Source: Chrysochromulina tobinii (taxonomy: Eukaryota). From it: a stretch of DNA of 62,587 bases. This document shows, piece after piece, positions 1 through 62,587 of the stretch (position 1 is the stretch's first letter; each line of letters opens with the position of its first letter). The stretch covers positions 1 through 62,587 of the forward strand of contig JWZX01002605.1 of assembly GCA_001275005.1 (NCBI GenBank), written 5' to 3'. Under the pieces are notes generated by a model. That model was not told the DNA's origin and did no database searches. It saw nothing but the letters and a program-made list of their open reading frames with translations. The position numbers and the translations under genes were made by a program.

Positions 1-490
1 AGATGGTGGGGGCGAGGGTTGTGGTGGAGATGGTGGGGGTGAAGGAGGCGGCGGAGAGGGCGGAGGCGACGGCCTAGGTGAGGGGGGCGGTGGTGCAGGT
101 GGAGGCAGAGGTGCAAAGGAGGGAGGTGGCGGTGGCAACGGCGGTGGTGACGGCGGTGGTGAGGGAGGGGGCGGAGAAGGCGGTGGCGAAGGAGGAGGAG
201 GCGATGGCGGTGGCGAGGGTGGTGGAGGAAGCGGCGGTGGCGGGGAAGGGGAAGGGGGAAGCGGCGGGGGCGAAGGAGGTGGTGGAGACGGTGGGGGTGG
301 ACACGGTGGGGGTGACGGCGGCGGCGAGGGTGGCGGCGGTGAAGGGGGTGGCAAGGGAGGTGGCGAGGGCGGTGGCGGTGAAGGAGGTGGCTTAGGTGGC
401 GAAGATGGGGGTGGTGGTGGCGGTAAAGGAGCACGCGATGGAGGCCATGGTGGCGGAGGAGTGTGCGGCGGCGGCAAGGGTGGCGGCGGC
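1..490 (-). repeat. Coding low-complexity (Pro-Pro-Ser)n tract
   Basis: GGY/GGN-rich on the + strand; encodes SPPPSPPP in the frame of the PKD/REJ-like gene. Confidence 0.9.
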
Positions 491-3400
491 GAACAAATCC
501 AAACCGGCTCAAGAAGAGAGCGCGTGCCTGCTGTCGGATCAATGGAGAGAGCCACTACCAGAGGCTCGGTGAGGTTGGTGATGCGCAGTTCCTCGCCGGT
601 CTCGCCATTGCGAAGCCGAATGTCAGCCGTGGCCGTGCCGGTGGTTTCGCCCGACTCACGGTTGAACACATCTGCTTGGAATAGGACCACAGACGTTTCC
701 AGGCTGCTGCTGCCGCCATCTTCAATCTCAGCATCCGTACGGCGCCCCCCCACGCTGCTACTCGCTGCCATGCCTTCCCGCTCGCAGCCGTATCCGGGAG
801 GCATAGTAAGGCCCCCTGTGACGCCACTGCTCAGCGCCGGCGCCTGTGACGATTTGGAAGCGTTCGCAGCGCATGGGTCGCTCTTTCCTACCGTCATAGA
901 CAGCGCTGGCGCCCCCACCTGCACGTCCGCCTCGCCGGCGAGCAGACCCTTTCCAATGATGCTCCCAAGCTGGCTCGAGATGTCGACCAGGACCAACGCG
1001 CGCTCGACATCAGCGCGCCTCGTCACCTCTTCGTCCGTTGCGTTGAACGCACCCGTGGCTGCTGTCGTATTGCTGCTTGCATTGGCGAGGGACGCATTCG
1101 AAGCCTCCACGCTCGTTGACTGCAGCCGCCGTCCGAGGCTCTCGGCCGCTTCCGCGTCCTGCAACCGTCGATAGCAGTGCTCCTGCAGCCGCCGACGCCG
1201 ACCCTCTGCGCCCGAGCTCTGTGCGAGCACGTTGCCGATGCCCGCGGCGATCGTCTGCGCTGCTCCGGGGCCCAAACCCACCTGACCGGCCCCGGCAACT
1301 AGATCGGTAAAGATCCCGGCCGCTTTCGAAAGGGTGTCGCCTCTGCATGGCCCTTCGACCACGCTGCCCGCGGCCGATGCCGTCTGCTCGATCTGGCTTG
1401 CGTCGGCAGCAGCTGAAGCGCCTGAGACCCGTTGTATGACATCCATGATGCTCCCGCGAAGAGCGAGCTGCTCCTGCGCGGCCACTTCAGGTGCAGCTCC
1501 CGTCTCCTGCTGCAGCGTCCTGCCCGTCGTCCCGTTCATGGTGCCAGCGGTGGAGGTAGCCGTCGCAGCCCGAGACGCCCGAGCGAGAACGCTGTTGAGC
1601 GCGCCGGCCAACGACGCGGCCAGGCCAACGCTGGCGGTGATGTCGCCGGAGCCCCGCGCTGCGTCCATTCGCACGATGAGATTGGCCGACACGGCAGCAT
1701 CAAGCACCACGGCATTCACGGTAAGCGACTTCCCCACAGTCGTCGAAGCACCAAAGACGTCCATCACGCGGCACAAGACTGTCCAGTTGCCCTCTTGGCC
1801 AGGCAGCCAGCGCGAGGTCGCCGCCATACTCGTCTGACCCAGCGATACCCCGCGCGTGCTGTTCGCCGCCTGCGGCCGGTATTCAAACGCATACTTTAGG
1901 GGCAGGTCCTCCGGGTCGTCTACCCACTGCCTTGCCTGCACCTCGACCGAGGTTCTCAGCGCGATTGCGGGGGTGTCGTGTATGAGTTGCAAGCCGCCGC
2001 CCCATGGCGCTCTGTTCATCAGCACTTGCATGCTTGTCCTACTTGTAGCGGTGCCCTGGTAGGTAACGGTCAACGAGAAGGTGTACCTGGCTCCGGGGAT
2101 GAGCACGTCCGGGTTCACAACCAGTCGCGGCCCGAGGAGGCCAGTGGTCGTTCCCATGCCCCCTTCGAGGCTGGCGGATGCGGGCGTCATCGACCACTCG
2201 TAGGCGAGGCACATAGTACCTCGCGGGCACACGACACCGCGTGGCACGGAGGCGACACTGATCAGCCTGAGCTTGTCGGATGGATTCTGCTTGGTCGCCG
2301 CGAGGGGCTGCATCAAAACTAGGGGCAGTGAGCCCGACTTGATCTCAATGAGAGCGATGGCGATGGCCGTCTCACCGTCGGTCTTGACAACAGTCACGCG
2401 GAACGCGTAACGTCCCGATGCCAAGGTGGAGTTGGAGATTGACCAAGCACACGACGACGGAGGCGGAAGCGCGATTCGCGCTGTGGTGCTCGCGATGGCA
2501 CCACCTGCGCCATCGGCGATGAGCCCGAAGCAGCCCAAATCGCCGTCCGGGAAGCTGAGCTCATCTCTCGCCGTCATGTTAGCGCTCAACGGCATGCAGG
2601 CGAACCGATACGAGAGGATGGCACTCACATCATCCGGATCGGAGGAAGCACACGCGTCGATCACGAAGGGATCGTCGTCGCCCACGGACCGATCGCCCCC
2701 GGCAATAAGCGCCTGCAGCGGCTCGTTGCGCAGCATGACGTCGACTGAGTAGGCGCCACACGTGGCGTTCGATCCGCGCATGCATCCGCTCAACTGCAGC
2801 CTGTACCGAATGCCCTGCGTGAACGTGTGGGCCAGGAGGAAGAGGTCGCGCTGCATGCGCGAGACTGGGTCCAGAGCGAGCGGCGCTGCATTCAACTCGA
2901 GGGGCACCATGCTTGTCGCGCTGTAGCTTGCAATATGAGCCCAGGTGAAGTCAATGGCGGCGGAAGAGCTATCCGACGAGGCGAAGCACTCGGCGATCGA
3001 CGCTTTGCCCTGGAGCGCCGTGCGAGGTGCCGAGACGGGTAGCTGGAGCAGTGGTGGCGCTTGGATCGTCAGCAGCGGCACGGGCAGCGCGGCGCGCGTG
3101 ACGATGATAGTGTAGGGCGTGCTAGACGAGCCCAGGAAGCTCCTGACGATCAGACTGATCTCAAACTGGTTGCCACCGTCGAGCTCCGCTCCCGTGAGTT
3201 CCACAGTTTGCTGCTGCTGCTGCTGCTGGTCGGCGCTATTGAGAGTGCTCAGGCGCGACGAGATTGCGTAGTAATTGTCGCACGTGCGCGGCGAGGCGCT
3301 CCACTGAAAGAGAAGCGGGCGCACGCCGCCGCCTGAGCTTCTCGTGGCATCTAGCGTGAGCGAGGTGCCTGGACAGGACGAGATCTCATTTGGAGCTTGC

Positions 3401-6400
3401 ACGAGCGCAGTGGGCGTGACGCATGCATCTCGAGCCGTGGTGTCGCGCCGATCGCACGGAAAGAAGGCATCGACGTCCAAGGCCTGGGCGGGGGTGCACT
3501 TGCTGTCGGGCTCGTTGCAGCTGCCCGTGTAGGAGCGCGGCCACAGCACATTGGCTCGCACGCCCACGCGCATGCCCGCGCTCGCATTCGTATAGAGCGT
3601 GAGCTGCGCGAACATCGTCGAGTCGTCGACCCAATCGCAGAGCGCGTCGGCCAATGCCGAGCCGCGCAGCTGCATCGACGTGGCGTCGTCAAGTACCATA
3701 GAGCACGGCCCTAGGCCGTTCATGAGCCCGCGGTTTGTCGGCTGTGAGTCGAAGCGCACATTGAGCTTCGTGCCCGCCTGGTCGAAGAACACTTCAAGCA
3801 GTGCTGGCGGGTGCAAGCCAACGAAGGTGAACTGCGGCACGTCGGCGTTGGTGGCCTGGGCGCTGCCTCCAAACTCCGTGAGGCGCGTGACAAAGGTGGC
3901 GCCATTGAGGGCGAGCGAGACGGGCCGCGCACCATTTGGGCCCCACGTGGTGTTGCACACAACAGAGGTGTCAGAGTGCGCCAAGGGGGGCTGCCTCTGC
4001 ACCTCCGAGCCAAAGCGGCAGCGCATGAAGGACGCGCGGATCGGGTACTCGGGGGCAAGCGATGAGAAGCCCATTCCACTGATGGTGATGGTGGTGCCGC
4101 CCTGTGCACCCCCCTGAGTGGGCATGATGGTCGCAAAGTAGGGCGGGATGTAGTAGTTGAACTGGATCCAGTCTGTGCTGAACGTGCTCGGAGAGCCCGC
4201 GTTGAGAGAGACGGCGACGTTGACACGCCCGGGATTCTGCCGCGCTGGAATCTCACAGAGAATCCTGCCGCTGTCAAGTCGCACGGCCGGCACGAGCGTA
4301 GCGCCACCGACACGGCACGTCAGCTGCCCCTCGCCATACACTGCGAAGCCACTGCCCACGACCGTTACACTCGTGCTCGTACCAGTGACGCCCCCCGGCG
4401 GCACCAAGGCCATCACCCGCACGGCCGTGAGGTCGTACTCTGTGAACTCGGGGTCACTGCCGTAGAGGGTTGGCTCCGGGTCGAGCCCGTTTTGCAGCAC
4501 TTGCACCGTCCACGTGCCCGCGGTACCAGACGCAGGTGTGGGGCAGCGCACCAGCGTGGAACTCACGGTCGTGAGAGATGTAAACACAATCGAGGATGGC
4601 AGCGGAGGCGGCAGCAGCACAGGCGGCACCGCACGCTGCCGCGCGAATCGGCACACGCTACCCACAAGTGCTGGATAAACAAAGCCAGCACCGACGACCT
4701 GGAGCGTGACGGAGCTGATGGCGGGGGCCCCGCTCACGGCCAGGCTGTTGACTTGCGAGTTGTACGTCTTGAACATCACAGAGGAGGAGTTAGAGGAGGC
4801 TGAGGAGAAGCATTGACCATTGGGTGAGAAGGTCACGGCATAGTCGCCCACCGCTGCGCGCTCCGAGTCGGGGAAGCGGGGCTTGCGGCAGACGGCATGC
4901 GTGTCGTTGATCAAAAAGCCGCCAGTGCCCACCCACCCACCAACTCGGCATCGAACCGCCCCCCAGTCGGCGCCCGTGAAGGTGCCCGTGATGGCTAGGT
5001 CAGACTCGCGATTGTACGCACCACCGTTAGGCCATAGAGTCTGAATTCTATAGTTGGAGGGGTCAAAGACGCCAAAGCTAGGGAAGGACAGTGGGTGGCC
5101 AGCAGTGAAGGCGCCCATGCTGATCTTGAGCGGTAGAGTGCCGACGGCCGTCGGAGCGGGGCTTGTACAGGTGATCGTGGTGTCGTTGATGATGGTGGCC
5201 GCAGAAGAAGGCGCTCCCGTGAAGGCGCACGTGAGAGCACTAGCCGGCGTCAATGCCCACGACACCCCGCCATCGGCGCTCGAATTCAGCTGCATGCCGT
5301 CGAAGCCGGCGCCAGTGATGGTGAGGTTGCTCACGCAGCCGATGCCCGTCCCCCAGGGCAACACGCTGTCGTAGCGCACGACAGCCACGCGGATCCGCCT
5401 GAACAAGAGGAAGGGCGTCGGCGTTGCGACCCCCGCCGAGGACTGGGCGTAGTTGAACTTGTAGCAAAGCAGGTGTGTACCGACAGGGGCGTTGATGAAG
5501 CTGAAGAGCGCCGCCACGCCGTCGCCCACCGTTTGCATCTCGTTCGTGCGGGTCACGTCAAAGCGGGAGTCGCAGCTCGTGGCGTCCTGGCGCACCCACT
5601 TGGCCTTATCGCCCCATTGCACATTGGTCCCGATTAGGGTGATGAGGGCCGAGTTGCCGGTGACCACCACGGACAGCGGTGGGGATATGATGGAGCTCGG
5701 AGGTGGCGCAGGCGGCGGATAGGGCGGAGTAGGGGGCGAGGGGGATGGCGAAGGCCGTGGCGACGGCGGGGGTCGGATGACCGGTGGCGGTGACGGCGGA
5801 GGGTCCCGGTCCCAAGGCGGAAAGGGCGGCGGCCTGGCAGGAGGTGGGCGACCTGGGGGTGGAATCCGGGGTGGCGGTTTCGATGGTGGTGGAGGCGAGG
5901 GCGGCGGCACCGATGGTGGATCGGTGGGCGGCGGCGTTGGAGGCGGCGACGGCGGTGGCGGCGATGGGGCACGGATCAGGACGGCCACCTGCACTGCTGC
6001 ACTCACAAGCTGCACAGAGATCTGAAGCGTGGAGGCAAGAGACGCGGTGAAGCTCGGGCTGTTGATGGTCGCAATCAACTGGCTGACAGTCACCCCGGCA
6101 GTGGCGTTGGGTATCACCTCGAACGCGGCTACGCCCGTTACATTGTCAAAGGACCGCAGGACCAGCTGGCTTGGGGAGATGGAAGGCAGGGCGCCGAGGA
6201 TAGCCATACGCACACTAGACGGATTCAGGGCAATGCCCTGCTGCAACCGCCTCCTTGAGCCCGTTACCAACCGAACGGAAGCGCGGACGCGCCGCTCAGT
6301 GGTCGCGCCAGGCCCATTAGGCGGCGGCATGGCCGGCGGCGGGTCCGGTGGCGGCGATGGGGTTGGGGGGGACGGGTTGGGCGACGGGGGCGGTGGCCGA

Positions 6401-7479
6401 AACGGTAGCGTCGCAGGGGTGGGCGGAGGTGAAGGTGGTGGCGGTGAGGGCGAAGGCGATGGCGGTGGAGGGGAGGGCGGTGGAGGAGAGGGGGGTGGGG
6501 TTGTTGACGGCGATGGGGATGACTCGGCTGACGGTGAGGGCGACGAGCAGTGAGCGTAGGGGGTGCACTGCTGACAAAATGGCGGCGCGTTGTCGCAGGC
6601 CGCGTCCCGCGAGGCCGCGAGGCAGTACGCGTACGGCGCGCAGAGCTCCACGCACCCGGTGGGCATCATTGAGCAGTTGGCCAGGTCGGGCGACGGGAAT
6701 GGGTCGGGCGATGGAGATGGGTCAAGCGCGGTGCTGCGGCGCACGCCGCAGTCTGCGCAGTCGGTGCCGTACTGGCAAGCAGTGTACTCGGCGCCGGGGC
6801 CGCCGTCGTCGCAGAGGCCATCCGATGCGAAACCTGGCTGTGCGCCTGCTGGCAGGCCGATGCACGTTTCGGCGCACAGGCTGCCCGGTGCCAAAGGAGG
6901 GGGCGGTGGCGCAGGCGGCAAACGGGGAGGCGAGGGAGATGCGGGTGGCGACAGCGGGCAGGCTGCTACCGGAGACGTAAGGCACACACTGCCAGGCCCC
7001 ATGTTGCCGACGGCACCAGTGTCCCATGCTAGCACCCAAGTACCATTCACCAAATATTTGACATGGAACGCTTTGACCGTGTTCCCATGCACCCCGTCAT
7101 ATTGGGTGGCGCAGAGATTTGTGACAGCGGCTGGCGCTGAAAGATTGAAGCTCACCCACCCGCCGATTTTATGAACGCACGTCTGCCATGGTGTTGACGA
7201 ATCGCCGTCGAACGCACGTGCTCCCGAGTTGATTGTCTCGTACCCCGGCCGGGTGCAATTGTCGCCTGAATACGTGAGGTTAAGCCCCTTCGTCCCTTCG
7301 AATGCCATGAACTCGTACACGTAGGCTTCCCACGAATTGTACTCCTGACTGATCTCTAGCCGCCACTGCGTTGCCCTGGGCACGCATGCACGGGTCCATT
7401 CGATCGCAAGCAGCATTAAAATGGTACGTAAGCTGAAGCGCAAGCCGAAATCGCAGCGCATGGACTGCACTGCCGCCAT
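1..7479 (-). CDS. Large PKD/REJ-like (polycystin-1-like) extracellular protein, 3' end outside the window (>2,490 aa)
   Basis: ATG at 7479 (MAAVQSMRCDFGLRFSLRTILMLLAIEW, signal-like). Spot translation keeps the same frame to base 1 (..PPPS), and the ORF track lists no closed ORF in this frame, consistent with a frame open to the edge. Domains seen: discoidin/F5-8C-like (AFDGDSSTPW..GWVSFNL), CDDGGPGAEY..GTDCADCG motif, SPPP linkers, IPT/TIG repeats (~4000-5400), REJ-like region (WVDDPEDLPLKYAFEY, GRYAFRVTV) and a GAIN-like ITNLTEPLVVAL before a Pro-rich tract. Confidence 0.8.
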   Translation of the reverse strand, partial: MAAVQSMRCDFGLRFSLRTILMLLAIEWTRACVPRATQWRLEISQEYNSWEAYVYEFMAFEGTKGLNLTYSGDNCTRPGYETINSGARAFDGDSSTPWQTCVHKIGGWVSFNLSAPAAVTNLCATQYDGVHGNTVKAFHVKYLVNGTWVLAWDTGAVGNMGPGSVCLTSPVAACPLSPPASPSPPRLPPAPPPPPLAPGSLCAETCIGLPAGAQPGFASDGLCDDGGPGAEYTACQYGTDCADCGVRRSTALDPSPSPDPFPSPDLANCSMMPTGCVELCAPYAYCLAASRDAACDNAPPFCQQCTPYAHCSSPSPSAESSPSPSTTPPPSPPPPSPPPPSPSPSPPPPSPPPTPATLPFRPPPPSPNPSPPTPSPPPDPPPAMPPPNGPGATTERRVRASVRLVTGSRRRLQQGIALNPSSVRMAILGALPSISPSQLVLRSFDNVTGVAAFEVIPNATAGVTVSQLIATINSPSFTASLASTLQISVQLVSAAVQVAVLIRAPSPPPPSPPPTPPPTDPPSVPPPSPPPPSKPPPRIPPPGRPPPARPPPFPPWDRDPPPSPPPVIRPPPSPRPSPSPSPPTPPYPPPAPPPSSIISPPLSVVVTGNSALITLIGTNVQWGDKAKWVRQDATSCDSRFDVTRTNEMQTVGDGVAALFSFINAPVGTHLLCYKFNYAQSSAGVATPTPFLLFRRIRVAVVRYDSVLPWGTGIGCVSNLTITGAGFDGMQLNSSADGGVSWALTPASALTCAFTGAPSSAATIINDTTITCTSPAPTAVGTLPLKISMGAFTAGHPLSFPSFGVFDPSNYRIQTLWPNGGAYNRESDLAITGTFTGADWGAVRCRVGGWVGTGGFLINDTHAVCRKPRFPDSERAAVGDYAVTFSPNGQCFSSASSNSSSVMFKTYNSQVNSLAVSGAPAISSVTLQVVGAGFVYPALVGSVCRFARQRAVPPVLLPPPLPSSIVFTSLTTVSSTLVRCPTPASGTAGTWTVQVLQNGLDPEPTLYGSDPEFTEYDLTAVRVMALVPPGGVTGTSTSVTVVGSGFAVYGEGQLTCRVGGATLVPAVRLDSGRILCEIPARQNPGRVNVAVSLNAGSPSTFSTDWIQFNYYIPPYFATIMPTQGGAQGGTTITISGMGFSSLAPEYPIRASFMRCRFGSEVQRQPPLAHSDTSVVCNTTWGPNGARPVSLALNGATFVTRLTEFGGSAQATNADVPQFTFVGLHPPALLEVFFDQAGTKLNVRFDSQPTNRGLMNGLGPCSMVLDDATSMQLRGSALADALCDWVDDSTMFAQLTLYTNASAGMRVGVRANVLWPRSYTGSCNEPDSKCTPAQALDVDAFFPCDRRDTTARDACVTPTALVQAPNEISSCPGTSLTLDATRSSGGGVRPLLFQWSASPRTCDNYYAISSRLSTLNSADQQQQQQQTVELTGAELDGGNQFEISLIVRSFLGSSSTPYTIIVTRAALPVPLLTIQAPPLLQLPVSAPRTALQGKASIAECFASSDSSSAAIDFTWAHIASYSATSMVPLELNAAPLALDPVSRMQRDLFLLAHTFTQGIRYRLQLSGCMRGSNATCGAYSVDVMLRNEPLQALIAGGDRSVGDDDPFVIDACASSDPDDVSAILSYRFACMPLSANMTARDELSFPDGDLGCFGLIADGAGGAIASTTARIALPPPSSCAWSISNSTLASGRYAFRVTVVKTDGETAIAIALIEIKSGSLPLVLMQPLAATKQNPSDKLRLISVASVPRGVVCPRGTMCLAYEWSMTPASASLEGGMGTTTGLLGPRLVVNPDVLIPGARYTFSLTVTYQGTATSRTSMQVLMNRAPWGGGLQLIHDTPAIALRTSVEVQARQWVDDPEDLPLKYAFEYRPQAANSTRGVSLGQTSMAATSRWLPGQEGNWTVLCRVMDVFGASTTVGKSLTVNAVVLDAAVSANLIVRMDAARGSGDITASVGLAASLAGALNSVLARASRAATATSTAGTMNGTTGRTLQQETGAAPEVAAQEQLALRGSIMDVIQRVSGASAAADASQIEQTASAAGSVVEGPCRGDTLSKAAGIFTDLVAGAGQVGLGPGAAQTIAAGIGNVLAQSSGAEGRRRRLQEHCYRRLQDAEAAESLGRRLQSTSVEASNASLANASSNTTAATGAFNATDEEVTRRADVERALVLVDISSQLGSIIGKGLLAGEADVQVGAPALSMTVGKSDPCAANASKSSQAPALSSGVTGGLTMPPGYGCEREGMAASSSVGGRRTDAEIEDGGSSSLETSVVLFQADVFNRESGETTGTATADIRLRNGETGEELRITNLTEPLVVALSIDPTAGTRSLLEPVWICSPPPPLPPPHTPPPPWPPSRAPLPPPPPPSSPPKPPPSPPPPSPPPLPPPSPPPPSPPPSPPPCPPPPSPPPPSPPPLPPSPSPPPPLPPPPSPPPSPPPPSPPPSPPPPSPPPSPPPLPPPPPSFAPLPPPAPPPPSPRPSPPPSPPPPSPPPSPPQPSPPPS

Positions 7480-7745
7480 TTTGCTGCTGCCGATGAGCTG
7501 GGTCTCTGTCCTCGCGCGCGCCTTCTCGTCGTGACAAATGGCTTCCCGAAGCACAAGTCGCAACCGCCACCTCCTTGATGCAACTGGCAGGGACCGGTCC
7601 TACACGCATGCTGATTGAAGCAATCATCTAGAGAGATGATTACAATGTATTTCGGAACTCGTTCGCCCTCTGCCGCGCAAGGAGCTCGATATCTCTGGTT
7701 AAGGGTTATTCACACCGCATTCGCCTTAAAGATTGCAACTCTAGC

Positions 7746-9335
7746 ATGCATTCACGAGTGCGTGAACGTCGCAAAACGAAGATGAGCACCGATCTGAGCA
7801 ACCACACTGAAGGGCACGGCGGGCCGAAGCACAACGCGGTCGGCGAGGAGGTGCTACTAGGCCTCGAAGCAGCGCAAGGAAATGCTGACACACCAAGCTA
7901 TCTCGCGGCCATGCTCTACGAAGGACACGGCGGACCCAAGGACGAGGCCGAGTTGCGGCGGCTGTATGGCCTCGCGGCCGCGCAGGGGCACGCAGACGCG
8001 CAGTGCCGCCTCGCTGATATGTTCTACGATGGGCAGGGCGGACCCAAGGACGAGGTGGAGGCGCGGCGGCTGTATGGCCTCGCGGCCGCGCAGGGGCACG
8101 CTGGTGCGCAGAGCGGCCTCGCTAGCATGCTCTACACAGGGCGTGGCGGACCCAAGGACGAGGTGGAGGCGCGGCGGCAGTATGGCCTCGCGGCCGCGCA
8201 GGGGCACGCTGGTGCGCAGAGCGGCCTCGCTAGCATGCTCTACACAGGGCGTGGCGGACCAAAGGACGAGGTGGAGGCGCGGCGGCAGTATGGCCTCGCG
8301 GCCGCGCAGGGGCTCGCTGAAGCGCAGATCCGCCTCGCTCTCATGCTCGTCTTAGGGCTCGGCGGACCCAAGGATGAGGTGGAGGCGCGGCGGTTGCTTG
8401 GCCTCGCGGCTGCGCAGGGTGATGCTGAAGCGCAGTGCAGTCTCGCTGGCATGCTCTTCAACGGGAGTTGCGGACCCAAGGATGAGGTGGAGGCGCGGCG
8501 GCTGCTTGGCCTCGCGGCCGCGCAGGGGCACGCTGGTGCACAGGCCCTCGTCGCTCGAATGCACAACGCCGCGCATGGCAGACCAAAGCTCGAGGCCGAA
8601 GCGCAGCGGCCGCGTGTGACGAAAGGCAAAGCACGCAAAGGTGCATCCGAGAACGCTACGGCTCAGGTCGAGGACGCTGCTGCGCTGGCGGCCGCGGCAG
8701 CGCGCGCGGATGCGGCAATGGCAGAGCTGCTGACTGAAGAGGAGAGCGAGGCTGAGAAGGCGCGGAGCAAGAAGGGCAAGGCCAAGGCCAAGAAGAAGGC
8801 TGGCGCTCCTACAGAGGCGTCAGCCAACGCCAGCGTGGAGCACGCTGTAGAGGTGAACGCCGCTGCGGTATTAGGCGGCGCGAAGACGAAGGCGAAGGCA
8901 CAGGCCGGGGCAAAGGCGGCGACCGTGGCTGAGGCTGAGGCAAAAGCGAGGGCCGCGGCACGAGCGGAGGCGGAGGCCAAGGCCGCCCAGGCGGAGGCAG
9001 AAGAGCACGCTCGCAACCAGGCGGAGCAAGAAGCTAAGGCGTCTGCAGCAAAGGCGCACGCTGCAAAGGAGGCCGCAGCGGCGGAGGAGCCGCCCGACGA
9101 CTTCATCTGCCCGATCACGCACAACCTCATGATCGACCCGGTCTCGGCTGCGGACGGCCACATGTACGAGCGGCGTGCGATCGAGGAGTGGCTCGTCGGC
9201 CACTCGACCAGCCCGATGACGGGCGCCGAGCTCGAGTTCAAGATGCTCTTCCCCAATCACACCGTGCGTAGGCAGATCCGCACGTGGCAGGAGGCGCAGC
9301 GGTGCCGCCCAGCTGGTCCAGCAGCACGCCCGTAG
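7746..9335 (+). CDS. SEL1-repeat U-box E3 ubiquitin ligase (copy 1)
   Basis: Six 36-aa SEL1 repeats (GxAxAQxxLAxMxxxGxGGPKDEVEARRLxGLAAAQ) plus a degenerate N-terminal one, an Ala/Lys/Glu-rich linker, and a C-terminal U-box (PDDFICPITHNLMIDPV..DGHMYERRAIEEW..SPMTG..LFPNHTVR). Confidence 0.92.
   Translation: MHSRVRERRKTKMSTDLSNHTEGHGGPKHNAVGEEVLLGLEAAQGNADTPSYLAAMLYEGHGGPKDEAELRRLYGLAAAQGHADAQCRLADMFYDGQGGPKDEVEARRLYGLAAAQGHAGAQSGLASMLYTGRGGPKDEVEARRQYGLAAAQGHAGAQSGLASMLYTGRGGPKDEVEARRQYGLAAAQGLAEAQIRLALMLVLGLGGPKDEVEARRLLGLAAAQGDAEAQCSLAGMLFNGSCGPKDEVEARRLLGLAAAQGHAGAQALVARMHNAAHGRPKLEAEAQRPRVTKGKARKGASENATAQVEDAAALAAAAARADAAMAELLTEEESEAEKARSKKGKAKAKKKAGAPTEASANASVEHAVEVNAAAVLGGAKTKAKAQAGAKAATVAEAEAKARAAARAEAEAKAAQAEAEEHARNQAEQEAKASAAKAHAAKEAAAAEEPPDDFICPITHNLMIDPVSAADGHMYERRAIEEWLVGHSTSPMTGAELEFKMLFPNHTVRRQIRTWQEAQRCRPAGPAARP
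7878..8525 (+). repeat. 108-bp coding tandem repeat x6 (SEL1)
   Basis: Recurring core GGACCCAAGGACGAGGTGGAGGCGCGGCGG..GGCCTCGCGGCCGCGCAGGGG; units 3 and 4 are identical at the protein level. Confidence 0.95.
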
Positions 9336-9887
9336 CGCCACTGCACAGGCCGCGGGGCAAGTTGGTGGAAGAGACTCGCGCTCCACCTTAAGAGTGTAGT
9401 AACGTCGGAGAGCTCGTAGTAGAGAGCTCGGCGAGCGACGCAGAGCCAGAGGCTGGGCGCACTGCCAGAGGCGTGGGGAGCGAGGCATAGGACTTGAGAG
9501 CTCGACAGAGCATGAGTTTGAGCAGTTACGAGTTGGCTCGTGACGCCACTCAATGCGCCAAGAGCGACAGCGCGCGCCCGGCAGTGATGTCGAGGTGCTC
9601 CCTGACGTGCTACCCGAGGACGATCGCGCGCGCGCGCGCTGTCGCGCGTTTTGCGGTTGGTTGAAACGGGAGGCGCGTTTTTGATGGATCGTGTTTGTTT
9701 GTTGTACGTGCCGTGCTACGCTAGCGTATTAGCGACATGCGTAGCCGAGCGGCTAGAGCAAGAGTTGAACAGCGCAAATACCAAATTACAGAATACCTAC
9801 AAATTACACTTCGCTTAGAGTTTGCAATTTCGTGTGCGCACAGGCGGAGCTCCCACACGCACGGTGTGCTCCCTCAGTCTCGGCTCC

Positions 9888-11324
9888 TCAAACGGGACTG
9901 ATGTTCCACCCCATCGGCAGCGCGCATGGCCCGTGCATGCCTTCGGTCTCGCAACAGTGACGCACGATTGAGATTCGGCTCGCCGCCGGCGCCTCGATGG
10001 GGATCATTGCCGAGAACTCCTTTGAGATCTCCGTTGCGATGCGCGAGATGCCGAGCTCACGGCACGGTGTGACCGGGACGCCTGCCGAGACGAAGCCTTT
10101 CTTGCAGCCGCACTCGAGTTGGTGCGCGATCAAGTGGTCGATCTTGCGGTGCTCCTCGCTGCAGTAAGCGACGCATCCGCACCTGGGGCAATCTGTGAGG
10201 CAGACCGACGCGGCCAGCGGCGAGGCTCCACAGAAGAAGCACACCTGCCGACTCACGACCTTCTGCGTCGCCGTCGGCTTCATCACTATAGTGCGCATCG
10301 CCACGTCCAGCTTAGCGACATCCAGCCCCAGCGAGCACCTCCAGGCGATCACCTTATCGGCGGGGGCGCTGTAGACGTACGCATCGCACACGGCCGGTAG
10401 GTTCAGCGCCACCGTGAGGATCAGAATGTCCTCTGAGCGAATTGGGAATCCCATCGGCGAGAGCGCATCCGCAACGGCGCCCGGATCGACGACGCGATTT
10501 CCAAGCGCATTCAGCGCATCGGCGCAGTCGATTATAACTTTCAGGCGTGCCACGCTCAGGCTGCTGATACCGAGGCGCATGGCGTTGCACAAGAATGAGG
10601 TGGCCGTGGTGAGATCCTGGCGATCGTCGCCACTTAGATCGAAAAAGAAAGGCACGTCGAAGAGGATCTGCTCTTGGGCAATCTGCTCCGAGGAAAGCCC
10701 CATGGCAGGTGCGTCTCGCACAAAGGCAGCCTTGAATCGTGCCAACGTTCCTGTCGTTTTCGGTACTGCCTCGTCAAACCACCAGGCCTTTTGGAAATAG
10801 GGCGCGCGGCCGGAAATGATGGCGAGGCCAGGTGACGCAGCAGCGTGCTCGGGTAGCGCTGCAGCCTTGGCCTTCTCCTGGGCTTTCTCCTGGCGCTTCG
10901 AGGGCGCCTTTTCGGCGGGGATGGGCTCGGCGGCAGCTGGCACGCAGGCTCCACCAGTGCGCTTGGTGGCCTTCGAGGCCGCCTTCTTCACCTCGCTCAT
11001 GGTCAGGCCCTTGAAATCGCTCTCGAGAAGGATGAGCAGCTCTGCATTAGTCGTCACGCCGAGCTCCGCACGAGCCGCGATCACGTGCTCAATCAGCTTC
11101 TCCTCAGCATCATCGCGGACGAAGCTTCCGAAAGAAGAAAGTGCCACCGAGCGACGCGACCACTGCGTGGCAGTGTTTCGCGTGGTAGTGTGGCTGGTCG
11201 GTACCGGTACCTTGTGTGTCGATTCAACTGACCCTTTCTCAAGAAAGTGCGCTCGAAGGTCAACTGAGTGTCGACACCGATGTTGGAACCCTGTAGAGTC
11301 GCTAAACACCAGGCGCGCTCGCAT
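9888..11324 (-). CDS. MYND-type zinc-finger protein (start uncertain)
   Basis: C-terminal CFFCG..CPRCGCVAYCSEEHRKIDHLIAHQLEC matches the zf-MYND Cys/His spacing. The true start may be downstream (e.g. Met at 11000). Confidence 0.75.
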   Translation of the reverse strand: MRARLVFSDSTGFQHRCRHSVDLRAHFLEKGSVESTHKVPVPTSHTTTRNTATQWSRRSVALSSFGSFVRDDAEEKLIEHVIAARAELGVTTNAELLILLESDFKGLTMSEVKKAASKATKRTGGACVPAAAEPIPAEKAPSKRQEKAQEKAKAAALPEHAAASPGLAIISGRAPYFQKAWWFDEAVPKTTGTLARFKAAFVRDAPAMGLSSEQIAQEQILFDVPFFFDLSGDDRQDLTTATSFLCNAMRLGISSLSVARLKVIIDCADALNALGNRVVDPGAVADALSPMGFPIRSEDILILTVALNLPAVCDAYVYSAPADKVIAWRCSLGLDVAKLDVAMRTIVMKPTATQKVVSRQVCFFCGASPLAASVCLTDCPRCGCVAYCSEEHRKIDHLIAHQLECGCKKGFVSAGVPVTPCRELGISRIATEISKEFSAMIPIEAPAASRISIVRHCCETEGMHGPCALPMGWNISPV

Positions 11325-11667
11325 GTGTGCGCCGCTGCACTGTGTCGATCCGTTTTAACTTCACACACTGAGTCGCGCGTCGAGGGGTGCATGCACGGTC
11401 TTAAGGCGCTCTTTGCGCATGGCCACCACGTCCTTCTTCACGCACCACCTTCGCCTCATCTCGCTAACCGCCGTGGTCGGCGCGGCGCTCCCCGTCGCCA
11501 TCATTCTGGCCCCGCGTGGCCGTGGGCGAGAGCCAGGAAAATCTCACCTCCTAAGCGGCGCCCCGCTTGCTGGCCTCCTGCGCCAGTAGTCATCATTAAG
11601 CGCGCCCCACCGGGCTCACTCACATGAGCGCCGCTGTACTGTGTCGACCCGTTTTTACTTCACACAC
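11318..11667. repeat. Pair of ~50-bp imperfect direct repeats about 300 bp apart
   Basis: 11318-11368 CTCGCATGTGTGCGCCGCTGCACTGTGTCGATCCGTTTTAACTTCACACAC vs 11619-11667 CTCACATGAGCGCCGCTGTACTGTGTCGACCCGTTTTTACTTCACACAC, the second followed by (CA)n. Confidence 0.85.
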
Positions 11668-11893
11668 ACACACACACGACACGCTCAGGGTACACAGGCC
11701 GAAGGATGCCAAGCCGCGCGGCGCAGGCGCACGGGCGCGCGCGTCGGAACGCGTTGCCGTTGGCGTAGTGTGGATACTTTTCTCTTAGAAAACCGGAAAG
11801 GTGAGATTTTCTTTTGTGCAGCCCGAGAGCGATCCCCCCCACCCCACCTCCAGCCCGGGAGCACTCGCTCGCACAGCTCGGTGACTCTGACAG

Positions 11894-12787
11894 TCATGAT
11901 CGCAGTCCCAGCCAGCCTCCGTGAAAGAAGGCCGCGCCAACGGCGAGGGGCAGCGCGGCAAGGCCCAACGCCACAGCTGGCTTGTCCGAGCCTTGGAGGG
12001 CTGGCAAGCATGCGATGCCAAGGTGCACGGCGAGCGCCGAGCGTGCGCTCATCGAGACCCCATACAGGCTGTGGCGCGCGTGCGGCGTGGCCAGCGTGTG
12101 ATAGGTGAACGCTGCGAGGATGCCCCCGGTGCCGTTGGTCGAGTGCCGCTGCGTGGCGGCTGCGAGCGACATGCCGAGCGCGCCGCACAGCCAGAGGGCG
12201 AGGAAACCAGCACGGCCGAGCGCGCGCTGCAGCTCGTGGCCTAGTCCAAGCAACGACGAGCCCAGCCACAGCATCTCGAAGGCGGAGCTCGTCGCAAAGG
12301 CGCCGCACAGCACCGTGTGCGGCTTCGAAAGCAGCGGCGCAAAATAGCGATAAAAGGTACCCGGACCGTAGCTGTGGTACACAAAGCAGGCGACGCCATG
12401 GGCGGCAGCCAGCGCGTACAGGTCGTATTGAGGCCCAGGCAGACCGTTCCAGGAGCCGAGCACGCCGACGAAGCACTTTTTGGAGGTGCACCCAAGCGAG
12501 ACAGTTCCAGCATCCAGGGCCCAAAGCCTATCCTCGGGCCAGCGCTCAACCCCGAAATAGAATCGTTCGCGAACCATTGCGCTGAGCTTCCTCCAGCGCT
12601 CGGGCGTGTCCCACACCTCACGGATGGGCTTCGACGCAATGTCAAAGGTGCCAGCCCCAAGCTTTTCCTTCCGGCGCATCCGTGCGACCGCCTCTGGCCA
12701 GTCGGAAGCGCGCGGGCGCGTGAGCACTGCGATGCCGAGCCAAGGCACCGCCATCACTATGGTGCGGACGACGAGCGTCACACGCAT
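11894..12787 (-). CDS. Rhomboid-like membrane protein, probably catalytically inactive
   Basis: Several hydrophobic segments. LLGLGHELQRALGRAGFLALWLCGALG resembles the rhomboid G..LE...G...FL.LYL motif. GxSG appears as NGTGG and no catalytic His is evident in the last helix. Start uncertain (12787 or 12754). Confidence 0.6.
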   Translation of the reverse strand: MRVTLVVRTIVMAVPWLGIAVLTRPRASDWPEAVARMRRKEKLGAGTFDIASKPIREVWDTPERWRKLSAMVRERFYFGVERWPEDRLWALDAGTVSLGCTSKKCFVGVLGSWNGLPGPQYDLYALAAAHGVACFVYHSYGPGTFYRYFAPLLSKPHTVLCGAFATSSAFEMLWLGSSLLGLGHELQRALGRAGFLALWLCGALGMSLAAATQRHSTNGTGGILAAFTYHTLATPHARHSLYGVSMSARSALAVHLGIACLPALQGSDKPAVALGLAALPLAVGAAFFHGGWLGLRS

Positions 12788-12865
12788 GGCGTGCAAATTC
12801 GGGAAGAACTGTGTGTGAACGTGAACACGACCAGAAAGCACCCATTTCACGGATCGTCTTAACCG

Positions 12866-14953
12866 TTATTTTGGCATTCCTACTCGAGTGGGAATGCGTG
12901 CCAAACAAGCAGTCACGCGCGCAAGCAGTTCGCCCAGGAGATCATCCCGTGCCATTCTCGCTCGAATAGTCCTTGCGGCGTCGAGCCCCGGGACCATCGT
13001 TGCGCTGTATGCATCGAGCGGCACGCGGGTCACCTCCGCGACATACCTCGGTCCATGGACGGCGAGCACGCGCCGTAACGCGCTGCTCGCTTTCTTTCCA
13101 GCGACCGCGGCCACCTCCAAAAGCGTGTGTTCGAAGGCGGTGCCGTTGCCCCACACAAACGCAGGCCACGCGGCTTGAAGGTTGGCAAGAAGGCTCGGAT
13201 GGGCGAGGTCATAGCACGCGAGGAACGCTGGGAGGTTGTCCATCTGGCTGAGGCGCTGCCGGTCGGAGAGGGAGTCCGCGAAGCTGACGAGCAATCGCTC
13301 GTGCCGCAGCACCCGAAAGAATGGCGGCCAGACGAATCGATTCGTAAAGAGAGGCACGCAGCCGTTGAGCACGGAGGAGATGATGCGCGTATCAAACCCG
13401 ACACCGCCAGCAACAAGGCAGAACTTGGAGCGTGCCTGCGCATCGCGAGGCGCCCAACGAGGAAGGCTCGTTTCAATGAGCAGCCGATCCGAGACGCCCC
13501 GCCAGTGCATGTACATGTACTGGCGTATACCGCCTGAGTAGCAGCTGGCGCAGACCATCCGGCCACACGCTGCGCTGTGGCGCGAGCACCAGTCTCGGCT
13601 CAGCTCAGCACTTTGCACGCGCACGAGCGTGCCGATCGACTCGGTGCAATTGACGTGGCAGCGGGAATGGAATTTGCCCAAACCCGAATCGCCGACGAAG
13701 AAGAGGTCGAACTGCGTCTTCGAGTGCACATCGAAGAAGGCGTCTCGCGAGTCCGGCCGATGATCGAGCTGCCGCTCGACAGCGCTGGGGCCGTCGACGG
13801 CGGTTGCCGTAGCTGAGGAGGCGAGGATGTGAGATGTGCCGGCGGCGTTCCACGTATCGAGGTTGGGTGCGTAGAACGGGTCGGAGGGCGGGATACAGAC
13901 GTCACGTCCTTCGTTGAAGCAGCAGCTTCTTTCAGAGTGAGAGGGTGCCACCTCAGAGCGGCGTGGGCAGTGAGGGTGCATGCGGATCACTCCAGGCTCG
14001 CTGAGAGCAGCTGGCGCGTCGGTAGGCTGCAGGCTGAGCAAGAGCGTCCATGCAAACGAACGAGGCGCGAGCCGCGACACCGTGTCCCGGTTCATCTCAA
14101 GGCCTGCATGGACCGCTACCGCCACGTCGCCACCCGACGCGACGACCACCTCTGTGTCGTGGACAAGGGTTGCGTAGAAGTAGCCAGCTGCCCAATAAAC
14201 GGCCCGCTTCTCCAAGAGAGCTCCAGGGCCGTAATTGTACCCGTCACCGATCCTGTGCCTTTCAGCAATCTCGTAATGCACAGCTGCCGGCAGGTCGAGC
14301 AATTCAACGGACAGCTCATCACGTTCATGCGGCCCTCGCCTGAGCGCGCGAGTGCGACAGTAGGGCCCGAAAGTCCCAGCCTCGCACTCGCAAAAGTGGC
14401 CCGCGCAGGAGCCGTGGCTGGAGCAGTTTGCCCAGCATCCGATCGTACTGACATGCCTAGCTGTCGAGAGAACCTTTTTGCCCTCCCAGGCTGACAAACC
14501 AACTGGTACAGCAGCCTGCAGTGATTCCCGCCGCATGGCACCCGCTGCAAACGATCGATTCATCATCGGCGTAGCACACGCTGGTGGCGTCCGGAGCAAG
14601 ATGGGCGGCACAGCAACGCCTGCTGCACGGATACCCTCTAGGTAGGCTGCGCAAGCCTCCAGACAGCGGCACAAACCGTTTGACTCGCTCTCATCGAGGA
14701 GCGACAAAAGGTCACAAGTCCATGGCGCACGGTGCAGCTCGAATCGAAACCTCGCGACCGACATCTGCAGTGATGGCCTGTGCCGATGATCAAGCGCAAT
14801 CGTGGCGTTCATGAACGCCTTCGTGGCAACCCTGGCTGCAGCACAGGCAGCGAGCACGTCCAATGTGCAGTGGCGTCCCTCCCATCCGTAAGCACACACG
14901 CAGCGTTGCCCATCTTCCGTCTGGTGACCATGCATACAAGCTTTCCCTTCCAT
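12866..14953 (-). CDS. Exostosin-family (GT47) glycosyltransferase with N-terminal EGF-like motifs
   Basis: SKFCLVAGGVGFDTRIISSVLNGCVPLF is the GT47 signature, with LFFVG and YSGGIRQ upstream. EGF-like CVCAYGWEGRHC and CSSHGSCAGHFCECEAGTFGPYC. Start placed at Met 14953 because the longer ORF overlaps the divergent Kelch gene. Confidence 0.85.
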   Translation of the reverse strand: MEGKACMHGHQTEDGQRCVCAYGWEGRHCTLDVLAACAAARVATKAFMNATIALDHRHRPSLQMSVARFRFELHRAPWTCDLLSLLDESESNGLCRCLEACAAYLEGIRAAGVAVPPILLRTPPACATPMMNRSFAAGAMRRESLQAAVPVGLSAWEGKKVLSTARHVSTIGCWANCSSHGSCAGHFCECEAGTFGPYCRTRALRRGPHERDELSVELLDLPAAVHYEIAERHRIGDGYNYGPGALLEKRAVYWAAGYFYATLVHDTEVVVASGGDVAVAVHAGLEMNRDTVSRLAPRSFAWTLLLSLQPTDAPAALSEPGVIRMHPHCPRRSEVAPSHSERSCCFNEGRDVCIPPSDPFYAPNLDTWNAAGTSHILASSATATAVDGPSAVERQLDHRPDSRDAFFDVHSKTQFDLFFVGDSGLGKFHSRCHVNCTESIGTLVRVQSAELSRDWCSRHSAACGRMVCASCYSGGIRQYMYMHWRGVSDRLLIETSLPRWAPRDAQARSKFCLVAGGVGFDTRIISSVLNGCVPLFTNRFVWPPFFRVLRHERLLVSFADSLSDRQRLSQMDNLPAFLACYDLAHPSLLANLQAAWPAFVWGNGTAFEHTLLEVAAVAGKKASSALRRVLAVHGPRYVAEVTRVPLDAYSATMVPGLDAARTIRARMARDDLLGELLARVTACLARIPTRVGMPK

Positions 14954-15019
14954 CGCAGGTGCTTGAGACGGCGCGGCTTCGACCCCCCAATTAGGAAGCG
15001 GTCTGTGGATACCCTTGGC

Positions 15020-18000
15020 ATGCTTCGTGCCTTGACGGGCTCCATGCCGTTGGCCACACTGGCATCCTCGTCTACGGACGGGCGCGACCTGCTGCGGTGG
15101 ACAGACGCAGCCTCGGGGAAAATGTCCGACCTGCCGCACGCGCGTGGCGGCGCCGCCGTCGCCCGCTGGGAGCTCGCCTCGCAGCAGCTCCTCTACATGT
15201 ATGGCGGCTGCAGCATCGTGCAGTGCTACGATGGCCTGATGCGGCTCGACCTGTACCGCGGCAAATGGACGACCGAGCAGGTCAAGGGCACGCCCCCGAA
15301 GAAGCGCAAGGGGCATACCCTCAACCTCCTGGGCCGCTCGCTCGACGAGCAGGTGCTGCTAGTCATCGGCGGCTGGTCGGGCGATGGGGTGGTGCCCAAT
15401 GGTATCAAGGAGTACAGCATCATTCACAACCAGTGGCAGTACCGCGCCTTCCAGGGCACGCCGCCGCCCGATCGTTGGGCCCACACCGCCACTTCCATCG
15501 ACCCGGAGCACGTCATCGTCTTTGGCGGCGAGGGCACGACGCCCGGCCAGTACCTCAACGACGTGTACCTGTTCTCGCTGCTCGAGGGCGAGTGGCGGCG
15601 GCTGCACCCGCAAGGTGACGAGCGCTTCGGCGCCGAGCGGCTGCTACCGGCGGGTCGCATGGGCCACACTGCCACGCTCATCAAGACGCCCACCTCGCAC
15701 GCGCTGTACATCTTTGGCGGCTACACCACTGCCGCCCGTGGCACGCGACAGGTGAGCGCAGGCGCTGCCCATGCCCAATGCCCTGCAAGGAGCAGGATGG
15801 GGGGGGGGGGTTGCGGATGGTGGGATGGCGCGTTTCGGCCGTTGGAGCGCGTGCCCGCTGCCCGTCGTCGCCCCTCTGTTGGCGCCTTACCGGCCTCCCC
15901 TCGCCCCGCGCTCGCGCACCCGCCGTCCCACGCCTCACCTCGCCCCTTTGTGTGCCTCCCCTCGCGCGCAGCACCGCGTGGCGACCAACGAGCTTTGGGC
16001 CCTCGACCTGCGCGGTGGCCTGGGCGAGCAGCAGCGCGACTCGCCCGGCTCCGACTACCTGCGCTGGGTCAAGGTAGATACGATCGGGAGGCCGCCGGCG
16101 GCGCGCGGCCACCACGCCGCCGTGTCTTCGTCATACGGCGGCAACCTGTTCGTCGCCTTCGGGTGCGACGAGACGGAGCTGCAGTGCTACGACGACGCCT
16201 TCATGCTGGATACCACCTACCCGCAGGGCCACTACTGGCAGAAGCTACCGGTCGGCATGCAACGGCCGGCGGCGCGCCAGATGCTGACCGCGTGGGTGCA
16301 TGGGGCCTCGCTGGTGGTGTCGGGCGGGTGCACGCCCGCGCAGGACGCGGCGCAGGACCACTGCTACAGCGACGTGTGGCAGCTGCCCCTCGATGGCCTC
16401 ATCCAGGGCGGCAAGCAGCTCAATGCGACGGTCCACGTCGTTGAGGAGGACGCGGGACTCAATCTCAACTTGCAGCTCCTCCCCGGCCAGCGATCCGCTG
16501 CGCAGGCGACTGCAGCCCTCTCCGGCACGCCCGCAGCGGGCGGCCAAAGCAGCAGGAGCAGCAGCGGCGGCGGCGGCGGCGGCGGCGCCTCGGAGCTCGC
16601 CTCGAACGCGACCACTTCGGCCATCAGTGGCAATGCAACGGCTTCGGGCGGCGGCGCCATCGTCATGGGCAACCACACGGTGACCCTCCACAATGGTACG
16701 GAGGGCCGCATCGTAGGCGCCGAGTCGCTGCTCGCAACAGAAGAAGATGACGACGCCGTGCCGCTCTACATCGACACGTCGCTCAACGACGGCGTCGACG
16801 TGCTCTCGGCGGCGGTGATTTACGGCACGAACACCTTCGAGGATGCCATGTGCCAGATGAGTAACATTACCCGATGTCCCTTCACCTACGTCACGCGCGG
16901 GCATGCGGCCAAAGAGGAGACGCTTGAGCTCGAGGACACGACCAAGTTCACCATCGGGCGCATCCTGCGCATCAACCCGGGCGCGCCCAACCAGGAGGAC
17001 AACCAGATCGTGGGATTCGGGGAGCGCGTCCTTTCGGAGACCCAGAAGCGGCTGCTCGCGCTCGCGGCGGCGCGCCACGCGGCCGACAGCGCCATCGAGC
17101 ACAAGGAGCCGACCCTCGCTCACAAGCTCGAGGAGTCGGTGCGCGCAAAGGCGAAGGCGGTGGCGCGCGGCGGCGGCGGCGGCGACGGTTCCGGCGGCGC
17201 CGGCGACGCCGCGGACGCGCGCATCGAGGCCGCGACGAGCCGCATCGCCGCGGCTGCGAGCGCCGCCGCGGCCTCGCGCCTCCACCCGATGATGGTGCAC
17301 AACCCCGAGGCGCCGACACGCCGTCGCCTCTCGACGGCCTTCTTGCAGCTCGAGGCGCGCGCTTCGGCACTGCTCCCCTCGTCGTTCGCGAGCAGCCGCG
17401 AGCTTGCGCGCAAGTTCGCCGAGGGGGTCTCCGAGGGGGTCTCCGAGGGGGTCAAGGCGGCCAAGGCGGCCAAGGCGGCTGCCCTGCGCGCGGTGCCAAT
17501 GGCGCCCGGCGCCGAGGTGACCATTGACGAAGCGGACGATGAGAGTGTCAGGGCAGCCAAAGAGGCCGAGGCAGCCGCGCGTGCCTCCGGATGGAGTCCG
17601 AGCGCTGGGGTCCCTTACGAGGCGTCGCGCCGCGTGCACGGGCGCGCGCTGCACACGCGCATCGACCTCAAAGTGCCGCTCAAGTTTGCGCACGCGGCCG
17701 ATGAGCCGGTCGTGCAGCTGCCAGCGTCCGTCACGTCGATGGAGGCGGCGCCCGGGCTGCAGCACCTTGCTGGCGAGCGCTCAGTGCATCGGCAGCATGT
17801 GGGGAAGGAAGACACCGACGAGTCCAACCCGCTGCGCATCCTCGCGCTCTCGCGCCAGTCACCGCCGCCGCCAAGGCCGCCGAGCCCGCCGCCCTCGCCG
17901 CCAGCCCCCCCGAGCAGTCCACCGCCCACGGACAGGATCTTCATTGCCGAGGACATCATGTATGAGTACGATGAGAAGGAACACAAGGGCCACGTCTCCC

Positions 18001-18323
18001 AAGCAGTCGCGGAGCTTGCGGCGGGCGGCAGCTCGCACCTGTCCTCGGCAAGCAGCAAGCTCAGTGGCCTGCTCTCCGCGGTGCGCTCGCGCACCTCGAT
18101 GATGCACACCGTGAGCGCGCAGGGCCTCGTCGACGACATCAAAGCCACCGTCATCGGCCTGCCAGTGTGGGCGATCGCGGCGAGCTGCCTCGGCGCCATA
18201 CTGCTGCTGATCGCGCTCATCTGCTGCTGCATGCAAGGCGCGCAATCGCGCGGCCGCAAGAAGGCCCAACTCGAGGATATCAACCCAGTCTTCCAGACGG
18301 AGACGTGGCGAAAGCTCGAGTAG
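15020..18323 (+). CDS. Kelch-repeat type I membrane protein; exons 15020-15751 and 15972-18323
   Basis: Kelch repeats (LYMYGG, RKGHTL..LVIGG, RWAHTA..VFGG, RMGHTA..YIFGG, RGHHAA..VAFG, VVSGG). Phase-0 intron CAG|GTGAGC..CGCAG|CAC joins the ORFs at 14780 and 15771. Pro-rich stalk and C-terminal TM (WAIAASCLGAILLLIALICCC). Confidence 0.85.
15752..15971 (+). other. Conventional 220-bp GT-AG intron
   Basis: GTGAGC donor, C-rich 3' half, CAG acceptor; restores the Kelch frame; lacks the CTGATG units and the exon duplication. Confidence 0.8.
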
Positions 18324-18548
18324 CCCCACGTGTTATATGTGAAAGCGTACTGATCAGAAATGAAAAGTGTGACTCACTTTGCGTGTTTGACCGCCCCTTC
18401 CTGCGCCAACGGCTCGTGAGCACGACCAACGCCCGAGACGACGCTACGGCTTGAGCACAGCGCAGCCGTCTTCGGATCACTCTCCTCTTCGCCGCTCGGG
18501 TTGCCTTCTCCCTCATCCCTCCCAGCAACACCACCCCGCGGATCATCT

Positions 18549-20319
18549 ATGGGTAGGGAGCGTGGAATATTACCCTTCTGTGTCCTCGCAGTGCTGCCCG
18601 CCCCAAACAGCGGCGCATCGATGGCCTGGGCTGGCACACTTCTGCCCTGGGTCGGGTGCGAGCGGCAGGGCTGCTCGGGCCACGGTGAGTGCAAGCCGTC
18701 GACGCCATTTTCCTACTGCGAGTGCGATCGGGGGTGGAGCGGCCAGCGCTGCGACATCGATTCGTGCCCGCCGGGCTTGAGAACCGACGTCAACGGCGAG
18801 CCGCTGCCAGACCACCGCCACTGCAGTGGCCGCGGGCTCTGCCTCGCGGGGAAGTGCACGTGCCCTGAGGGTTTCGGAGGCGACGACTGCGCTCTCGTCG
18901 TCGGTGCTGCAAACAGCAGCAACACGAGCTATTGCTCGGGGCACGGCGTGCTCTTTCCGCGCCTCAGTCGCTGCCTGTGCGACCCGGGCTTCAAAGGCGA
19001 TCACTGCGAGAGCGACACGTGCCCATCCCATTGCTCGGCCCACGGTCGGTGCGTCGCGGGCACGTGCGAATGCGAGGCACCGTATCACGGCGCGGGCTGC
19101 GAGCACCGACGCTGCCCGGGCGACAAGGTGGAGTGCTCGCTGCACGGGGTGTGCGACTCGACGACGGGCACGTGTGCGTGCTCGTACGGGTGGATAGGAC
19201 CCTCTTGCAACAGCCCCCACTGCCCGAACGGATGCTCACAGCACGGCTACTGCCTGGGTGAGCGATGCGTCTGCGTCCCCGGCTTCGCCGGGGTCGCGTG
19301 TGACCAGCGCACCGGCGCCGCCGCCACCGCCGCTGCGGCCGCCCCGCCGCCGCCACCGTCGCCGCCGCCGGGCGATAGATTCGGCGGTATGCTCGCGTGG
19401 ACGCGGGGGCCGCACCCCCAATCCGGCCAGCGCCGCCGTCCACCTCGCCAGCCTGCCCCGCCGCTGCGTGCACGACTGCTCCGGGCACGGCACGTGTACC
19501 TACAGCTCCACCGCGGGCGCCAAGTGCGCGTGCGAGCGTGGCTGGCACGGCGTCGACTGCGCCACGTCCACCTGCGAGCTTCATGGAGGATGTAACGGTC
19601 GTGGCTATTGCGTCTCGGGCGCGTGCCAGTGCGAGCGGTGCTGGAGCGGCGCGCTCTGTGATCAGATCGCGAATCGTACCGGTTGCGAACGTGCGGGCGG
19701 CGGCATCTACAATCCCTTCCCGCCGCCCCCGTCGCCGCCGCCGCCGCCACCGCCCAAGCCACCGCCCTCGCCGCCCTCGCCGCCTGCGCCACCACCCTCG
19801 CCCCCACGCTCACCCGATGAGAACGAGAACGGGCCCAGCCGGTGGTGGCATTCGTTGAGCTTCCAAGCGTTGAGCAAGCGCAGGATCAGCAAGAAGGAGA
19901 GCGCAGCAGATGCACCACCGCTTTTGGCAGAGCCTCTCGATGCAGCGACGACGGCGATTGCGACGGCTGTCGGCGCCGCACTCGAGACCAACGGCGGAGC
20001 CAAGAGCACGGCAAGCGCCAACAACCGCACCGGGGCGTTCGCGCGAGCGCCGCTCGGAGGACCGCCAGTCAGCGTGCCTCCGAGCCTACCGTCCGCCCGC
20101 TTCGCTCCACCGCTCGCTTCGGAGGCGATGGCCGCCGAGAAAAGCACGAGCTCATCAGCCGAGGCCGGCGAGAGGGCGTCGGGAGAGCAGATGGAAGCCC
20201 CCCCCATTGCGGCAGTTGGCCAGGAGCTTCCTGACTTGCGGTTGGCCGCGGCCGGGACCGCCGGCGTGGTCGTCATCGTGGCAAGTTCGGCATATGTCGC
20301 CTTCCGTGTGTTGCGCTAG
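18549..20319 (+). CDS. Tenascin/teneurin-like EGF-repeat membrane protein with a +1 frameshift near 19405
   Basis: About 8 CSxHGxC..CxC..GWxGxxC EGF repeats split between ORFs 18501-19595 and 19258-20319. Deleting one G from G5 (19405-19409) fuses them. Pro-rich stalk and C-terminal TM (AGVVVIVASSAYVAF). Confidence 0.8.
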
Positions 20320-20827
20320 GCTAGCGTACTTACAGGTCGCACGGTGAGACCATACACGATACAGTGCATGGTGAAGTACATGGCACGGTCTGCAGTATTG
20401 CCACTAACTAGTTAACTAACTAGACCCCAGCTTAGTGAGAACCCACACCTCGAACCTAACTCGAACCCGCTTTCCGCCATTCCCGAGGACAGGGGTGGGA
20501 CGGCGTGACGGACTTCCCACGTTACCAGACGGTACAAAAGAATGTAACTTCAAACTTGGCGTGTCTGAGGCGTCGCTACGCCGTCCCCGTGTTAAATGCA
20601 ATTGGTTAAATGTACGCCCTGGAGCCTTCGACGAGCAATGCGGCGCCCGAAGAACGCCCGCCGTGGCGCCGCGATATGACATGATTTGACTTGACTTGAC
20701 TTCATGCGATTCTAAAACTGTTACATACCGGTACATGAAGCGACTCCTCGAGCCATTTTTGGGCACCCAATACTTGTAGTTTTGATGGAGGCCCGGACGC
20801 GTCGCTTATCGGCCAGGTCTCGTGGTC

Positions 20828-21859
20828 ATGGACGTCATGGACGGTGATTCGCTCATCATGGTGTTTTCGAAGCTAAGCTCATTGGTCGACATGGTGTCTG
20901 CGAGCCTTGTTTGCCGGGCGTGGGCCACTGCGGCTCGGGTGGAACAGTCTTGGGAGTGCGCCTTCAAGACCGACTTTCCGTCGGAGCTGCACTCCGGGGT
21001 GTTCCAAGCGTTCGAGACCCTTGGAATCACGGGGTGGAAGACGCGCTGCAAGCTGCTCTGTCAACGCGTGAAGTCAATTTGTCCAAAGGGTGGCTGGGGG
21101 GGGCAGGACATCAAGGCCATGTACTCATTCGTCGTCTCGGTAGCTGACGCTGAGGGCAACGCCGTGTCATCTTCAGCGACGCAGTGCGCTCCACGATTCG
21201 ATTGGCGCTTCCCTGAGAGTCGTCCCGATGTCTACTTCCGCCTCGAGGCCTTATTCGATAATGAGGCTGTGCTGAACGTCGGCGCAAAGCATGACTGGTC
21301 GTACGACTGGCTTCACGCCGAGGGATCTGATGGGTTTGGAACAGCGACCGTCGATGTCTTTGTGCGCCGTTCGAGCGACGGAAGCGTTGCTCACCTCATG
21401 AAGTGCGACTTTGACTTCGAGAATCCACCCGATCGGGGAGAATTCGAAGGAGTCGTAATCAATCGTCACAGACGCGTCCCAAAGGATGCCATTGCCCCAC
21501 AGTATGGTGCCGATGAGGCACCTGAGCTAGCCATCTTTTTGGAGAACCGCAGCGTGAAGCCGCCATGGCTCGCACGGCTCCCGTGGCCATCACACCGAAA
21601 CGGAGTGGGTCGTTGGGCCGAAACTGATCCGGAGTGGGTCGTTGGACTGTCGGCGATTGCGAAGCCTCCACAGCCGCGAGAGCTCGACGACGACGACGAT
21701 GACGACGTTGAGGACGTAGAGGAGGCAAAGACTGGCAAGTGGACGGGCCTGCAGCTCGACTTCAGCTGGTCCGACTCCTCTGGCCATGGAGAGCACGAGC
21801 CTGTTGCAAACGATTTTATGGCACAAGCCCTTGCCGGCTGTGCGCTCCTGTGGGTCTGA
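20828..21859 (+). CDS. F-box domain protein
   Basis: N-terminal DSLIMVFSKL..DMVSASLVCRAWATAARVEQSW fits the F-box consensus, followed by GWKTRCK; C-terminal region not recognised. Confidence 0.7.
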   Translation: MDVMDGDSLIMVFSKLSSLVDMVSASLVCRAWATAARVEQSWECAFKTDFPSELHSGVFQAFETLGITGWKTRCKLLCQRVKSICPKGGWGGQDIKAMYSFVVSVADAEGNAVSSSATQCAPRFDWRFPESRPDVYFRLEALFDNEAVLNVGAKHDWSYDWLHAEGSDGFGTATVDVFVRRSSDGSVAHLMKCDFDFENPPDRGEFEGVVINRHRRVPKDAIAPQYGADEAPELAIFLENRSVKPPWLARLPWPSHRNGVGRWAETDPEWVVGLSAIAKPPQPRELDDDDDDDVEDVEEAKTGKWTGLQLDFSWSDSSGHGEHEPVANDFMAQALAGCALLWV

Positions 21860-22529
21860 GCCGCGCCCGTTCGGTTTGAGCCTACCGACCCGGAGACGCT
21901 CAAGAGCTCTCATCTCGTGCGCGGCCGCGCCGGGTGCGGGTCTGGTACATGCCAGACCGAAGATGTGTGTCGAGACCGAAATACACAGTCTGACATTTTG
22001 ACGCACAATGTGCTTGACTCGGTGACTCGGAGACATTCGTAATATGATCGGTAATACGTTGAGGCGAGGCGGACAGGAGGGTTTTGCGTGTGTACCTGTG
22101 TTGCGGGGGACGAAAGCTTAATTGAGGATGAGGTGCGGCAAAAAGCAGCCTCGCCACCTGGCCGAGTGCCGCACCTCACCCTTCGCTTGTACGCTTGTAC
22201 GTGTGGTGTCGCTCTCCGCGGCTCTGTGCGTATACGTGGCCTCGTGGGCGCTGGGCGGACGGGACGCTGGACGTAGCCACGCGCCGGACGACCAGATCGC
22301 CAGAATGAGATATCGTGTTTGGCCCGGCCCCCGCGGGCAGCTAAGCGGCAGCTTTGTCGCGCTGCCTCCCCGCAGGCTGGCGCGGACGTTCGACTCGCGG
22401 ATCTCGGTCCTTCAAATGTCTCGAAAAGCATGCACGAGTCAAACTGGACGACTCGGTTAGAGCGTTAGTCAGGTACACGATCGCTCGATTGGAGCTGTGA
22501 GCATGATGAGTAAGAATCAAGCAAAAGCA

Positions 22530-25500
22530 CTACAAAGCCGACTCGGACGACCATGGTGCACGGCTCGCGCTGGAGACGTGGCCAAGGGCTTCTTGAGAGG
22601 AGCGAGAGGAGCGATCGCGCTGCAGAAACGGGTTGTTGGAAACGGGGCGTCCGGCTGCAGCAGCACCGCCCTGGCGACGTCCTTCGGGTGTTGGCGCGGG
22701 CTCGTTCTTGAGGGCCTTGAGGGGCTGCCGAGCCTGCGTGCCTTGAGCGTATGCCTCGTTACGAGCCCGTGCCCAGTGCGATTGCGGGGGCGATGCGGCC
22801 GACAGGGAGGCCTCGGCAGCGTCACGCGCCACCTCGAGCTCGTATCGCGTCCTTGGAGGCGAAAGTTCCGTGCGCACGCTCGGTGTGAGCTCGCCTTCGT
22901 CGACGGTGAACGCACTCACCACTTCGCTCTGCTGGGCGGCGCTCAGCCGGGAGGCCGAGCTGGGCGTGTTCGGCGCAGTGCTGTAGGTGGGGAAGGCGGC
23001 GGGACTGACACCGGCACGCGCCTCACGCTGCACGTCCCTCTGGAGCGTCGCCACATCCACGGCCACCGTCTCCATGGCCGCTGCCCGTGCCTCGGCTGTG
23101 CGCGCGCGCGCGCTCGCCTTCCCCACCTCCGACACCATCGCCTTGGCCTCCGCCTCGGCCGCCGCCGCTCGCGCCTGCCACATCTCGAGCTGATGACGCG
23201 CCTCATCGCGCTGACGCTGGTACTTGGCGGCGTCCGCGTTGGCGCGGTCGACGCTGCTAGTGGCGCGCGCGGCGAGCTCGGCGAGGTCGGAGGTGAAGCT
23301 CTTGGCCATCGTGCGCAGCTCGGACGCGACTGTACCACGCAGGCGCACCACATCGTCCTTGAGCAGGCTCGTGGACGTTGCCAGCCGCCCCGAGGCCGAC
23401 TTCACCTTGGCCCGGCGCAGGCGCTCGGTTCCGGTCAGATGGCGCGTGCGCACGTCGTACTCTTCGACGGTCTGGCGGCGCTGGTGCATCCATTGCTTGC
23501 GCTGCTCCTCGTGCGTTGCCATCAGCGCATGCAGCCGCTCCTGGAAGGTGTCCTCGATAGCAGCGGGCAGCTGGAGAGCCTCCTCGTGCGCCGCTCGAAG
23601 CGCGTGGAGCGCCTCGGTCAGCTGAGCCACGTTCGCCCGCTCGTGCTCCAGCGCCAGCTCGGTCTGCTGGGCGCTCTCGACGATCTCGTTGCCAGCCACT
23701 TCCATCTTCTCGAGCTGGGCGCGCGTCGCGACGAGCGCGCTGTGTCGCTCGGCCGCCGCTGCCTCGCTCGCATCCGCCGCCGCCTGCGCCGTTGCCGTCG
23801 CCTGATACAGGGTGTTGAACTTGGCCTCCCACTTCTCCCGCTCCGCCGCCAGCTCCGCCGTGGCCTCCGCCAGCTTCGCCTTTGCGCCGTTGAGCTCGTC
23901 GGCGAGCGCCGCGCGCGCCGCCTCGGCCTCTCGCGCCTTGGAGAAGGCGTTCTCTGCCTCCGAGCGTCTCTTCGACTGCTCGGACTCGGTGAGCTTCGAC
24001 GCTTGCTCGCCTGAGGCCTTGAGCTCCTTGATGACGGCCATCGCCTGGTCTTTCGTGCGCTGCTCGAGCTCCTTGGAGGCCTTGACTGCCTGCGCGGCCG
24101 CCGCCTCAGCGAGGGTCGCGCGCCGCGCCGCCTTGTCGCACTCCCCTTGCACCTTCCCGAGCCGCGTGTTGGCTTCTTCGGCCAACGCCACTGCCCTCGC
24201 GAGCTCCTCCTTGTAACGGTCTCGCTCCGCTTCGGCCGCCGCACGCGCGCGTCCCTCATCAGCCTTGCACGCGTCGAGCTGCGCCTCGGCCCTCTCCAAG
24301 GCCGCCTGCAGCCGGTAGAGCTCCTTGTCGCTCTCCCTACTTTGCTCGCTCAGACGGAGCACCTCCGCCGCCGCCGTCCCTGCGGCTGCTGCCTCCTTCT
24401 CGGCTTCGCGCTGCGCCCTGTTCGCCTCACGCTTTGCGGCGGCGGCCTCCTTCTCGGCCGCATCCGCGCGCGCCGCCATCTCCCTGCTCAGGTTCTGGAG
24501 TGAGTCTGCATGCTCATTGGCCGCCGCCCGCGCCGCCTTCGATTCGATGAGCGCCGCGTCGCGCTCCGCCTGCGCCGCATACACGGCGGCCTGCGCCGCC
24601 GCCGCCTGCGACGCGTGCGACGAGCCGGTCGCGGCCGCGGCCGCCGCTCGCTTGGCCTCGCTCAACTCGCGCTCTCGCGACTCGATGGCCGCCTTCTGGG
24701 CCGCCGCCTCCTTGTCCCGGAGCACTGCGCATTCGGCCTCGATACGCTGCTTGTCGGCCTCGGCGCGCTGCTTGTCGGCCGCCACCATCGCCGCCGCGTG
24801 CTTGCTGGAAGTCGCCTCCTCCGCCGCCTTCGCCGCCAAGGCCGTCGCTTCCGCGCAGGCAGCTTCCGCTTTCGCCCGCGCCGCCGTCGCCTCCTCCGCT
24901 TGTCGAGTGAGGTGCTGCAGCTGCGCGCGGAGCTGCCACTCAGTGCGCCCGGCCTCGGTCGCCGCCTCGTTGACCGCCTCGTTGACTGCGTCCTGGACGG
25001 CGCGCTCCATCGCCGCGGCACACGAGAGCCGAACCTCGTGCAGCCTCGCCTTCCACTGCTCAGCGACGTGCTCCACCGCTGCGCCCACCTGACGCGCCGC
25101 CTCCGCCTCCATCTCGAGCTTGTGCACGTCACGCCGCACCCAGCGCTCCTCTACCTCCTTCCAGATCGCCTCGCGCTTTGCCTCGACCGCGGCCGCCTGC
25201 GTCGCCTCCGCCACGCGCGCCGCCTCGGCCGCCGCCTGCGCCGCCGCCTCCGCTTGGGCCCTGTGCGCCGCCGCCGCCTGCGCCTCGAGCGCTTGCTGCT
25301 GCTGCTCGAGCCGGCCGAGCTGCTCGTGCTGCCACTGCTGGTGCTGCTCGTGCTGCCACTGCTCCCGCTCCGCCGCCCGGTCGCGCTCCTCGTCGAGCGC
25401 GGCCTGAGCCGCCGCGAGCTGTGCGCCCGTCTCATCGAGCATCTCGCGTGCTCGAGTGAGCTCGTCCTCCGCGTCACCGATGGCGTGCTGGAGCGTCTGG

Positions 25501-27059
25501 CTGTGCTGCAGCGCGCTGGCGAGCTGCGCCTGGTCCTGCGCGCGTTCGGCAGCCACCGTCGTGAGCGCATTCCTGAGCGCCTGCTCCGCCTGCGCGGTCG
25601 CTTGTTGCCGCTCGGCGCCCACGGCCTCCTCCAGCTGCTTCGCAAACGCCGCGCGCAGCGAGCCGATGAGCGACGCCTGCTGCTCGACCGCCCGCTGCAC
25701 CCTGCCCACGCGCTCGTCGCTCGAGGCGGCCAGCTCCGCGTTGAGCGCGCGCTGCTCCGCGAGCGCCGCCTCGAGCGCCTCGGCCGCCCCGCGCCAGCGC
25801 AGCAGCTCATTCGTCAACTCCTTGAACTGCTCCGCCGCGGCGGCCGCCTCGGCTTGGCGCGCCTTCGCCTCGGCCTGCGCGGCGCCGACCGCCTCGGCGA
25901 GCGCCTCCCTGGCGACCTCGATGGCCATCGAGGCCTGAGCCTGCGCCTGCGCCTGCGCCTCCTCGCGCGCGCTCGCAATCTGCGGCACGTAGGCTTCACG
26001 AGCCGCGATGGCCGCCTCGCGCTCAGCGTGCGCGATCGCCTGCAGTGCCTGCGACGTTTCGAGCTGACGGCTGCTCTCGACGAACCGGAGCGACTCGAGC
26101 GCGGCCGAGAGCTCGAGCTGTAGCCGCTGCACCGTCTCCCTGTACGCCGCCTCGCGCCCACTGCTCCCAAAGTCGCTCTCGAGCTCCATCAGGTCACGCA
26201 CCTTGTTGCCGAGCCGCTCGTGGCTGCTGCTGAGCGCCGCATGCTTCTCACGTGCCTCGGCCGCTTCGGCGCGCGCTGTGGCCGCTTCGGCTGTAGATGC
26301 GGCCGTGGCCGCTGCCACGGCTGCCCCGACCGCATCGGCGCTTCGCCGCCGCTCGGCCGCCACCGCCGCGGCCGCGGCCTCGGCTGCGTCGGCCGCGGCC
26401 GCAGCCGCCGCCTCCGCCTGAAGGGTGGCGTTCTGCGCGTGGCGCACCTCGGCCTCCTGCGCGGCGGAGTATGCCTCAGCATCTGCGAGGCTGCGCTGCA
26501 GTGCTCGCACCTGCGCCAGCAGCGACGTGCTCTCGTGCCGCTGCTCGAGCTGCAGCCGCGCGTGCGCCTCCGACTTCTGTGCATGCGATGTGCACTCGGC
26601 CGCTATGTACGCCGTCCGCGCCTCGTGCGCCGCCGCTTCGGCATCCTCGCGGGCGGCCGCCGCGGCCTGCAGCTGTGCGCGTAGGCTGAGCACCTCGCTC
26701 TGGCCCGCTGCGGCTGTCGAGGCAGCGGACTCTAGCAACGCGCTCGCCGCAGCGAGCTCCTGCCGTGTGAGCCATAGGTCCCTTTCAAGCTGGCGGCGAT
26801 CATCGGTCGCGGTCCTGAGCGCGGTCTCGAGCTCCGCGCGCTCGCTCGTCTGCGCCTGCAGTTGTTTTTCCAGTGACGCTGCAGCCTGCACGGCCTCGTC
26901 GGCGCGACCGGCCGCATCGGCGAGCCGCGGAAGCACCTCCTGTTGCCTTGAAATGAGCGCACGTGCCGCCTCAAGCTCAGACTTCAGGCTCTCGACGAGG
27001 CTATCTCTGCTAGGCGCTGTGCGCCCTGTCGGGGCCGGTGAGGCCTTCGCTGCCGGCAT
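22530..27059 (-). CDS. Long Ala/Glu/Gln-rich coiled-coil protein (1,509 aa), function unknown
   Basis: Uninterrupted ORF with continuous heptad-like composition; no globular domain recognised. Confidence 0.8.
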   Translation of the reverse strand: MPAAKASPAPTGRTAPSRDSLVESLKSELEAARALISRQQEVLPRLADAAGRADEAVQAAASLEKQLQAQTSERAELETALRTATDDRRQLERDLWLTRQELAAASALLESAASTAAAGQSEVLSLRAQLQAAAAAREDAEAAAHEARTAYIAAECTSHAQKSEAHARLQLEQRHESTSLLAQVRALQRSLADAEAYSAAQEAEVRHAQNATLQAEAAAAAAADAAEAAAAAVAAERRRSADAVGAAVAAATAASTAEAATARAEAAEAREKHAALSSSHERLGNKVRDLMELESDFGSSGREAAYRETVQRLQLELSAALESLRFVESSRQLETSQALQAIAHAEREAAIAAREAYVPQIASAREEAQAQAQAQASMAIEVAREALAEAVGAAQAEAKARQAEAAAAAEQFKELTNELLRWRGAAEALEAALAEQRALNAELAASSDERVGRVQRAVEQQASLIGSLRAAFAKQLEEAVGAERQQATAQAEQALRNALTTVAAERAQDQAQLASALQHSQTLQHAIGDAEDELTRAREMLDETGAQLAAAQAALDEERDRAAEREQWQHEQHQQWQHEQLGRLEQQQQALEAQAAAAHRAQAEAAAQAAAEAARVAEATQAAAVEAKREAIWKEVEERWVRRDVHKLEMEAEAARQVGAAVEHVAEQWKARLHEVRLSCAAAMERAVQDAVNEAVNEAATEAGRTEWQLRAQLQHLTRQAEEATAARAKAEAACAEATALAAKAAEEATSSKHAAAMVAADKQRAEADKQRIEAECAVLRDKEAAAQKAAIESRERELSEAKRAAAAAATGSSHASQAAAAQAAVYAAQAERDAALIESKAARAAANEHADSLQNLSREMAARADAAEKEAAAAKREANRAQREAEKEAAAAGTAAAEVLRLSEQSRESDKELYRLQAALERAEAQLDACKADEGRARAAAEAERDRYKEELARAVALAEEANTRLGKVQGECDKAARRATLAEAAAAQAVKASKELEQRTKDQAMAVIKELKASGEQASKLTESEQSKRRSEAENAFSKAREAEAARAALADELNGAKAKLAEATAELAAEREKWEAKFNTLYQATATAQAAADASEAAAAERHSALVATRAQLEKMEVAGNEIVESAQQTELALEHERANVAQLTEALHALRAAHEEALQLPAAIEDTFQERLHALMATHEEQRKQWMHQRRQTVEEYDVRTRHLTGTERLRRAKVKSASGRLATSTSLLKDDVVRLRGTVASELRTMAKSFTSDLAELAARATSSVDRANADAAKYQRQRDEARHQLEMWQARAAAAEAEAKAMVSEVGKASARARTAEARAAAMETVAVDVATLQRDVQREARAGVSPAAFPTYSTAPNTPSSASRLSAAQQSEVVSAFTVDEGELTPSVRTELSPPRTRYELEVARDAAEASLSAASPPQSHWARARNEAYAQGTQARQPLKALKNEPAPTPEGRRQGGAAAAGRPVSNNPFLQRDRSSRSSQEALGHVSSASRAPWSSESAL

Positions 27060-27314
27060 TGCCTGTGCCGTCTTGGGCGGGTGCAGTGGCGGGTACAGCC
27101 GCCGCGTGAACTGCGCGTGAAGCGTGAAAGGGCAACACCCGCTAGCTAGTGACCCGGTCGCTGCCTGCTACATGTATGAATGAGCAACAATCGATAAAAC
27201 ATTATATACATAGGACTTCCCAAAATCTTCCGCGTCGTCCCGGTTTCCTAAACATGCTGCTCTTGTGCTCGGGGTCCCGAAGACGTGCGCGTTGTGTTTC
27301 ACAGCAGCAGCAGC

Positions 27315-27938
27315 ATGCCGCTCTCCCTGTGGCTCGTGCCTGATCAGCCTTCGCAAAGAGCACTGCAGGACAAGATCAAGGGGCTGGCAACGGCGCACGG
27401 CCTGCCTGACTTCAAAGCTCACCTCACGCTCATCGGCACTCTAGATGACACGCCTGAGGAGGCCATGCGGAAGCTGCAGCGGCTGCGCGCATCCGGAGTG
27501 GTGCCCGTGACTTTCAACGCGGTCGTAGCAGGACGCTTTCCAGATGACCACGAGCGGGCCGGCAAGGTTCCGTGGTCTCAGAGCGCCGCAGCGTGCGCCG
27601 AGGAGTCGCCCGAGCTTCTCTGCATCAAGCGCCTGGCGGACAGTGTCTACACCGGCTGGGCTGAGCCTTCTTCACCGCTGGGAAGCGCCAGTGAGGGCAA
27701 TCATGTACCAGCCGTGTGGGCGCCGCCGCTTGGGCGCCCCCACGTTTCTCTCGCTTATGGTAATGATCCGTCGATATGCGAAGATATCGAAGTGCCGAAG
27801 CCGATTTGTTGCGACGCTGTCGCTGTCTTCGACTGCACGCCAGCCACGGCCGAGGGCAGCACCGAATGGAAGGAAATTGCGCGCGTTTCGCTCCACTACG
27901 ACCCTGTCGGCACGCCGCGCGTGTCGATGCGCGCTTGA
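27315..27938 (+). CDS. 2H phosphoesterase / cyclic phosphodiesterase (CPDase-like)
   Basis: SLWLVP start and two HxT/S motifs (FKAHLTLIG, PHVSLAYG), ending WKEIARVSL as in plant/fungal CPDases. Confidence 0.85.
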   Translation: MPLSLWLVPDQPSQRALQDKIKGLATAHGLPDFKAHLTLIGTLDDTPEEAMRKLQRLRASGVVPVTFNAVVAGRFPDDHERAGKVPWSQSAAACAEESPELLCIKRLADSVYTGWAEPSSPLGSASEGNHVPAVWAPPLGRPHVSLAYGNDPSICEDIEVPKPICCDAVAVFDCTPATAEGSTEWKEIARVSLHYDPVGTPRVSMRA

Positions 27939-28327
27939 TATGAACCGAACGTGTCCGCCAATCGTGGGCACTTAACTTAAGGTGGGCCATTTAATGGACG
28001 AGAGCAATCAGAAGGAGAACGTGAAGGCCGTCGCTCCGTGTCCCTCGCCAAGAGCTCGATGAGAGTGTGGAGCTGTTGGACTGCTCCCACCATCCATGGC
28101 CCAATTGAACTTGGTCCGTCGCTTCAATGCGACAATGGTGAACGAAAAAGGGAACCAGATGAATGTGTCAGTAACCTCCGTGATTTATCGGAAGAGACGA
28201 GTAAGTTTGTGAGACGGTGCAGGTCGCCACTTTTCTAGTTTTTAACGCGCCAGTTCGATGTTTGGGCGTTACAAAACTTGACGAGACTTCTTTGTCTCCG
28301 ACGCGCGCGAACGATCCACTCGGAATT

Positions 28328-29308
28328 ATGAGCACCCCACGGGAGTCACGCATAGTGCAGCCCAATTCGCCCGGTCATCTCAGACCAGGCCACGACCTGG
28401 TGAGCCTCAAGATAACTCAATCGCAGGCCTCGAGAGATTCCCACGGCCACGTCGATTGGAGTGCGAGCCGTCCTAGCGTGAAGCCCGAAGGCCCGCCGCA
28501 CGTCGGCTCGCGGGATGAGCTGGTGCGCGAGAATCGGGCGCTCTTCAAGAAGCTCGTAGGCGCACAGAAAGAGGCGCAGGCCGCCATGGAGATGCTGAAC
28601 AACCTCAAGCAGGGCGGCGAGGCTGCTATGGGGAATGCCCGCACTGAACGTGTTACCCTTGAGACGGTGATCTCAGGGCTGCACGACGAGCTGGAGGCGA
28701 CGCGCGCGGCAGCGGCGGAGGAAGCAGCGCGGCTGCAGGCAGCGCTCGACACGTGCCGAGCTGAGCTGCATGCGTGTAACGAGCGGCTCGCGCGCACGCA
28801 CGCAACCCTCGGGCTCACGACGGAGCGTGCGCGCGTGCTCGAGTCGAGCAGAGGCCAGCTGCAGATCAACCTGGACGGCACGCTCACGACGCTCGAGGAG
28901 GCGACACGCCGGCACGCTCAGGAGCAGGCCGAGTTGAAACACGCGCGCGCCGCGCGCGAGGCGGAGCTGCTGCAGACGATACACCAGGCGGAGCTTCGTG
29001 CGAAGGCGTCCGAGGTGAAGGCGGAGGTAGCTCTCAAGCGAGCGAGGCGTTTTGAGGAGGAGCTGGCGCTCGCACGGCGTGCGCACCTGGACGAGAAGCT
29101 CGCGCTCACCCACGAGCTCGAGCGGTTCGCCGACCGGCTGGCCGTCGTCGAGGGTTCGCGGCTCGACCCGACCCATATCGGAAACGTCGCCTTCGCGGCG
29201 CAGATGCGCGGCCGCCCCTCTTCCGCCTCAGTGCCCACTACGCTGCTGCGTGGACGGTACCAGCGCATGGTGCCACCGCAGATGATGGCCTCGCCTGCGC
29301 CCGCCTAA
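28328..29308 (+). CDS. Coiled-coil protein, unknown function
   Basis: ORF with extended heptad-like E/A/L/R content; ATG at 28328. Confidence 0.65.
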   Translation: MSTPRESRIVQPNSPGHLRPGHDLVSLKITQSQASRDSHGHVDWSASRPSVKPEGPPHVGSRDELVRENRALFKKLVGAQKEAQAAMEMLNNLKQGGEAAMGNARTERVTLETVISGLHDELEATRAAAAEEAARLQAALDTCRAELHACNERLARTHATLGLTTERARVLESSRGQLQINLDGTLTTLEEATRRHAQEQAELKHARAAREAELLQTIHQAELRAKASEVKAEVALKRARRFEEELALARRAHLDEKLALTHELERFADRLAVVEGSRLDPTHIGNVAFAAQMRGRPSSASVPTTLLRGRYQRMVPPQMMASPAPA

Positions 29309-29648
29309 ACAAGCAGGCGCGTGGTTCTCGGTCCCGAGGCATGGGGCCTCGGCTCCGAGGCAGAGGCGCGACGGCACGTCGCGCGACCCCGTCCGATACA
29401 CGGCTGTGTGTACAGTACGCGTGTACGGCGGTCGTCGACGACCCGCGCGCGCCCGATCCGGGGATAATCGGGTACGCGCGAATTACCTCAGAAGGGGCGG
29501 CGGCGGGCGCGGCGTCGCGTGCATGAAAGAGCGGTAGACGGGGATGGAGCGGCACATTCGTATACTATCCCGCAACCTTCGTGGGCTTCCGTGGCCCTCA
29601 TTCACACTCTGATTTTCACAGTCACGAGGACTTCCGCGAGCGAGCGCG

Positions 29649-31302
29649 ATGCTCATCGCGGTCGAGGGCTGCGCACACGGCGAGCTCGACAACATCTACG
29701 CCTCGCTCGCAGCCGTCGAGCAGCGGCACGGCTGCAAAGTGGACCTGCTGCTCATTTGCGGCGATTTCCAGGCGGTGCGCAATGCGGCCGACCTTGCCTG
29801 CATGGCGTGCCCGCCCAAGTACCGTGCGATGCAGACCTTCTACAAGTACTACTCGGGCGAGAAAATCGCACCCGTGCTCACAATATTCATTGGTGGCAAC
29901 CACGAGGCTAGCGCGCACTTGTGTGAGCTGTGCTACGGCGGCTGGGCCGCGCCCAATATCTATTACTTGGGCAGCGCCGGTGTTGTCAACGTGGGTGGTG
30001 TGCGTATCGGCGGCCTCTCGGGCATCTACAAGAGCAACCACTACAACCAGGGCCACCACGAGCGTCCTCCCTTTGACGAGGACTCGATGCGTTCCTTTTA
30101 CCACGTGCGCGAGACTGATGTCTTCCGGCTGCGCCAGCTGCGCAAGCCGATGGACGTGTTCCTCTCACACGATTGGCCCCAGCACATCGCCAAGCACGGC
30201 GACACGCAGGGCCTCGTGCGCCGCAAGTCCTTCTTGCAGCCCGAGATTGCGGATGGCTCGCTCGGCTCGCCGCCCGCCGCACAGCTACTGCACGCGCTCC
30301 GTCCGCGTTATTGGTTCTCGGCGCATCTGCACGTCAAGTTTGCTGCGGCAGTCAATCATAGGGCTCTGATCAGCGGCGGCGCCGCCGCCGCCAGCACTGC
30401 CGCCAGCACTGCCGCCAACGCCGCCGCGGGCGCGAGCGCGGCTGCTACGAACGACGTGACCAGATTCCTCGCCCTGGGCAAGTGCAACGTCCGTGGCGAC
30501 TTCCTCCAGCTCGTCGAGATCGAGGGCGATGGGAAGTCGGGTCCCCACGTGCTCTGCTACGACGCTGAGTGGCTTGCCGTGCTGCGCGCCACGGCACATC
30601 TCGAGAGCGGCATACGTGGCCGCGTGGACCTCCGGCCCGCGGCGGTGGCTGCTGTCTCCAACGGCAGGATTGACTTTGGGCCCACCCTCGAGGAGGAGGC
30701 GGAGGTGCGGCAGCGCGGCGGCGTGGCCCTCGAGGTGCATCTGAACTTCGAGCTCGATCTCTGATCCCTCTGATGACCTCTGATCGCCTCTGATGACATC
30801 TGATGGTCTGCCTCATCAGGTGCCTCTGAACTTCGAGCCCACCGCGGCCGCCTACGTGCCTGGCGAGTCCATCGTGGCGCCGCAGACCCCCTTTGCCGAA
30901 CACCCGCAGACGCTGCTCCTCGTGCACAAGTTTGGGCTCGCGCCCGACTTTCGCACGCGGCGAGGCGCTACACAGCCGGATCTCGCACAGGCGGGATCGA
31001 CTGCCACTGCGGCTGGCGGCGGCGGCTTTGGAGTTGGCGGTGGAGGCAGCGGCGTGGGGGGCGGCTTTCGGCCGCCTCATCCGCCAGGGAGGCCCCCGCT
31101 TCAGCTGCCCGAGCCTGTGTCAGCCTCGCTGCCCGCACCGCCACCCCCTCCGTTCACACCCCCTCCGTTCACGGCGGATCCCGCAGGCTACGGTTACAAC
31201 CCGAGCCAGGCAGCCCGGTCGGCGCCGGCGCATGCGATGGGTTTGTTGGGAGCGCTGCCTGTGATGACACTCGACCAGGAGATTGACATTGACGACGATT
31301 GA
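29649..31302 (+). CDS. DBR1: RNA lariat debranching enzyme; exons 29649-30734 and 30820-31302
   Basis: [59 protein letters not shown] and YDAEWL motifs; the spliced product continues [12 protein letters not shown]. Confidence 0.96.
30735..30819 (+). other. 85-bp phase-0 intron with duplicated splice-site sequence and 10-bp TCTGATNNCC repeats
   Basis: Intron begins AG|GTGCATCTGAACTTCGAGC and the next exon begins AG|GTGCCTCTGAACTTCGAGC. Internal TCTGATCCC TCTGATGACC TCTGATCGCC TCTGATGACA TCTGATGG; ends CCTCATCAG. Confidence 0.88.
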
Positions 31303-31781
31303 CATCTTTCATAGAACCTCCCACGAATACAAGGATCTTGGAAGTTTACCACCTCGTTGCTGTGGCCCCGGGCCTGGGGAATCTCTCAAGTGGTCTCTTT
31401 CTCGCTTGACTTTTTGCTTGACGCCGAATGCCACGTCACGTTACACATCTGGACATCACGCCACTAGCCGGCCGCCGTTGCTGACACATGAGGATGAGCT
31501 TGAAATGCACACCACGGTGCTGGACGGTGCTGGACGGTGTCCTCCGCTGTCGGGTGGTGTCTAGAACAGTACAGAGTATCCCGGTCGAGTGCGGTCCCTG
31601 TGTGACGAGCGTGGGGCGCGGCCTGTCCATACCGCCACCGGCCTGCTTGGACCCACACCCGTTGAGCTGAAACTTGCAAATTGCGCATTAAAGACGGTGT
31701 TCAGGCCATGCATGCATTCGCGTTACGATCCTCACAACGTGCTGAAAAGAGAGAAGCGCACTGAAGCGGTCGGAAACGCAG

Positions 31782-32756
31782 GGGCACGCTTACGCACAGA
31801 GCCGCCTCGCTGGCATGCTCTTCGCCGGGAGTGGAGGACCCAAGGACGAGGTGGAGGCGCGGCGGCTGTTTGGCCTCGCGGCCGCGCAGGGGGATGCTGA
31901 AGCGCAGTGCCGCCTCGCTGGCATGCTCTTCATCGGGAGTGGCGGACCCAAGAACGAGGTGGAGGCGCGGCGGCTGTTTGGCCTCGCGGCCGCGCAGGGG
32001 CACGCTGGCGCGCAGAGCTGCCTCGCTAGCATGCTCGACGGAGGGCGTGGCGGACCCAAGAACGAGGTGGAGGCGCGGCGGCTGCTTGGCCTTGCGGCCG
32101 CGCAGGGTGATGCTGAAGCGCAGTACCGCCTCGCTTACATGCTCATCGAAGGGAGTGGCAGACCCAAGGACGAGGTGGAGGCGCGGCGGCTGCTTGGCCT
32201 CGCGGCCACGCAGGGGCACGCTCGTGCGCAGTGCGGTCTCGCTGGCATGCTCTTCGAAGGGAGTGGCGGACCCAAGGACGAGGTGGAGTCGCGGCGGCTG
32301 TATGGCCTCGCGGCCGCGCAGGGGCACGCTCGTGCGCAGTTCGGTCTCGCTGGCATGCTCGACTTAGGGCTCGGCGGACCCAAGGACGAGGTGGAGGCGC
32401 GGCGGCTGCTTGACCTCGCGGCCGCGCAGGGGGATTCGACTGCGCAGTACCGCCTCGCTGACATGCTTCACCAAGGGCGTGGCGGCAGACCCAAGGATGA
32501 GGTGGAGGCGCGGCGGCTGGTTGGCCTCGCGGCCGCGCAGGGACATGCTGACGCGCAGGGCTTACTCGCTAGCATGCTCGTCTTAGGGCTCGGCGGACCC
32601 AAGGACGAGGTGGAAGCGCGGCGGCTTTATGGCCTCGCGGCTGCGCAGGGACACGCTGGTGCGCAGTGCAGTCTCGCTGGCATGCTCTTAAACGGGAGTA
32701 GCGGACCCAAGGATGAGGTGGAGGCGCGGCGCCTGCTTGGCCTCGCGTTCGCGCAG
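31782..32756 (+). repeat. 108-bp coding tandem repeat x9 (SEL1; one unit 111 bp)
   Basis: Same unit as 7878-8525; unit 7 has one extra codon (GGRPK). Confidence 0.95.
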
Positions 32757-33560
32757 GGGCACGCTGGTGCACAGGCCATCGTCGCTCGAATGCACAAGTA
32801 TGCCGCGCATGGCAGACAAAAGCTCGAGGCCGAGGCGCAGCGGCCGCGTGTGACCAAAGCGCGCAAAGGTGCATCCGAGAACGCTACGGCTCAGGTCGAG
32901 GACGCTGCTGCGCTGGCGGCCGCGGCAGCGCGCGCGGATGCGGCAATGGCAGAGCTGCTGGCTGAAGAGGATAGCGAGGCTGAGAAGGCGCGGAGCAAGA
33001 AGGGCAAGGCCAATGCCAAGAAGAAGGCTGACGCTCCTGCAGTGGCGTCAGCCAAATCCAGCGTGGAGCACGCTGTAGAGGTGAACGCTGCGGTATTAGC
33101 GGGCGCGAAGATGAAGGCGAAGGCACAGGCCGGGGCAAAGGCGGCGACCGCAGCTGAGGCTGAGGCAAAGGCGAGGGCCGCGGCACGAGCGGAGGCGGAG
33201 GCCAAGGCCGCCCAGGCAGAGGCAGAAGAGCACGCTCGCAATCAGGCGGAGCAAGAGGCTAAGGCGTCAGCAGCAAAGGCGCACGCTGCAAAGGAGGCCG
33301 CAGCGGTGGAGGAGCCGCCCGACCACTTCATCTGCCCCATCACGCACAACCTCATGATCGACCCGGTCTCGGCTGCGGACGGCCATACCTACGAGCGGCG
33401 TGCGATCGAGGAGTGGCTCGTCGGCCACTCGACCAGCCCGATGACGGGCGCAGGGCTCAAGATCAAGGACCTATTCCCCAATCACACCGTGCGTGGGCTG
33501 ATCCGCACGTGGCACGAGGCGCGGCGGTGCCGCCCAGCTGGTCCAGCAGCACGCCAGTAG
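31815..33560 (+). CDS. SEL1-repeat U-box E3 ubiquitin ligase (copy 2; 5' end frameshifted or truncated)
   Basis: Nine SEL1 repeats from 31782, same linker and U-box as copy 1 with near-identical DNA. In-frame stop at 31743. The homologous MHSR..TE..AVG N-terminus (ATG 31712) lies in another frame. Confidence 0.88.
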   Translation: MLFAGSGGPKDEVEARRLFGLAAAQGDAEAQCRLAGMLFIGSGGPKNEVEARRLFGLAAAQGHAGAQSCLASMLDGGRGGPKNEVEARRLLGLAAAQGDAEAQYRLAYMLIEGSGRPKDEVEARRLLGLAATQGHARAQCGLAGMLFEGSGGPKDEVESRRLYGLAAAQGHARAQFGLAGMLDLGLGGPKDEVEARRLLDLAAAQGDSTAQYRLADMLHQGRGGRPKDEVEARRLVGLAAAQGHADAQGLLASMLVLGLGGPKDEVEARRLYGLAAAQGHAGAQCSLAGMLLNGSSGPKDEVEARRLLGLAFAQGHAGAQAIVARMHKYAAHGRQKLEAEAQRPRVTKARKGASENATAQVEDAAALAAAAARADAAMAELLAEEDSEAEKARSKKGKANAKKKADAPAVASAKSSVEHAVEVNAAVLAGAKMKAKAQAGAKAATAAEAEAKARAAARAEAEAKAAQAEAEEHARNQAEQEAKASAAKAHAAKEAAAVEEPPDHFICPITHNLMIDPVSAADGHTYERRAIEEWLVGHSTSPMTGAGLKIKDLFPNHTVRGLIRTWHEARRCRPAGPAARQ

Positions 33561-34232
33561 CGCCACCGCACAAGCCGAGGGTGGCACTTTCGGGAAGAGA
33601 CAACTGCTCCGCCTTTGTTGCTACGCCTTGGCAGTGTAGCAACATCGCAGAGCTCGGCGATTGACGCAGAGGCGTGGAGCAAGCGTGGAGCTGCGTGGAG
33701 AGCGAGGGGCACGAGACGCAGACGCCTTGTCTAGGTGCGAGTTTCAGTCGGCAGTTGTTTAGTCACTGACACTGTACTACAACCGTAGTCCAGTGGCTGC
33801 GCATAGAGTTCGGTCTTTAACCACCCGACGCGCGAGGGCCTCCGCCTTTGCCCTTTGTGGCTCCGGACTCCGCGCGAGTCCGAACGCCGCGGGTCAACAT
33901 TCCCATTCATCCCAAGCGCATGATCTCGTCTGCCAACGCTCGGCTCCGCTCGACGAGGCTCATACTGAAAAAGTCCACGACGAGTTGCATGGCGCCGTCG
34001 TGGGGCGATGGCGGACACCCGGCACCGGACTGCCGCGTGGTCGGTGTTTTTATATCGTTTGATTCTTATATCGATCGTTCTTAAAATATCGGGGGCGCAG
34101 CAACTTGAGCTATCCTAATGGTTGAACGGCGAACGAGCGTCCAAACGCAACAACACAAGTGTAGTCCGACTCGCGACAAGATCATCTAGGCCGCGCGGAG
34201 CGATATTATATATAGATCGTGCTCGCGTACAA

Positions 34233-37200
34233 CTACAACACCGAACAACCGAGGCGATGGCAAAAGGAGACCCGCCTGATGTCGTGCTGCTCGCTTGCCT
34301 CGCCGGTTGCGGCCGTGAAGCCCACGTAGGCGCGATGAACCACGTCACCGGTCAGCGGGATGGGCTGCGTGCTCGGGTGCTCATAATTCACAGGCGGCCC
34401 CGCCGATTCTGTGGATACAGCCCCAGGCAGCATCTGTGAGATGTCGCAGCCACTGGCATCTGTCGCCGCGCCCCCGGCATCCGAGCTGGCGCCATCCCCA
34501 CTGGTCGCATTGCCATTGTTGGGGTTCATGCAGCCACTCCGCGGCGGCATCGGCAGCGTGATCGGCAGCGAGATCGTCGGGAGCCCCGTCTCACGAAACG
34601 AGATCCCCGTCTCATCAAAGTAAACGCTCAGCCGTCCTTGAGCGGGTGAAGCCGCCGCGGCTCCAGAGCTGGCGTTGACACTGGCGTTGACGGCGCGCGC
34701 GTGGCGCGCGGGCGGGAGGTATACGATCCTCACCTGATGCGGGAGGCAATCAAGGGCGTCATCAGAGATCATCAGAGGTCATCAGGAGGTATACGATCCT
34801 CACCTGATGCGGGAGGCAATCAAGGGCGTCATCAGAGATCATCAGAGGTCATCAGGAGGTATACGATCCTCACCTGATGCGGCTGGCCGTCATCTAACCG
34901 CTTCGGCTCCACGTGCCCTAGCAAGTGCTGCAGCAGATGCGCGTCGGCGGTGTTCACACCGTCGATGTAGACGGAGATTGCATGCTTGCGCTCCGCGACG
35001 AAACTGGACGTCACCTTGAGCGCCCCCGGCCGGCAGTTGCCGTCGGGGCCTTGATCGTTGCAGGTGGATGTCGTGACGGTACGGCCGTGGTGGTGGGTAT
35101 CAAATTGGATCGCCACACTCCGCGGGATGCCGCCACTCGTGCATCCCGGCACGCCCCCCGCTTGCGAGCCGGTAGCATACCCGACGCCGCTGCCCGCGCA
35201 CCCGACGGCGTCGAGGCCGATCGACTGCAAGACGACCGCAAAGCCTTCGCCTCCCACTCGACTCGGGCTGGTTGGGTCCGTGTCGGGTGGGCAGCGTAGG
35301 TCGGTCCGTGGCAGGTACGGGGCATTCAAGTTCGTGACCGGCAGCCGCTGGAACTGGCCGTAGCGGCCGTCTGGATTGGCCAACGGATGGGATGGGCCGA
35401 TACCGTAGGTTTCCTGCAGCTGCGGCGGCACTCCTTGCGGCGGGGGCAGTGGATCAAACGGAAGCGCCTCGGAATCGATCAAATAGTGCGTCAGATCGTC
35501 GCCGTTGGCCCTGAGCTCGTCCATCGAGATGAATGGCCGCTCCGCGCTGACGCGGCTGAGAGGATTGAGGCGCGCGGTGTCGTTGTAGCCAAACACTTCG
35601 TAGGGGCCAGTGCAGACTGAGGGCTCCGTGATGCGGAACGAGAAGTTGAGCTCGAAGCCACGCGAGTACGGCTGCGGCTGCGCCAGCCACAGCGTGCCGC
35701 GCTGGTACGTGTCGTTGGTGAGGCGAGCGACCACGTGTCCAGTATCGTCGCTCAGAAACTGTGTCGCGTGCCCAGCCTGCCAGCCGTTGACCGACGTCGA
35801 ATTGCACCGCGTGCAGCGGGCCGCACGCGCTAGGTAGGTGGTGCTCGCGCTGCTGGCCGCCTCGGCGGCCGCGGCGACCTGCTCGGCTGCTGCAGCGGCG
35901 GCAGCGGCGGCGGCCACCCTACCGTCTTCCTCGAGTGCGCTGATGGGGCCCGAGGCGGCGTCGGCCTCAGCTTCGGCGGCCTCTGCGGCGGCAGTCGCCG
36001 CGGCGTGGCGCATACAATCCGCCTCGCATGCAAAGCTCGCTGCGTCTGCTTCCCACCTGACCGTAAGTTCGAACGGCGTGAGCCGGTGCTGCGGCAAGTA
36101 GCTGTTGCTGTATTGAGCGCGGAACCCCGCGCCGTGAATGCCAATCACCCACTCCTCACAGGTGGCCACTGCACTACCGCCGCCCATCTCGGCGCCCCCG
36201 CTCATCTCGGCACCTCCGCTGCCCTCGGGATGGCAGTGCAGCTCGCTCGACGGGATCACAAGCGAGATCGGACTTCCCACCTTCTCCGCGATGAGATCGT
36301 ACCGCCCTGACGCATCTTCGGGCGCGGTGCGTCGACGCGCCAGGAGCCGCAGGCCCATGGACGAGAAACGCACGCTCAGCATGAGCCGCACGCCGCTGTG
36401 CGGTGGACGTACGCGGTAGTAGCGCATCTGATCAGGCAGCACGGCGCCCGTGGCGACGGCGCGCCCGAGGCCGTCGGTGGGCTCGGACACATTGGCGAAA
36501 GCGAGTGCGGCCGCCTGGGCGGCACTAGTGGATGGCAAGAGCATGCGTGTCTCGAAAGTCCACATGCGGCAGATGCCCTCAGCAGGCCCACGGCCGCAGC
36601 CGTCGGCGTGGCACGCGAAGCATCCAACCCGGTCCTGCACGACGCCGTAGGCGGTGTGGTCGAGCCCCAACGGCGACAGACGATCACGGCAATGGCCGCA
36701 GGAGGGGTTCGCGTTGACGCAGCCGACGACGTCGAGGGGATCGGCCACGGCCATCTGCTCACACGCGTACGTGTGCTGCAGCGGGGACGGATGGGTGGTG
36801 TGGAAGTCGCGCCCGTTGAGCGAGATCGCAACCTCGACGATGCCCGCCGGGAAGGGCGGCGTGCGGCAAAGCATGTGGCTCTCGCCCTTGTACATGGGCG
36901 CCGCCATCGCTACCACTGCGGATACGTGCTCATAGCCAAGCGCTGCCCCGGGCATCAGTGGCCGCCACTGCGCAAAGCGGCAGCGCGCGTCGCGTCGCTC
37001 GCCAAACACGTGCAGGTTCGTCCCCGCCACGCGTAGCTCAATGCCACCATGAGGAGGGCCGACGGCCGGCACGGCCTCGGTGGCCGTGACGCCCGAATAG
37101 AACGTAAAGAGGGGGGTGCGCACGTGCACAAAATTTTGGCCGTTGGCCGCCGCCGCGATGCGAACGGATGTGCGCCCCCGCGCCCCTGGCGGCGGCTGCG

Positions 37201-40200
37201 GCGTGAGCGGCGGCGAGCGACACACGGCGGCGGTGCCTCGAAAAAGGTCGACCGCAGCAAGGGCCATCGGCGAAGCGTACGCATCATGCAGCGCGAGAGC
37301 ACGGGGCGCGTCGCGGCATTTCAAGCCTCGCTGCACGCCGTGCTCATCGTAGCACAATCCGCCGAAGAGGCAAACCCCGAGCCCATCGCCATCGGCGGCG
37401 CCCGCCAACGCCGCGCCGATCTGCACGTCTGAGGCGTTGGCTCTGGTGGAAGCAGCCGCGGCCGCGGCGACTATGGCGGCGGCTCGTGCGGCGGCCGCGC
37501 GGGTGGTGCTACGGCGGCCGTGGCGGTTGAAGCCGATGCCGTACAGAGTAACGGGCGAGCCTCCATCAGAGGGCCCTCCAGTGGGCCACACCGCAGAGAG
37601 CTCTAGCTGCGTGTAGTAGTGGAATGGGAGGCCGAAGCCCACAGGGCTGAACTGCTGGCCGTTGATGGCCACCTGAACTTGGTAGCCGGAGCCCGGGTCG
37701 TAATTGAGGTCGTAATTGAGAGTGTTGGCGCCGCCTCGGAACGAGATGGTGGGAGGAGAGGGCAAGCAGCGCACGCCGCTCGCGTCCAGCTGCGTCACGC
37801 CGACGACGATCGCGTTGGCGAATCGGCAACGAGCGAGCGTGGCGTCGGTGTGATTGCCTGGGCGCAACCCATTGCCACGTACGCGCACTGACGTGCCACC
37901 TGAGATCGGGCCTCCCGAGGGCACAAGTGAGGCGGGCAATGGCTCCGGGTACACGTGGAAGGCATCGAAGGCGGTGGCCTTGGCTGTGGAGTTTGGAGAC
38001 GAAGAAGACTCGGCCGCTGCGGAGGCGGATCGCTCAAAATCGACCCCGTTCGGCGCGATGCTCACGAGAAGCGGCACAGCTGGCGGCCCCTCCTCGCCAT
38101 CGAGGCCGAGGAAGCTACCGTTGAATGGGGCCGTGGGCGCACAGACGAGCCACCGGCCGAACGGGTCCGCACGCAGCACGGACGTGCTTTGCAGAGGCTG
38201 AACGCTGCCATCCCCATCGTCGCTTCCCTCGACCTTGCTTCCAAACCCGCAGCGGGCGTCCTCCGCTGCCGAGCCCGCCGGGGCCAGCCCCGAGCCGCGG
38301 ATGGTCACGATGGTCCCTCCATGTGCCGGCCCGGAGCGCGGCTCCACTTTCGAGATCGTGAGCGCGGACGCATTGTAGAAGGCGAACGTGTGCGGCGCAT
38401 CCCCCGCGCTGTGGGGCTTCGTGGGTACCTCGAAGTCGATGGCATTCAGCGCGAGGCTGAGCCGCGAGAAGCAGACGTCGCACGGGCCGTCGGGGAACGC
38501 GCCGGGCGGCGGTGCGGGTGGCGATGGCGCGTCGGGCGGTGGTGCGTCGGGCGGCGGCTTGGCGTCAGAAAAGAGCGCCGGATCGCCATGCTCGCTGCTG
38601 GCGGCGTCGCTGCTGGCGGCGTCGCTACCATTCTCGCCACCACTCACGTCGGTGACGTTGGGCAGCGGCGCGTTCGCACAGGGCAAGGCTTCGCGCCCGT
38701 CCGCGCTGAGTACGCAGCACAGCAGTCGACACTCGTCAGGCGGAGCTGGCGTTGGAGTGGTCACAATCCGGACTCCGACAGCGTCCAACTCGCTCGCATT
38801 GAGTGGCAGCCGATACGAGGCGAAGGCCGCACTGCTCTCGTTGCCAGCGGCCTCGCCTCGCATGCGGGCGGCGCTCCGTCCGAACGGGTGGGCAGCCTCG
38901 ACGAGCGTTGTAGCCGCCGCCGATGAAACGTCGAGCGGCGTGCCGTCGACAGGATGCAATGGGAGCGTCGGGGGACCGAGCAGCGCCACGGAGATGGTGC
39001 CCACGCTCGCCCGCCCGCCGGCACCGAGTCGCAGTCCAGTGATCGTCAGAGGCGTGCCGCCGCGCACCGGGCCCGCCGTTGGTCGGATCCGTTGGACGTA
39101 CGGCGACTCGTAGAAATGGAATCGGGGAGCGGTGCTCAGATCCGCGGGCGAGTAGTCGATGCCGTTGAGCGACATGGAGACTGGGAGGGCCGCAGCGAGC
39201 CCTTGGGTGTTGCCGCCGGCGGTTAGGGTGATCGCCGAGAGCGGCGGCGTGGCGGCACATGCGATGCCGTCGGCGCCTGCAGTGGCAGCAATCGTCACGG
39301 CCGCGTCGCCACTGCCGATGCGACAGTTTGCGGCCCCGTTGGCGTAGGGTCCCCCGAGGATCGTGAACAACGTGCCGCCTCCGACGGGCCCAGCGGACGG
39401 ACTGATGCCAGCGAGTGCCAAGTTAGGATAGCAGCGCAGCATCACGGGGCCATCAAGGTCGACACCGTTGCGTGCAAACGACAGTGCCACACTGCAGTTA
39501 GCCTCCACGCCGCTGCCGGCGTCGCCGCTGCCTGAGCCGCCGGAGCCACAACCGCAATTAGGGATGGCCTCACATTCGACGACGCTATCACTCAGAGCCA
39601 GCACGAGCACGTCCTCCTGCATCGTGAGCGTGGTGGCTTGTGGCTTGTAGTAGCCAGCCTGGTAGGTGTAGCGACAACGCGCGAGATTCGTGGGAAGCCC
39701 CGGCGTCAGAAAGCCACTCCCATGAACGGTGAGAAGTGTGCCGCCGTCGACCGGTGCAGAGCTGGGCACGATGGAGGCGAGGGTGATGGACGTATACAGG
39801 AAGCTTCCCGCGACCACGACGTCAACGCCGCCGTTGAGGGAGATTCCCACTGTGACCGCGCCGCTTGCCGCCGCAGGCGATACGAACTGGATGCTGTCGC
39901 GAGACGCGCCGCGGACGATCGTGCTAGGAGGGACGCACGCGGAGCCTTGGCCAAAGACGACACACACTTGGAGGTCCTGAGGCAGAGGCGCGGTGATGAT
40001 GGACACGACAGTGCCACCACGAATAGGGCCGCCGGGCGGTTGAATGCTGCCGCTGCTGCCGCTGCTGCCGCTGCTGCCGCTGCTGCCGCTGCTGCCGCTG
40101 CTGCCGCTGCTGCCGCTGCTGCCGCTGCTGCCGCTGCTGCCGCTGCTGCCGCTTCCGCTTCCGCTACTACCGCTAGTGTCGCTGCTGTAGCCGCCGTTGC

Positions 40201-43200
40201 CATTCGAAACACCATCCCCCGCAGCGACGTCACTGCCCGCACCCGAACTCTGCTCCCCTGTGAGCGGGATGGAGATGGGCGCCCACACCCTAACCGCCAC
40301 ACCAAGGGGTGAGGCGTCGCGAGCATACCCGTTGAGCGTCAGATGAATGCCATGCATGCCGACTGGCAGCGGAGGGAGCGTGAAGTTGAGCTCTTCCGAG
40401 GAGTACTCGGTGATCGGAAACAGCTGGCTATCGAGGATGATGGCGGGTTGTGGCGGTGCCGCAGGCTGTGCATCCGCCGGTGCGCCTGGCTGCGAGCCAC
40501 CCGGCAAAGCCAGCGCCATCTGCACCGGTACCGGAAGCGCCATGCCCGTCCCCGCCAGACGGATACGTGTGCCGCCCGCGCTAGGCCCGGACGTAGGGGA
40601 GAGGGATGAGCCCACCGGCAGCGCGTGGAAGTAGAAGCGGCAAGGCGCCTCGTACTGCTGGCCATTAAGAGAGATGTCCACCTCCTGCCACCCTTCGCTC
40701 GCTGCCCGAGGGGATTTCAGCTCGAGCCTCGAGGCATTGCGAGCGAGGGGCGTGGTGCGTCGAGAGCCGATGCGTGCCGAGACGCCACCGGTCGCATCGA
40801 GAATGGTGATCGTCTGCCCCTTTGCTTCGGCAGCTTCGAGCGACTCAGCGACTGGAGCGGGCGCGCCCATGTCTTGGTAGAAGAGTGCCGTCGGCGTTCG
40901 AGCGCCGGGCGTAAAGTATAAGCTGCCCACCTCGACGCGCGAGTTGCGCACGCCGTCCGCCTCGAGGAGCTCGCCTGCCATGCGCCCGCCCCCGCTGATG
41001 GTGGAGATGATGAGCGGATGGCCGACGGCGTTCACATCGAACCGGTACGTGAGACCGCGCCGAAGGTGGAGTCGATGGTTGAGGATGCCGTTGACGACAT
41101 AGCCAAGGTACTGGCCGGAGATCTCGACTGCGGTCACGTGTACCACAGGCTGAGTTGGTAGCTCGCCGAAGGCATCGAAGCCTCGGCCAACGAGCGTGAG
41201 GAACGTGCCGCCGGTGATGGGGCCTACGGCAGGGGAGAGCGAGTGCGTCTCTGGACGAGGGTACGTACGGAACGTCACTGCGTACGCTTGGTCCTCGAAT
41301 GCCCGAGCCCCGGTGCCGTTGAGAGTTGGAGTGTACTCGCCGCGGTGGCCGTCGGCGGCATTGAGGCTCACCGCAAGACTTGAGAGGCCAGGCGCCAAAG
41401 AAGGAGGGGTGACGAAGGAAACGGATCGGGGAGCGATGCTCAGAGCCACGCCAAGATCGACGTGTGTAGCGCTCGAGCCGTTCTCACTCCTGGGACGGAG
41501 AAGCCCTCTCACCCCGTGCGCCACGCCGTGGAGCCCAAACCCGACGCCACGCACGGCCAAAAGAGTCCCGCCAGCTGTGGGTCCTCCAGATGGGGCGAGG
41601 GAAGAGAGCGCGAGGGTGTAGTAGCGGAATGCGAGCGGCACTGCGGCGGAGGAGTAGTGAAAGCCATCATTGAAGGTGAGAGCCACTTCGACGGAAGTGA
41701 CCCCCTCGCCGCCGCTGTCGGCGGTGTGAATCGGTGGCGGAGCGAGGCAGATGACGCGATGCGCCGAGGCAGCTAGTGATGGGACCACGAGCCCCCCGAA
41801 ACGACATCGGGTCGAATTCCGACGCATCAGGGCACCAGAGCCATTCTCAAGCGTCCCATCCGAAAGTGGGAAGGAGCCGAGTACTGTGACGGGCGTGCCG
41901 CCTTCGCTCGGCCCGCCTGCCGGCGTCAGTGAGCGCAGCGCGGGCTCCGGATAGTACTCAAAGCTCAAAGGTACCATGTCAGCATGTGCCATTGGGAGGA
42001 AGTCATCCGCGCGCAGCGAGATGCGCACCCCCACTGTCAGAGCTTGGCGGGAAAAGGAGGCGTTGGCCTGCTGGTTGAAGGCGGGCGGCACGAGGCATTC
42101 GATCCAGCCCTGTCCGCGCCGACGGGCTGGACGCACGTCGGCGCCAAAGGCACATGCGGCGCGGCCTCGAATTGAGGCGTTCGTTGAGGCGTTGTGAGGC
42201 TCGGCGGCGGCAGCGGCGGCAGTGGCCGCAGCGGCAGCAGCAGTTGCGGCAGCAGCGGAGGTGTCGTCGGGAGCGGCGGCATCGGAGAAGATGAGATCGG
42301 ATCTGGGATCTGGCAGGATGTGCAAGCCCTCGCCGTGCACGCGGACCGTGTAGCCACCTCGCACAGGCCCCGACAAGGGCGTCATCGCCGTCATCACCGC
42401 ATCGTACCGCATGAGCTCCAGGCCCGTCGGCTCTGCATCCGCATCAACCACGCCTTCGGGTCGCAGCCATGAGCGACGCACCCACGAGCGGCCGTCATCG
42501 ACGGAGACTTCCACAGCCTCGACGCCGCGGATTGGGAAGAGGGAGGCCCGCTGATCGGGCGGGCGTTGCATCGTTGCCGGCGGCACTGCACACGTGATCG
42601 CCTCATCCGACTTGGTGAGCGCTGGCACGACAGCCCAACGATGGGCGCCGTCACGGTCGCCGGGCCCAAATCGGCAGCGTGCTTGCCATGAAGCGCCATA
42701 CGCCATCAGCCTTGCACCGGTGAGGGTCAGAACAAGACCGCCGCCGGTAAGGGCTTCCGGCGGGTGGAGCGAGAGGAGGGTGGGGGGCTCGAAGAATGCA
42801 TACGTGAGAGGAACACCCCGGGTTTCAGCGCGCCGCCTCCCAGACGAAAAGTAGCCGCGCACTGGTGGGCCATGCTCTTCGTCAGCACCCCCGTCCACCT
42901 CCTCCGCCGCGTCCTCTTCGAGCCAGTCGACACCGTTGAGGGACACTCTCACTGGCACGATCCCAGCACCGTGGCTGCGTGGCAGTGCGCAAAGCAGCAC
43001 GGTGTCGTTGACCACGGTGGCTGGCGTGGCAAGTGCGGTCGCCCCAAACCCAAACTTGCAGAAGGCGCTGCCGCCATCAACCTCGCCTTCATCGCCCATC
43101 ACGGCGCCCGAGGCCGAGTGCAACACAGCCGCTCGGAGACCAGCTTGGAATACAGCTTCTTGCGAGGAGCCATGTAGAGCGCTGAACCCGCTCCCGATCA

Positions 43201-46200
43201 CGGTGATGATGCTACCGGCCGGAGGGTGCGCCGGGCCCCCGGTTGGGATGATGTCGGTCAGCGTGGGCAGAGGGTAGTAGATGAAGCCAAATGCTTCCTG
43301 CGCTGCCTCCGCGGCGGTCGTCTCGGTGGCTCCAAGAGTCGTTGGCATTTGGACACGTGCAAAGTCCTCTCCGTTGAGGGAGATGAAGAGAGGGACAGCA
43401 GTGACCTCGGAGGCGGCGATGGAGGAGGCCGTGAGATTGTTGACGAGCGGCGGCACGGCCGTCTCCGCCCACCCCGCGCCTTCTGCCGCGTCCACTTCCG
43501 TCTCGCCATCTGCCTGAGAGGCGAGCAGCACAGCCCGCCCTCCCACTACCACCCGTGTGCGAACCTGTGAAGGCAGAACCCTCGAGCCAGCAGACATGGC
43601 GGTGTCCGTGGCGGAGGCTGCGCTGGTCGAGTCAGCCGCTAAAGGCCGGTCCAGCCGGCACGCTGTGCCGGTCGAGTCGAGCGGGTCGCACGTGTTGGGT
43701 GCGCTGCACGTCACACTCCCGTCCGCGCGCGCACTAGCTCTTACGACCAGCCGCCCGAAGCGACAGAGCGTCGTCTCGAGCTGCCCGAACGAAGCCAACC
43801 CTCGTCCTTGCACGACCACCGTCGTGCCGCCGTGCGCAGGCCCTCCCCGAGGGGAGACGCCATGGAAGGCAATCGAGTAATACTGGAACGTGAGGGCGGT
43901 GCCCTCCGGGCCGGTGGCATCCAAGGCGGTGGCACGAGCTCCCGTTGAGACTTGATCCGTAGAAATGGTGTCCATGGTGGCAATGGTGGTGCCCGCCGTC
44001 GCAAAGGGCAAGTAGTCCACCCCATTCAGCGTCACATCAACGGTCGCATGGCTCGAGAAGCCCTCAGGAGCGGACGGCACAACGCACTTGAGCACGCGAG
44101 AGCTCCGGAAGATGACGGGAGTTGATGCCGTCCACGCTGCTGGCCATGGCGCACCCAAATCGTCGGACCCCCCGGACAAGTAGCCTGCCGCGCCCCGGCC
44201 GGCGAGCGCCGGCGAATGAGAGGGCGGCGGGGCGTAGCGGAAGCGACAGAGCTCATTGCCAGTCTCTCTGGAAGCGGAGGAGGCCATGGTTGCGTTGGGC
44301 ACGGAGTCGAAGCCCTCGCCTCGCAGCGTGAGCAACGTCCCTCCACCTGTTGGCCCACCCGTTGGATGCAGCTCCGCCAGAGAATAGTGAAAGTAGCGGA
44401 GGGTGCCCACAGGATGGTAGTCCTGATCGTTGAGAGTGAGAGACACGTCAACGGTCGGCGGCACAGGGGAAGCGGTTGAGGCGATCTCCGCCGCAACGGC
44501 GGAGATGGCGGCTTCTTCGACGCGTCCGGAGGAGGTAGAAGAGGCTCCGACGCCGCTGGCCACGTACAGGTCATCGGACCCCGCTGCCACCCTCGCCCAG
44601 ACCACCGCCGCTGCCGGTACACGGCACAGCATCCGTGCCGGTCCCTTGCGCATAGGGCGTACCGTCCGAGTGCCAAAGCGGCAGCGGCTCGTCATCAGAT
44701 CTCCAAAGGTCCCCAGATTGGTAGCGTCGATGGTCAGAACGGTGCCTCCCGTCGCCATGGCGAGCTGCGGAGAGAGGGCCTGGACGATCGGGGACGGATA
44801 GTATGTGAAGTTGACTGCCGAGACAGCGTCGCCGGAGCTGAGCTCGGCGGGAGCGCCGTCCCGGCCGTTGAACGTCAACTGCACGGCAACCGAAACGTTC
44901 CCATCCATGCATTCCCCACAATCTGAGCAGTCAGTGTGCGCCGCGCAGAACGGCGGCACGTCGCATAGCCCATCCATGGACCAGAAGCAGCTATTATCGG
45001 CAGCAGAGCTGTCCGCAGCTGCCCTCGCCATCAGCCTCGCGGCCGTTGGGAGCTCAGGAGTGATGCAGACGAGCCGCGTCGCATTCTGCACCACAAGGGG
45101 CGCCACTTGCTCGCCCAGCATGCATCTCTGCGTCTCGACGTACCCAGCCAGCTGGACGGCATCCACGGCCTCCCAGCCCTCCAGTGCTGTGGAGATGCGC
45201 AAGCCGAGGACGAGGGGGGACGACGTCGAGTCAACGTACCCTTCGACCACGGCGCTGCATCCCAGTCGCGCCGCGCCGGCACAGCTGCATGGCTTGACGC
45301 TGCCACTCGAGTTGAAGGGGGCCGGTATGCGCTCGCCTCTCAGCCCGATGAGCTCCACTGTCATCACTGCCGCCGGGTCGGTAGCGAGCAGCACGCGCCA
45401 TCTCCATGGGCGCACCGGCCGCGCGAAGCTCACCTGGAGCCAGTCGGGAAGGTCGGTCCCGAGGGCCGGCATCCAAGCCAACGGCTCAAGCCGCTCTCGC
45501 ATGCATCCTGTGGCATCTGGAGGGCCGGCAGCCCGGCTCGCGGAGCCATAGGCGTCGCTGTACTCGGAGCGTGCGGTGGCCGCGGCGGCCCATTGCTCGA
45601 GGTAGGTGTCCTCCTGAGCTACTGGCCGAAACCCCTCACCGCTGATCGTGATGATTGTGCCGCCGCCCATGGGCCCTCCACTGGGCATCACCCGTTGCAC
45701 TACGGGTGCTGCCCATCGATCAAAAGGTAGTTCTCCTTGGAAGTCAATGCCGTTGAGAGCGAATTGAACCAAGTAGCGACCGACGAGGGTGGTCGAAGGG
45801 AGTGTGAAGACGAGATGGGTGGCGTCCAGGGACTGGAAAGGCTGTGCTGCGCTCCACTGCTCGCCTGAACCAGCTGCTGAGGGAGCCGAGAGGGCAGCGG
45901 CAGCGCTCGACAGTTGCCCGTCGGCCTGAGTTCCCGCCGTCAACGACGTCGGGACGAGGCTCAGGCGCCAACGAGGTTCCAGTGGAACGCCCCCATTGTC
46001 CAGTCCCAGCCCTCCGAGCGAATCAAAGCCGCGCCCATGCACCGTCACCAACTGCCCGCCGTGAAGGCCGCCGCATGTGGGTGCGATGGAGTCGAGCGCT
46101 GCGGCGTAGAAGGTGAAGATAACGGCACTAGAATTGGAGGTGACATTGGCCACGTCTGCTGAGGCCGCCGCCGCGCTGTGATAATCTTGCCCATTGAGCG

Positions 46201-49200
46201 CGATGGCAAAGGCGGCGCGCCCCACCGGATGGGTCATGGGCCCGCGCCGCCGCGGAGGGGTGGTGCACAGCACGTACGTGTCGTTCTGGAAGTACGCCGG
46301 TGTGAAGGTGTCAGCTCCAAAGCGGCATGTGGCAGTGTGAAGCCCGACCAGTCCGGCAAACCCCGTGCCGCTTACTGTCACGTTGGTACCGCCCAGCACG
46401 GGGCCGGCCGTTGGCCATAGCCTCGAGAGAACGGGTGGGGTGTAGTAGCGATACGTGATGGCTTGATAGGTCACGTGAGGGTCGTCGCCCACGCCGCCAA
46501 ACCACAGCGTGCCGTCCATGCTCGCTTGCAACTCGACGGTTTGGTTGAAGGCGACGGGGGGCGTGCGACCGTAGAGGGCGGCGTCGGTGGCGTGATCCAG
46601 ATGAGCGCCGTCATCACGAGGATCGTCACGCATGTAACCGACGATCTCGAAGCGGCTCAGATTGCTCGGCGGATACGGCGACGTGGCCGAGGCGCTAATG
46701 GTGGTCGTGTTGCCGCGGCCGGTGCTGCTGCTGCTCAGAGCGACGGCGGCGAGCCGCTCCTGTGCACGCAGCATGTCAGAGCTGCCCAGACGCCCGCGGT
46801 CCGATCCAAGGCGCTGAAAGTCCAGGGCCGTGTTCCCACTCTGCGCCTCCTCCTCTGCCTCCGCTTCGAAGTCCTGCTCCAATCTCCTGCCTCCGGTCGT
46901 CTCGACTGCCTCCGGTCTCCGGGAGTCGCCGCAGTAACTGACGCACGTTGGATCGCCCGGTGGGCGTGGAAGCCGATACGTGTACAAGGTGGAGGCGCCG
47001 TTGTCGAAGCTGCAAGCGCAACTGAGCACCTGCGTCCTCCACAAGCAATCGGACCAGCTAAAGGCGAAGCAGACCGTCGACAGTTGCGGAGCTGCACCTG
47101 CGGCCGGGTGGGCATCGAGTAACCATCCCGCGGCCTCGCTGCCACAGCGCTCACCAGCGCGAGGAGCCGTGTTGAGCAGGCGCTTGCCGGCGGCACCGGT
47201 GAAGCGATACCAGGTGGCATTGTCCAAGCTGCCGTGCAGGCTGATGGGCGAGCGCGCCGCGGCAGAGGATGACGACGACGAGGCGGCGCCATTGTCGCAC
47301 ACAGCCGTGGAGCTGGCCGCGGCGCTGCTGGGCCCGATGGCCGCCTCGGCAGTGGCAGACTCGTTGGTCAGCCGTCTCCAGCCCTCGTTGAGCTCTGTCA
47401 CCTGCTTAACCGACCGAGGGCACTCGGCATGGCAGAGCGGCAGCATGGCGATCCCCAAGCCCACCTCCTCCTTGGCGAGCCAGGCGCCCTTGGGTACGTA
47501 TCGGACCTCACGCATGGCGCCCAGCCCGATCCCGTGGAGCGTGATCGACGAGTTGCCCACGGTGGGCCCGCCGAGAGGCGAGACGCTCTGAAGCGTCGGC
47601 GGGAGGTCCTTGAGATGGGCCGACTCCGGCAGGCTACTTGTCCGCAGTGCCATCGCGAGCTGCGAAGCCTCTTCGTCGTTGTCCGCAGAGCCCCTCGCGA
47701 GCAACGCTCTTCGGCGGGTGGCGCCTGCAACGTCATCCCAGTAATTGCCAGCCGTCGCGTTCCCCATATTGTACGCGTCGTAGCGCGGCTCAGCGGGTGG
47801 GGGAGGCGGGGGTGGCACCGCCTCGAGTACAGCTTCGCCCTCGAGGCCGAGCGCCGCGTCAAGCGGCTCATACGACAGCTGCCAGAGCTGCCGTGCGCTC
47901 TCGCCCGATACGGCGCTCATGAGCACCCGTCGCCGGCCCGAGTCAGCCCACAAGAGCGCCGCGGCATTCCAGGAGGTGCTCGCGCCTAAGGCGAGATCGG
48001 AATCTCCTTGGGCGAGATCGGAATCTCCTTGGGCGAGATCGGAGGCTTCGAGGCTCGCCCCAGCCGTCGCGCCGCTCGCGCCGCTGACGCTGGCGGCGTT
48101 CACGGTGGAGCCTTCGCTGGCCTGCGGCGCCGTGGCCGTAGAGAAGGCGCTGTGGCGGGCGGCGGCAGAGTCGTAACCAACAACCCCTTCGGAAGCGCCC
48201 CGATCGGCGGCAACGGCGCCGGCTCGAAGCTCCGGTAGGTACCTGCTGCCTGCATGGTCGAGCGAGAACCCAGCGGGGACTGCCGCCGCCCCGGATGCCA
48301 TACCCACGTCTCCCTGCACGATCACGATGCACTCAGAGCCATCCAGCCCGCACCGGTAAATGGCGCGGGAGGCGGCGACGCTATAGAAGAGGTGCGGACC
48401 GAAGGTCGTCAGCGCGGAGGGGGCGATGCCCCGCTGGATGGTGAGCACGGAGACGCGGAGGGGGGTGGCGTCGGTCGCGTGCGCCTTCTCCTCGGCGACC
48501 ATGAGCAGCGACGCATTGCCAGGCTGGCTGACGGACACGTACGCGGCGTGCACCAGACCGTCGGCGCTCACGACGGCGCCAACAGCACGTGAACCACGCG
48601 GCAGTGAGGACAGCACCACCTCGCGCCCGCGCCCGTCGAGGAAGCTTCGCTCGATCTTACAGCCGCCGCCCGGCGCGATCGCCGTCCAGTACAGCCGCGC
48701 CGTAGGCCGATGCAGAAAGAGGCTGTCCGCCTGCGCGCCCACCGGTATGCCCTCGAGCCACACGGCGTTCGCGAGAGCGTCGGCCGCCTCCTCGGGCTGC
48801 GTGGTCACGCGGCCGCCAGCGATCCTGGCGCCGGGGGCGTCTGCAAACCGGTAGCGCCGCAGCAGACCCGAACGCAGCACGTACACGCGCTTGTCGAGCG
48901 TATCCATTGCCAAATGCGAGCGCCCATCGATGGGCAGGGCGCGAAGCACCGTCATCTCCGCCTCCCAGGCCGCGAGCGCCTCCGCCGCCGCCTCGTACTT
49001 AACGCGCGCAGTGCGCTCGCGCGCCGCCGCACGTGCGGCCGTCGCCTGCGCCTGCACAATCTCCCACGATCTCGAGGCGCGGTCGGCGAGCGTCGCCTCG
49101 AGCGCGGCCGCAGCGGCCCGGCGTGCCGGCTCGGCGCCTTGGGTGAGCTCCTCGAGCATCGCCTCGCGCCGCGCGACGAGACGAGTCTGCAAGTCGGAGA

Positions 49201-52200
49201 GGTCGCGCGCCCGCTGCACCACCGCCCCACCAGCACATGCGTGCCCCGCGCCGGCACTCGCAGTCGCGGGACCACCCGCCGTGTGGTGGCATCCCCACAC
49301 GTGCACCAAGAACTCGTTGCGGTACTGAAAGAGCACCGGCGGCGTGAAGCCCGTGTAATCGATCCCATTCAGCGCGACAGCCAGCTCGACGGAGCCCATG
49401 CACTCGGAGCGCATGCAGCGCGGGGCACGGCAGCGCATCTCAAGGTGTGAACGGTCGGGGCGCAGCGGGTCCGCACTTGGCACCAAGACGAGACGAGCTG
49501 GCGAGTTGCCCGCGAGCCCAAAGCGGCAGCGCAGCAGGCTGCCCTCGTCGGCGTCGGGCGCTTGGGATGGCGGCGCCGCCGATTCGTTGAAGCTCGATGC
49601 GCCGTCCTCGTTCGTGGGAGCAGCGGCTGCCTCTGCGAACATTTGGGCAGCTTCGACGAGATCTGGCGCCAAAATGGCGACCTCCACCTCCTCCTCGGTC
49701 CCTCCGAAAAGCGGCGAGATGGTCGCGTTGGCCGGCGCGGGATAGTACGAGAAAGCGCCGAGATGGGCGGCGTCCACAAAGGTCAGCCCGTCGAGGGCGA
49801 GAGAGACGGTGCGCGCCTCGCCCGGCTGCCACGTTGAAGGCATCGGCGGCACGTCGCACGAGATCGCGCGGCCGTAGGGATCGATCCACGAGACGGATGT
49901 GAGCACGTTGCCGAGGCGGCAGCGCGCGACCGTGGCGTCGGCGAGGCACGCGTGTAGCCCGTGGCCGCGGAGCGTCAGCGTCGCTCCGGTCGAGGGGCCA
50001 CGAAGAGTGCGAGCCGCCGTGAGCTGTGGCTGGCGGAAGTAGACGATCGGCACGGAGGTGTTCTCAAAGGTCATGCCGTCGAACGAGAGGCGTAACGAGA
50101 TTCGCTCGTTTGGGGTTCGGCTCGAGAGCAGCCGCATCGCGCTCGCGTTCGGCAGCGGTGGCACTTGGCATCGGAGTCCGGCCGAATTGTGCCGCAAGGC
50201 GCGCGAGATGCCCCTGTCGAGCGGCATACCGTCTACGAGGAACTGACACATCACCACCGAGGCGAGGTCGTCGCCGAGCAGATCGATGCTTGTGCCACCC
50301 TCGAGTGACACGCCCGGTGGACGGGAATTCACTCCGTACGCGGCCGAGATGCTGAGACCAAGGCCGCACCCGTGCCCGCTCACCCCGCAGCCGCCGCCCG
50401 CGAACATGGACGTGCCCAAGCGCAAGGGCGGCTGATAGCGGCCGTACTCTAGCGCGTCAGGGCCCAGGGCCGCCATCGCACTGATGTTCGGATCCGCGGC
50501 GGAGCATGAGCCGATGCGGAGCGCCAGTCCGCCGAGCCACCGAGTACGCTGCTGCGGCGGTGCGATCGGTGTGCCGTCGTGAACGTACGGAGGCAGAGGG
50601 CACTGCCGTACGACGAGACTCGGCGCTCCGCCGATGGGCATCGAGCGATAGCCCTGTGTGCCGTTGAGATAGCCCTCGGTGATGGTTGCTCCCTCAGCGA
50701 CCGCGGCCGCAGCCACGGCGGCCTCCTCGGAGAGCTGCAGCTGCCGAACCAGCCGCCCACGCTCCCGCTCCTGAAGCAGTCTCGCCACGTGGCCTCCTCC
50801 CTGATTCGATCGTAACTGCTCCATCATGGTGGTCTCCGCCGCATCCCTCTCAACTGCACGTGCCATGACCTCGGCGGCCTCCAACCCCTCTGCGACGGTG
50901 CCCCGCTGCAGGAAGAGCACACGGTCCATGCCCAAGTCGAGCATCGGCCCAAAGGGCTCGCCCTCGACGAGCTTCGGATGTGCGCCGAGTGCCAGCGCGG
51001 CCGTTGAGTATGCTGAGGAGCCTCGGGCGGTGCGGATGCCGCGCCATCCCGCCAATGATGATGGATGTAACCCGACGACCGGCGGCTGCGCTTGGCCTGT
51101 ACCGGGCGGCCTCGGCCACGCAAGGGTCACGCCAATGATGGGCGGGTCGGAGTAGGCTGGCGTCCCTGGTGCTTGACTGGAGTCGATCATGGTCAGGACA
51201 AACGCGCGGCAGTACATCTTGTCGAGGTCGGTGGCAGTCGGGTTGAGACAGTCAGTCCATTCGCCACTGTAATCCTTGCCCAGCGGCGTGGAGAAGCTGA
51301 AGATCGCATCCACCTCGGGTTTGGTCAGCAGCTTGCCTCCTTCGCTCGTATGAACGTCGAACGTGAGATGAAACTGGTCGCCGTCGCCAAATTCTACGTC
51401 GCCATTCATCGGGTCTGCCGGCACAAAACCGACGAGGCGCGGCGCCTCGGAGGTACCGAATGTGCCGCTGAGCGTCAGGTTGGTCTGGACGGCGTACGCC
51501 TCTGGAGGTGAGGGTCCAGAGGGACCACCGCCCGAGGGGATTGTGGCGAGGCGTGCGAACTCCGATCGGATGACGCCCGGCTTCAAAGTGACTCTGGTGA
51601 TGCCCACGAGCAGGCGAAGCACGCCGCCCTCCGCCTCCGGCACGTCTCCGATCGTGCCGCCACCAGAGTCGCCCACCGTGAGCTGATAGGTGGACATGTC
51701 GAGCCAGCCGCGACCCGTGTCGGGCGCCAGCGGCGGATCGAAGTCGAAAAAGTCGAAAACGTCGCCCGGCGGCCGATCCGTCGGCGCGTCGAAGAGGAGT
51801 TGCATGCGGTCACCCTGCGCGGGCCTGGCCCCGGCGCAGGCTGTGCTCACCTGATGGCAGAGGTAATCAGGTACTCAGAGGTACTCAGAGGTACTCAGAG
51901 GTACTCAGAAGTCATCGGCCCGCATCAGGCAGTGCTCACCGGACTCCCACCGTACACGGCCTGCATCGTCGGGGTCAGTGGAATCACCTCCGTTGGGCTC
52001 GTTGGGACAGGGCCGCAAGCATCCACGGCACGAAACGAGATCAGTTGCGGTGCGAGCCTACCGCCGAAGCGGCCGGAGACGGTCGCCTCGCGCGCGAAGG
52101 GGTCTTGCGATGCAAAGGCGTCGGCGCAGCGCACTTGCTGCGACCCCGGAGCGCAGACACTGCAGCACGTGGCGGTCGCGGCACGGTTGAGGAACATGCG

Positions 52201-55200
52201 CGACGTACGCACCCTGGTCAAGCCCACCGTCGGCCGGGTGGTTTGTGTATTGACCGCCGTGACGGCGAACGTGGACGTGTCCTCCCACTGGCCCGTGTAC
52301 TCGTTGCCCAGGTGGTGGTCAGTCTCGAAGATGCTGTCGATGTACGCCCTGCCGCCGGAGACGCCCCGACGACCGTCGTCGGTTGAACGATCGAAGACCA
52401 TGCGGATCACGTCTCCACCCGACCACGCCGTGTTGAAGTTGTCGTAGTCGGACACGGTCGCGCTCTCGAAGACGGGCGGGCCGGGCTTGCCAAAAAAGGT
52501 CTGGCCGAGCACAAGCTCGCGGTTGACCGGGTCCGACGCGCCAAAGGACGAGCGGATCTGGCTTTCCGGTTTGATCCGCATCTTGGAGGGGACGCCGAAG
52601 ACTTCGTGGGTCCAGCTCGGGTTGCCGCTCAGGATGGTGACCACTAACGTCATGTTGTCCGGTAAGAAGCGCGCCGTGTACAGGTCGCCGATAGACGGTG
52701 TGAAGGCCAGAAAGAAGTTTGCGTACGCCATGGTGCCCTCCTGGGGGGGCGGCGGGCGGGCGGTGAGTCCGCGACTCGTCTTTCGGTCGAAGAGGATTCT
52801 AATCGTGTCGCCCGCGCTCGGCACGCTGTCCGAGTTGTCGGGGTCGGTGCCCGAGTATGAGACGACCCTTGGCGCTTGCTGCCGTTCGCCCCAGTCGCCC
52901 GTGAGCGGCACGCGGTCGTCACACCGCGGGGACTGGCGACCGAGGGAGCGTACGTCGCCGAGGACGCGCACCCAGATCGAATCTCGTGTCATGTACTTGC
53001 CGTCCAAGCCCATGTACGCGTCCGAATTGATGACCGGCATGCGATTCCACAAGCGGCCGCGCGAGTCGGTACCGATGCGCGCCGTCCGGTCGAGGACAGT
53101 CATCACGAAGGTGGAATCGTCTGTCCAGTAGCCCTCGTAGTTACGTCCAAACGAGGGCACGCGAATCGCCGCCTCGTTGGGCGCGAAGTAGTCGAACTCG
53201 AAGAGCGCGTGGATGGCAGCGGCGTCGTAGCGCAGCCCGGTGGCGCCGGCTGTCCTTGGCCGAAACGGGTCATCATTCCCTCGGGAGCCCTGGCGCCCGA
53301 TGTAGGTGGGCATATTGAACTTGAACGTGAGAATGTCGCGGTCGGAGTAGATGAAATCCCCGTTGTCTGGATCGGAGCCGTTGACCCAGAGCAAGCGTGG
53401 CTTGGCATGCGTGCCGAGGCTGCCTCTGATGCGCAACGCCTGCGAGGCCGTGCGTGGGGCGACAAAGTCGAGCCGGTTCGCCGACCTGAGTGGGGCATTG
53501 TCCGCGAGCCAAAAGCGCGTCGTCGCATCGAACGTGTCGTTGATCTGCGGCGCGGGCAGGTACCCATCGCGCACGTGGACCCGGAAGGTGGAGGTGTCGA
53601 GCCACCGCCCGTCATACTCGATGCCCAGCGGCTCGGACACGCTCAACACCGAGTCCACGTACTCGCGAGGCTGCACCCCCCCTATCAAGTCCGTCGAGAT
53701 ATTCGTCGGTCGGTCGAAGAAGAGAGTCAGTGTGTCGCCGCTCCCAAACTCGAGGTCGCCCGCATCGGGATCGTCCCCAACGACCGCCGCGAGCAGTGGC
53801 GCCACGCGTGGGTCCTTTCCAAAATCGGAGCGCGGGGAGATGATGGGCGCCGTGGTGAGCACTTGCATGCACGGCAGGTCATCAGAGTGGCAATCAACGT
53901 ACCTTTCCAAAGTCGCCCGCGAGCCCCTCGGCCGTGACGACCACGTGCGCGGAGGTGTTGCCGCGCATCGACGGGTGGATGCGCCGCGGGTGGGAGAGCT
54001 GGTAGACAGGCAAGTCGCTCCTATACGAGTCAACGGTCGCGTTGAAGTCGGCGTAGGACGCGCGGAAGAGCAGATGGCCAGAGGCGGAGGTCCAGTAGAG
54101 CAGCGCATGGATCGGGTCGATGGCCAGGCCGGTGCAGAGCGCATCACGTACGAACTCGAGCACGGGGATGCGCGCTCGCAAGCCGCCCAGGAAGATGCGC
54201 CGTCGTGAGCGCTGGCACCAGAAGACAAGGTCGCGCCGCCAGTCAACGACGAGCCTCGAGTCCTCATCAAACCAGTCGGCAGGGTCGGCACCATCCTCGG
54301 GCAGAGCCCTCCCGTCGACCAGGTGCCGCCTCCCCAAAGTACCGTCCTCTCGCGGATCACTCTGATTGTAAAAGTGGATCGCGTCGTCCTGGGCTTGCCA
54401 CTGATGGCCCGGCGCCGGCGCGGGCGCCGACAGGTCGAGCAGCTGCGGCACGCGCGTGCCGTCGTAGAAGACGAGCAGCTGACGATCCCGGCTCGAGTCG
54501 AGGCCGAGCTTCCACAGGGAGGTCTCCCCCTGCGACTCGTTGCCGAACTTGAGCACGCGCACGTTCGTCGCGACATACGAGCGGGGAAGCCGGCGCGCTC
54601 GGCCGTTGGCCACTCGGTCCGCCGGGGCTGAGATAAGGGATCGATGTGCCGCGGCTGTCTGTGCCGTGGCAGCTTCGCTCTGGGCCACCGCGGCGGCGGC
54701 GTACTCGCTGTACGTCTTCGTAGGATCCAACGGCGGCGGATCCACCAATCCCACCAGAGTGGCCGTGAGCAGGTGGCCCTCTTGGGTGGACCAAAAGACC
54801 TCTGAGGTATGCGCCCGGAGCAGCGCGGCGGTGACGCGTTGCGTGCCCACTTGCGCGTGAGTCGGCAGCAAGGCCTCGTAGGCTATCCTCTCGGCGGTCA
54901 CGTTGGGCAGCCCGATCGTCATGTTGATTTCTACGCCGTTCCTCAGGTACACGAGCCTGGTGCCGTTGGCGTCGGTGATGTTGGTCGCATTGGGCTCCAT
55001 AGGGTAGTTGCGCATGGCCTCGGCGAGCTCACGGCGGAAGCGCGCCGCCGCGTACTCGTGCACGGCCGAGCGGGCTAGCAGCGCGAGGGGCAGCTGGCTG
55101 ATCGTGGAGAGGCGCCAGGTGGCGTTCGCGTCCGCGACCGCGTCGCCGTCCTCCGTGGGCACCCAGTGCATCAGCCGAGCCCCATTCGCGTCCCAAAAAA

Positions 55201-57373
55201 GCAAGGCCGCCGGCGTGGCGGGGAGTCCGGTGAAGCCCTCGGGCAGCGAGGTCGGTTCTGCCTGCTCAGTGTTGGAGATGTGGATGGGCCCGCCGACGCC
55301 CGAGCGTGAGACGGACTGGTACCAGAGCGACGAGGGAGTCGCGTGCGTCGCCGTGAATGTGAAGACGTCGAACGCGTACGCCGGGTGCGGTCCGACCACT
55401 TCGAGACCACGCCGCCGATCGGGGCCCGTCTCAGAATCACTGATGACGAGAGCATGCGCCGCAGGCACGCCGACCATCTGGAAGGTATACGTGATCCGTC
55501 GGCGAAGGTAGAGGGGCGTGCCGAACACGGAGCCGCTCCCGTCGTCCACCGAGTAACGTAACCGCCCGCGCTCCGAAATCAAGTGGACGCACAAGTGTGT
55601 GGGCTGAGGGTAGCAGGTGGCCGCATGGGTGGGGGCGGGGACGGCGTCCAGCTCGAGGCTGCGCGAGAGGGCCTCGGCGTACGCCAAAGGGAGGGGACGC
55701 GAGGGCGAGAGCAGCTCGGGCGGCCAATGGTCCGAGCCAGCGCATTCGGCGACCGTCCGGAGATGCAGCGCTCTCACGCCCGGGCGCTCGCGCCACTGCA
55801 CAGTGTCGGGCGTGACGGGCGGCAGCGGCGGCGCCGACGGTGCTCCGCGGCGCATCCATGCCGAAGCGTTGGCGGCGGAAGGGGCGACGGGGGCGCCCGC
55901 CGAGAGGCTCACGGACGACGGTAGAGAGTCCCAGAGCGCAAGCACCCGCCATAGCCAGCAGCGTGCCACTCGGAGCGACCAGACGCGGCTACTCACCTCC
56001 GACCCCGACGCAGCCGAGGTGGCGCCCAAGGCGGCGCCCGAGGCGGCGGCGGCGCCATCTGTTCTAGAACCCGCGCACGCGCCGCCCTGTACATGGGTCA
56101 GAATGCCGACGACCGCCCATCCCCCCCTGGTCGCGGCCGCCATGGCCTCCTCCTGGCTCGTTGGTCCGTATAAGACCTCACGGCTCGCCGCCTCCGCTCG
56201 TAATCCCTCGGCGACTGCGTGCGCCGCGATGAGCTCGCGCCCATAGTTGGCAGGCACTTGGTCCAAGTCGGTCGGGGAGGAGGTGGTGACGTCAAAGCCC
56301 GACGAGACACCGCTCGCACGGACGTCACTCCCCGGTTCGGTGGTGTGCTCGAGCGAGTCGTAGTATCGAAGCAGCGGCGCGCCAGCGTCACCAGCGCATC
56401 CGACCACCACACCCGTCGTGATCGCAAATGCGGCGGTAGCGGCAGCATCAGCGGCGGCCGCTGCCGCGGCCGCTGCAGAGGCCACCGCAGCCACGGCGGC
56501 CGCGGATCCCGTGCTGCCCGACGCTGCCGCCAATGAAGCCGAGGCGGCGAAGGCGGCGGCGGCGCGGGCAGCCGCAGCTGCAGCTGCAGCGTTGGCCGTG
56601 GCGGCGGCCGCGGCCGCCTCGGCGGCGGCCGCGGTGCTCGGTAACAGGTAGCTCTGGTTGGCTCGTATGGTGGCGAGTGGCCCGTCGTGAAAGCGCAGCG
56701 CATACCCGCTGTTCTCGAACACGGTGGACGAGTCGATCCCACCGCCAGCGCCTGCCACAGAAGACGGGTCGCGGCCTGCGCCGACAAGCCGCACAGGCTC
56801 ACCCACAGCCATCGATAAGAACGACAAAGGCAGCGGAGGGATGCAGTGCTGGCGTGGGCACGACTGCCGCACGCGAAACGCGATCACGTCCCAGCCGTCG
56901 CCGCACACCGCGCCGCCGGTGCAGACCAGCGGCATCAAAGCAGGCACCGAGTAACGGAACTCGAGCGCGAGCACCTCGCCGACAACGAGCCGATTGGGCA
57001 GCGCTTCTGCACTCAGCACCTCCAGGTCGGCGAGCGCATGCAGTGGACAGCCCAGGTGAGAAGCATTCGTCGAGGTATCTTCGGCAATCTTGCCGCTCGC
57101 GCACGCAGCGTGCTGCAGCACCGTAGTCGGCTGCTGAGCGAGTGCGCACGATGCTGCTGAGAGCACAACCTCGGGAGCCACAAAGACGCCGGTACAGCGA
57201 ACTGCCGCTGCTGCCGTACCCTGGCGACCCCAGAGTGCGACAACCGCCGGTGCCACTGCGGAGCTGTCCGCACCCGGTGGAAGCCCACGCAGCACGGCGC
57301 TCGTCAACACGAGCAGCAATTGGACGGCGCACAGCGACGCACGGGCGCCCGTGATCGGTAGTGTGTCCGGCAT
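34233..57373 (-). CDS. Giant secreted multidomain IPT/TIG protein (~7,600 aa); exons 57373-53903, 53814-51940, 51850-34874, 34733-34233
   Basis: Four ORFs joined in frame by three phase-0 GT-AG introns. Signal-like N-terminus (MPDTLPITGARASLCAVQLLLVLTSAVL), trypsin-like domain with lost catalytic residues, cupredoxin-like domains, YWTD-like propeller segments, six DPDxxD..GD..FD..T repeats, about 25 PxxGPxxGGT IPT/TIG repeats, UMOD/GP2-like Cys domain, discoidin-like domain and a C-terminal legume-lectin-like domain (GGEGFAVVLQ, SVAIQFDT, AYVGFTAATG). Confidence 0.85.
34734..34873 (-). other. 140-bp intron made of two identical 70-bp units (or two abutting introns)
   Basis: Unit (minus strand): GTGAGGATCGTATACCTCCTGATGACCTCTGATGATCTCTGATGACGCCCTTGATTGCCTCCCGCATCAG. 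The host sequence CCGCATCAG|GTGAGGATCGTATACCTCC occurs three times. Removal restores ..QPHQ|VRIVYLPP. Confidence 0.88.
40046..40153 (-). repeat. 9-bp coding microsatellite encoding (Ser-Gly-Ser)n
   Basis: GCTGCCGCT repeated about 11-12 times within the giant gene. Confidence 0.9.
51851..51939 (-). other. 89-bp phase-0 intron with duplicated splice site and CTCTGAGTAC repeats
   Basis: Starts G|GTGAGCACTGCCTG while the next exon starts G|GTGAGCACAGCCTG. Four 10-bp TCTGAGTACC units; ends GCCATCAG. Confidence 0.88.
53815..53902 (-). other. 88-bp phase-0 intron ending in a copy of the upstream exon end
   Basis: Exon ends CGACTTTGGAAAG|GTACGT and intron ends CGATTTTGGAAAG|GAC. Contains TTGATTGCCACTCTGATGACC and TGCATGCAAGTGCTCACCACGG. 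Confidence 0.78.
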
Positions 57374-57612
57374 TATTTGTCGCACGCGTCGTGCCGAACG
57401 CCGCACGAAAACACTGAATTTCATCGGGAGACGTACCGTACAGTCCCTGGACCGCGTCTGGAACGGTGGTCGGTAAAGGAGCAGGGGCGCTTCCGCTTGC
57501 GGCCGCATGAGTGACGACAGAGTGGCGAGTACAGGCACACCCATGCAGTATGTCGGAGAGAACCCAATCACGCCTCCCTCTGCGCCCCATCTTGCGCAAC
57601 CTGACGCCCGGC

Positions 57613-58173
57613 TCAATTCTTCTTCTTGCTCTTGAGCGCGGCCGTCGCCTTCGTCGTCGTCCCTGCCTGCTCTGTTCTGCTCTCCGCCCACTGCTTGAGA
57701 GGATCTGCCGCCGCCCATGGGCGCTCGTACGTGTGCCCGCGAAGGTAGATGAGCAGCGCCTTATTGTCCAGCAGCTGCATCGGCTGCGAGACTGACATGA
57801 CCATCATCGGCTGCGTCCATCCCCACACTGAGTAGATAACGATGGCCACAATGGCTCCCATCACATACTGCATCTGCGACTCTTTGAGTTTGGCCACGTC
57901 GTAGGCGCACGCGGTGCACGAGCCGTCCGCCGCCTTTTTGTCCTCCGCCAGATTAATCATTTTTCCGGGGTTGGCAACTCTCGTCTGGTCGTTGAGCGTC
58001 AACGCCCGCCGCATGGCCAGCTGGATGAGAAAGTAGCCGCCGAGCATGACGGTCCCGAACACCATTTGCAGCAGCAGCAAGTTCTGAGGATCGGTGAAGT
58101 CAGTCTTCTGCGCGAGCCACAGGATCGGCAGCATGGCCAACTGGCGCATCAGTTGGACAGGAGAGCTCGCCAT
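57613..58173 (-). CDS. SND3: SND3/PHO88 family (SRP-independent ER targeting) membrane protein
   Basis: ~186 aa with YDxxKL, hydrophobic hairpin, QPMMVMSVSQPMQLLDN..LIYLRG..ERPW and a basic C-terminus typical of PHO88/SND3. Confidence 0.8.
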   Translation of the reverse strand: MASSPVQLMRQLAMLPILWLAQKTDFTDPQNLLLLQMVFGTVMLGGYFLIQLAMRRALTLNDQTRVANPGKMINLAEDKKAADGSCTACAYDVAKLKESQMQYVMGAIVAIVIYSVWGWTQPMMVMSVSQPMQLLDNKALLIYLRGHTYERPWAAADPLKQWAESRTEQAGTTTKATAALKSKKKN

Positions 58174-58339
58174 GAGGGATGAGGCCACGGATCACACACG
58201 AGCCGTGAGGGGCTTTCCTTTCTTGTACATGTAACTCATGTACCGCTTCTTGGCCGCGAGACACATTACAGACAAGCCGAGCAGTGAGGAAAACTTCGAG
58301 CTCGAGCGCCGTTCCGGTCACTTGACATCATCGCACACA

Positions 58340-58908
58340 ATGTCCTACGCCGCGAACGCGCGGCCCGAACTCAAGGTAGGCGCTGGCGCGTTCGAGAACC
58401 CCTGGGCCACGGCGCCGGCGCGCGTGCCCTCGCTGACGGCACGCATTCCTCGCTGCCCTGCAGGTTGCGGAAACCTGGGACAAGTGCATTGAGAATACCG
58501 TGCTGAAGCTGGCGTATGGGACACTGGCCGGCGGCCTCGCCGCAATGATTCTATTTCGTACGCGAGCGCTTCCCGCGCCGCGCTCGTCGCATCCTTGGCG
58601 CGGTCCCATGCTGCGCTCGCCGCAACCTGAGTACTAGCGTCGACGGCACCTATCCGCCGCTTGCTGACCTCGCCGTCTCCTTGCAGGCTCACCGTCGGCA
58701 CGCTCGTCGATTGTTGGCCTCGGCTGCGGTGTGGGCGTGGGTATGGGTTATACGGACTGCAAGTGCGTGCATGGCGCACGCGACCTCGCGCTGCGCACGC
58801 CCCACCCTCCATTCCTCCGCTCATCCCGACTCGTGCTCGTCCGATTGCGCATACGTCCTCAGGGTGGAGTTTGACACGATCGCCAAGATCGAGAAGGAGG
58901 CAAACTGA
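58340..58908 (+). CDS. MIC10: MICOS complex subunit Mic10; exons 58340-58375, 58464-58557, 58687-58762, 58863-58908 (83 aa)
   Basis: Manual splicing at three GT-AG introns gives MSYAANARPELKVAETWDKCIENTVLKLAYGTLAGGLAAMILFRSPSARSSIVGLGCGVGVGMGYTDCKVEFDTIAKIEKEAN, with WDxC, LFR and GxGxGxGxY..C motifs. Absent from the ORF track. Confidence 0.93.
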
Positions 58909-59280
58909 GCCGTGCGGAGCCGGCGACGGCGGGGCCTGGCGTAGTGGGAGGATATCGAGGGTGCATCCCTCTCCGGGCTGAGGGCGTTTTCCAACACGAG
59001 TCGTCGCGTGGCAGCCCCCCCCACGTTCTCCGTTTGAGCCGGGGTTCACACACCGCGCGTCCCGCGGCTCGACGGCGGCAATTCCGAGATATTTTTGTAT
59101 CGTTTACACAAGTTCTTTCGTCTGATTCGCATGCCGTCTTTTCTACCACACCGCATGCGACCGACGTGATAAATGGTGGTTCCTCAGATCGCCGCTCATC
59201 TTCGAGATTCGTGCTCCGGTTAGGGACCGGCCGGGTCATCCAGATCCCTAGGGCCTAGGCGCCTAGCATAGTTCCATAGA

Positions 59281-61332
59281 CTATAAGGCCCACGCGTCCA
59301 CGTTGAAGGCTTGCCTCGCATTCGCCGCTGTGCGCGCCGCCGCGTCAGCCTCCGACCAGCCACGCGCGTGCGCTACCCTCGCGCAAGCCTCTGCGAGCGC
59401 CGCCGCCGCGCCGTCTGCCGTGTGCTCGTCCGATTCGAGAAGGAGTGCGTCGGCCGGCACGCTCGCGATCACGGCGGCCGCGCGGCGCAGCCGGACCGCA
59501 CGGGCGCTGAAGCCGAAGAAGATGCGGCAGGTCCGCGACGCGCTGGCGGACAGGCGGGCGAGCGTGGCAGCCGTCTCGACCGAACCGCCGAATGCATGCA
59601 TCACCAGCACGGGCGGCAGCGACGACGCGGCCGCCGCCTCGGCCCGCAGCAGATCCAGCAGTGCGCCGTCGGCGCGCACGCAGTGCACGACGAGCGCGCG
59701 GCGGAGCTCAGCGGCCAGTCGCAGCTGCGTCCGAAAGGCGACGAGCTGCGCGTCCCAGGAGCTATCGAGCCGCGCACGGTCGAGCCCTGCCTCGCCCACG
59801 ACAGCGCCCGGCTCACGCAGCAGCGATGCGCGCAGCCGCTCCGGCCACCCGTCGGTCTGCGCATCGACGTACCAGGGGTGCACGCCCATCGCGACGCGCG
59901 TCGTTCCGGTCACCTCTGCTGCCGCGGCCGTGGGCTGGAGAGCTGCCGCGTCAGCCGCCGCCTGCAGCATTGCGGGCCATTCGGCCTCTCCGACGCTCAT
60001 CAGGCACACGCCCGCCGGCGCCGGGCCTGCTAGCAGCGCTCGAGCCTCCCCGATGGCATGGGTATGCGAGTCGAAGATCGCCCAAGACGACGCGCTGGTG
60101 GACGGGCCTTCGCGTATTGTCGGCGTTGCCGCTGCCTCGCCACCGGCATCGGCAGGGAGATGGGAGGAGGAGGAGGCCGATTCACCCGGCTGTGTTTGTG
60201 CTGCTTGGGCTTCGCTTGTAACCGTCGGCTCAGCACCCATCCCACCGCCCTCGCCGACGCCCTCGCCGTCCTCCGCGTCCTCCGCGTCCGCCGCGTCCGC
60301 CGCGTCTGCCTCGTCTTCGCTCTCATTCCAAAGGTCGAGTATGGAGGCACCGGCCTCGGGAGGTGGCGCCAGTGGCGGCAGGGGCGGCAATGGCGGCCGT
60401 TCGGGCGTAGGCTCGCCTCGCGCAAGCACCTCTGTGATCGCCGCCGCCGCTGCAAAGCCAAATGCACCGGTGCCGAAGCACGCGGTGCCAAACCGGTCAC
60501 ATTGGGTGCCGAGGCCCGAGGCGATCGTACGCACTGGCTCGAGCGAGTGCACGCACTGCACGCCAAAGCGCTGCTTGCCGCGCCGGCGTCTCGGCGAGCC
60601 GGCCACGCCTTCCGGGTACCCATAGGCCTTGCGCAGGTGCCGACGCACATTCTTCAGAAGCAAATCGTCGGTGACGTTATACAGATCCGCCACGCGGATG
60701 GCCGTTGGGTCCGCCTTGCCACCGGTAGCGCCCACACACACCAGGTGCACGCCGAGCGCGTGCGCCGCGCGCACCATCGCCGCCTTCTCGCGATGCTCAT
60801 CGATAGCATCGAGGACCGCGAGCGTGCCGCCTGCGCTGTGTGCCTCGGCCGCCTCGTGCTGCAGCATGCCGTGCGCGTTAGCCTCCGTGACCCACTCCTC
60901 GCGCACATGCACGGCGCACTCGGGGTTGATTTCGATGATACGGGCGGCGAGCTCGCGAGCCTTGGAGCGGCCTACGGTGCTTTTGAGGGCGTGCAGCTGC
61001 CTGTTGGTATTGGAGATGCAGATCTCGTCGGGATCGATGAGGACGAGGGTTCCGACGCCGCTGCGAGCGAGCGCCTCGACGGCCCACGAGCCAACGCCAC
61101 CTAAGCCGACCACCACCACACGCGCTGAGCGCAGGTTGGACGGCGCCGCTTTGCCATACAGGCGCCGCACGCCGTCAAAGCGAAGGGCATAGTAATCTGT
61201 CGTGTCCTGCGGCTCCTCCGGCGGCGCATCCTCCTCGAAAAGGAGCGATGGTCCACAACAACGGCATTGGAGCTTGGGCTTACTAGGCAACATGAGGGTG
61301 GTGGTGAGCAATGCTAGGCGGTCGACGCGCAT
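59281..61332 (-). CDS. Fusion of a TcdA/TCD-type ThiF (tRNA ct6A dehydratase-like) domain and a TatD-family nuclease domain
   Basis: N-half RFDGVRRLYG, VVVVGLGGVGSWAVEALARSGVG, D..CISNTNRQLHA, LDAID, GGKADPT, DDLL..VR..LRK. C-half DSHTH, GVHPW, VGEAGLD, VVHCVRA, MHAFGG, LLLESD. Acidic linker between them, single frame. Start uncertain. Confidence 0.88.
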   Translation of the reverse strand: MRVDRLALLTTTLMLPSKPKLQCRCCGPSLLFEEDAPPEEPQDTTDYYALRFDGVRRLYGKAAPSNLRSARVVVVGLGGVGSWAVEALARSGVGTLVLIDPDEICISNTNRQLHALKSTVGRSKARELAARIIEINPECAVHVREEWVTEANAHGMLQHEAAEAHSAGGTLAVLDAIDEHREKAAMVRAAHALGVHLVCVGATGGKADPTAIRVADLYNVTDDLLLKNVRRHLRKAYGYPEGVAGSPRRRRGKQRFGVQCVHSLEPVRTIASGLGTQCDRFGTACFGTGAFGFAAAAAITEVLARGEPTPERPPLPPLPPLAPPPEAGASILDLWNESEDEADAADAADAEDAEDGEGVGEGGGMGAEPTVTSEAQAAQTQPGESASSSSHLPADAGGEAAATPTIREGPSTSASSWAIFDSHTHAIGEARALLAGPAPAGVCLMSVGEAEWPAMLQAAADAAALQPTAAAAEVTGTTRVAMGVHPWYVDAQTDGWPERLRASLLREPGAVVGEAGLDRARLDSSWDAQLVAFRTQLRLAAELRRALVVHCVRADGALLDLLRAEAAAASSLPPVLVMHAFGGSVETAATLARLSASASRTCRIFFGFSARAVRLRRAAAVIASVPADALLLESDEHTADGAAAALAEACARVAHARGWSEADAAARTAANARQAFNVDAWAL

Positions 61333-61619
61333 GCAAAGGGATGATGGATGAGACGCAAAGCAGCAATCCTCCACTTGGGAGAGGTGTCGACAAAGCGCCC
61401 ACGACGGCGGCAATTGTTTAGAGTGCTAACGCCGGCTTCCCCACCCCCGTATGTCGTTTTTTGTCGTGTGTCGTTTCGGTGGAGAGGAGCTCTTACTTTA
61501 GTCACTTTAGTTCTCTAGTCTCAGTCATGTACAGGACATGTACATACACTGTCTCCTTACCACATGTGACGATGGTCCGGTCAAAGTACGGACTCCGGTC
61601 CACCTGCCGTGCTCGGCCG

Positions 61620-61820
61620 GGCGGAACTCCGAGCCGGGGCTGCAGTCGTTGCAATCGGCGTCGGAAGCCCAGTTGCACGTCTCGGTGCACATGGGCGGTG
61701 GACGCGGGAACCGGGAAGCGCGGGCCGCAGTCGGCGCAGTCGGTGCCGTAGATGCAGTCTGCGTACTCGGCGCCGAGCCGCCGTCGTCGCAGAGGGAGTC
61801 GGAGGTGTAGAGACGCGCCC
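61620..61820 (-). pseudogene. Frameshifted remnant of two CDDGG..GTDC.DCG Cys-rich repeats
   Basis: YTSDSLCDDGG / GAEYADCIYGTDCADCGPRF / PPPMCTETCNWASDADCNDCSPGSEF are split between frames by indels; compare the intact motif at ~6745-6860. Confidence 0.6.
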
Positions 61821-62587
61821 GCTGGCGCGCCCCCCGAAGGGGACGCAAAAGAAGTCACTCGATGCCGCCGTCGCGCGACGGCGGCGGCGTCGAGAGACGA
61901 CAGTGTGAGTGTCGTGGCGCACGGCAGCTTGCCAGCCGCCTGGAGTGATTCAGTAGTGACGGTGGCCGCGCGGTGGCCTTGGTGACTGCGCGAGCGCGCG
62001 TGCCGGCTATGGCGGGCGTCGGTGGGCCCGCGGCCGGCCGGGTCGCGCGTCGGCGGCGCGATTCGCTGCGTAGCAGCGCCAGCAGAGGCGCTGTCACATG
62101 GAAGCCTCTTAGGCCGATAGAGCATTTTGGATTTCCGCGTTCGAAGAGCGACGCGCTCGCTTTTGTCCAAATGGAGCTGCACCCAATTGCTTAGAATCCA
62201 AAAATTGTACGCGACCCCCTAACGGCGGCAGCAACGCCGGCCCTGCCGCACCAGAGCTTACCTCAAAAAGGAGCTCTTTGTCAACGTGATCGTTCACGAC
62301 ACCAACCTGCAACGTTGGACGCGATGAGGTCGGTAGCAGGAGCAGGCGGCGGCGGAGGCAGCGGCAGCGGCAGCGGCAGCGGCAGCGGCACCGGCACCGG
62401 CAGCGGCAGCGGCAGCAGCCGAGCCACGCTCAGCTTCGCTTCAAGCGGTCTCTGGTGTGACAGGCCGGGCACCATTCAGCTATCCAACGCGTCCACGCGG
62501 TTCAATCGATGCAGCACGCACCGTCGCCGCCATCTGAACGCATCCTGCGTCGTCGACAACATGCGCTGCAAGATGTTGCGCCACGCC

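Follow-up and report, generated by a model that had tools for sequence, protein, structure and literature searches.

The origin of new spliceosomal introns is a long-standing question; mass intron gain has so far been credited to transposon introners, and gain through break repair rests on scattered cases. Introners have been described in Micromonas, Aureococcus, Symbiodinium, Polarella and marine Chrysochromulina MAGs (10.1101/2020.10.14.339549; 10.1101/2022.06.06.494994; PMC11282704). In the accessible parts of these reports, they are repeated intron-creating families that co-opt splice sites from target duplications in several registers and have a phase-0 bias near 60%, all of which applies equally to the family described here. 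They differ from it in their fixed target-site duplications (TSDs) of 3–8 bp (4 bp in the marine Chrysochromulina example), frequent terminal inverted repeats (TIRs) and end-to-end similarity, whereas our family has duplications of 10–62 bp around variable module pieces. The 2022 introner pipeline, as outlined in its report (10.1101/2022.06.06.494994), removed low-complexity families, and Chrysochromulina tobinii stands at 0 families in the 2025 introner table. As introner surveys demand end-to-end similarity and discard low-complexity families, a family such as this one would be missed, and no description of one was found in the literature searched. The haptophyte introners fam24 of Emiliania huxleyi and fam1 and fam11 of Pavlovales, with 5–7 copies each (PMC12130899), are tabulated as "co-opt 5′, carry 3′", a likeness drawn from table descriptions alone; fam24, likewise compared by its description, is listed at about 70 nt with "10bp terminal direct repeats" and an unknown mechanism.

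Break-repair intron gain that leaves filler DNA flanked by direct repeats has been reported in Daphnia, Aspergillus and Drosophila (PMC3296678), and our family shares these junction repeats and fillers without transposon features. As far as the accessible text goes, those gains are isolated, scattered cases; their filler is unrelated and often of mitochondrial origin, and their repeats, counted from 5 bp upwards, were not enriched in Drosophila (19/77 vs 26/100). Here, in contrast, an intron-derived filler family recurs, and its long repeats are strongly enriched. Offset nicks yield tandem duplications, those made by polymerase theta carrying microhomology and occasional in-cis templated inserts (PMC5730883). 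Duplication, microhomology and templated inserts are common to that polymerase theta/NHEJ system and ours, although the former concerns engineered mouse cells, with inserts only occasional and no link to intron gain in the accessible text. Finally, fungal same-gene duplications (PMC3609843) produce near-identical introns in one gene, as here, but are rare (82/1610 multi-copy introns), and the accessible text describes no long target duplication.

The window comprised the 62,587 nucleotides of C. tobinii contig JWZX01002605.1. Its relevant features are as follows.

29649–30734, + strand: exon 1 of DBR1 (lariat debranching enzyme; Pfam DBR1 and Metallophos, homologs)
30735–30819, + strand: 85-nt intron with duplicated exon-2 start (donor), decamer array and CATCAG acceptor
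30733–30753, + strand: left copy of the 21-bp duplication (1 mismatch)
30818–30838, + strand: right copy of the 21-bp duplication
30820–31302, + strand: DBR1 exon 2
34233–57760, − strand: giant IPT/TIG-repeat gene in four exons, spliced frame open for 7,736 codons
34734–34873, − strand: 140-nt intron of two identical 70-nt units (34804–34873 and 34734–34803), removed together
34855–34882, − strand: first copy of the 28-bp repeat with AG/GT; others at 34785–34812 and 34715–34742
51851–51939, − strand: 89-nt predicted intron with duplicated exon start, four variant decamers and CATCAG acceptor
51926–51940 and 51837–51851, − strand: 15-bp repeat of the 89-nt predicted intron
53815–53902, − strand: 88-nt predicted intron of the donor-carrying subfamily; AG from duplicated upstream exon end
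53902–53915 and 53814–53827, − strand: 14-bp repeat of the 88-nt predicted intron
53847–53870, − strand: second filler module, 24-nt core, GCATGC start; 122–123 copies in the locus sample

The original prediction singled out these four introns for their shared design, and their GT..AG ends, coordinates and lengths (85, 140, 89 and 88 nt) proved exact. All four are in phase 0 and have junction repeats, of which the 28-bp one is exact and those of 21, 15 and 14 bp have 1 mismatch each; the chance of 14 bp with one mismatch was 0.11% among 19,425 random GT..AG pairs of the giant gene. The exact decamer occurs four times in the window, each time within one of the four introns. The Kelch intron (from 15752) was correctly set apart, as were the MIC10-like introns, since all of these contain neither decamer nor long junction repeat; the Kelch repeat was 3 nt by eye, the computed comparison having used an acceptor coordinate 2 nt short. 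The claim that the duplication supplies the GT in three introns and the AG in one is to be amended for 34734–34873, where two identical units stand head to tail and the 28-bp repeat contains both AG and GT. Decamer filler is present in all four introns, and the family is broader than originally described, as it also has the second module, carried here by 53815–53902, and decamer-free fillers.

Removal of the three giant-gene introns restored a single frame, which stops if any one is kept or if only one 70-nt unit of 34734–34873 is taken out. The RNA check covered two introns: contigs skipped the 140-nt intron in 3/3 RNA runs and the 85-nt DBR1 intron in 1/3 (one low-depth contig), and a partial unspliced DBR1 intron was present in one RNA-run contig. 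The DNA run contained neither skip. The introns at 51851–51939 and 53815–53902 are thus referred to as predicted. Empty and filled sites were compared with relatives at one position, DBR1, where 21/21 scorable non-conspecific representatives read through, 10 of them with 0–1 extra residue. Spliced introns have been created at new positions with splice sites co-opted from the target, as the original prediction held, the gain test covering that one site. Within the species, no empty/filled polymorphism was seen, and decamer and unit numbers varied among strains. These numbers would also suit older introns that were invaded by a minisatellite and acquired exon edges through local tandem duplication, as would the common secondary duplications at intron edges and the lack of duplication in roughly half of the cassettes. 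The introns of Emiliania are reportedly rich in 10–11 bp tandem repeats, a further point in favour. We consider this improbable given the DBR1 read-through, the 40/88 precise introns whose duplications are still perfect, and the primary cases, in which plain exon precedes the first copy and that copy gives the only donor.

All genome-wide figures derive from pattern-selected metagenome loci with 0.68 Mb of matching DNA; runs X17–X20, with nearly no search words in them, were left out, and filtered sets superseded an unanchored catalogue that had mixed primary events, tandem units and array self-matches. Duplicated exon starts flanked 100/224 acceptor cassettes, against a null of 0–1.3%, so that junction duplication exceeds chance on a wide scan. 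By cassette type, duplication scores of at least 10 were reached in 56/125, 34/73 and 10/26 cases (nulls 1.3%, 0.4% and 0%), and isolated module clusters had a duplication in 114/264 cases vs 3/511. The 88 independent precise introns had a median duplication of 25 bp (range 10–62 bp) and were split over three registers (53, 17 and 18). Phase 0, uniform among the four window introns, is a bias and no rule in the family (49/80 introns). Duplication and filler length were negatively correlated (rho −0.60, n = 88; −0.57 for 24 perfect copies), for which selection on intron length is a possible cause, as is underestimation of the duplications. Filler-less perfect tandem duplications numbered 155 in 676,595 bases, compared with 0 in 528,321 shuffled. 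Pure tandem genomic duplication of an AG/GT segment does not account for the introns, since fillers are common to unrelated genes. The family consists of recently gained introns, two of them shown to be spliced, with a host duplication of 10–60 bp around a filler common to other introns.

The long variable duplications and the lack of TIRs at fixed ends bear out the predicted separation from introners with short fixed TSDs. A classical TIR transposon with decayed ends is scarcely credible, as the spread of duplication lengths largely refutes it. In its favour, a 5–6 bp inverted match links decamer start and CATCAG end in 2/4 fillers, and the donor-carrying subfamily is near-identical across about 55 nt, an end-to-end similarity that does not extend to the whole family, whose 5′ third is host-derived. 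Against it, the best inverted matches were 2–6 bp long and away from the filler start. Filler starts occurred at every decamer phase (within 1 nt of the decamer core in 20/54 cases), and so there is no fixed terminus.

Family fillers were acceptor-ended, donor-started or middle-only, with splice-site-free forms also present. Antisense and in-frame unspliced insertions with duplications were found in ORFs of two loci (L027 and L044), antisense cases being few. Telomerase-like addition, in which an enzyme with an internal RNA template would add decamers de novo at breaks, had been proposed in the original prediction and would suit those fillers that consist of decamers alone and show microhomology at each end. 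It is nonetheless quite improbable: the decamers are a heterogeneous set rather than uniform repeats (the commonest accounts for 535/1765), neighbours share intron-specific variants, many fillers are decamer-free and the number of decamers shifts once an insert is in place. Moreover, no Rfam match reached the gathering score in the three loci L056, L014 and L037. Sub-threshold C/D-box matches were dropped, being accounted for by CUGA/UGAUGA words in the decamer.

We put about even confidence in repair of staggered breaks with inserts templated by existing introns, followed by selection for spliceability; this is the best reading, and it accords with the fill-in suggested in the original prediction. 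Direct repeats exceeded chance, and microhomology at both junctions averaged 2.0 nt (n = 24) and 2.4 nt (n = 15) vs 0.39 and 0.35 expected, albeit in small samples. Templates appear to be nearby: rare 15-mers were shared by 10/81 pairs within 1.5 kb, 3/58 at 1.5–6 kb and 0/14 beyond, and by 143/7827 pairs between loci, although neighbour similarity could stem from later gene conversion. Both orientations and unspliced products also agree with this reading. An event would start with two offset nicks about 25–35 nt apart. Guided by microhomology, the broken end would anneal within another, often nearby, intron, of which the 3′ part, middle or 5′ part would be copied; the copied end would rejoin at the overhang start, and fill-in would make the host duplication. 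Polymerase theta-like or NHEJ enzymes may act in the repair, as we infer. Inserts would settle in both orientations, and selection would retain exact splicers plus a few in-frame inserts, whether the duplication supplies the GT and the filler the AG, the two exchange roles, or AG/GT lies within the duplication. Every surviving intron would be a fresh template, and the family would thus feed itself. Later slippage between repeats would grow and shrink decamers and whole units; as both numbers differ between strains, the decamer count reflects later expansion.

Several observations count against break repair. The 5′ edge of the second module is sharp (conservation 0.97–0.99 at GCATGC and 0.66 or less just upstream), opposite-orientation neighbours made up 8/412 adjacent pairs <400 nt apart, and non-coding insertions were apparently scarcer than expected from random insertion under a crude coding model. 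Foreign host sequence was rarely captured: at most 16/83 elements had a segment without an explanation, and several of these were decamer variants. More capture would be expected if repair switched at random into genomic introns, so that a defined template molecule suits this finding better. The main rival is target-primed reverse transcription (TPRT), in which a non-LTR or Penelope-like enzyme would copy short RNAs and so make long variable duplications and truncated fillers; candidate templates are excised introns and antisense module RNAs that carry a repeat tail. We regard this as rather unlikely. Variable TSD length, present here, is its signature according to the accessible part of 10.1101/2021.04.23.441226; the sharp edge and the donor-to-module distance (26–61 nt, median 34) suit a fixed RNA end, and strong sense bias with same-gene sharing suits an RNA template in cis. 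A Pavlovales "co-opt 5′, carry 3′" family is, moreover, classed as non-LTR with Chlamys as best hit in its table entry. However, the inserts lack a common end, the three registers having different fixed ends and the sharp edge lying only within the second module. Within the locus sample there was neither a single fixed element end nor a tail or master copy, poly(A) was not seen at inserts, and no 11-mer continued past the acceptor in >2 loci among 334 acceptor flanks. The reverse transcriptase whose search had been proposed did not appear in a crude motif scan of the 0.68 Mb, which is a minor fraction of a genome.

If the repair reading is true, the family would represent self-spreading intron gain without a transposon. 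A tentative extension of it is an element-free autocatalytic generator, in which repair would copy branch-point and acceptor cassettes and introns would breed introns by the thousand without transposase or reverse transcriptase; long flanking duplications would also allow exact loss and head-to-tail stacking with zero-length exons, and the in-frame coding minisatellites of haptophytes would be seeded in the same way. As the family can be counted and combines long duplications with microhomology at the junctions and with local templates, in an alga apparently in culture, the repair route becomes testable at scale.

The decamer resembles a hammerhead core, a likeness for which Rfam gave no match. 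A decamer-pattern match in viral contigs (one, 34% GC) was dropped as chance; the second module had one match in viral contigs (L136), which is likely host DNA, and none among prokaryote genomes. With the antisense decamer peptide as query, 75 proteins were retrieved. The intron family explains a class of false gene models with read-through decamer peptides.

The four introns first proposed in the window (30735–30819 in DBR1; 34734–34873, 51851–51939 and 53815–53902 in the giant IPT/TIG gene on the minus strand) were checked against the sequence, which gave exactly the features described for them. The junction duplications measured 21, 28, 15 and 14 bp, as claimed, the last being a length reached by only 0.11% of 19,425 random GT..AG pairs, and all four introns were in phase 0. 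Removal of all three giant-gene introns left an open frame of 7,736 codons, which stopped if any one was kept or if one 70-nt unit alone was removed. RNA contigs from all three RNA runs skipped the 140-nt intron (34734–34873), whereas those from one of the three skipped the DBR1 intron, and both skips were absent from the DNA run; 51851–51939 and 53815–53902 are predicted introns, the latter matching four other loci over ~55 nt counted from the donor. Among contigs of the runs examined, none bridged both units of the apparently doubled 34734–34873 in DNA. Summed DNA-run depth, which is not a copy number, was 31,490 and 17,133 in two decamer bins vs ~70–190 in unique bins, an excess that signals a very abundant repeat.

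The DBR1 site was compared across 22 representatives (P0002–P0023), and, in line with the proposed gain, it was read through in all 21 scorable non-conspecific ones. Ten of these had 0–1 extra residue, one had three fewer and ten had 5–54 extra, which fell in a variable loop. Several representatives start inside an apparent intron and are thus likely unspliced genomic calls, and two (one transcript, one gene model) are uninformative on introns. The intron was present in 15/15 conspecific records listed (40 of 75 cluster records covered). Since relatives read through the site and the listed conspecifics all carry the intron, it is lineage-specific and fixed among the records seen, and DBR1 is the one site supplying evidence of gain.

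For the family survey, a decamer pattern gave 144 matching stretches across three of the 64 parts of a metagenome collection (~3,200 estimated). From 135 loci, three of low GC and 13 duplicates were removed and one was trimmed, leaving 119 loci which, with the window, comprised 676,595 bases; densities are inflated because the loci were pattern-selected. Conspecificity was established for overlapping pairs only (identity 94–99.8%). Three acceptor cassettes recurred: decamers ending in CCCTCATCAG, a second module starting with GCATGC and ending in CCCCACAG, and a third ending in TGCATGCAG. Junction duplication, scored as the exon start repeated at the intron start with a filter that passed some tandem units, was found in 56/125, 34/73 and 10/26, respectively, vs 1.3%, 0.4% and 0% of shuffled pairings, well above chance. 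In an unanchored test, a repeat flanked 114 of 264 isolated module clusters vs 3 of 511. Exact splice register was present in 69 of 107 higher-scoring clusters (chance 30%) and absent in 38, many of which were truncated matches or secondary duplications. Given the read-through at DBR1, the notion of old introns with repeats as secondary decoration appears improbable.

The filtered set contained 88 precise introns (median length 81 nt), in which the duplication supplied the donor in 53 and the acceptor in 18, and enclosed AG|GT in 17; it spanned 10–62 bp (median 25) and was perfect in 40. Phases 0/1/2 numbered 49/17/14 among 80 called, although these calls are noisy, as the coding model picked the opposite strand in 17 of 87. 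A further donor-carrying subfamily with a common 18-nt start was seen in four collection loci (minus strand, minus-strand counting: L031, 10747; L036, 594; L046, 6605; L054, 4087), at least one member having the upstream exon end duplicated over ~38 bp. A 12-nt repeat unit overlapping the second-module core formed short tandem runs in apparent exons of many loci (e.g. L010, L024, L056 and L062), which suggests that the intron fillers have a counterpart in coding sequence. The second module and its acceptor also occurred in a viral-collection contig (L136, 4495–4554), likely host DNA filed as viral.

Head-to-tail unit stacks, as at 34734–34873, were present in other loci:

Locus L009, 4408–4743, plus strand: stacked intron units
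Locus L056, 9276–9684, plus strand: stacked intron units
Locus L025, 1157–1425, plus strand: stacked intron units
Locus L042, 9348–9640, plus strand: stacked intron units
Window, 34734–34873, in the minus-strand giant gene: stacked intron units

Here, entire units, from two to several, follow one another with exons of zero length between them, making them candidates for recursive splicing. Between strains, exons were near-identical and the counts of decamers and stacked units differed.

Beyond the observed anatomy, the splicing of two introns, the one empty site and the family statistics, we infer a series of steps in which offset nicks in host DNA would be filled in, sequence would be copied from an existing intron under microhomology guidance, exact splicing would be selected for and slippage would follow; our confidence in this reading is about even. 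Mean microhomology was 2.0 nt (n=24) vs 0.39 for 5' junctions and 2.4 nt (n=15) vs 0.35 for 3' junctions. Rare 15-mers were common to 10 of 81 intron pairs ≤1.5 kb apart vs 143 of 7827 pairs between loci, declining at greater distances (3/58, then 0/14), and example neighbours had identical 40-nt ends and different exons. In predicted ORFs of two loci (L027 and L044), fillers lay antisense or in frame, lacking splice sites but with duplications present. Perfect tandem duplications lacking a filler numbered 155, of which 96 were in frame; shuffled DNA had 0. Filler start positions covered every decamer phase. Telomerase-like addition is regarded as still less probable than secondary decoration. 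Against plain DNA copying stand the sharp 5' edge of the second module, the rare capture of foreign host DNA (≤16/83) and the few opposite-orientation neighbours (8/412 within 400 nt). Insertion primed by a reverse transcriptase (RT) is a tentative alternative; a crude motif scan of the survey loci found no RT motif, no master continuation of the family sequence was found in these loci, and no Rfam family was found in the three loci searched.

Emiliania introns reportedly carry plentiful 10–11 bp repeats. Known introners, as described in the text available, have fixed target-site duplications (TSDs) of 3–8 bp (10.1101/2020.10.14.339549; 10.1101/2022.06.06.494994; PMC11282704), whereas the duplications here span 10–62 bp. 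The contrast originally drawn with DNA-transposon introners was upheld, as the family fails their TSD and terminal-inverted-repeat (TIR) tests, and a decayed TIR element is very improbable. The family nonetheless works like an introner in the broad sense; the intron-gain process is real and likely genome-wide, with an unusual footprint. The accessible part of the 2022 survey describes a family from a Chrysochromulina MAG that has a TSD of 4 bp and lacks a TIR, a filter removing low-complexity families and, among the first 30 of 214 places in its supplement, introner counts of up to at least 827 in marine Chrysochromulina MAGs (10.1101/2022.06.06.494994). That of the 2025 survey gives C. tobinii zero introner families and an Emiliania family 10-bp terminal direct repeats (PMC12130899), and break-repair intron gain is described, in the portion available, as sporadic (PMC3296678). 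No description of this intron family was found in the literature covered; subscription papers, bioRxiv supplements and authors' online sequences lay outside and might contain one.

The window DNA is eukaryotic, with a GC content of 59–73% in 2-kb bins; that of the C. tobin genome is given as 63.4% in the accessible text (PMC4580454). The nearest named relatives of its proteins were the DBR1 of Prymnesium parvum (59%) and a protein from a Prymnesium sp. MAG (44%), and one protein encoded in the window is present in NCBI, UniRef and EukProt. The source is probably a haptophyte, likely Chrysochromulina. A second giant gene, IPT/TIG plus REJ-domain, occupies 1–7599, and a ThiF–TatD fusion at 59281–61425 has relatives almost entirely among metagenome proteins. 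Two Sel1-repeat/U-box genes made of 108-nt repeats (7632–9335 and 31746–33560) had high DNA depth, which points to a large paralog family. A skip of 144 nt at 33024–33167 in RNA contigs from two of three runs has non-canonical ends and numerous substitutions and is likely due to a paralog. At 57613–58191, a minus-strand 192-aa frame overlaps the open start of giant-gene exon 1, which makes the start codon of that gene uncertain.
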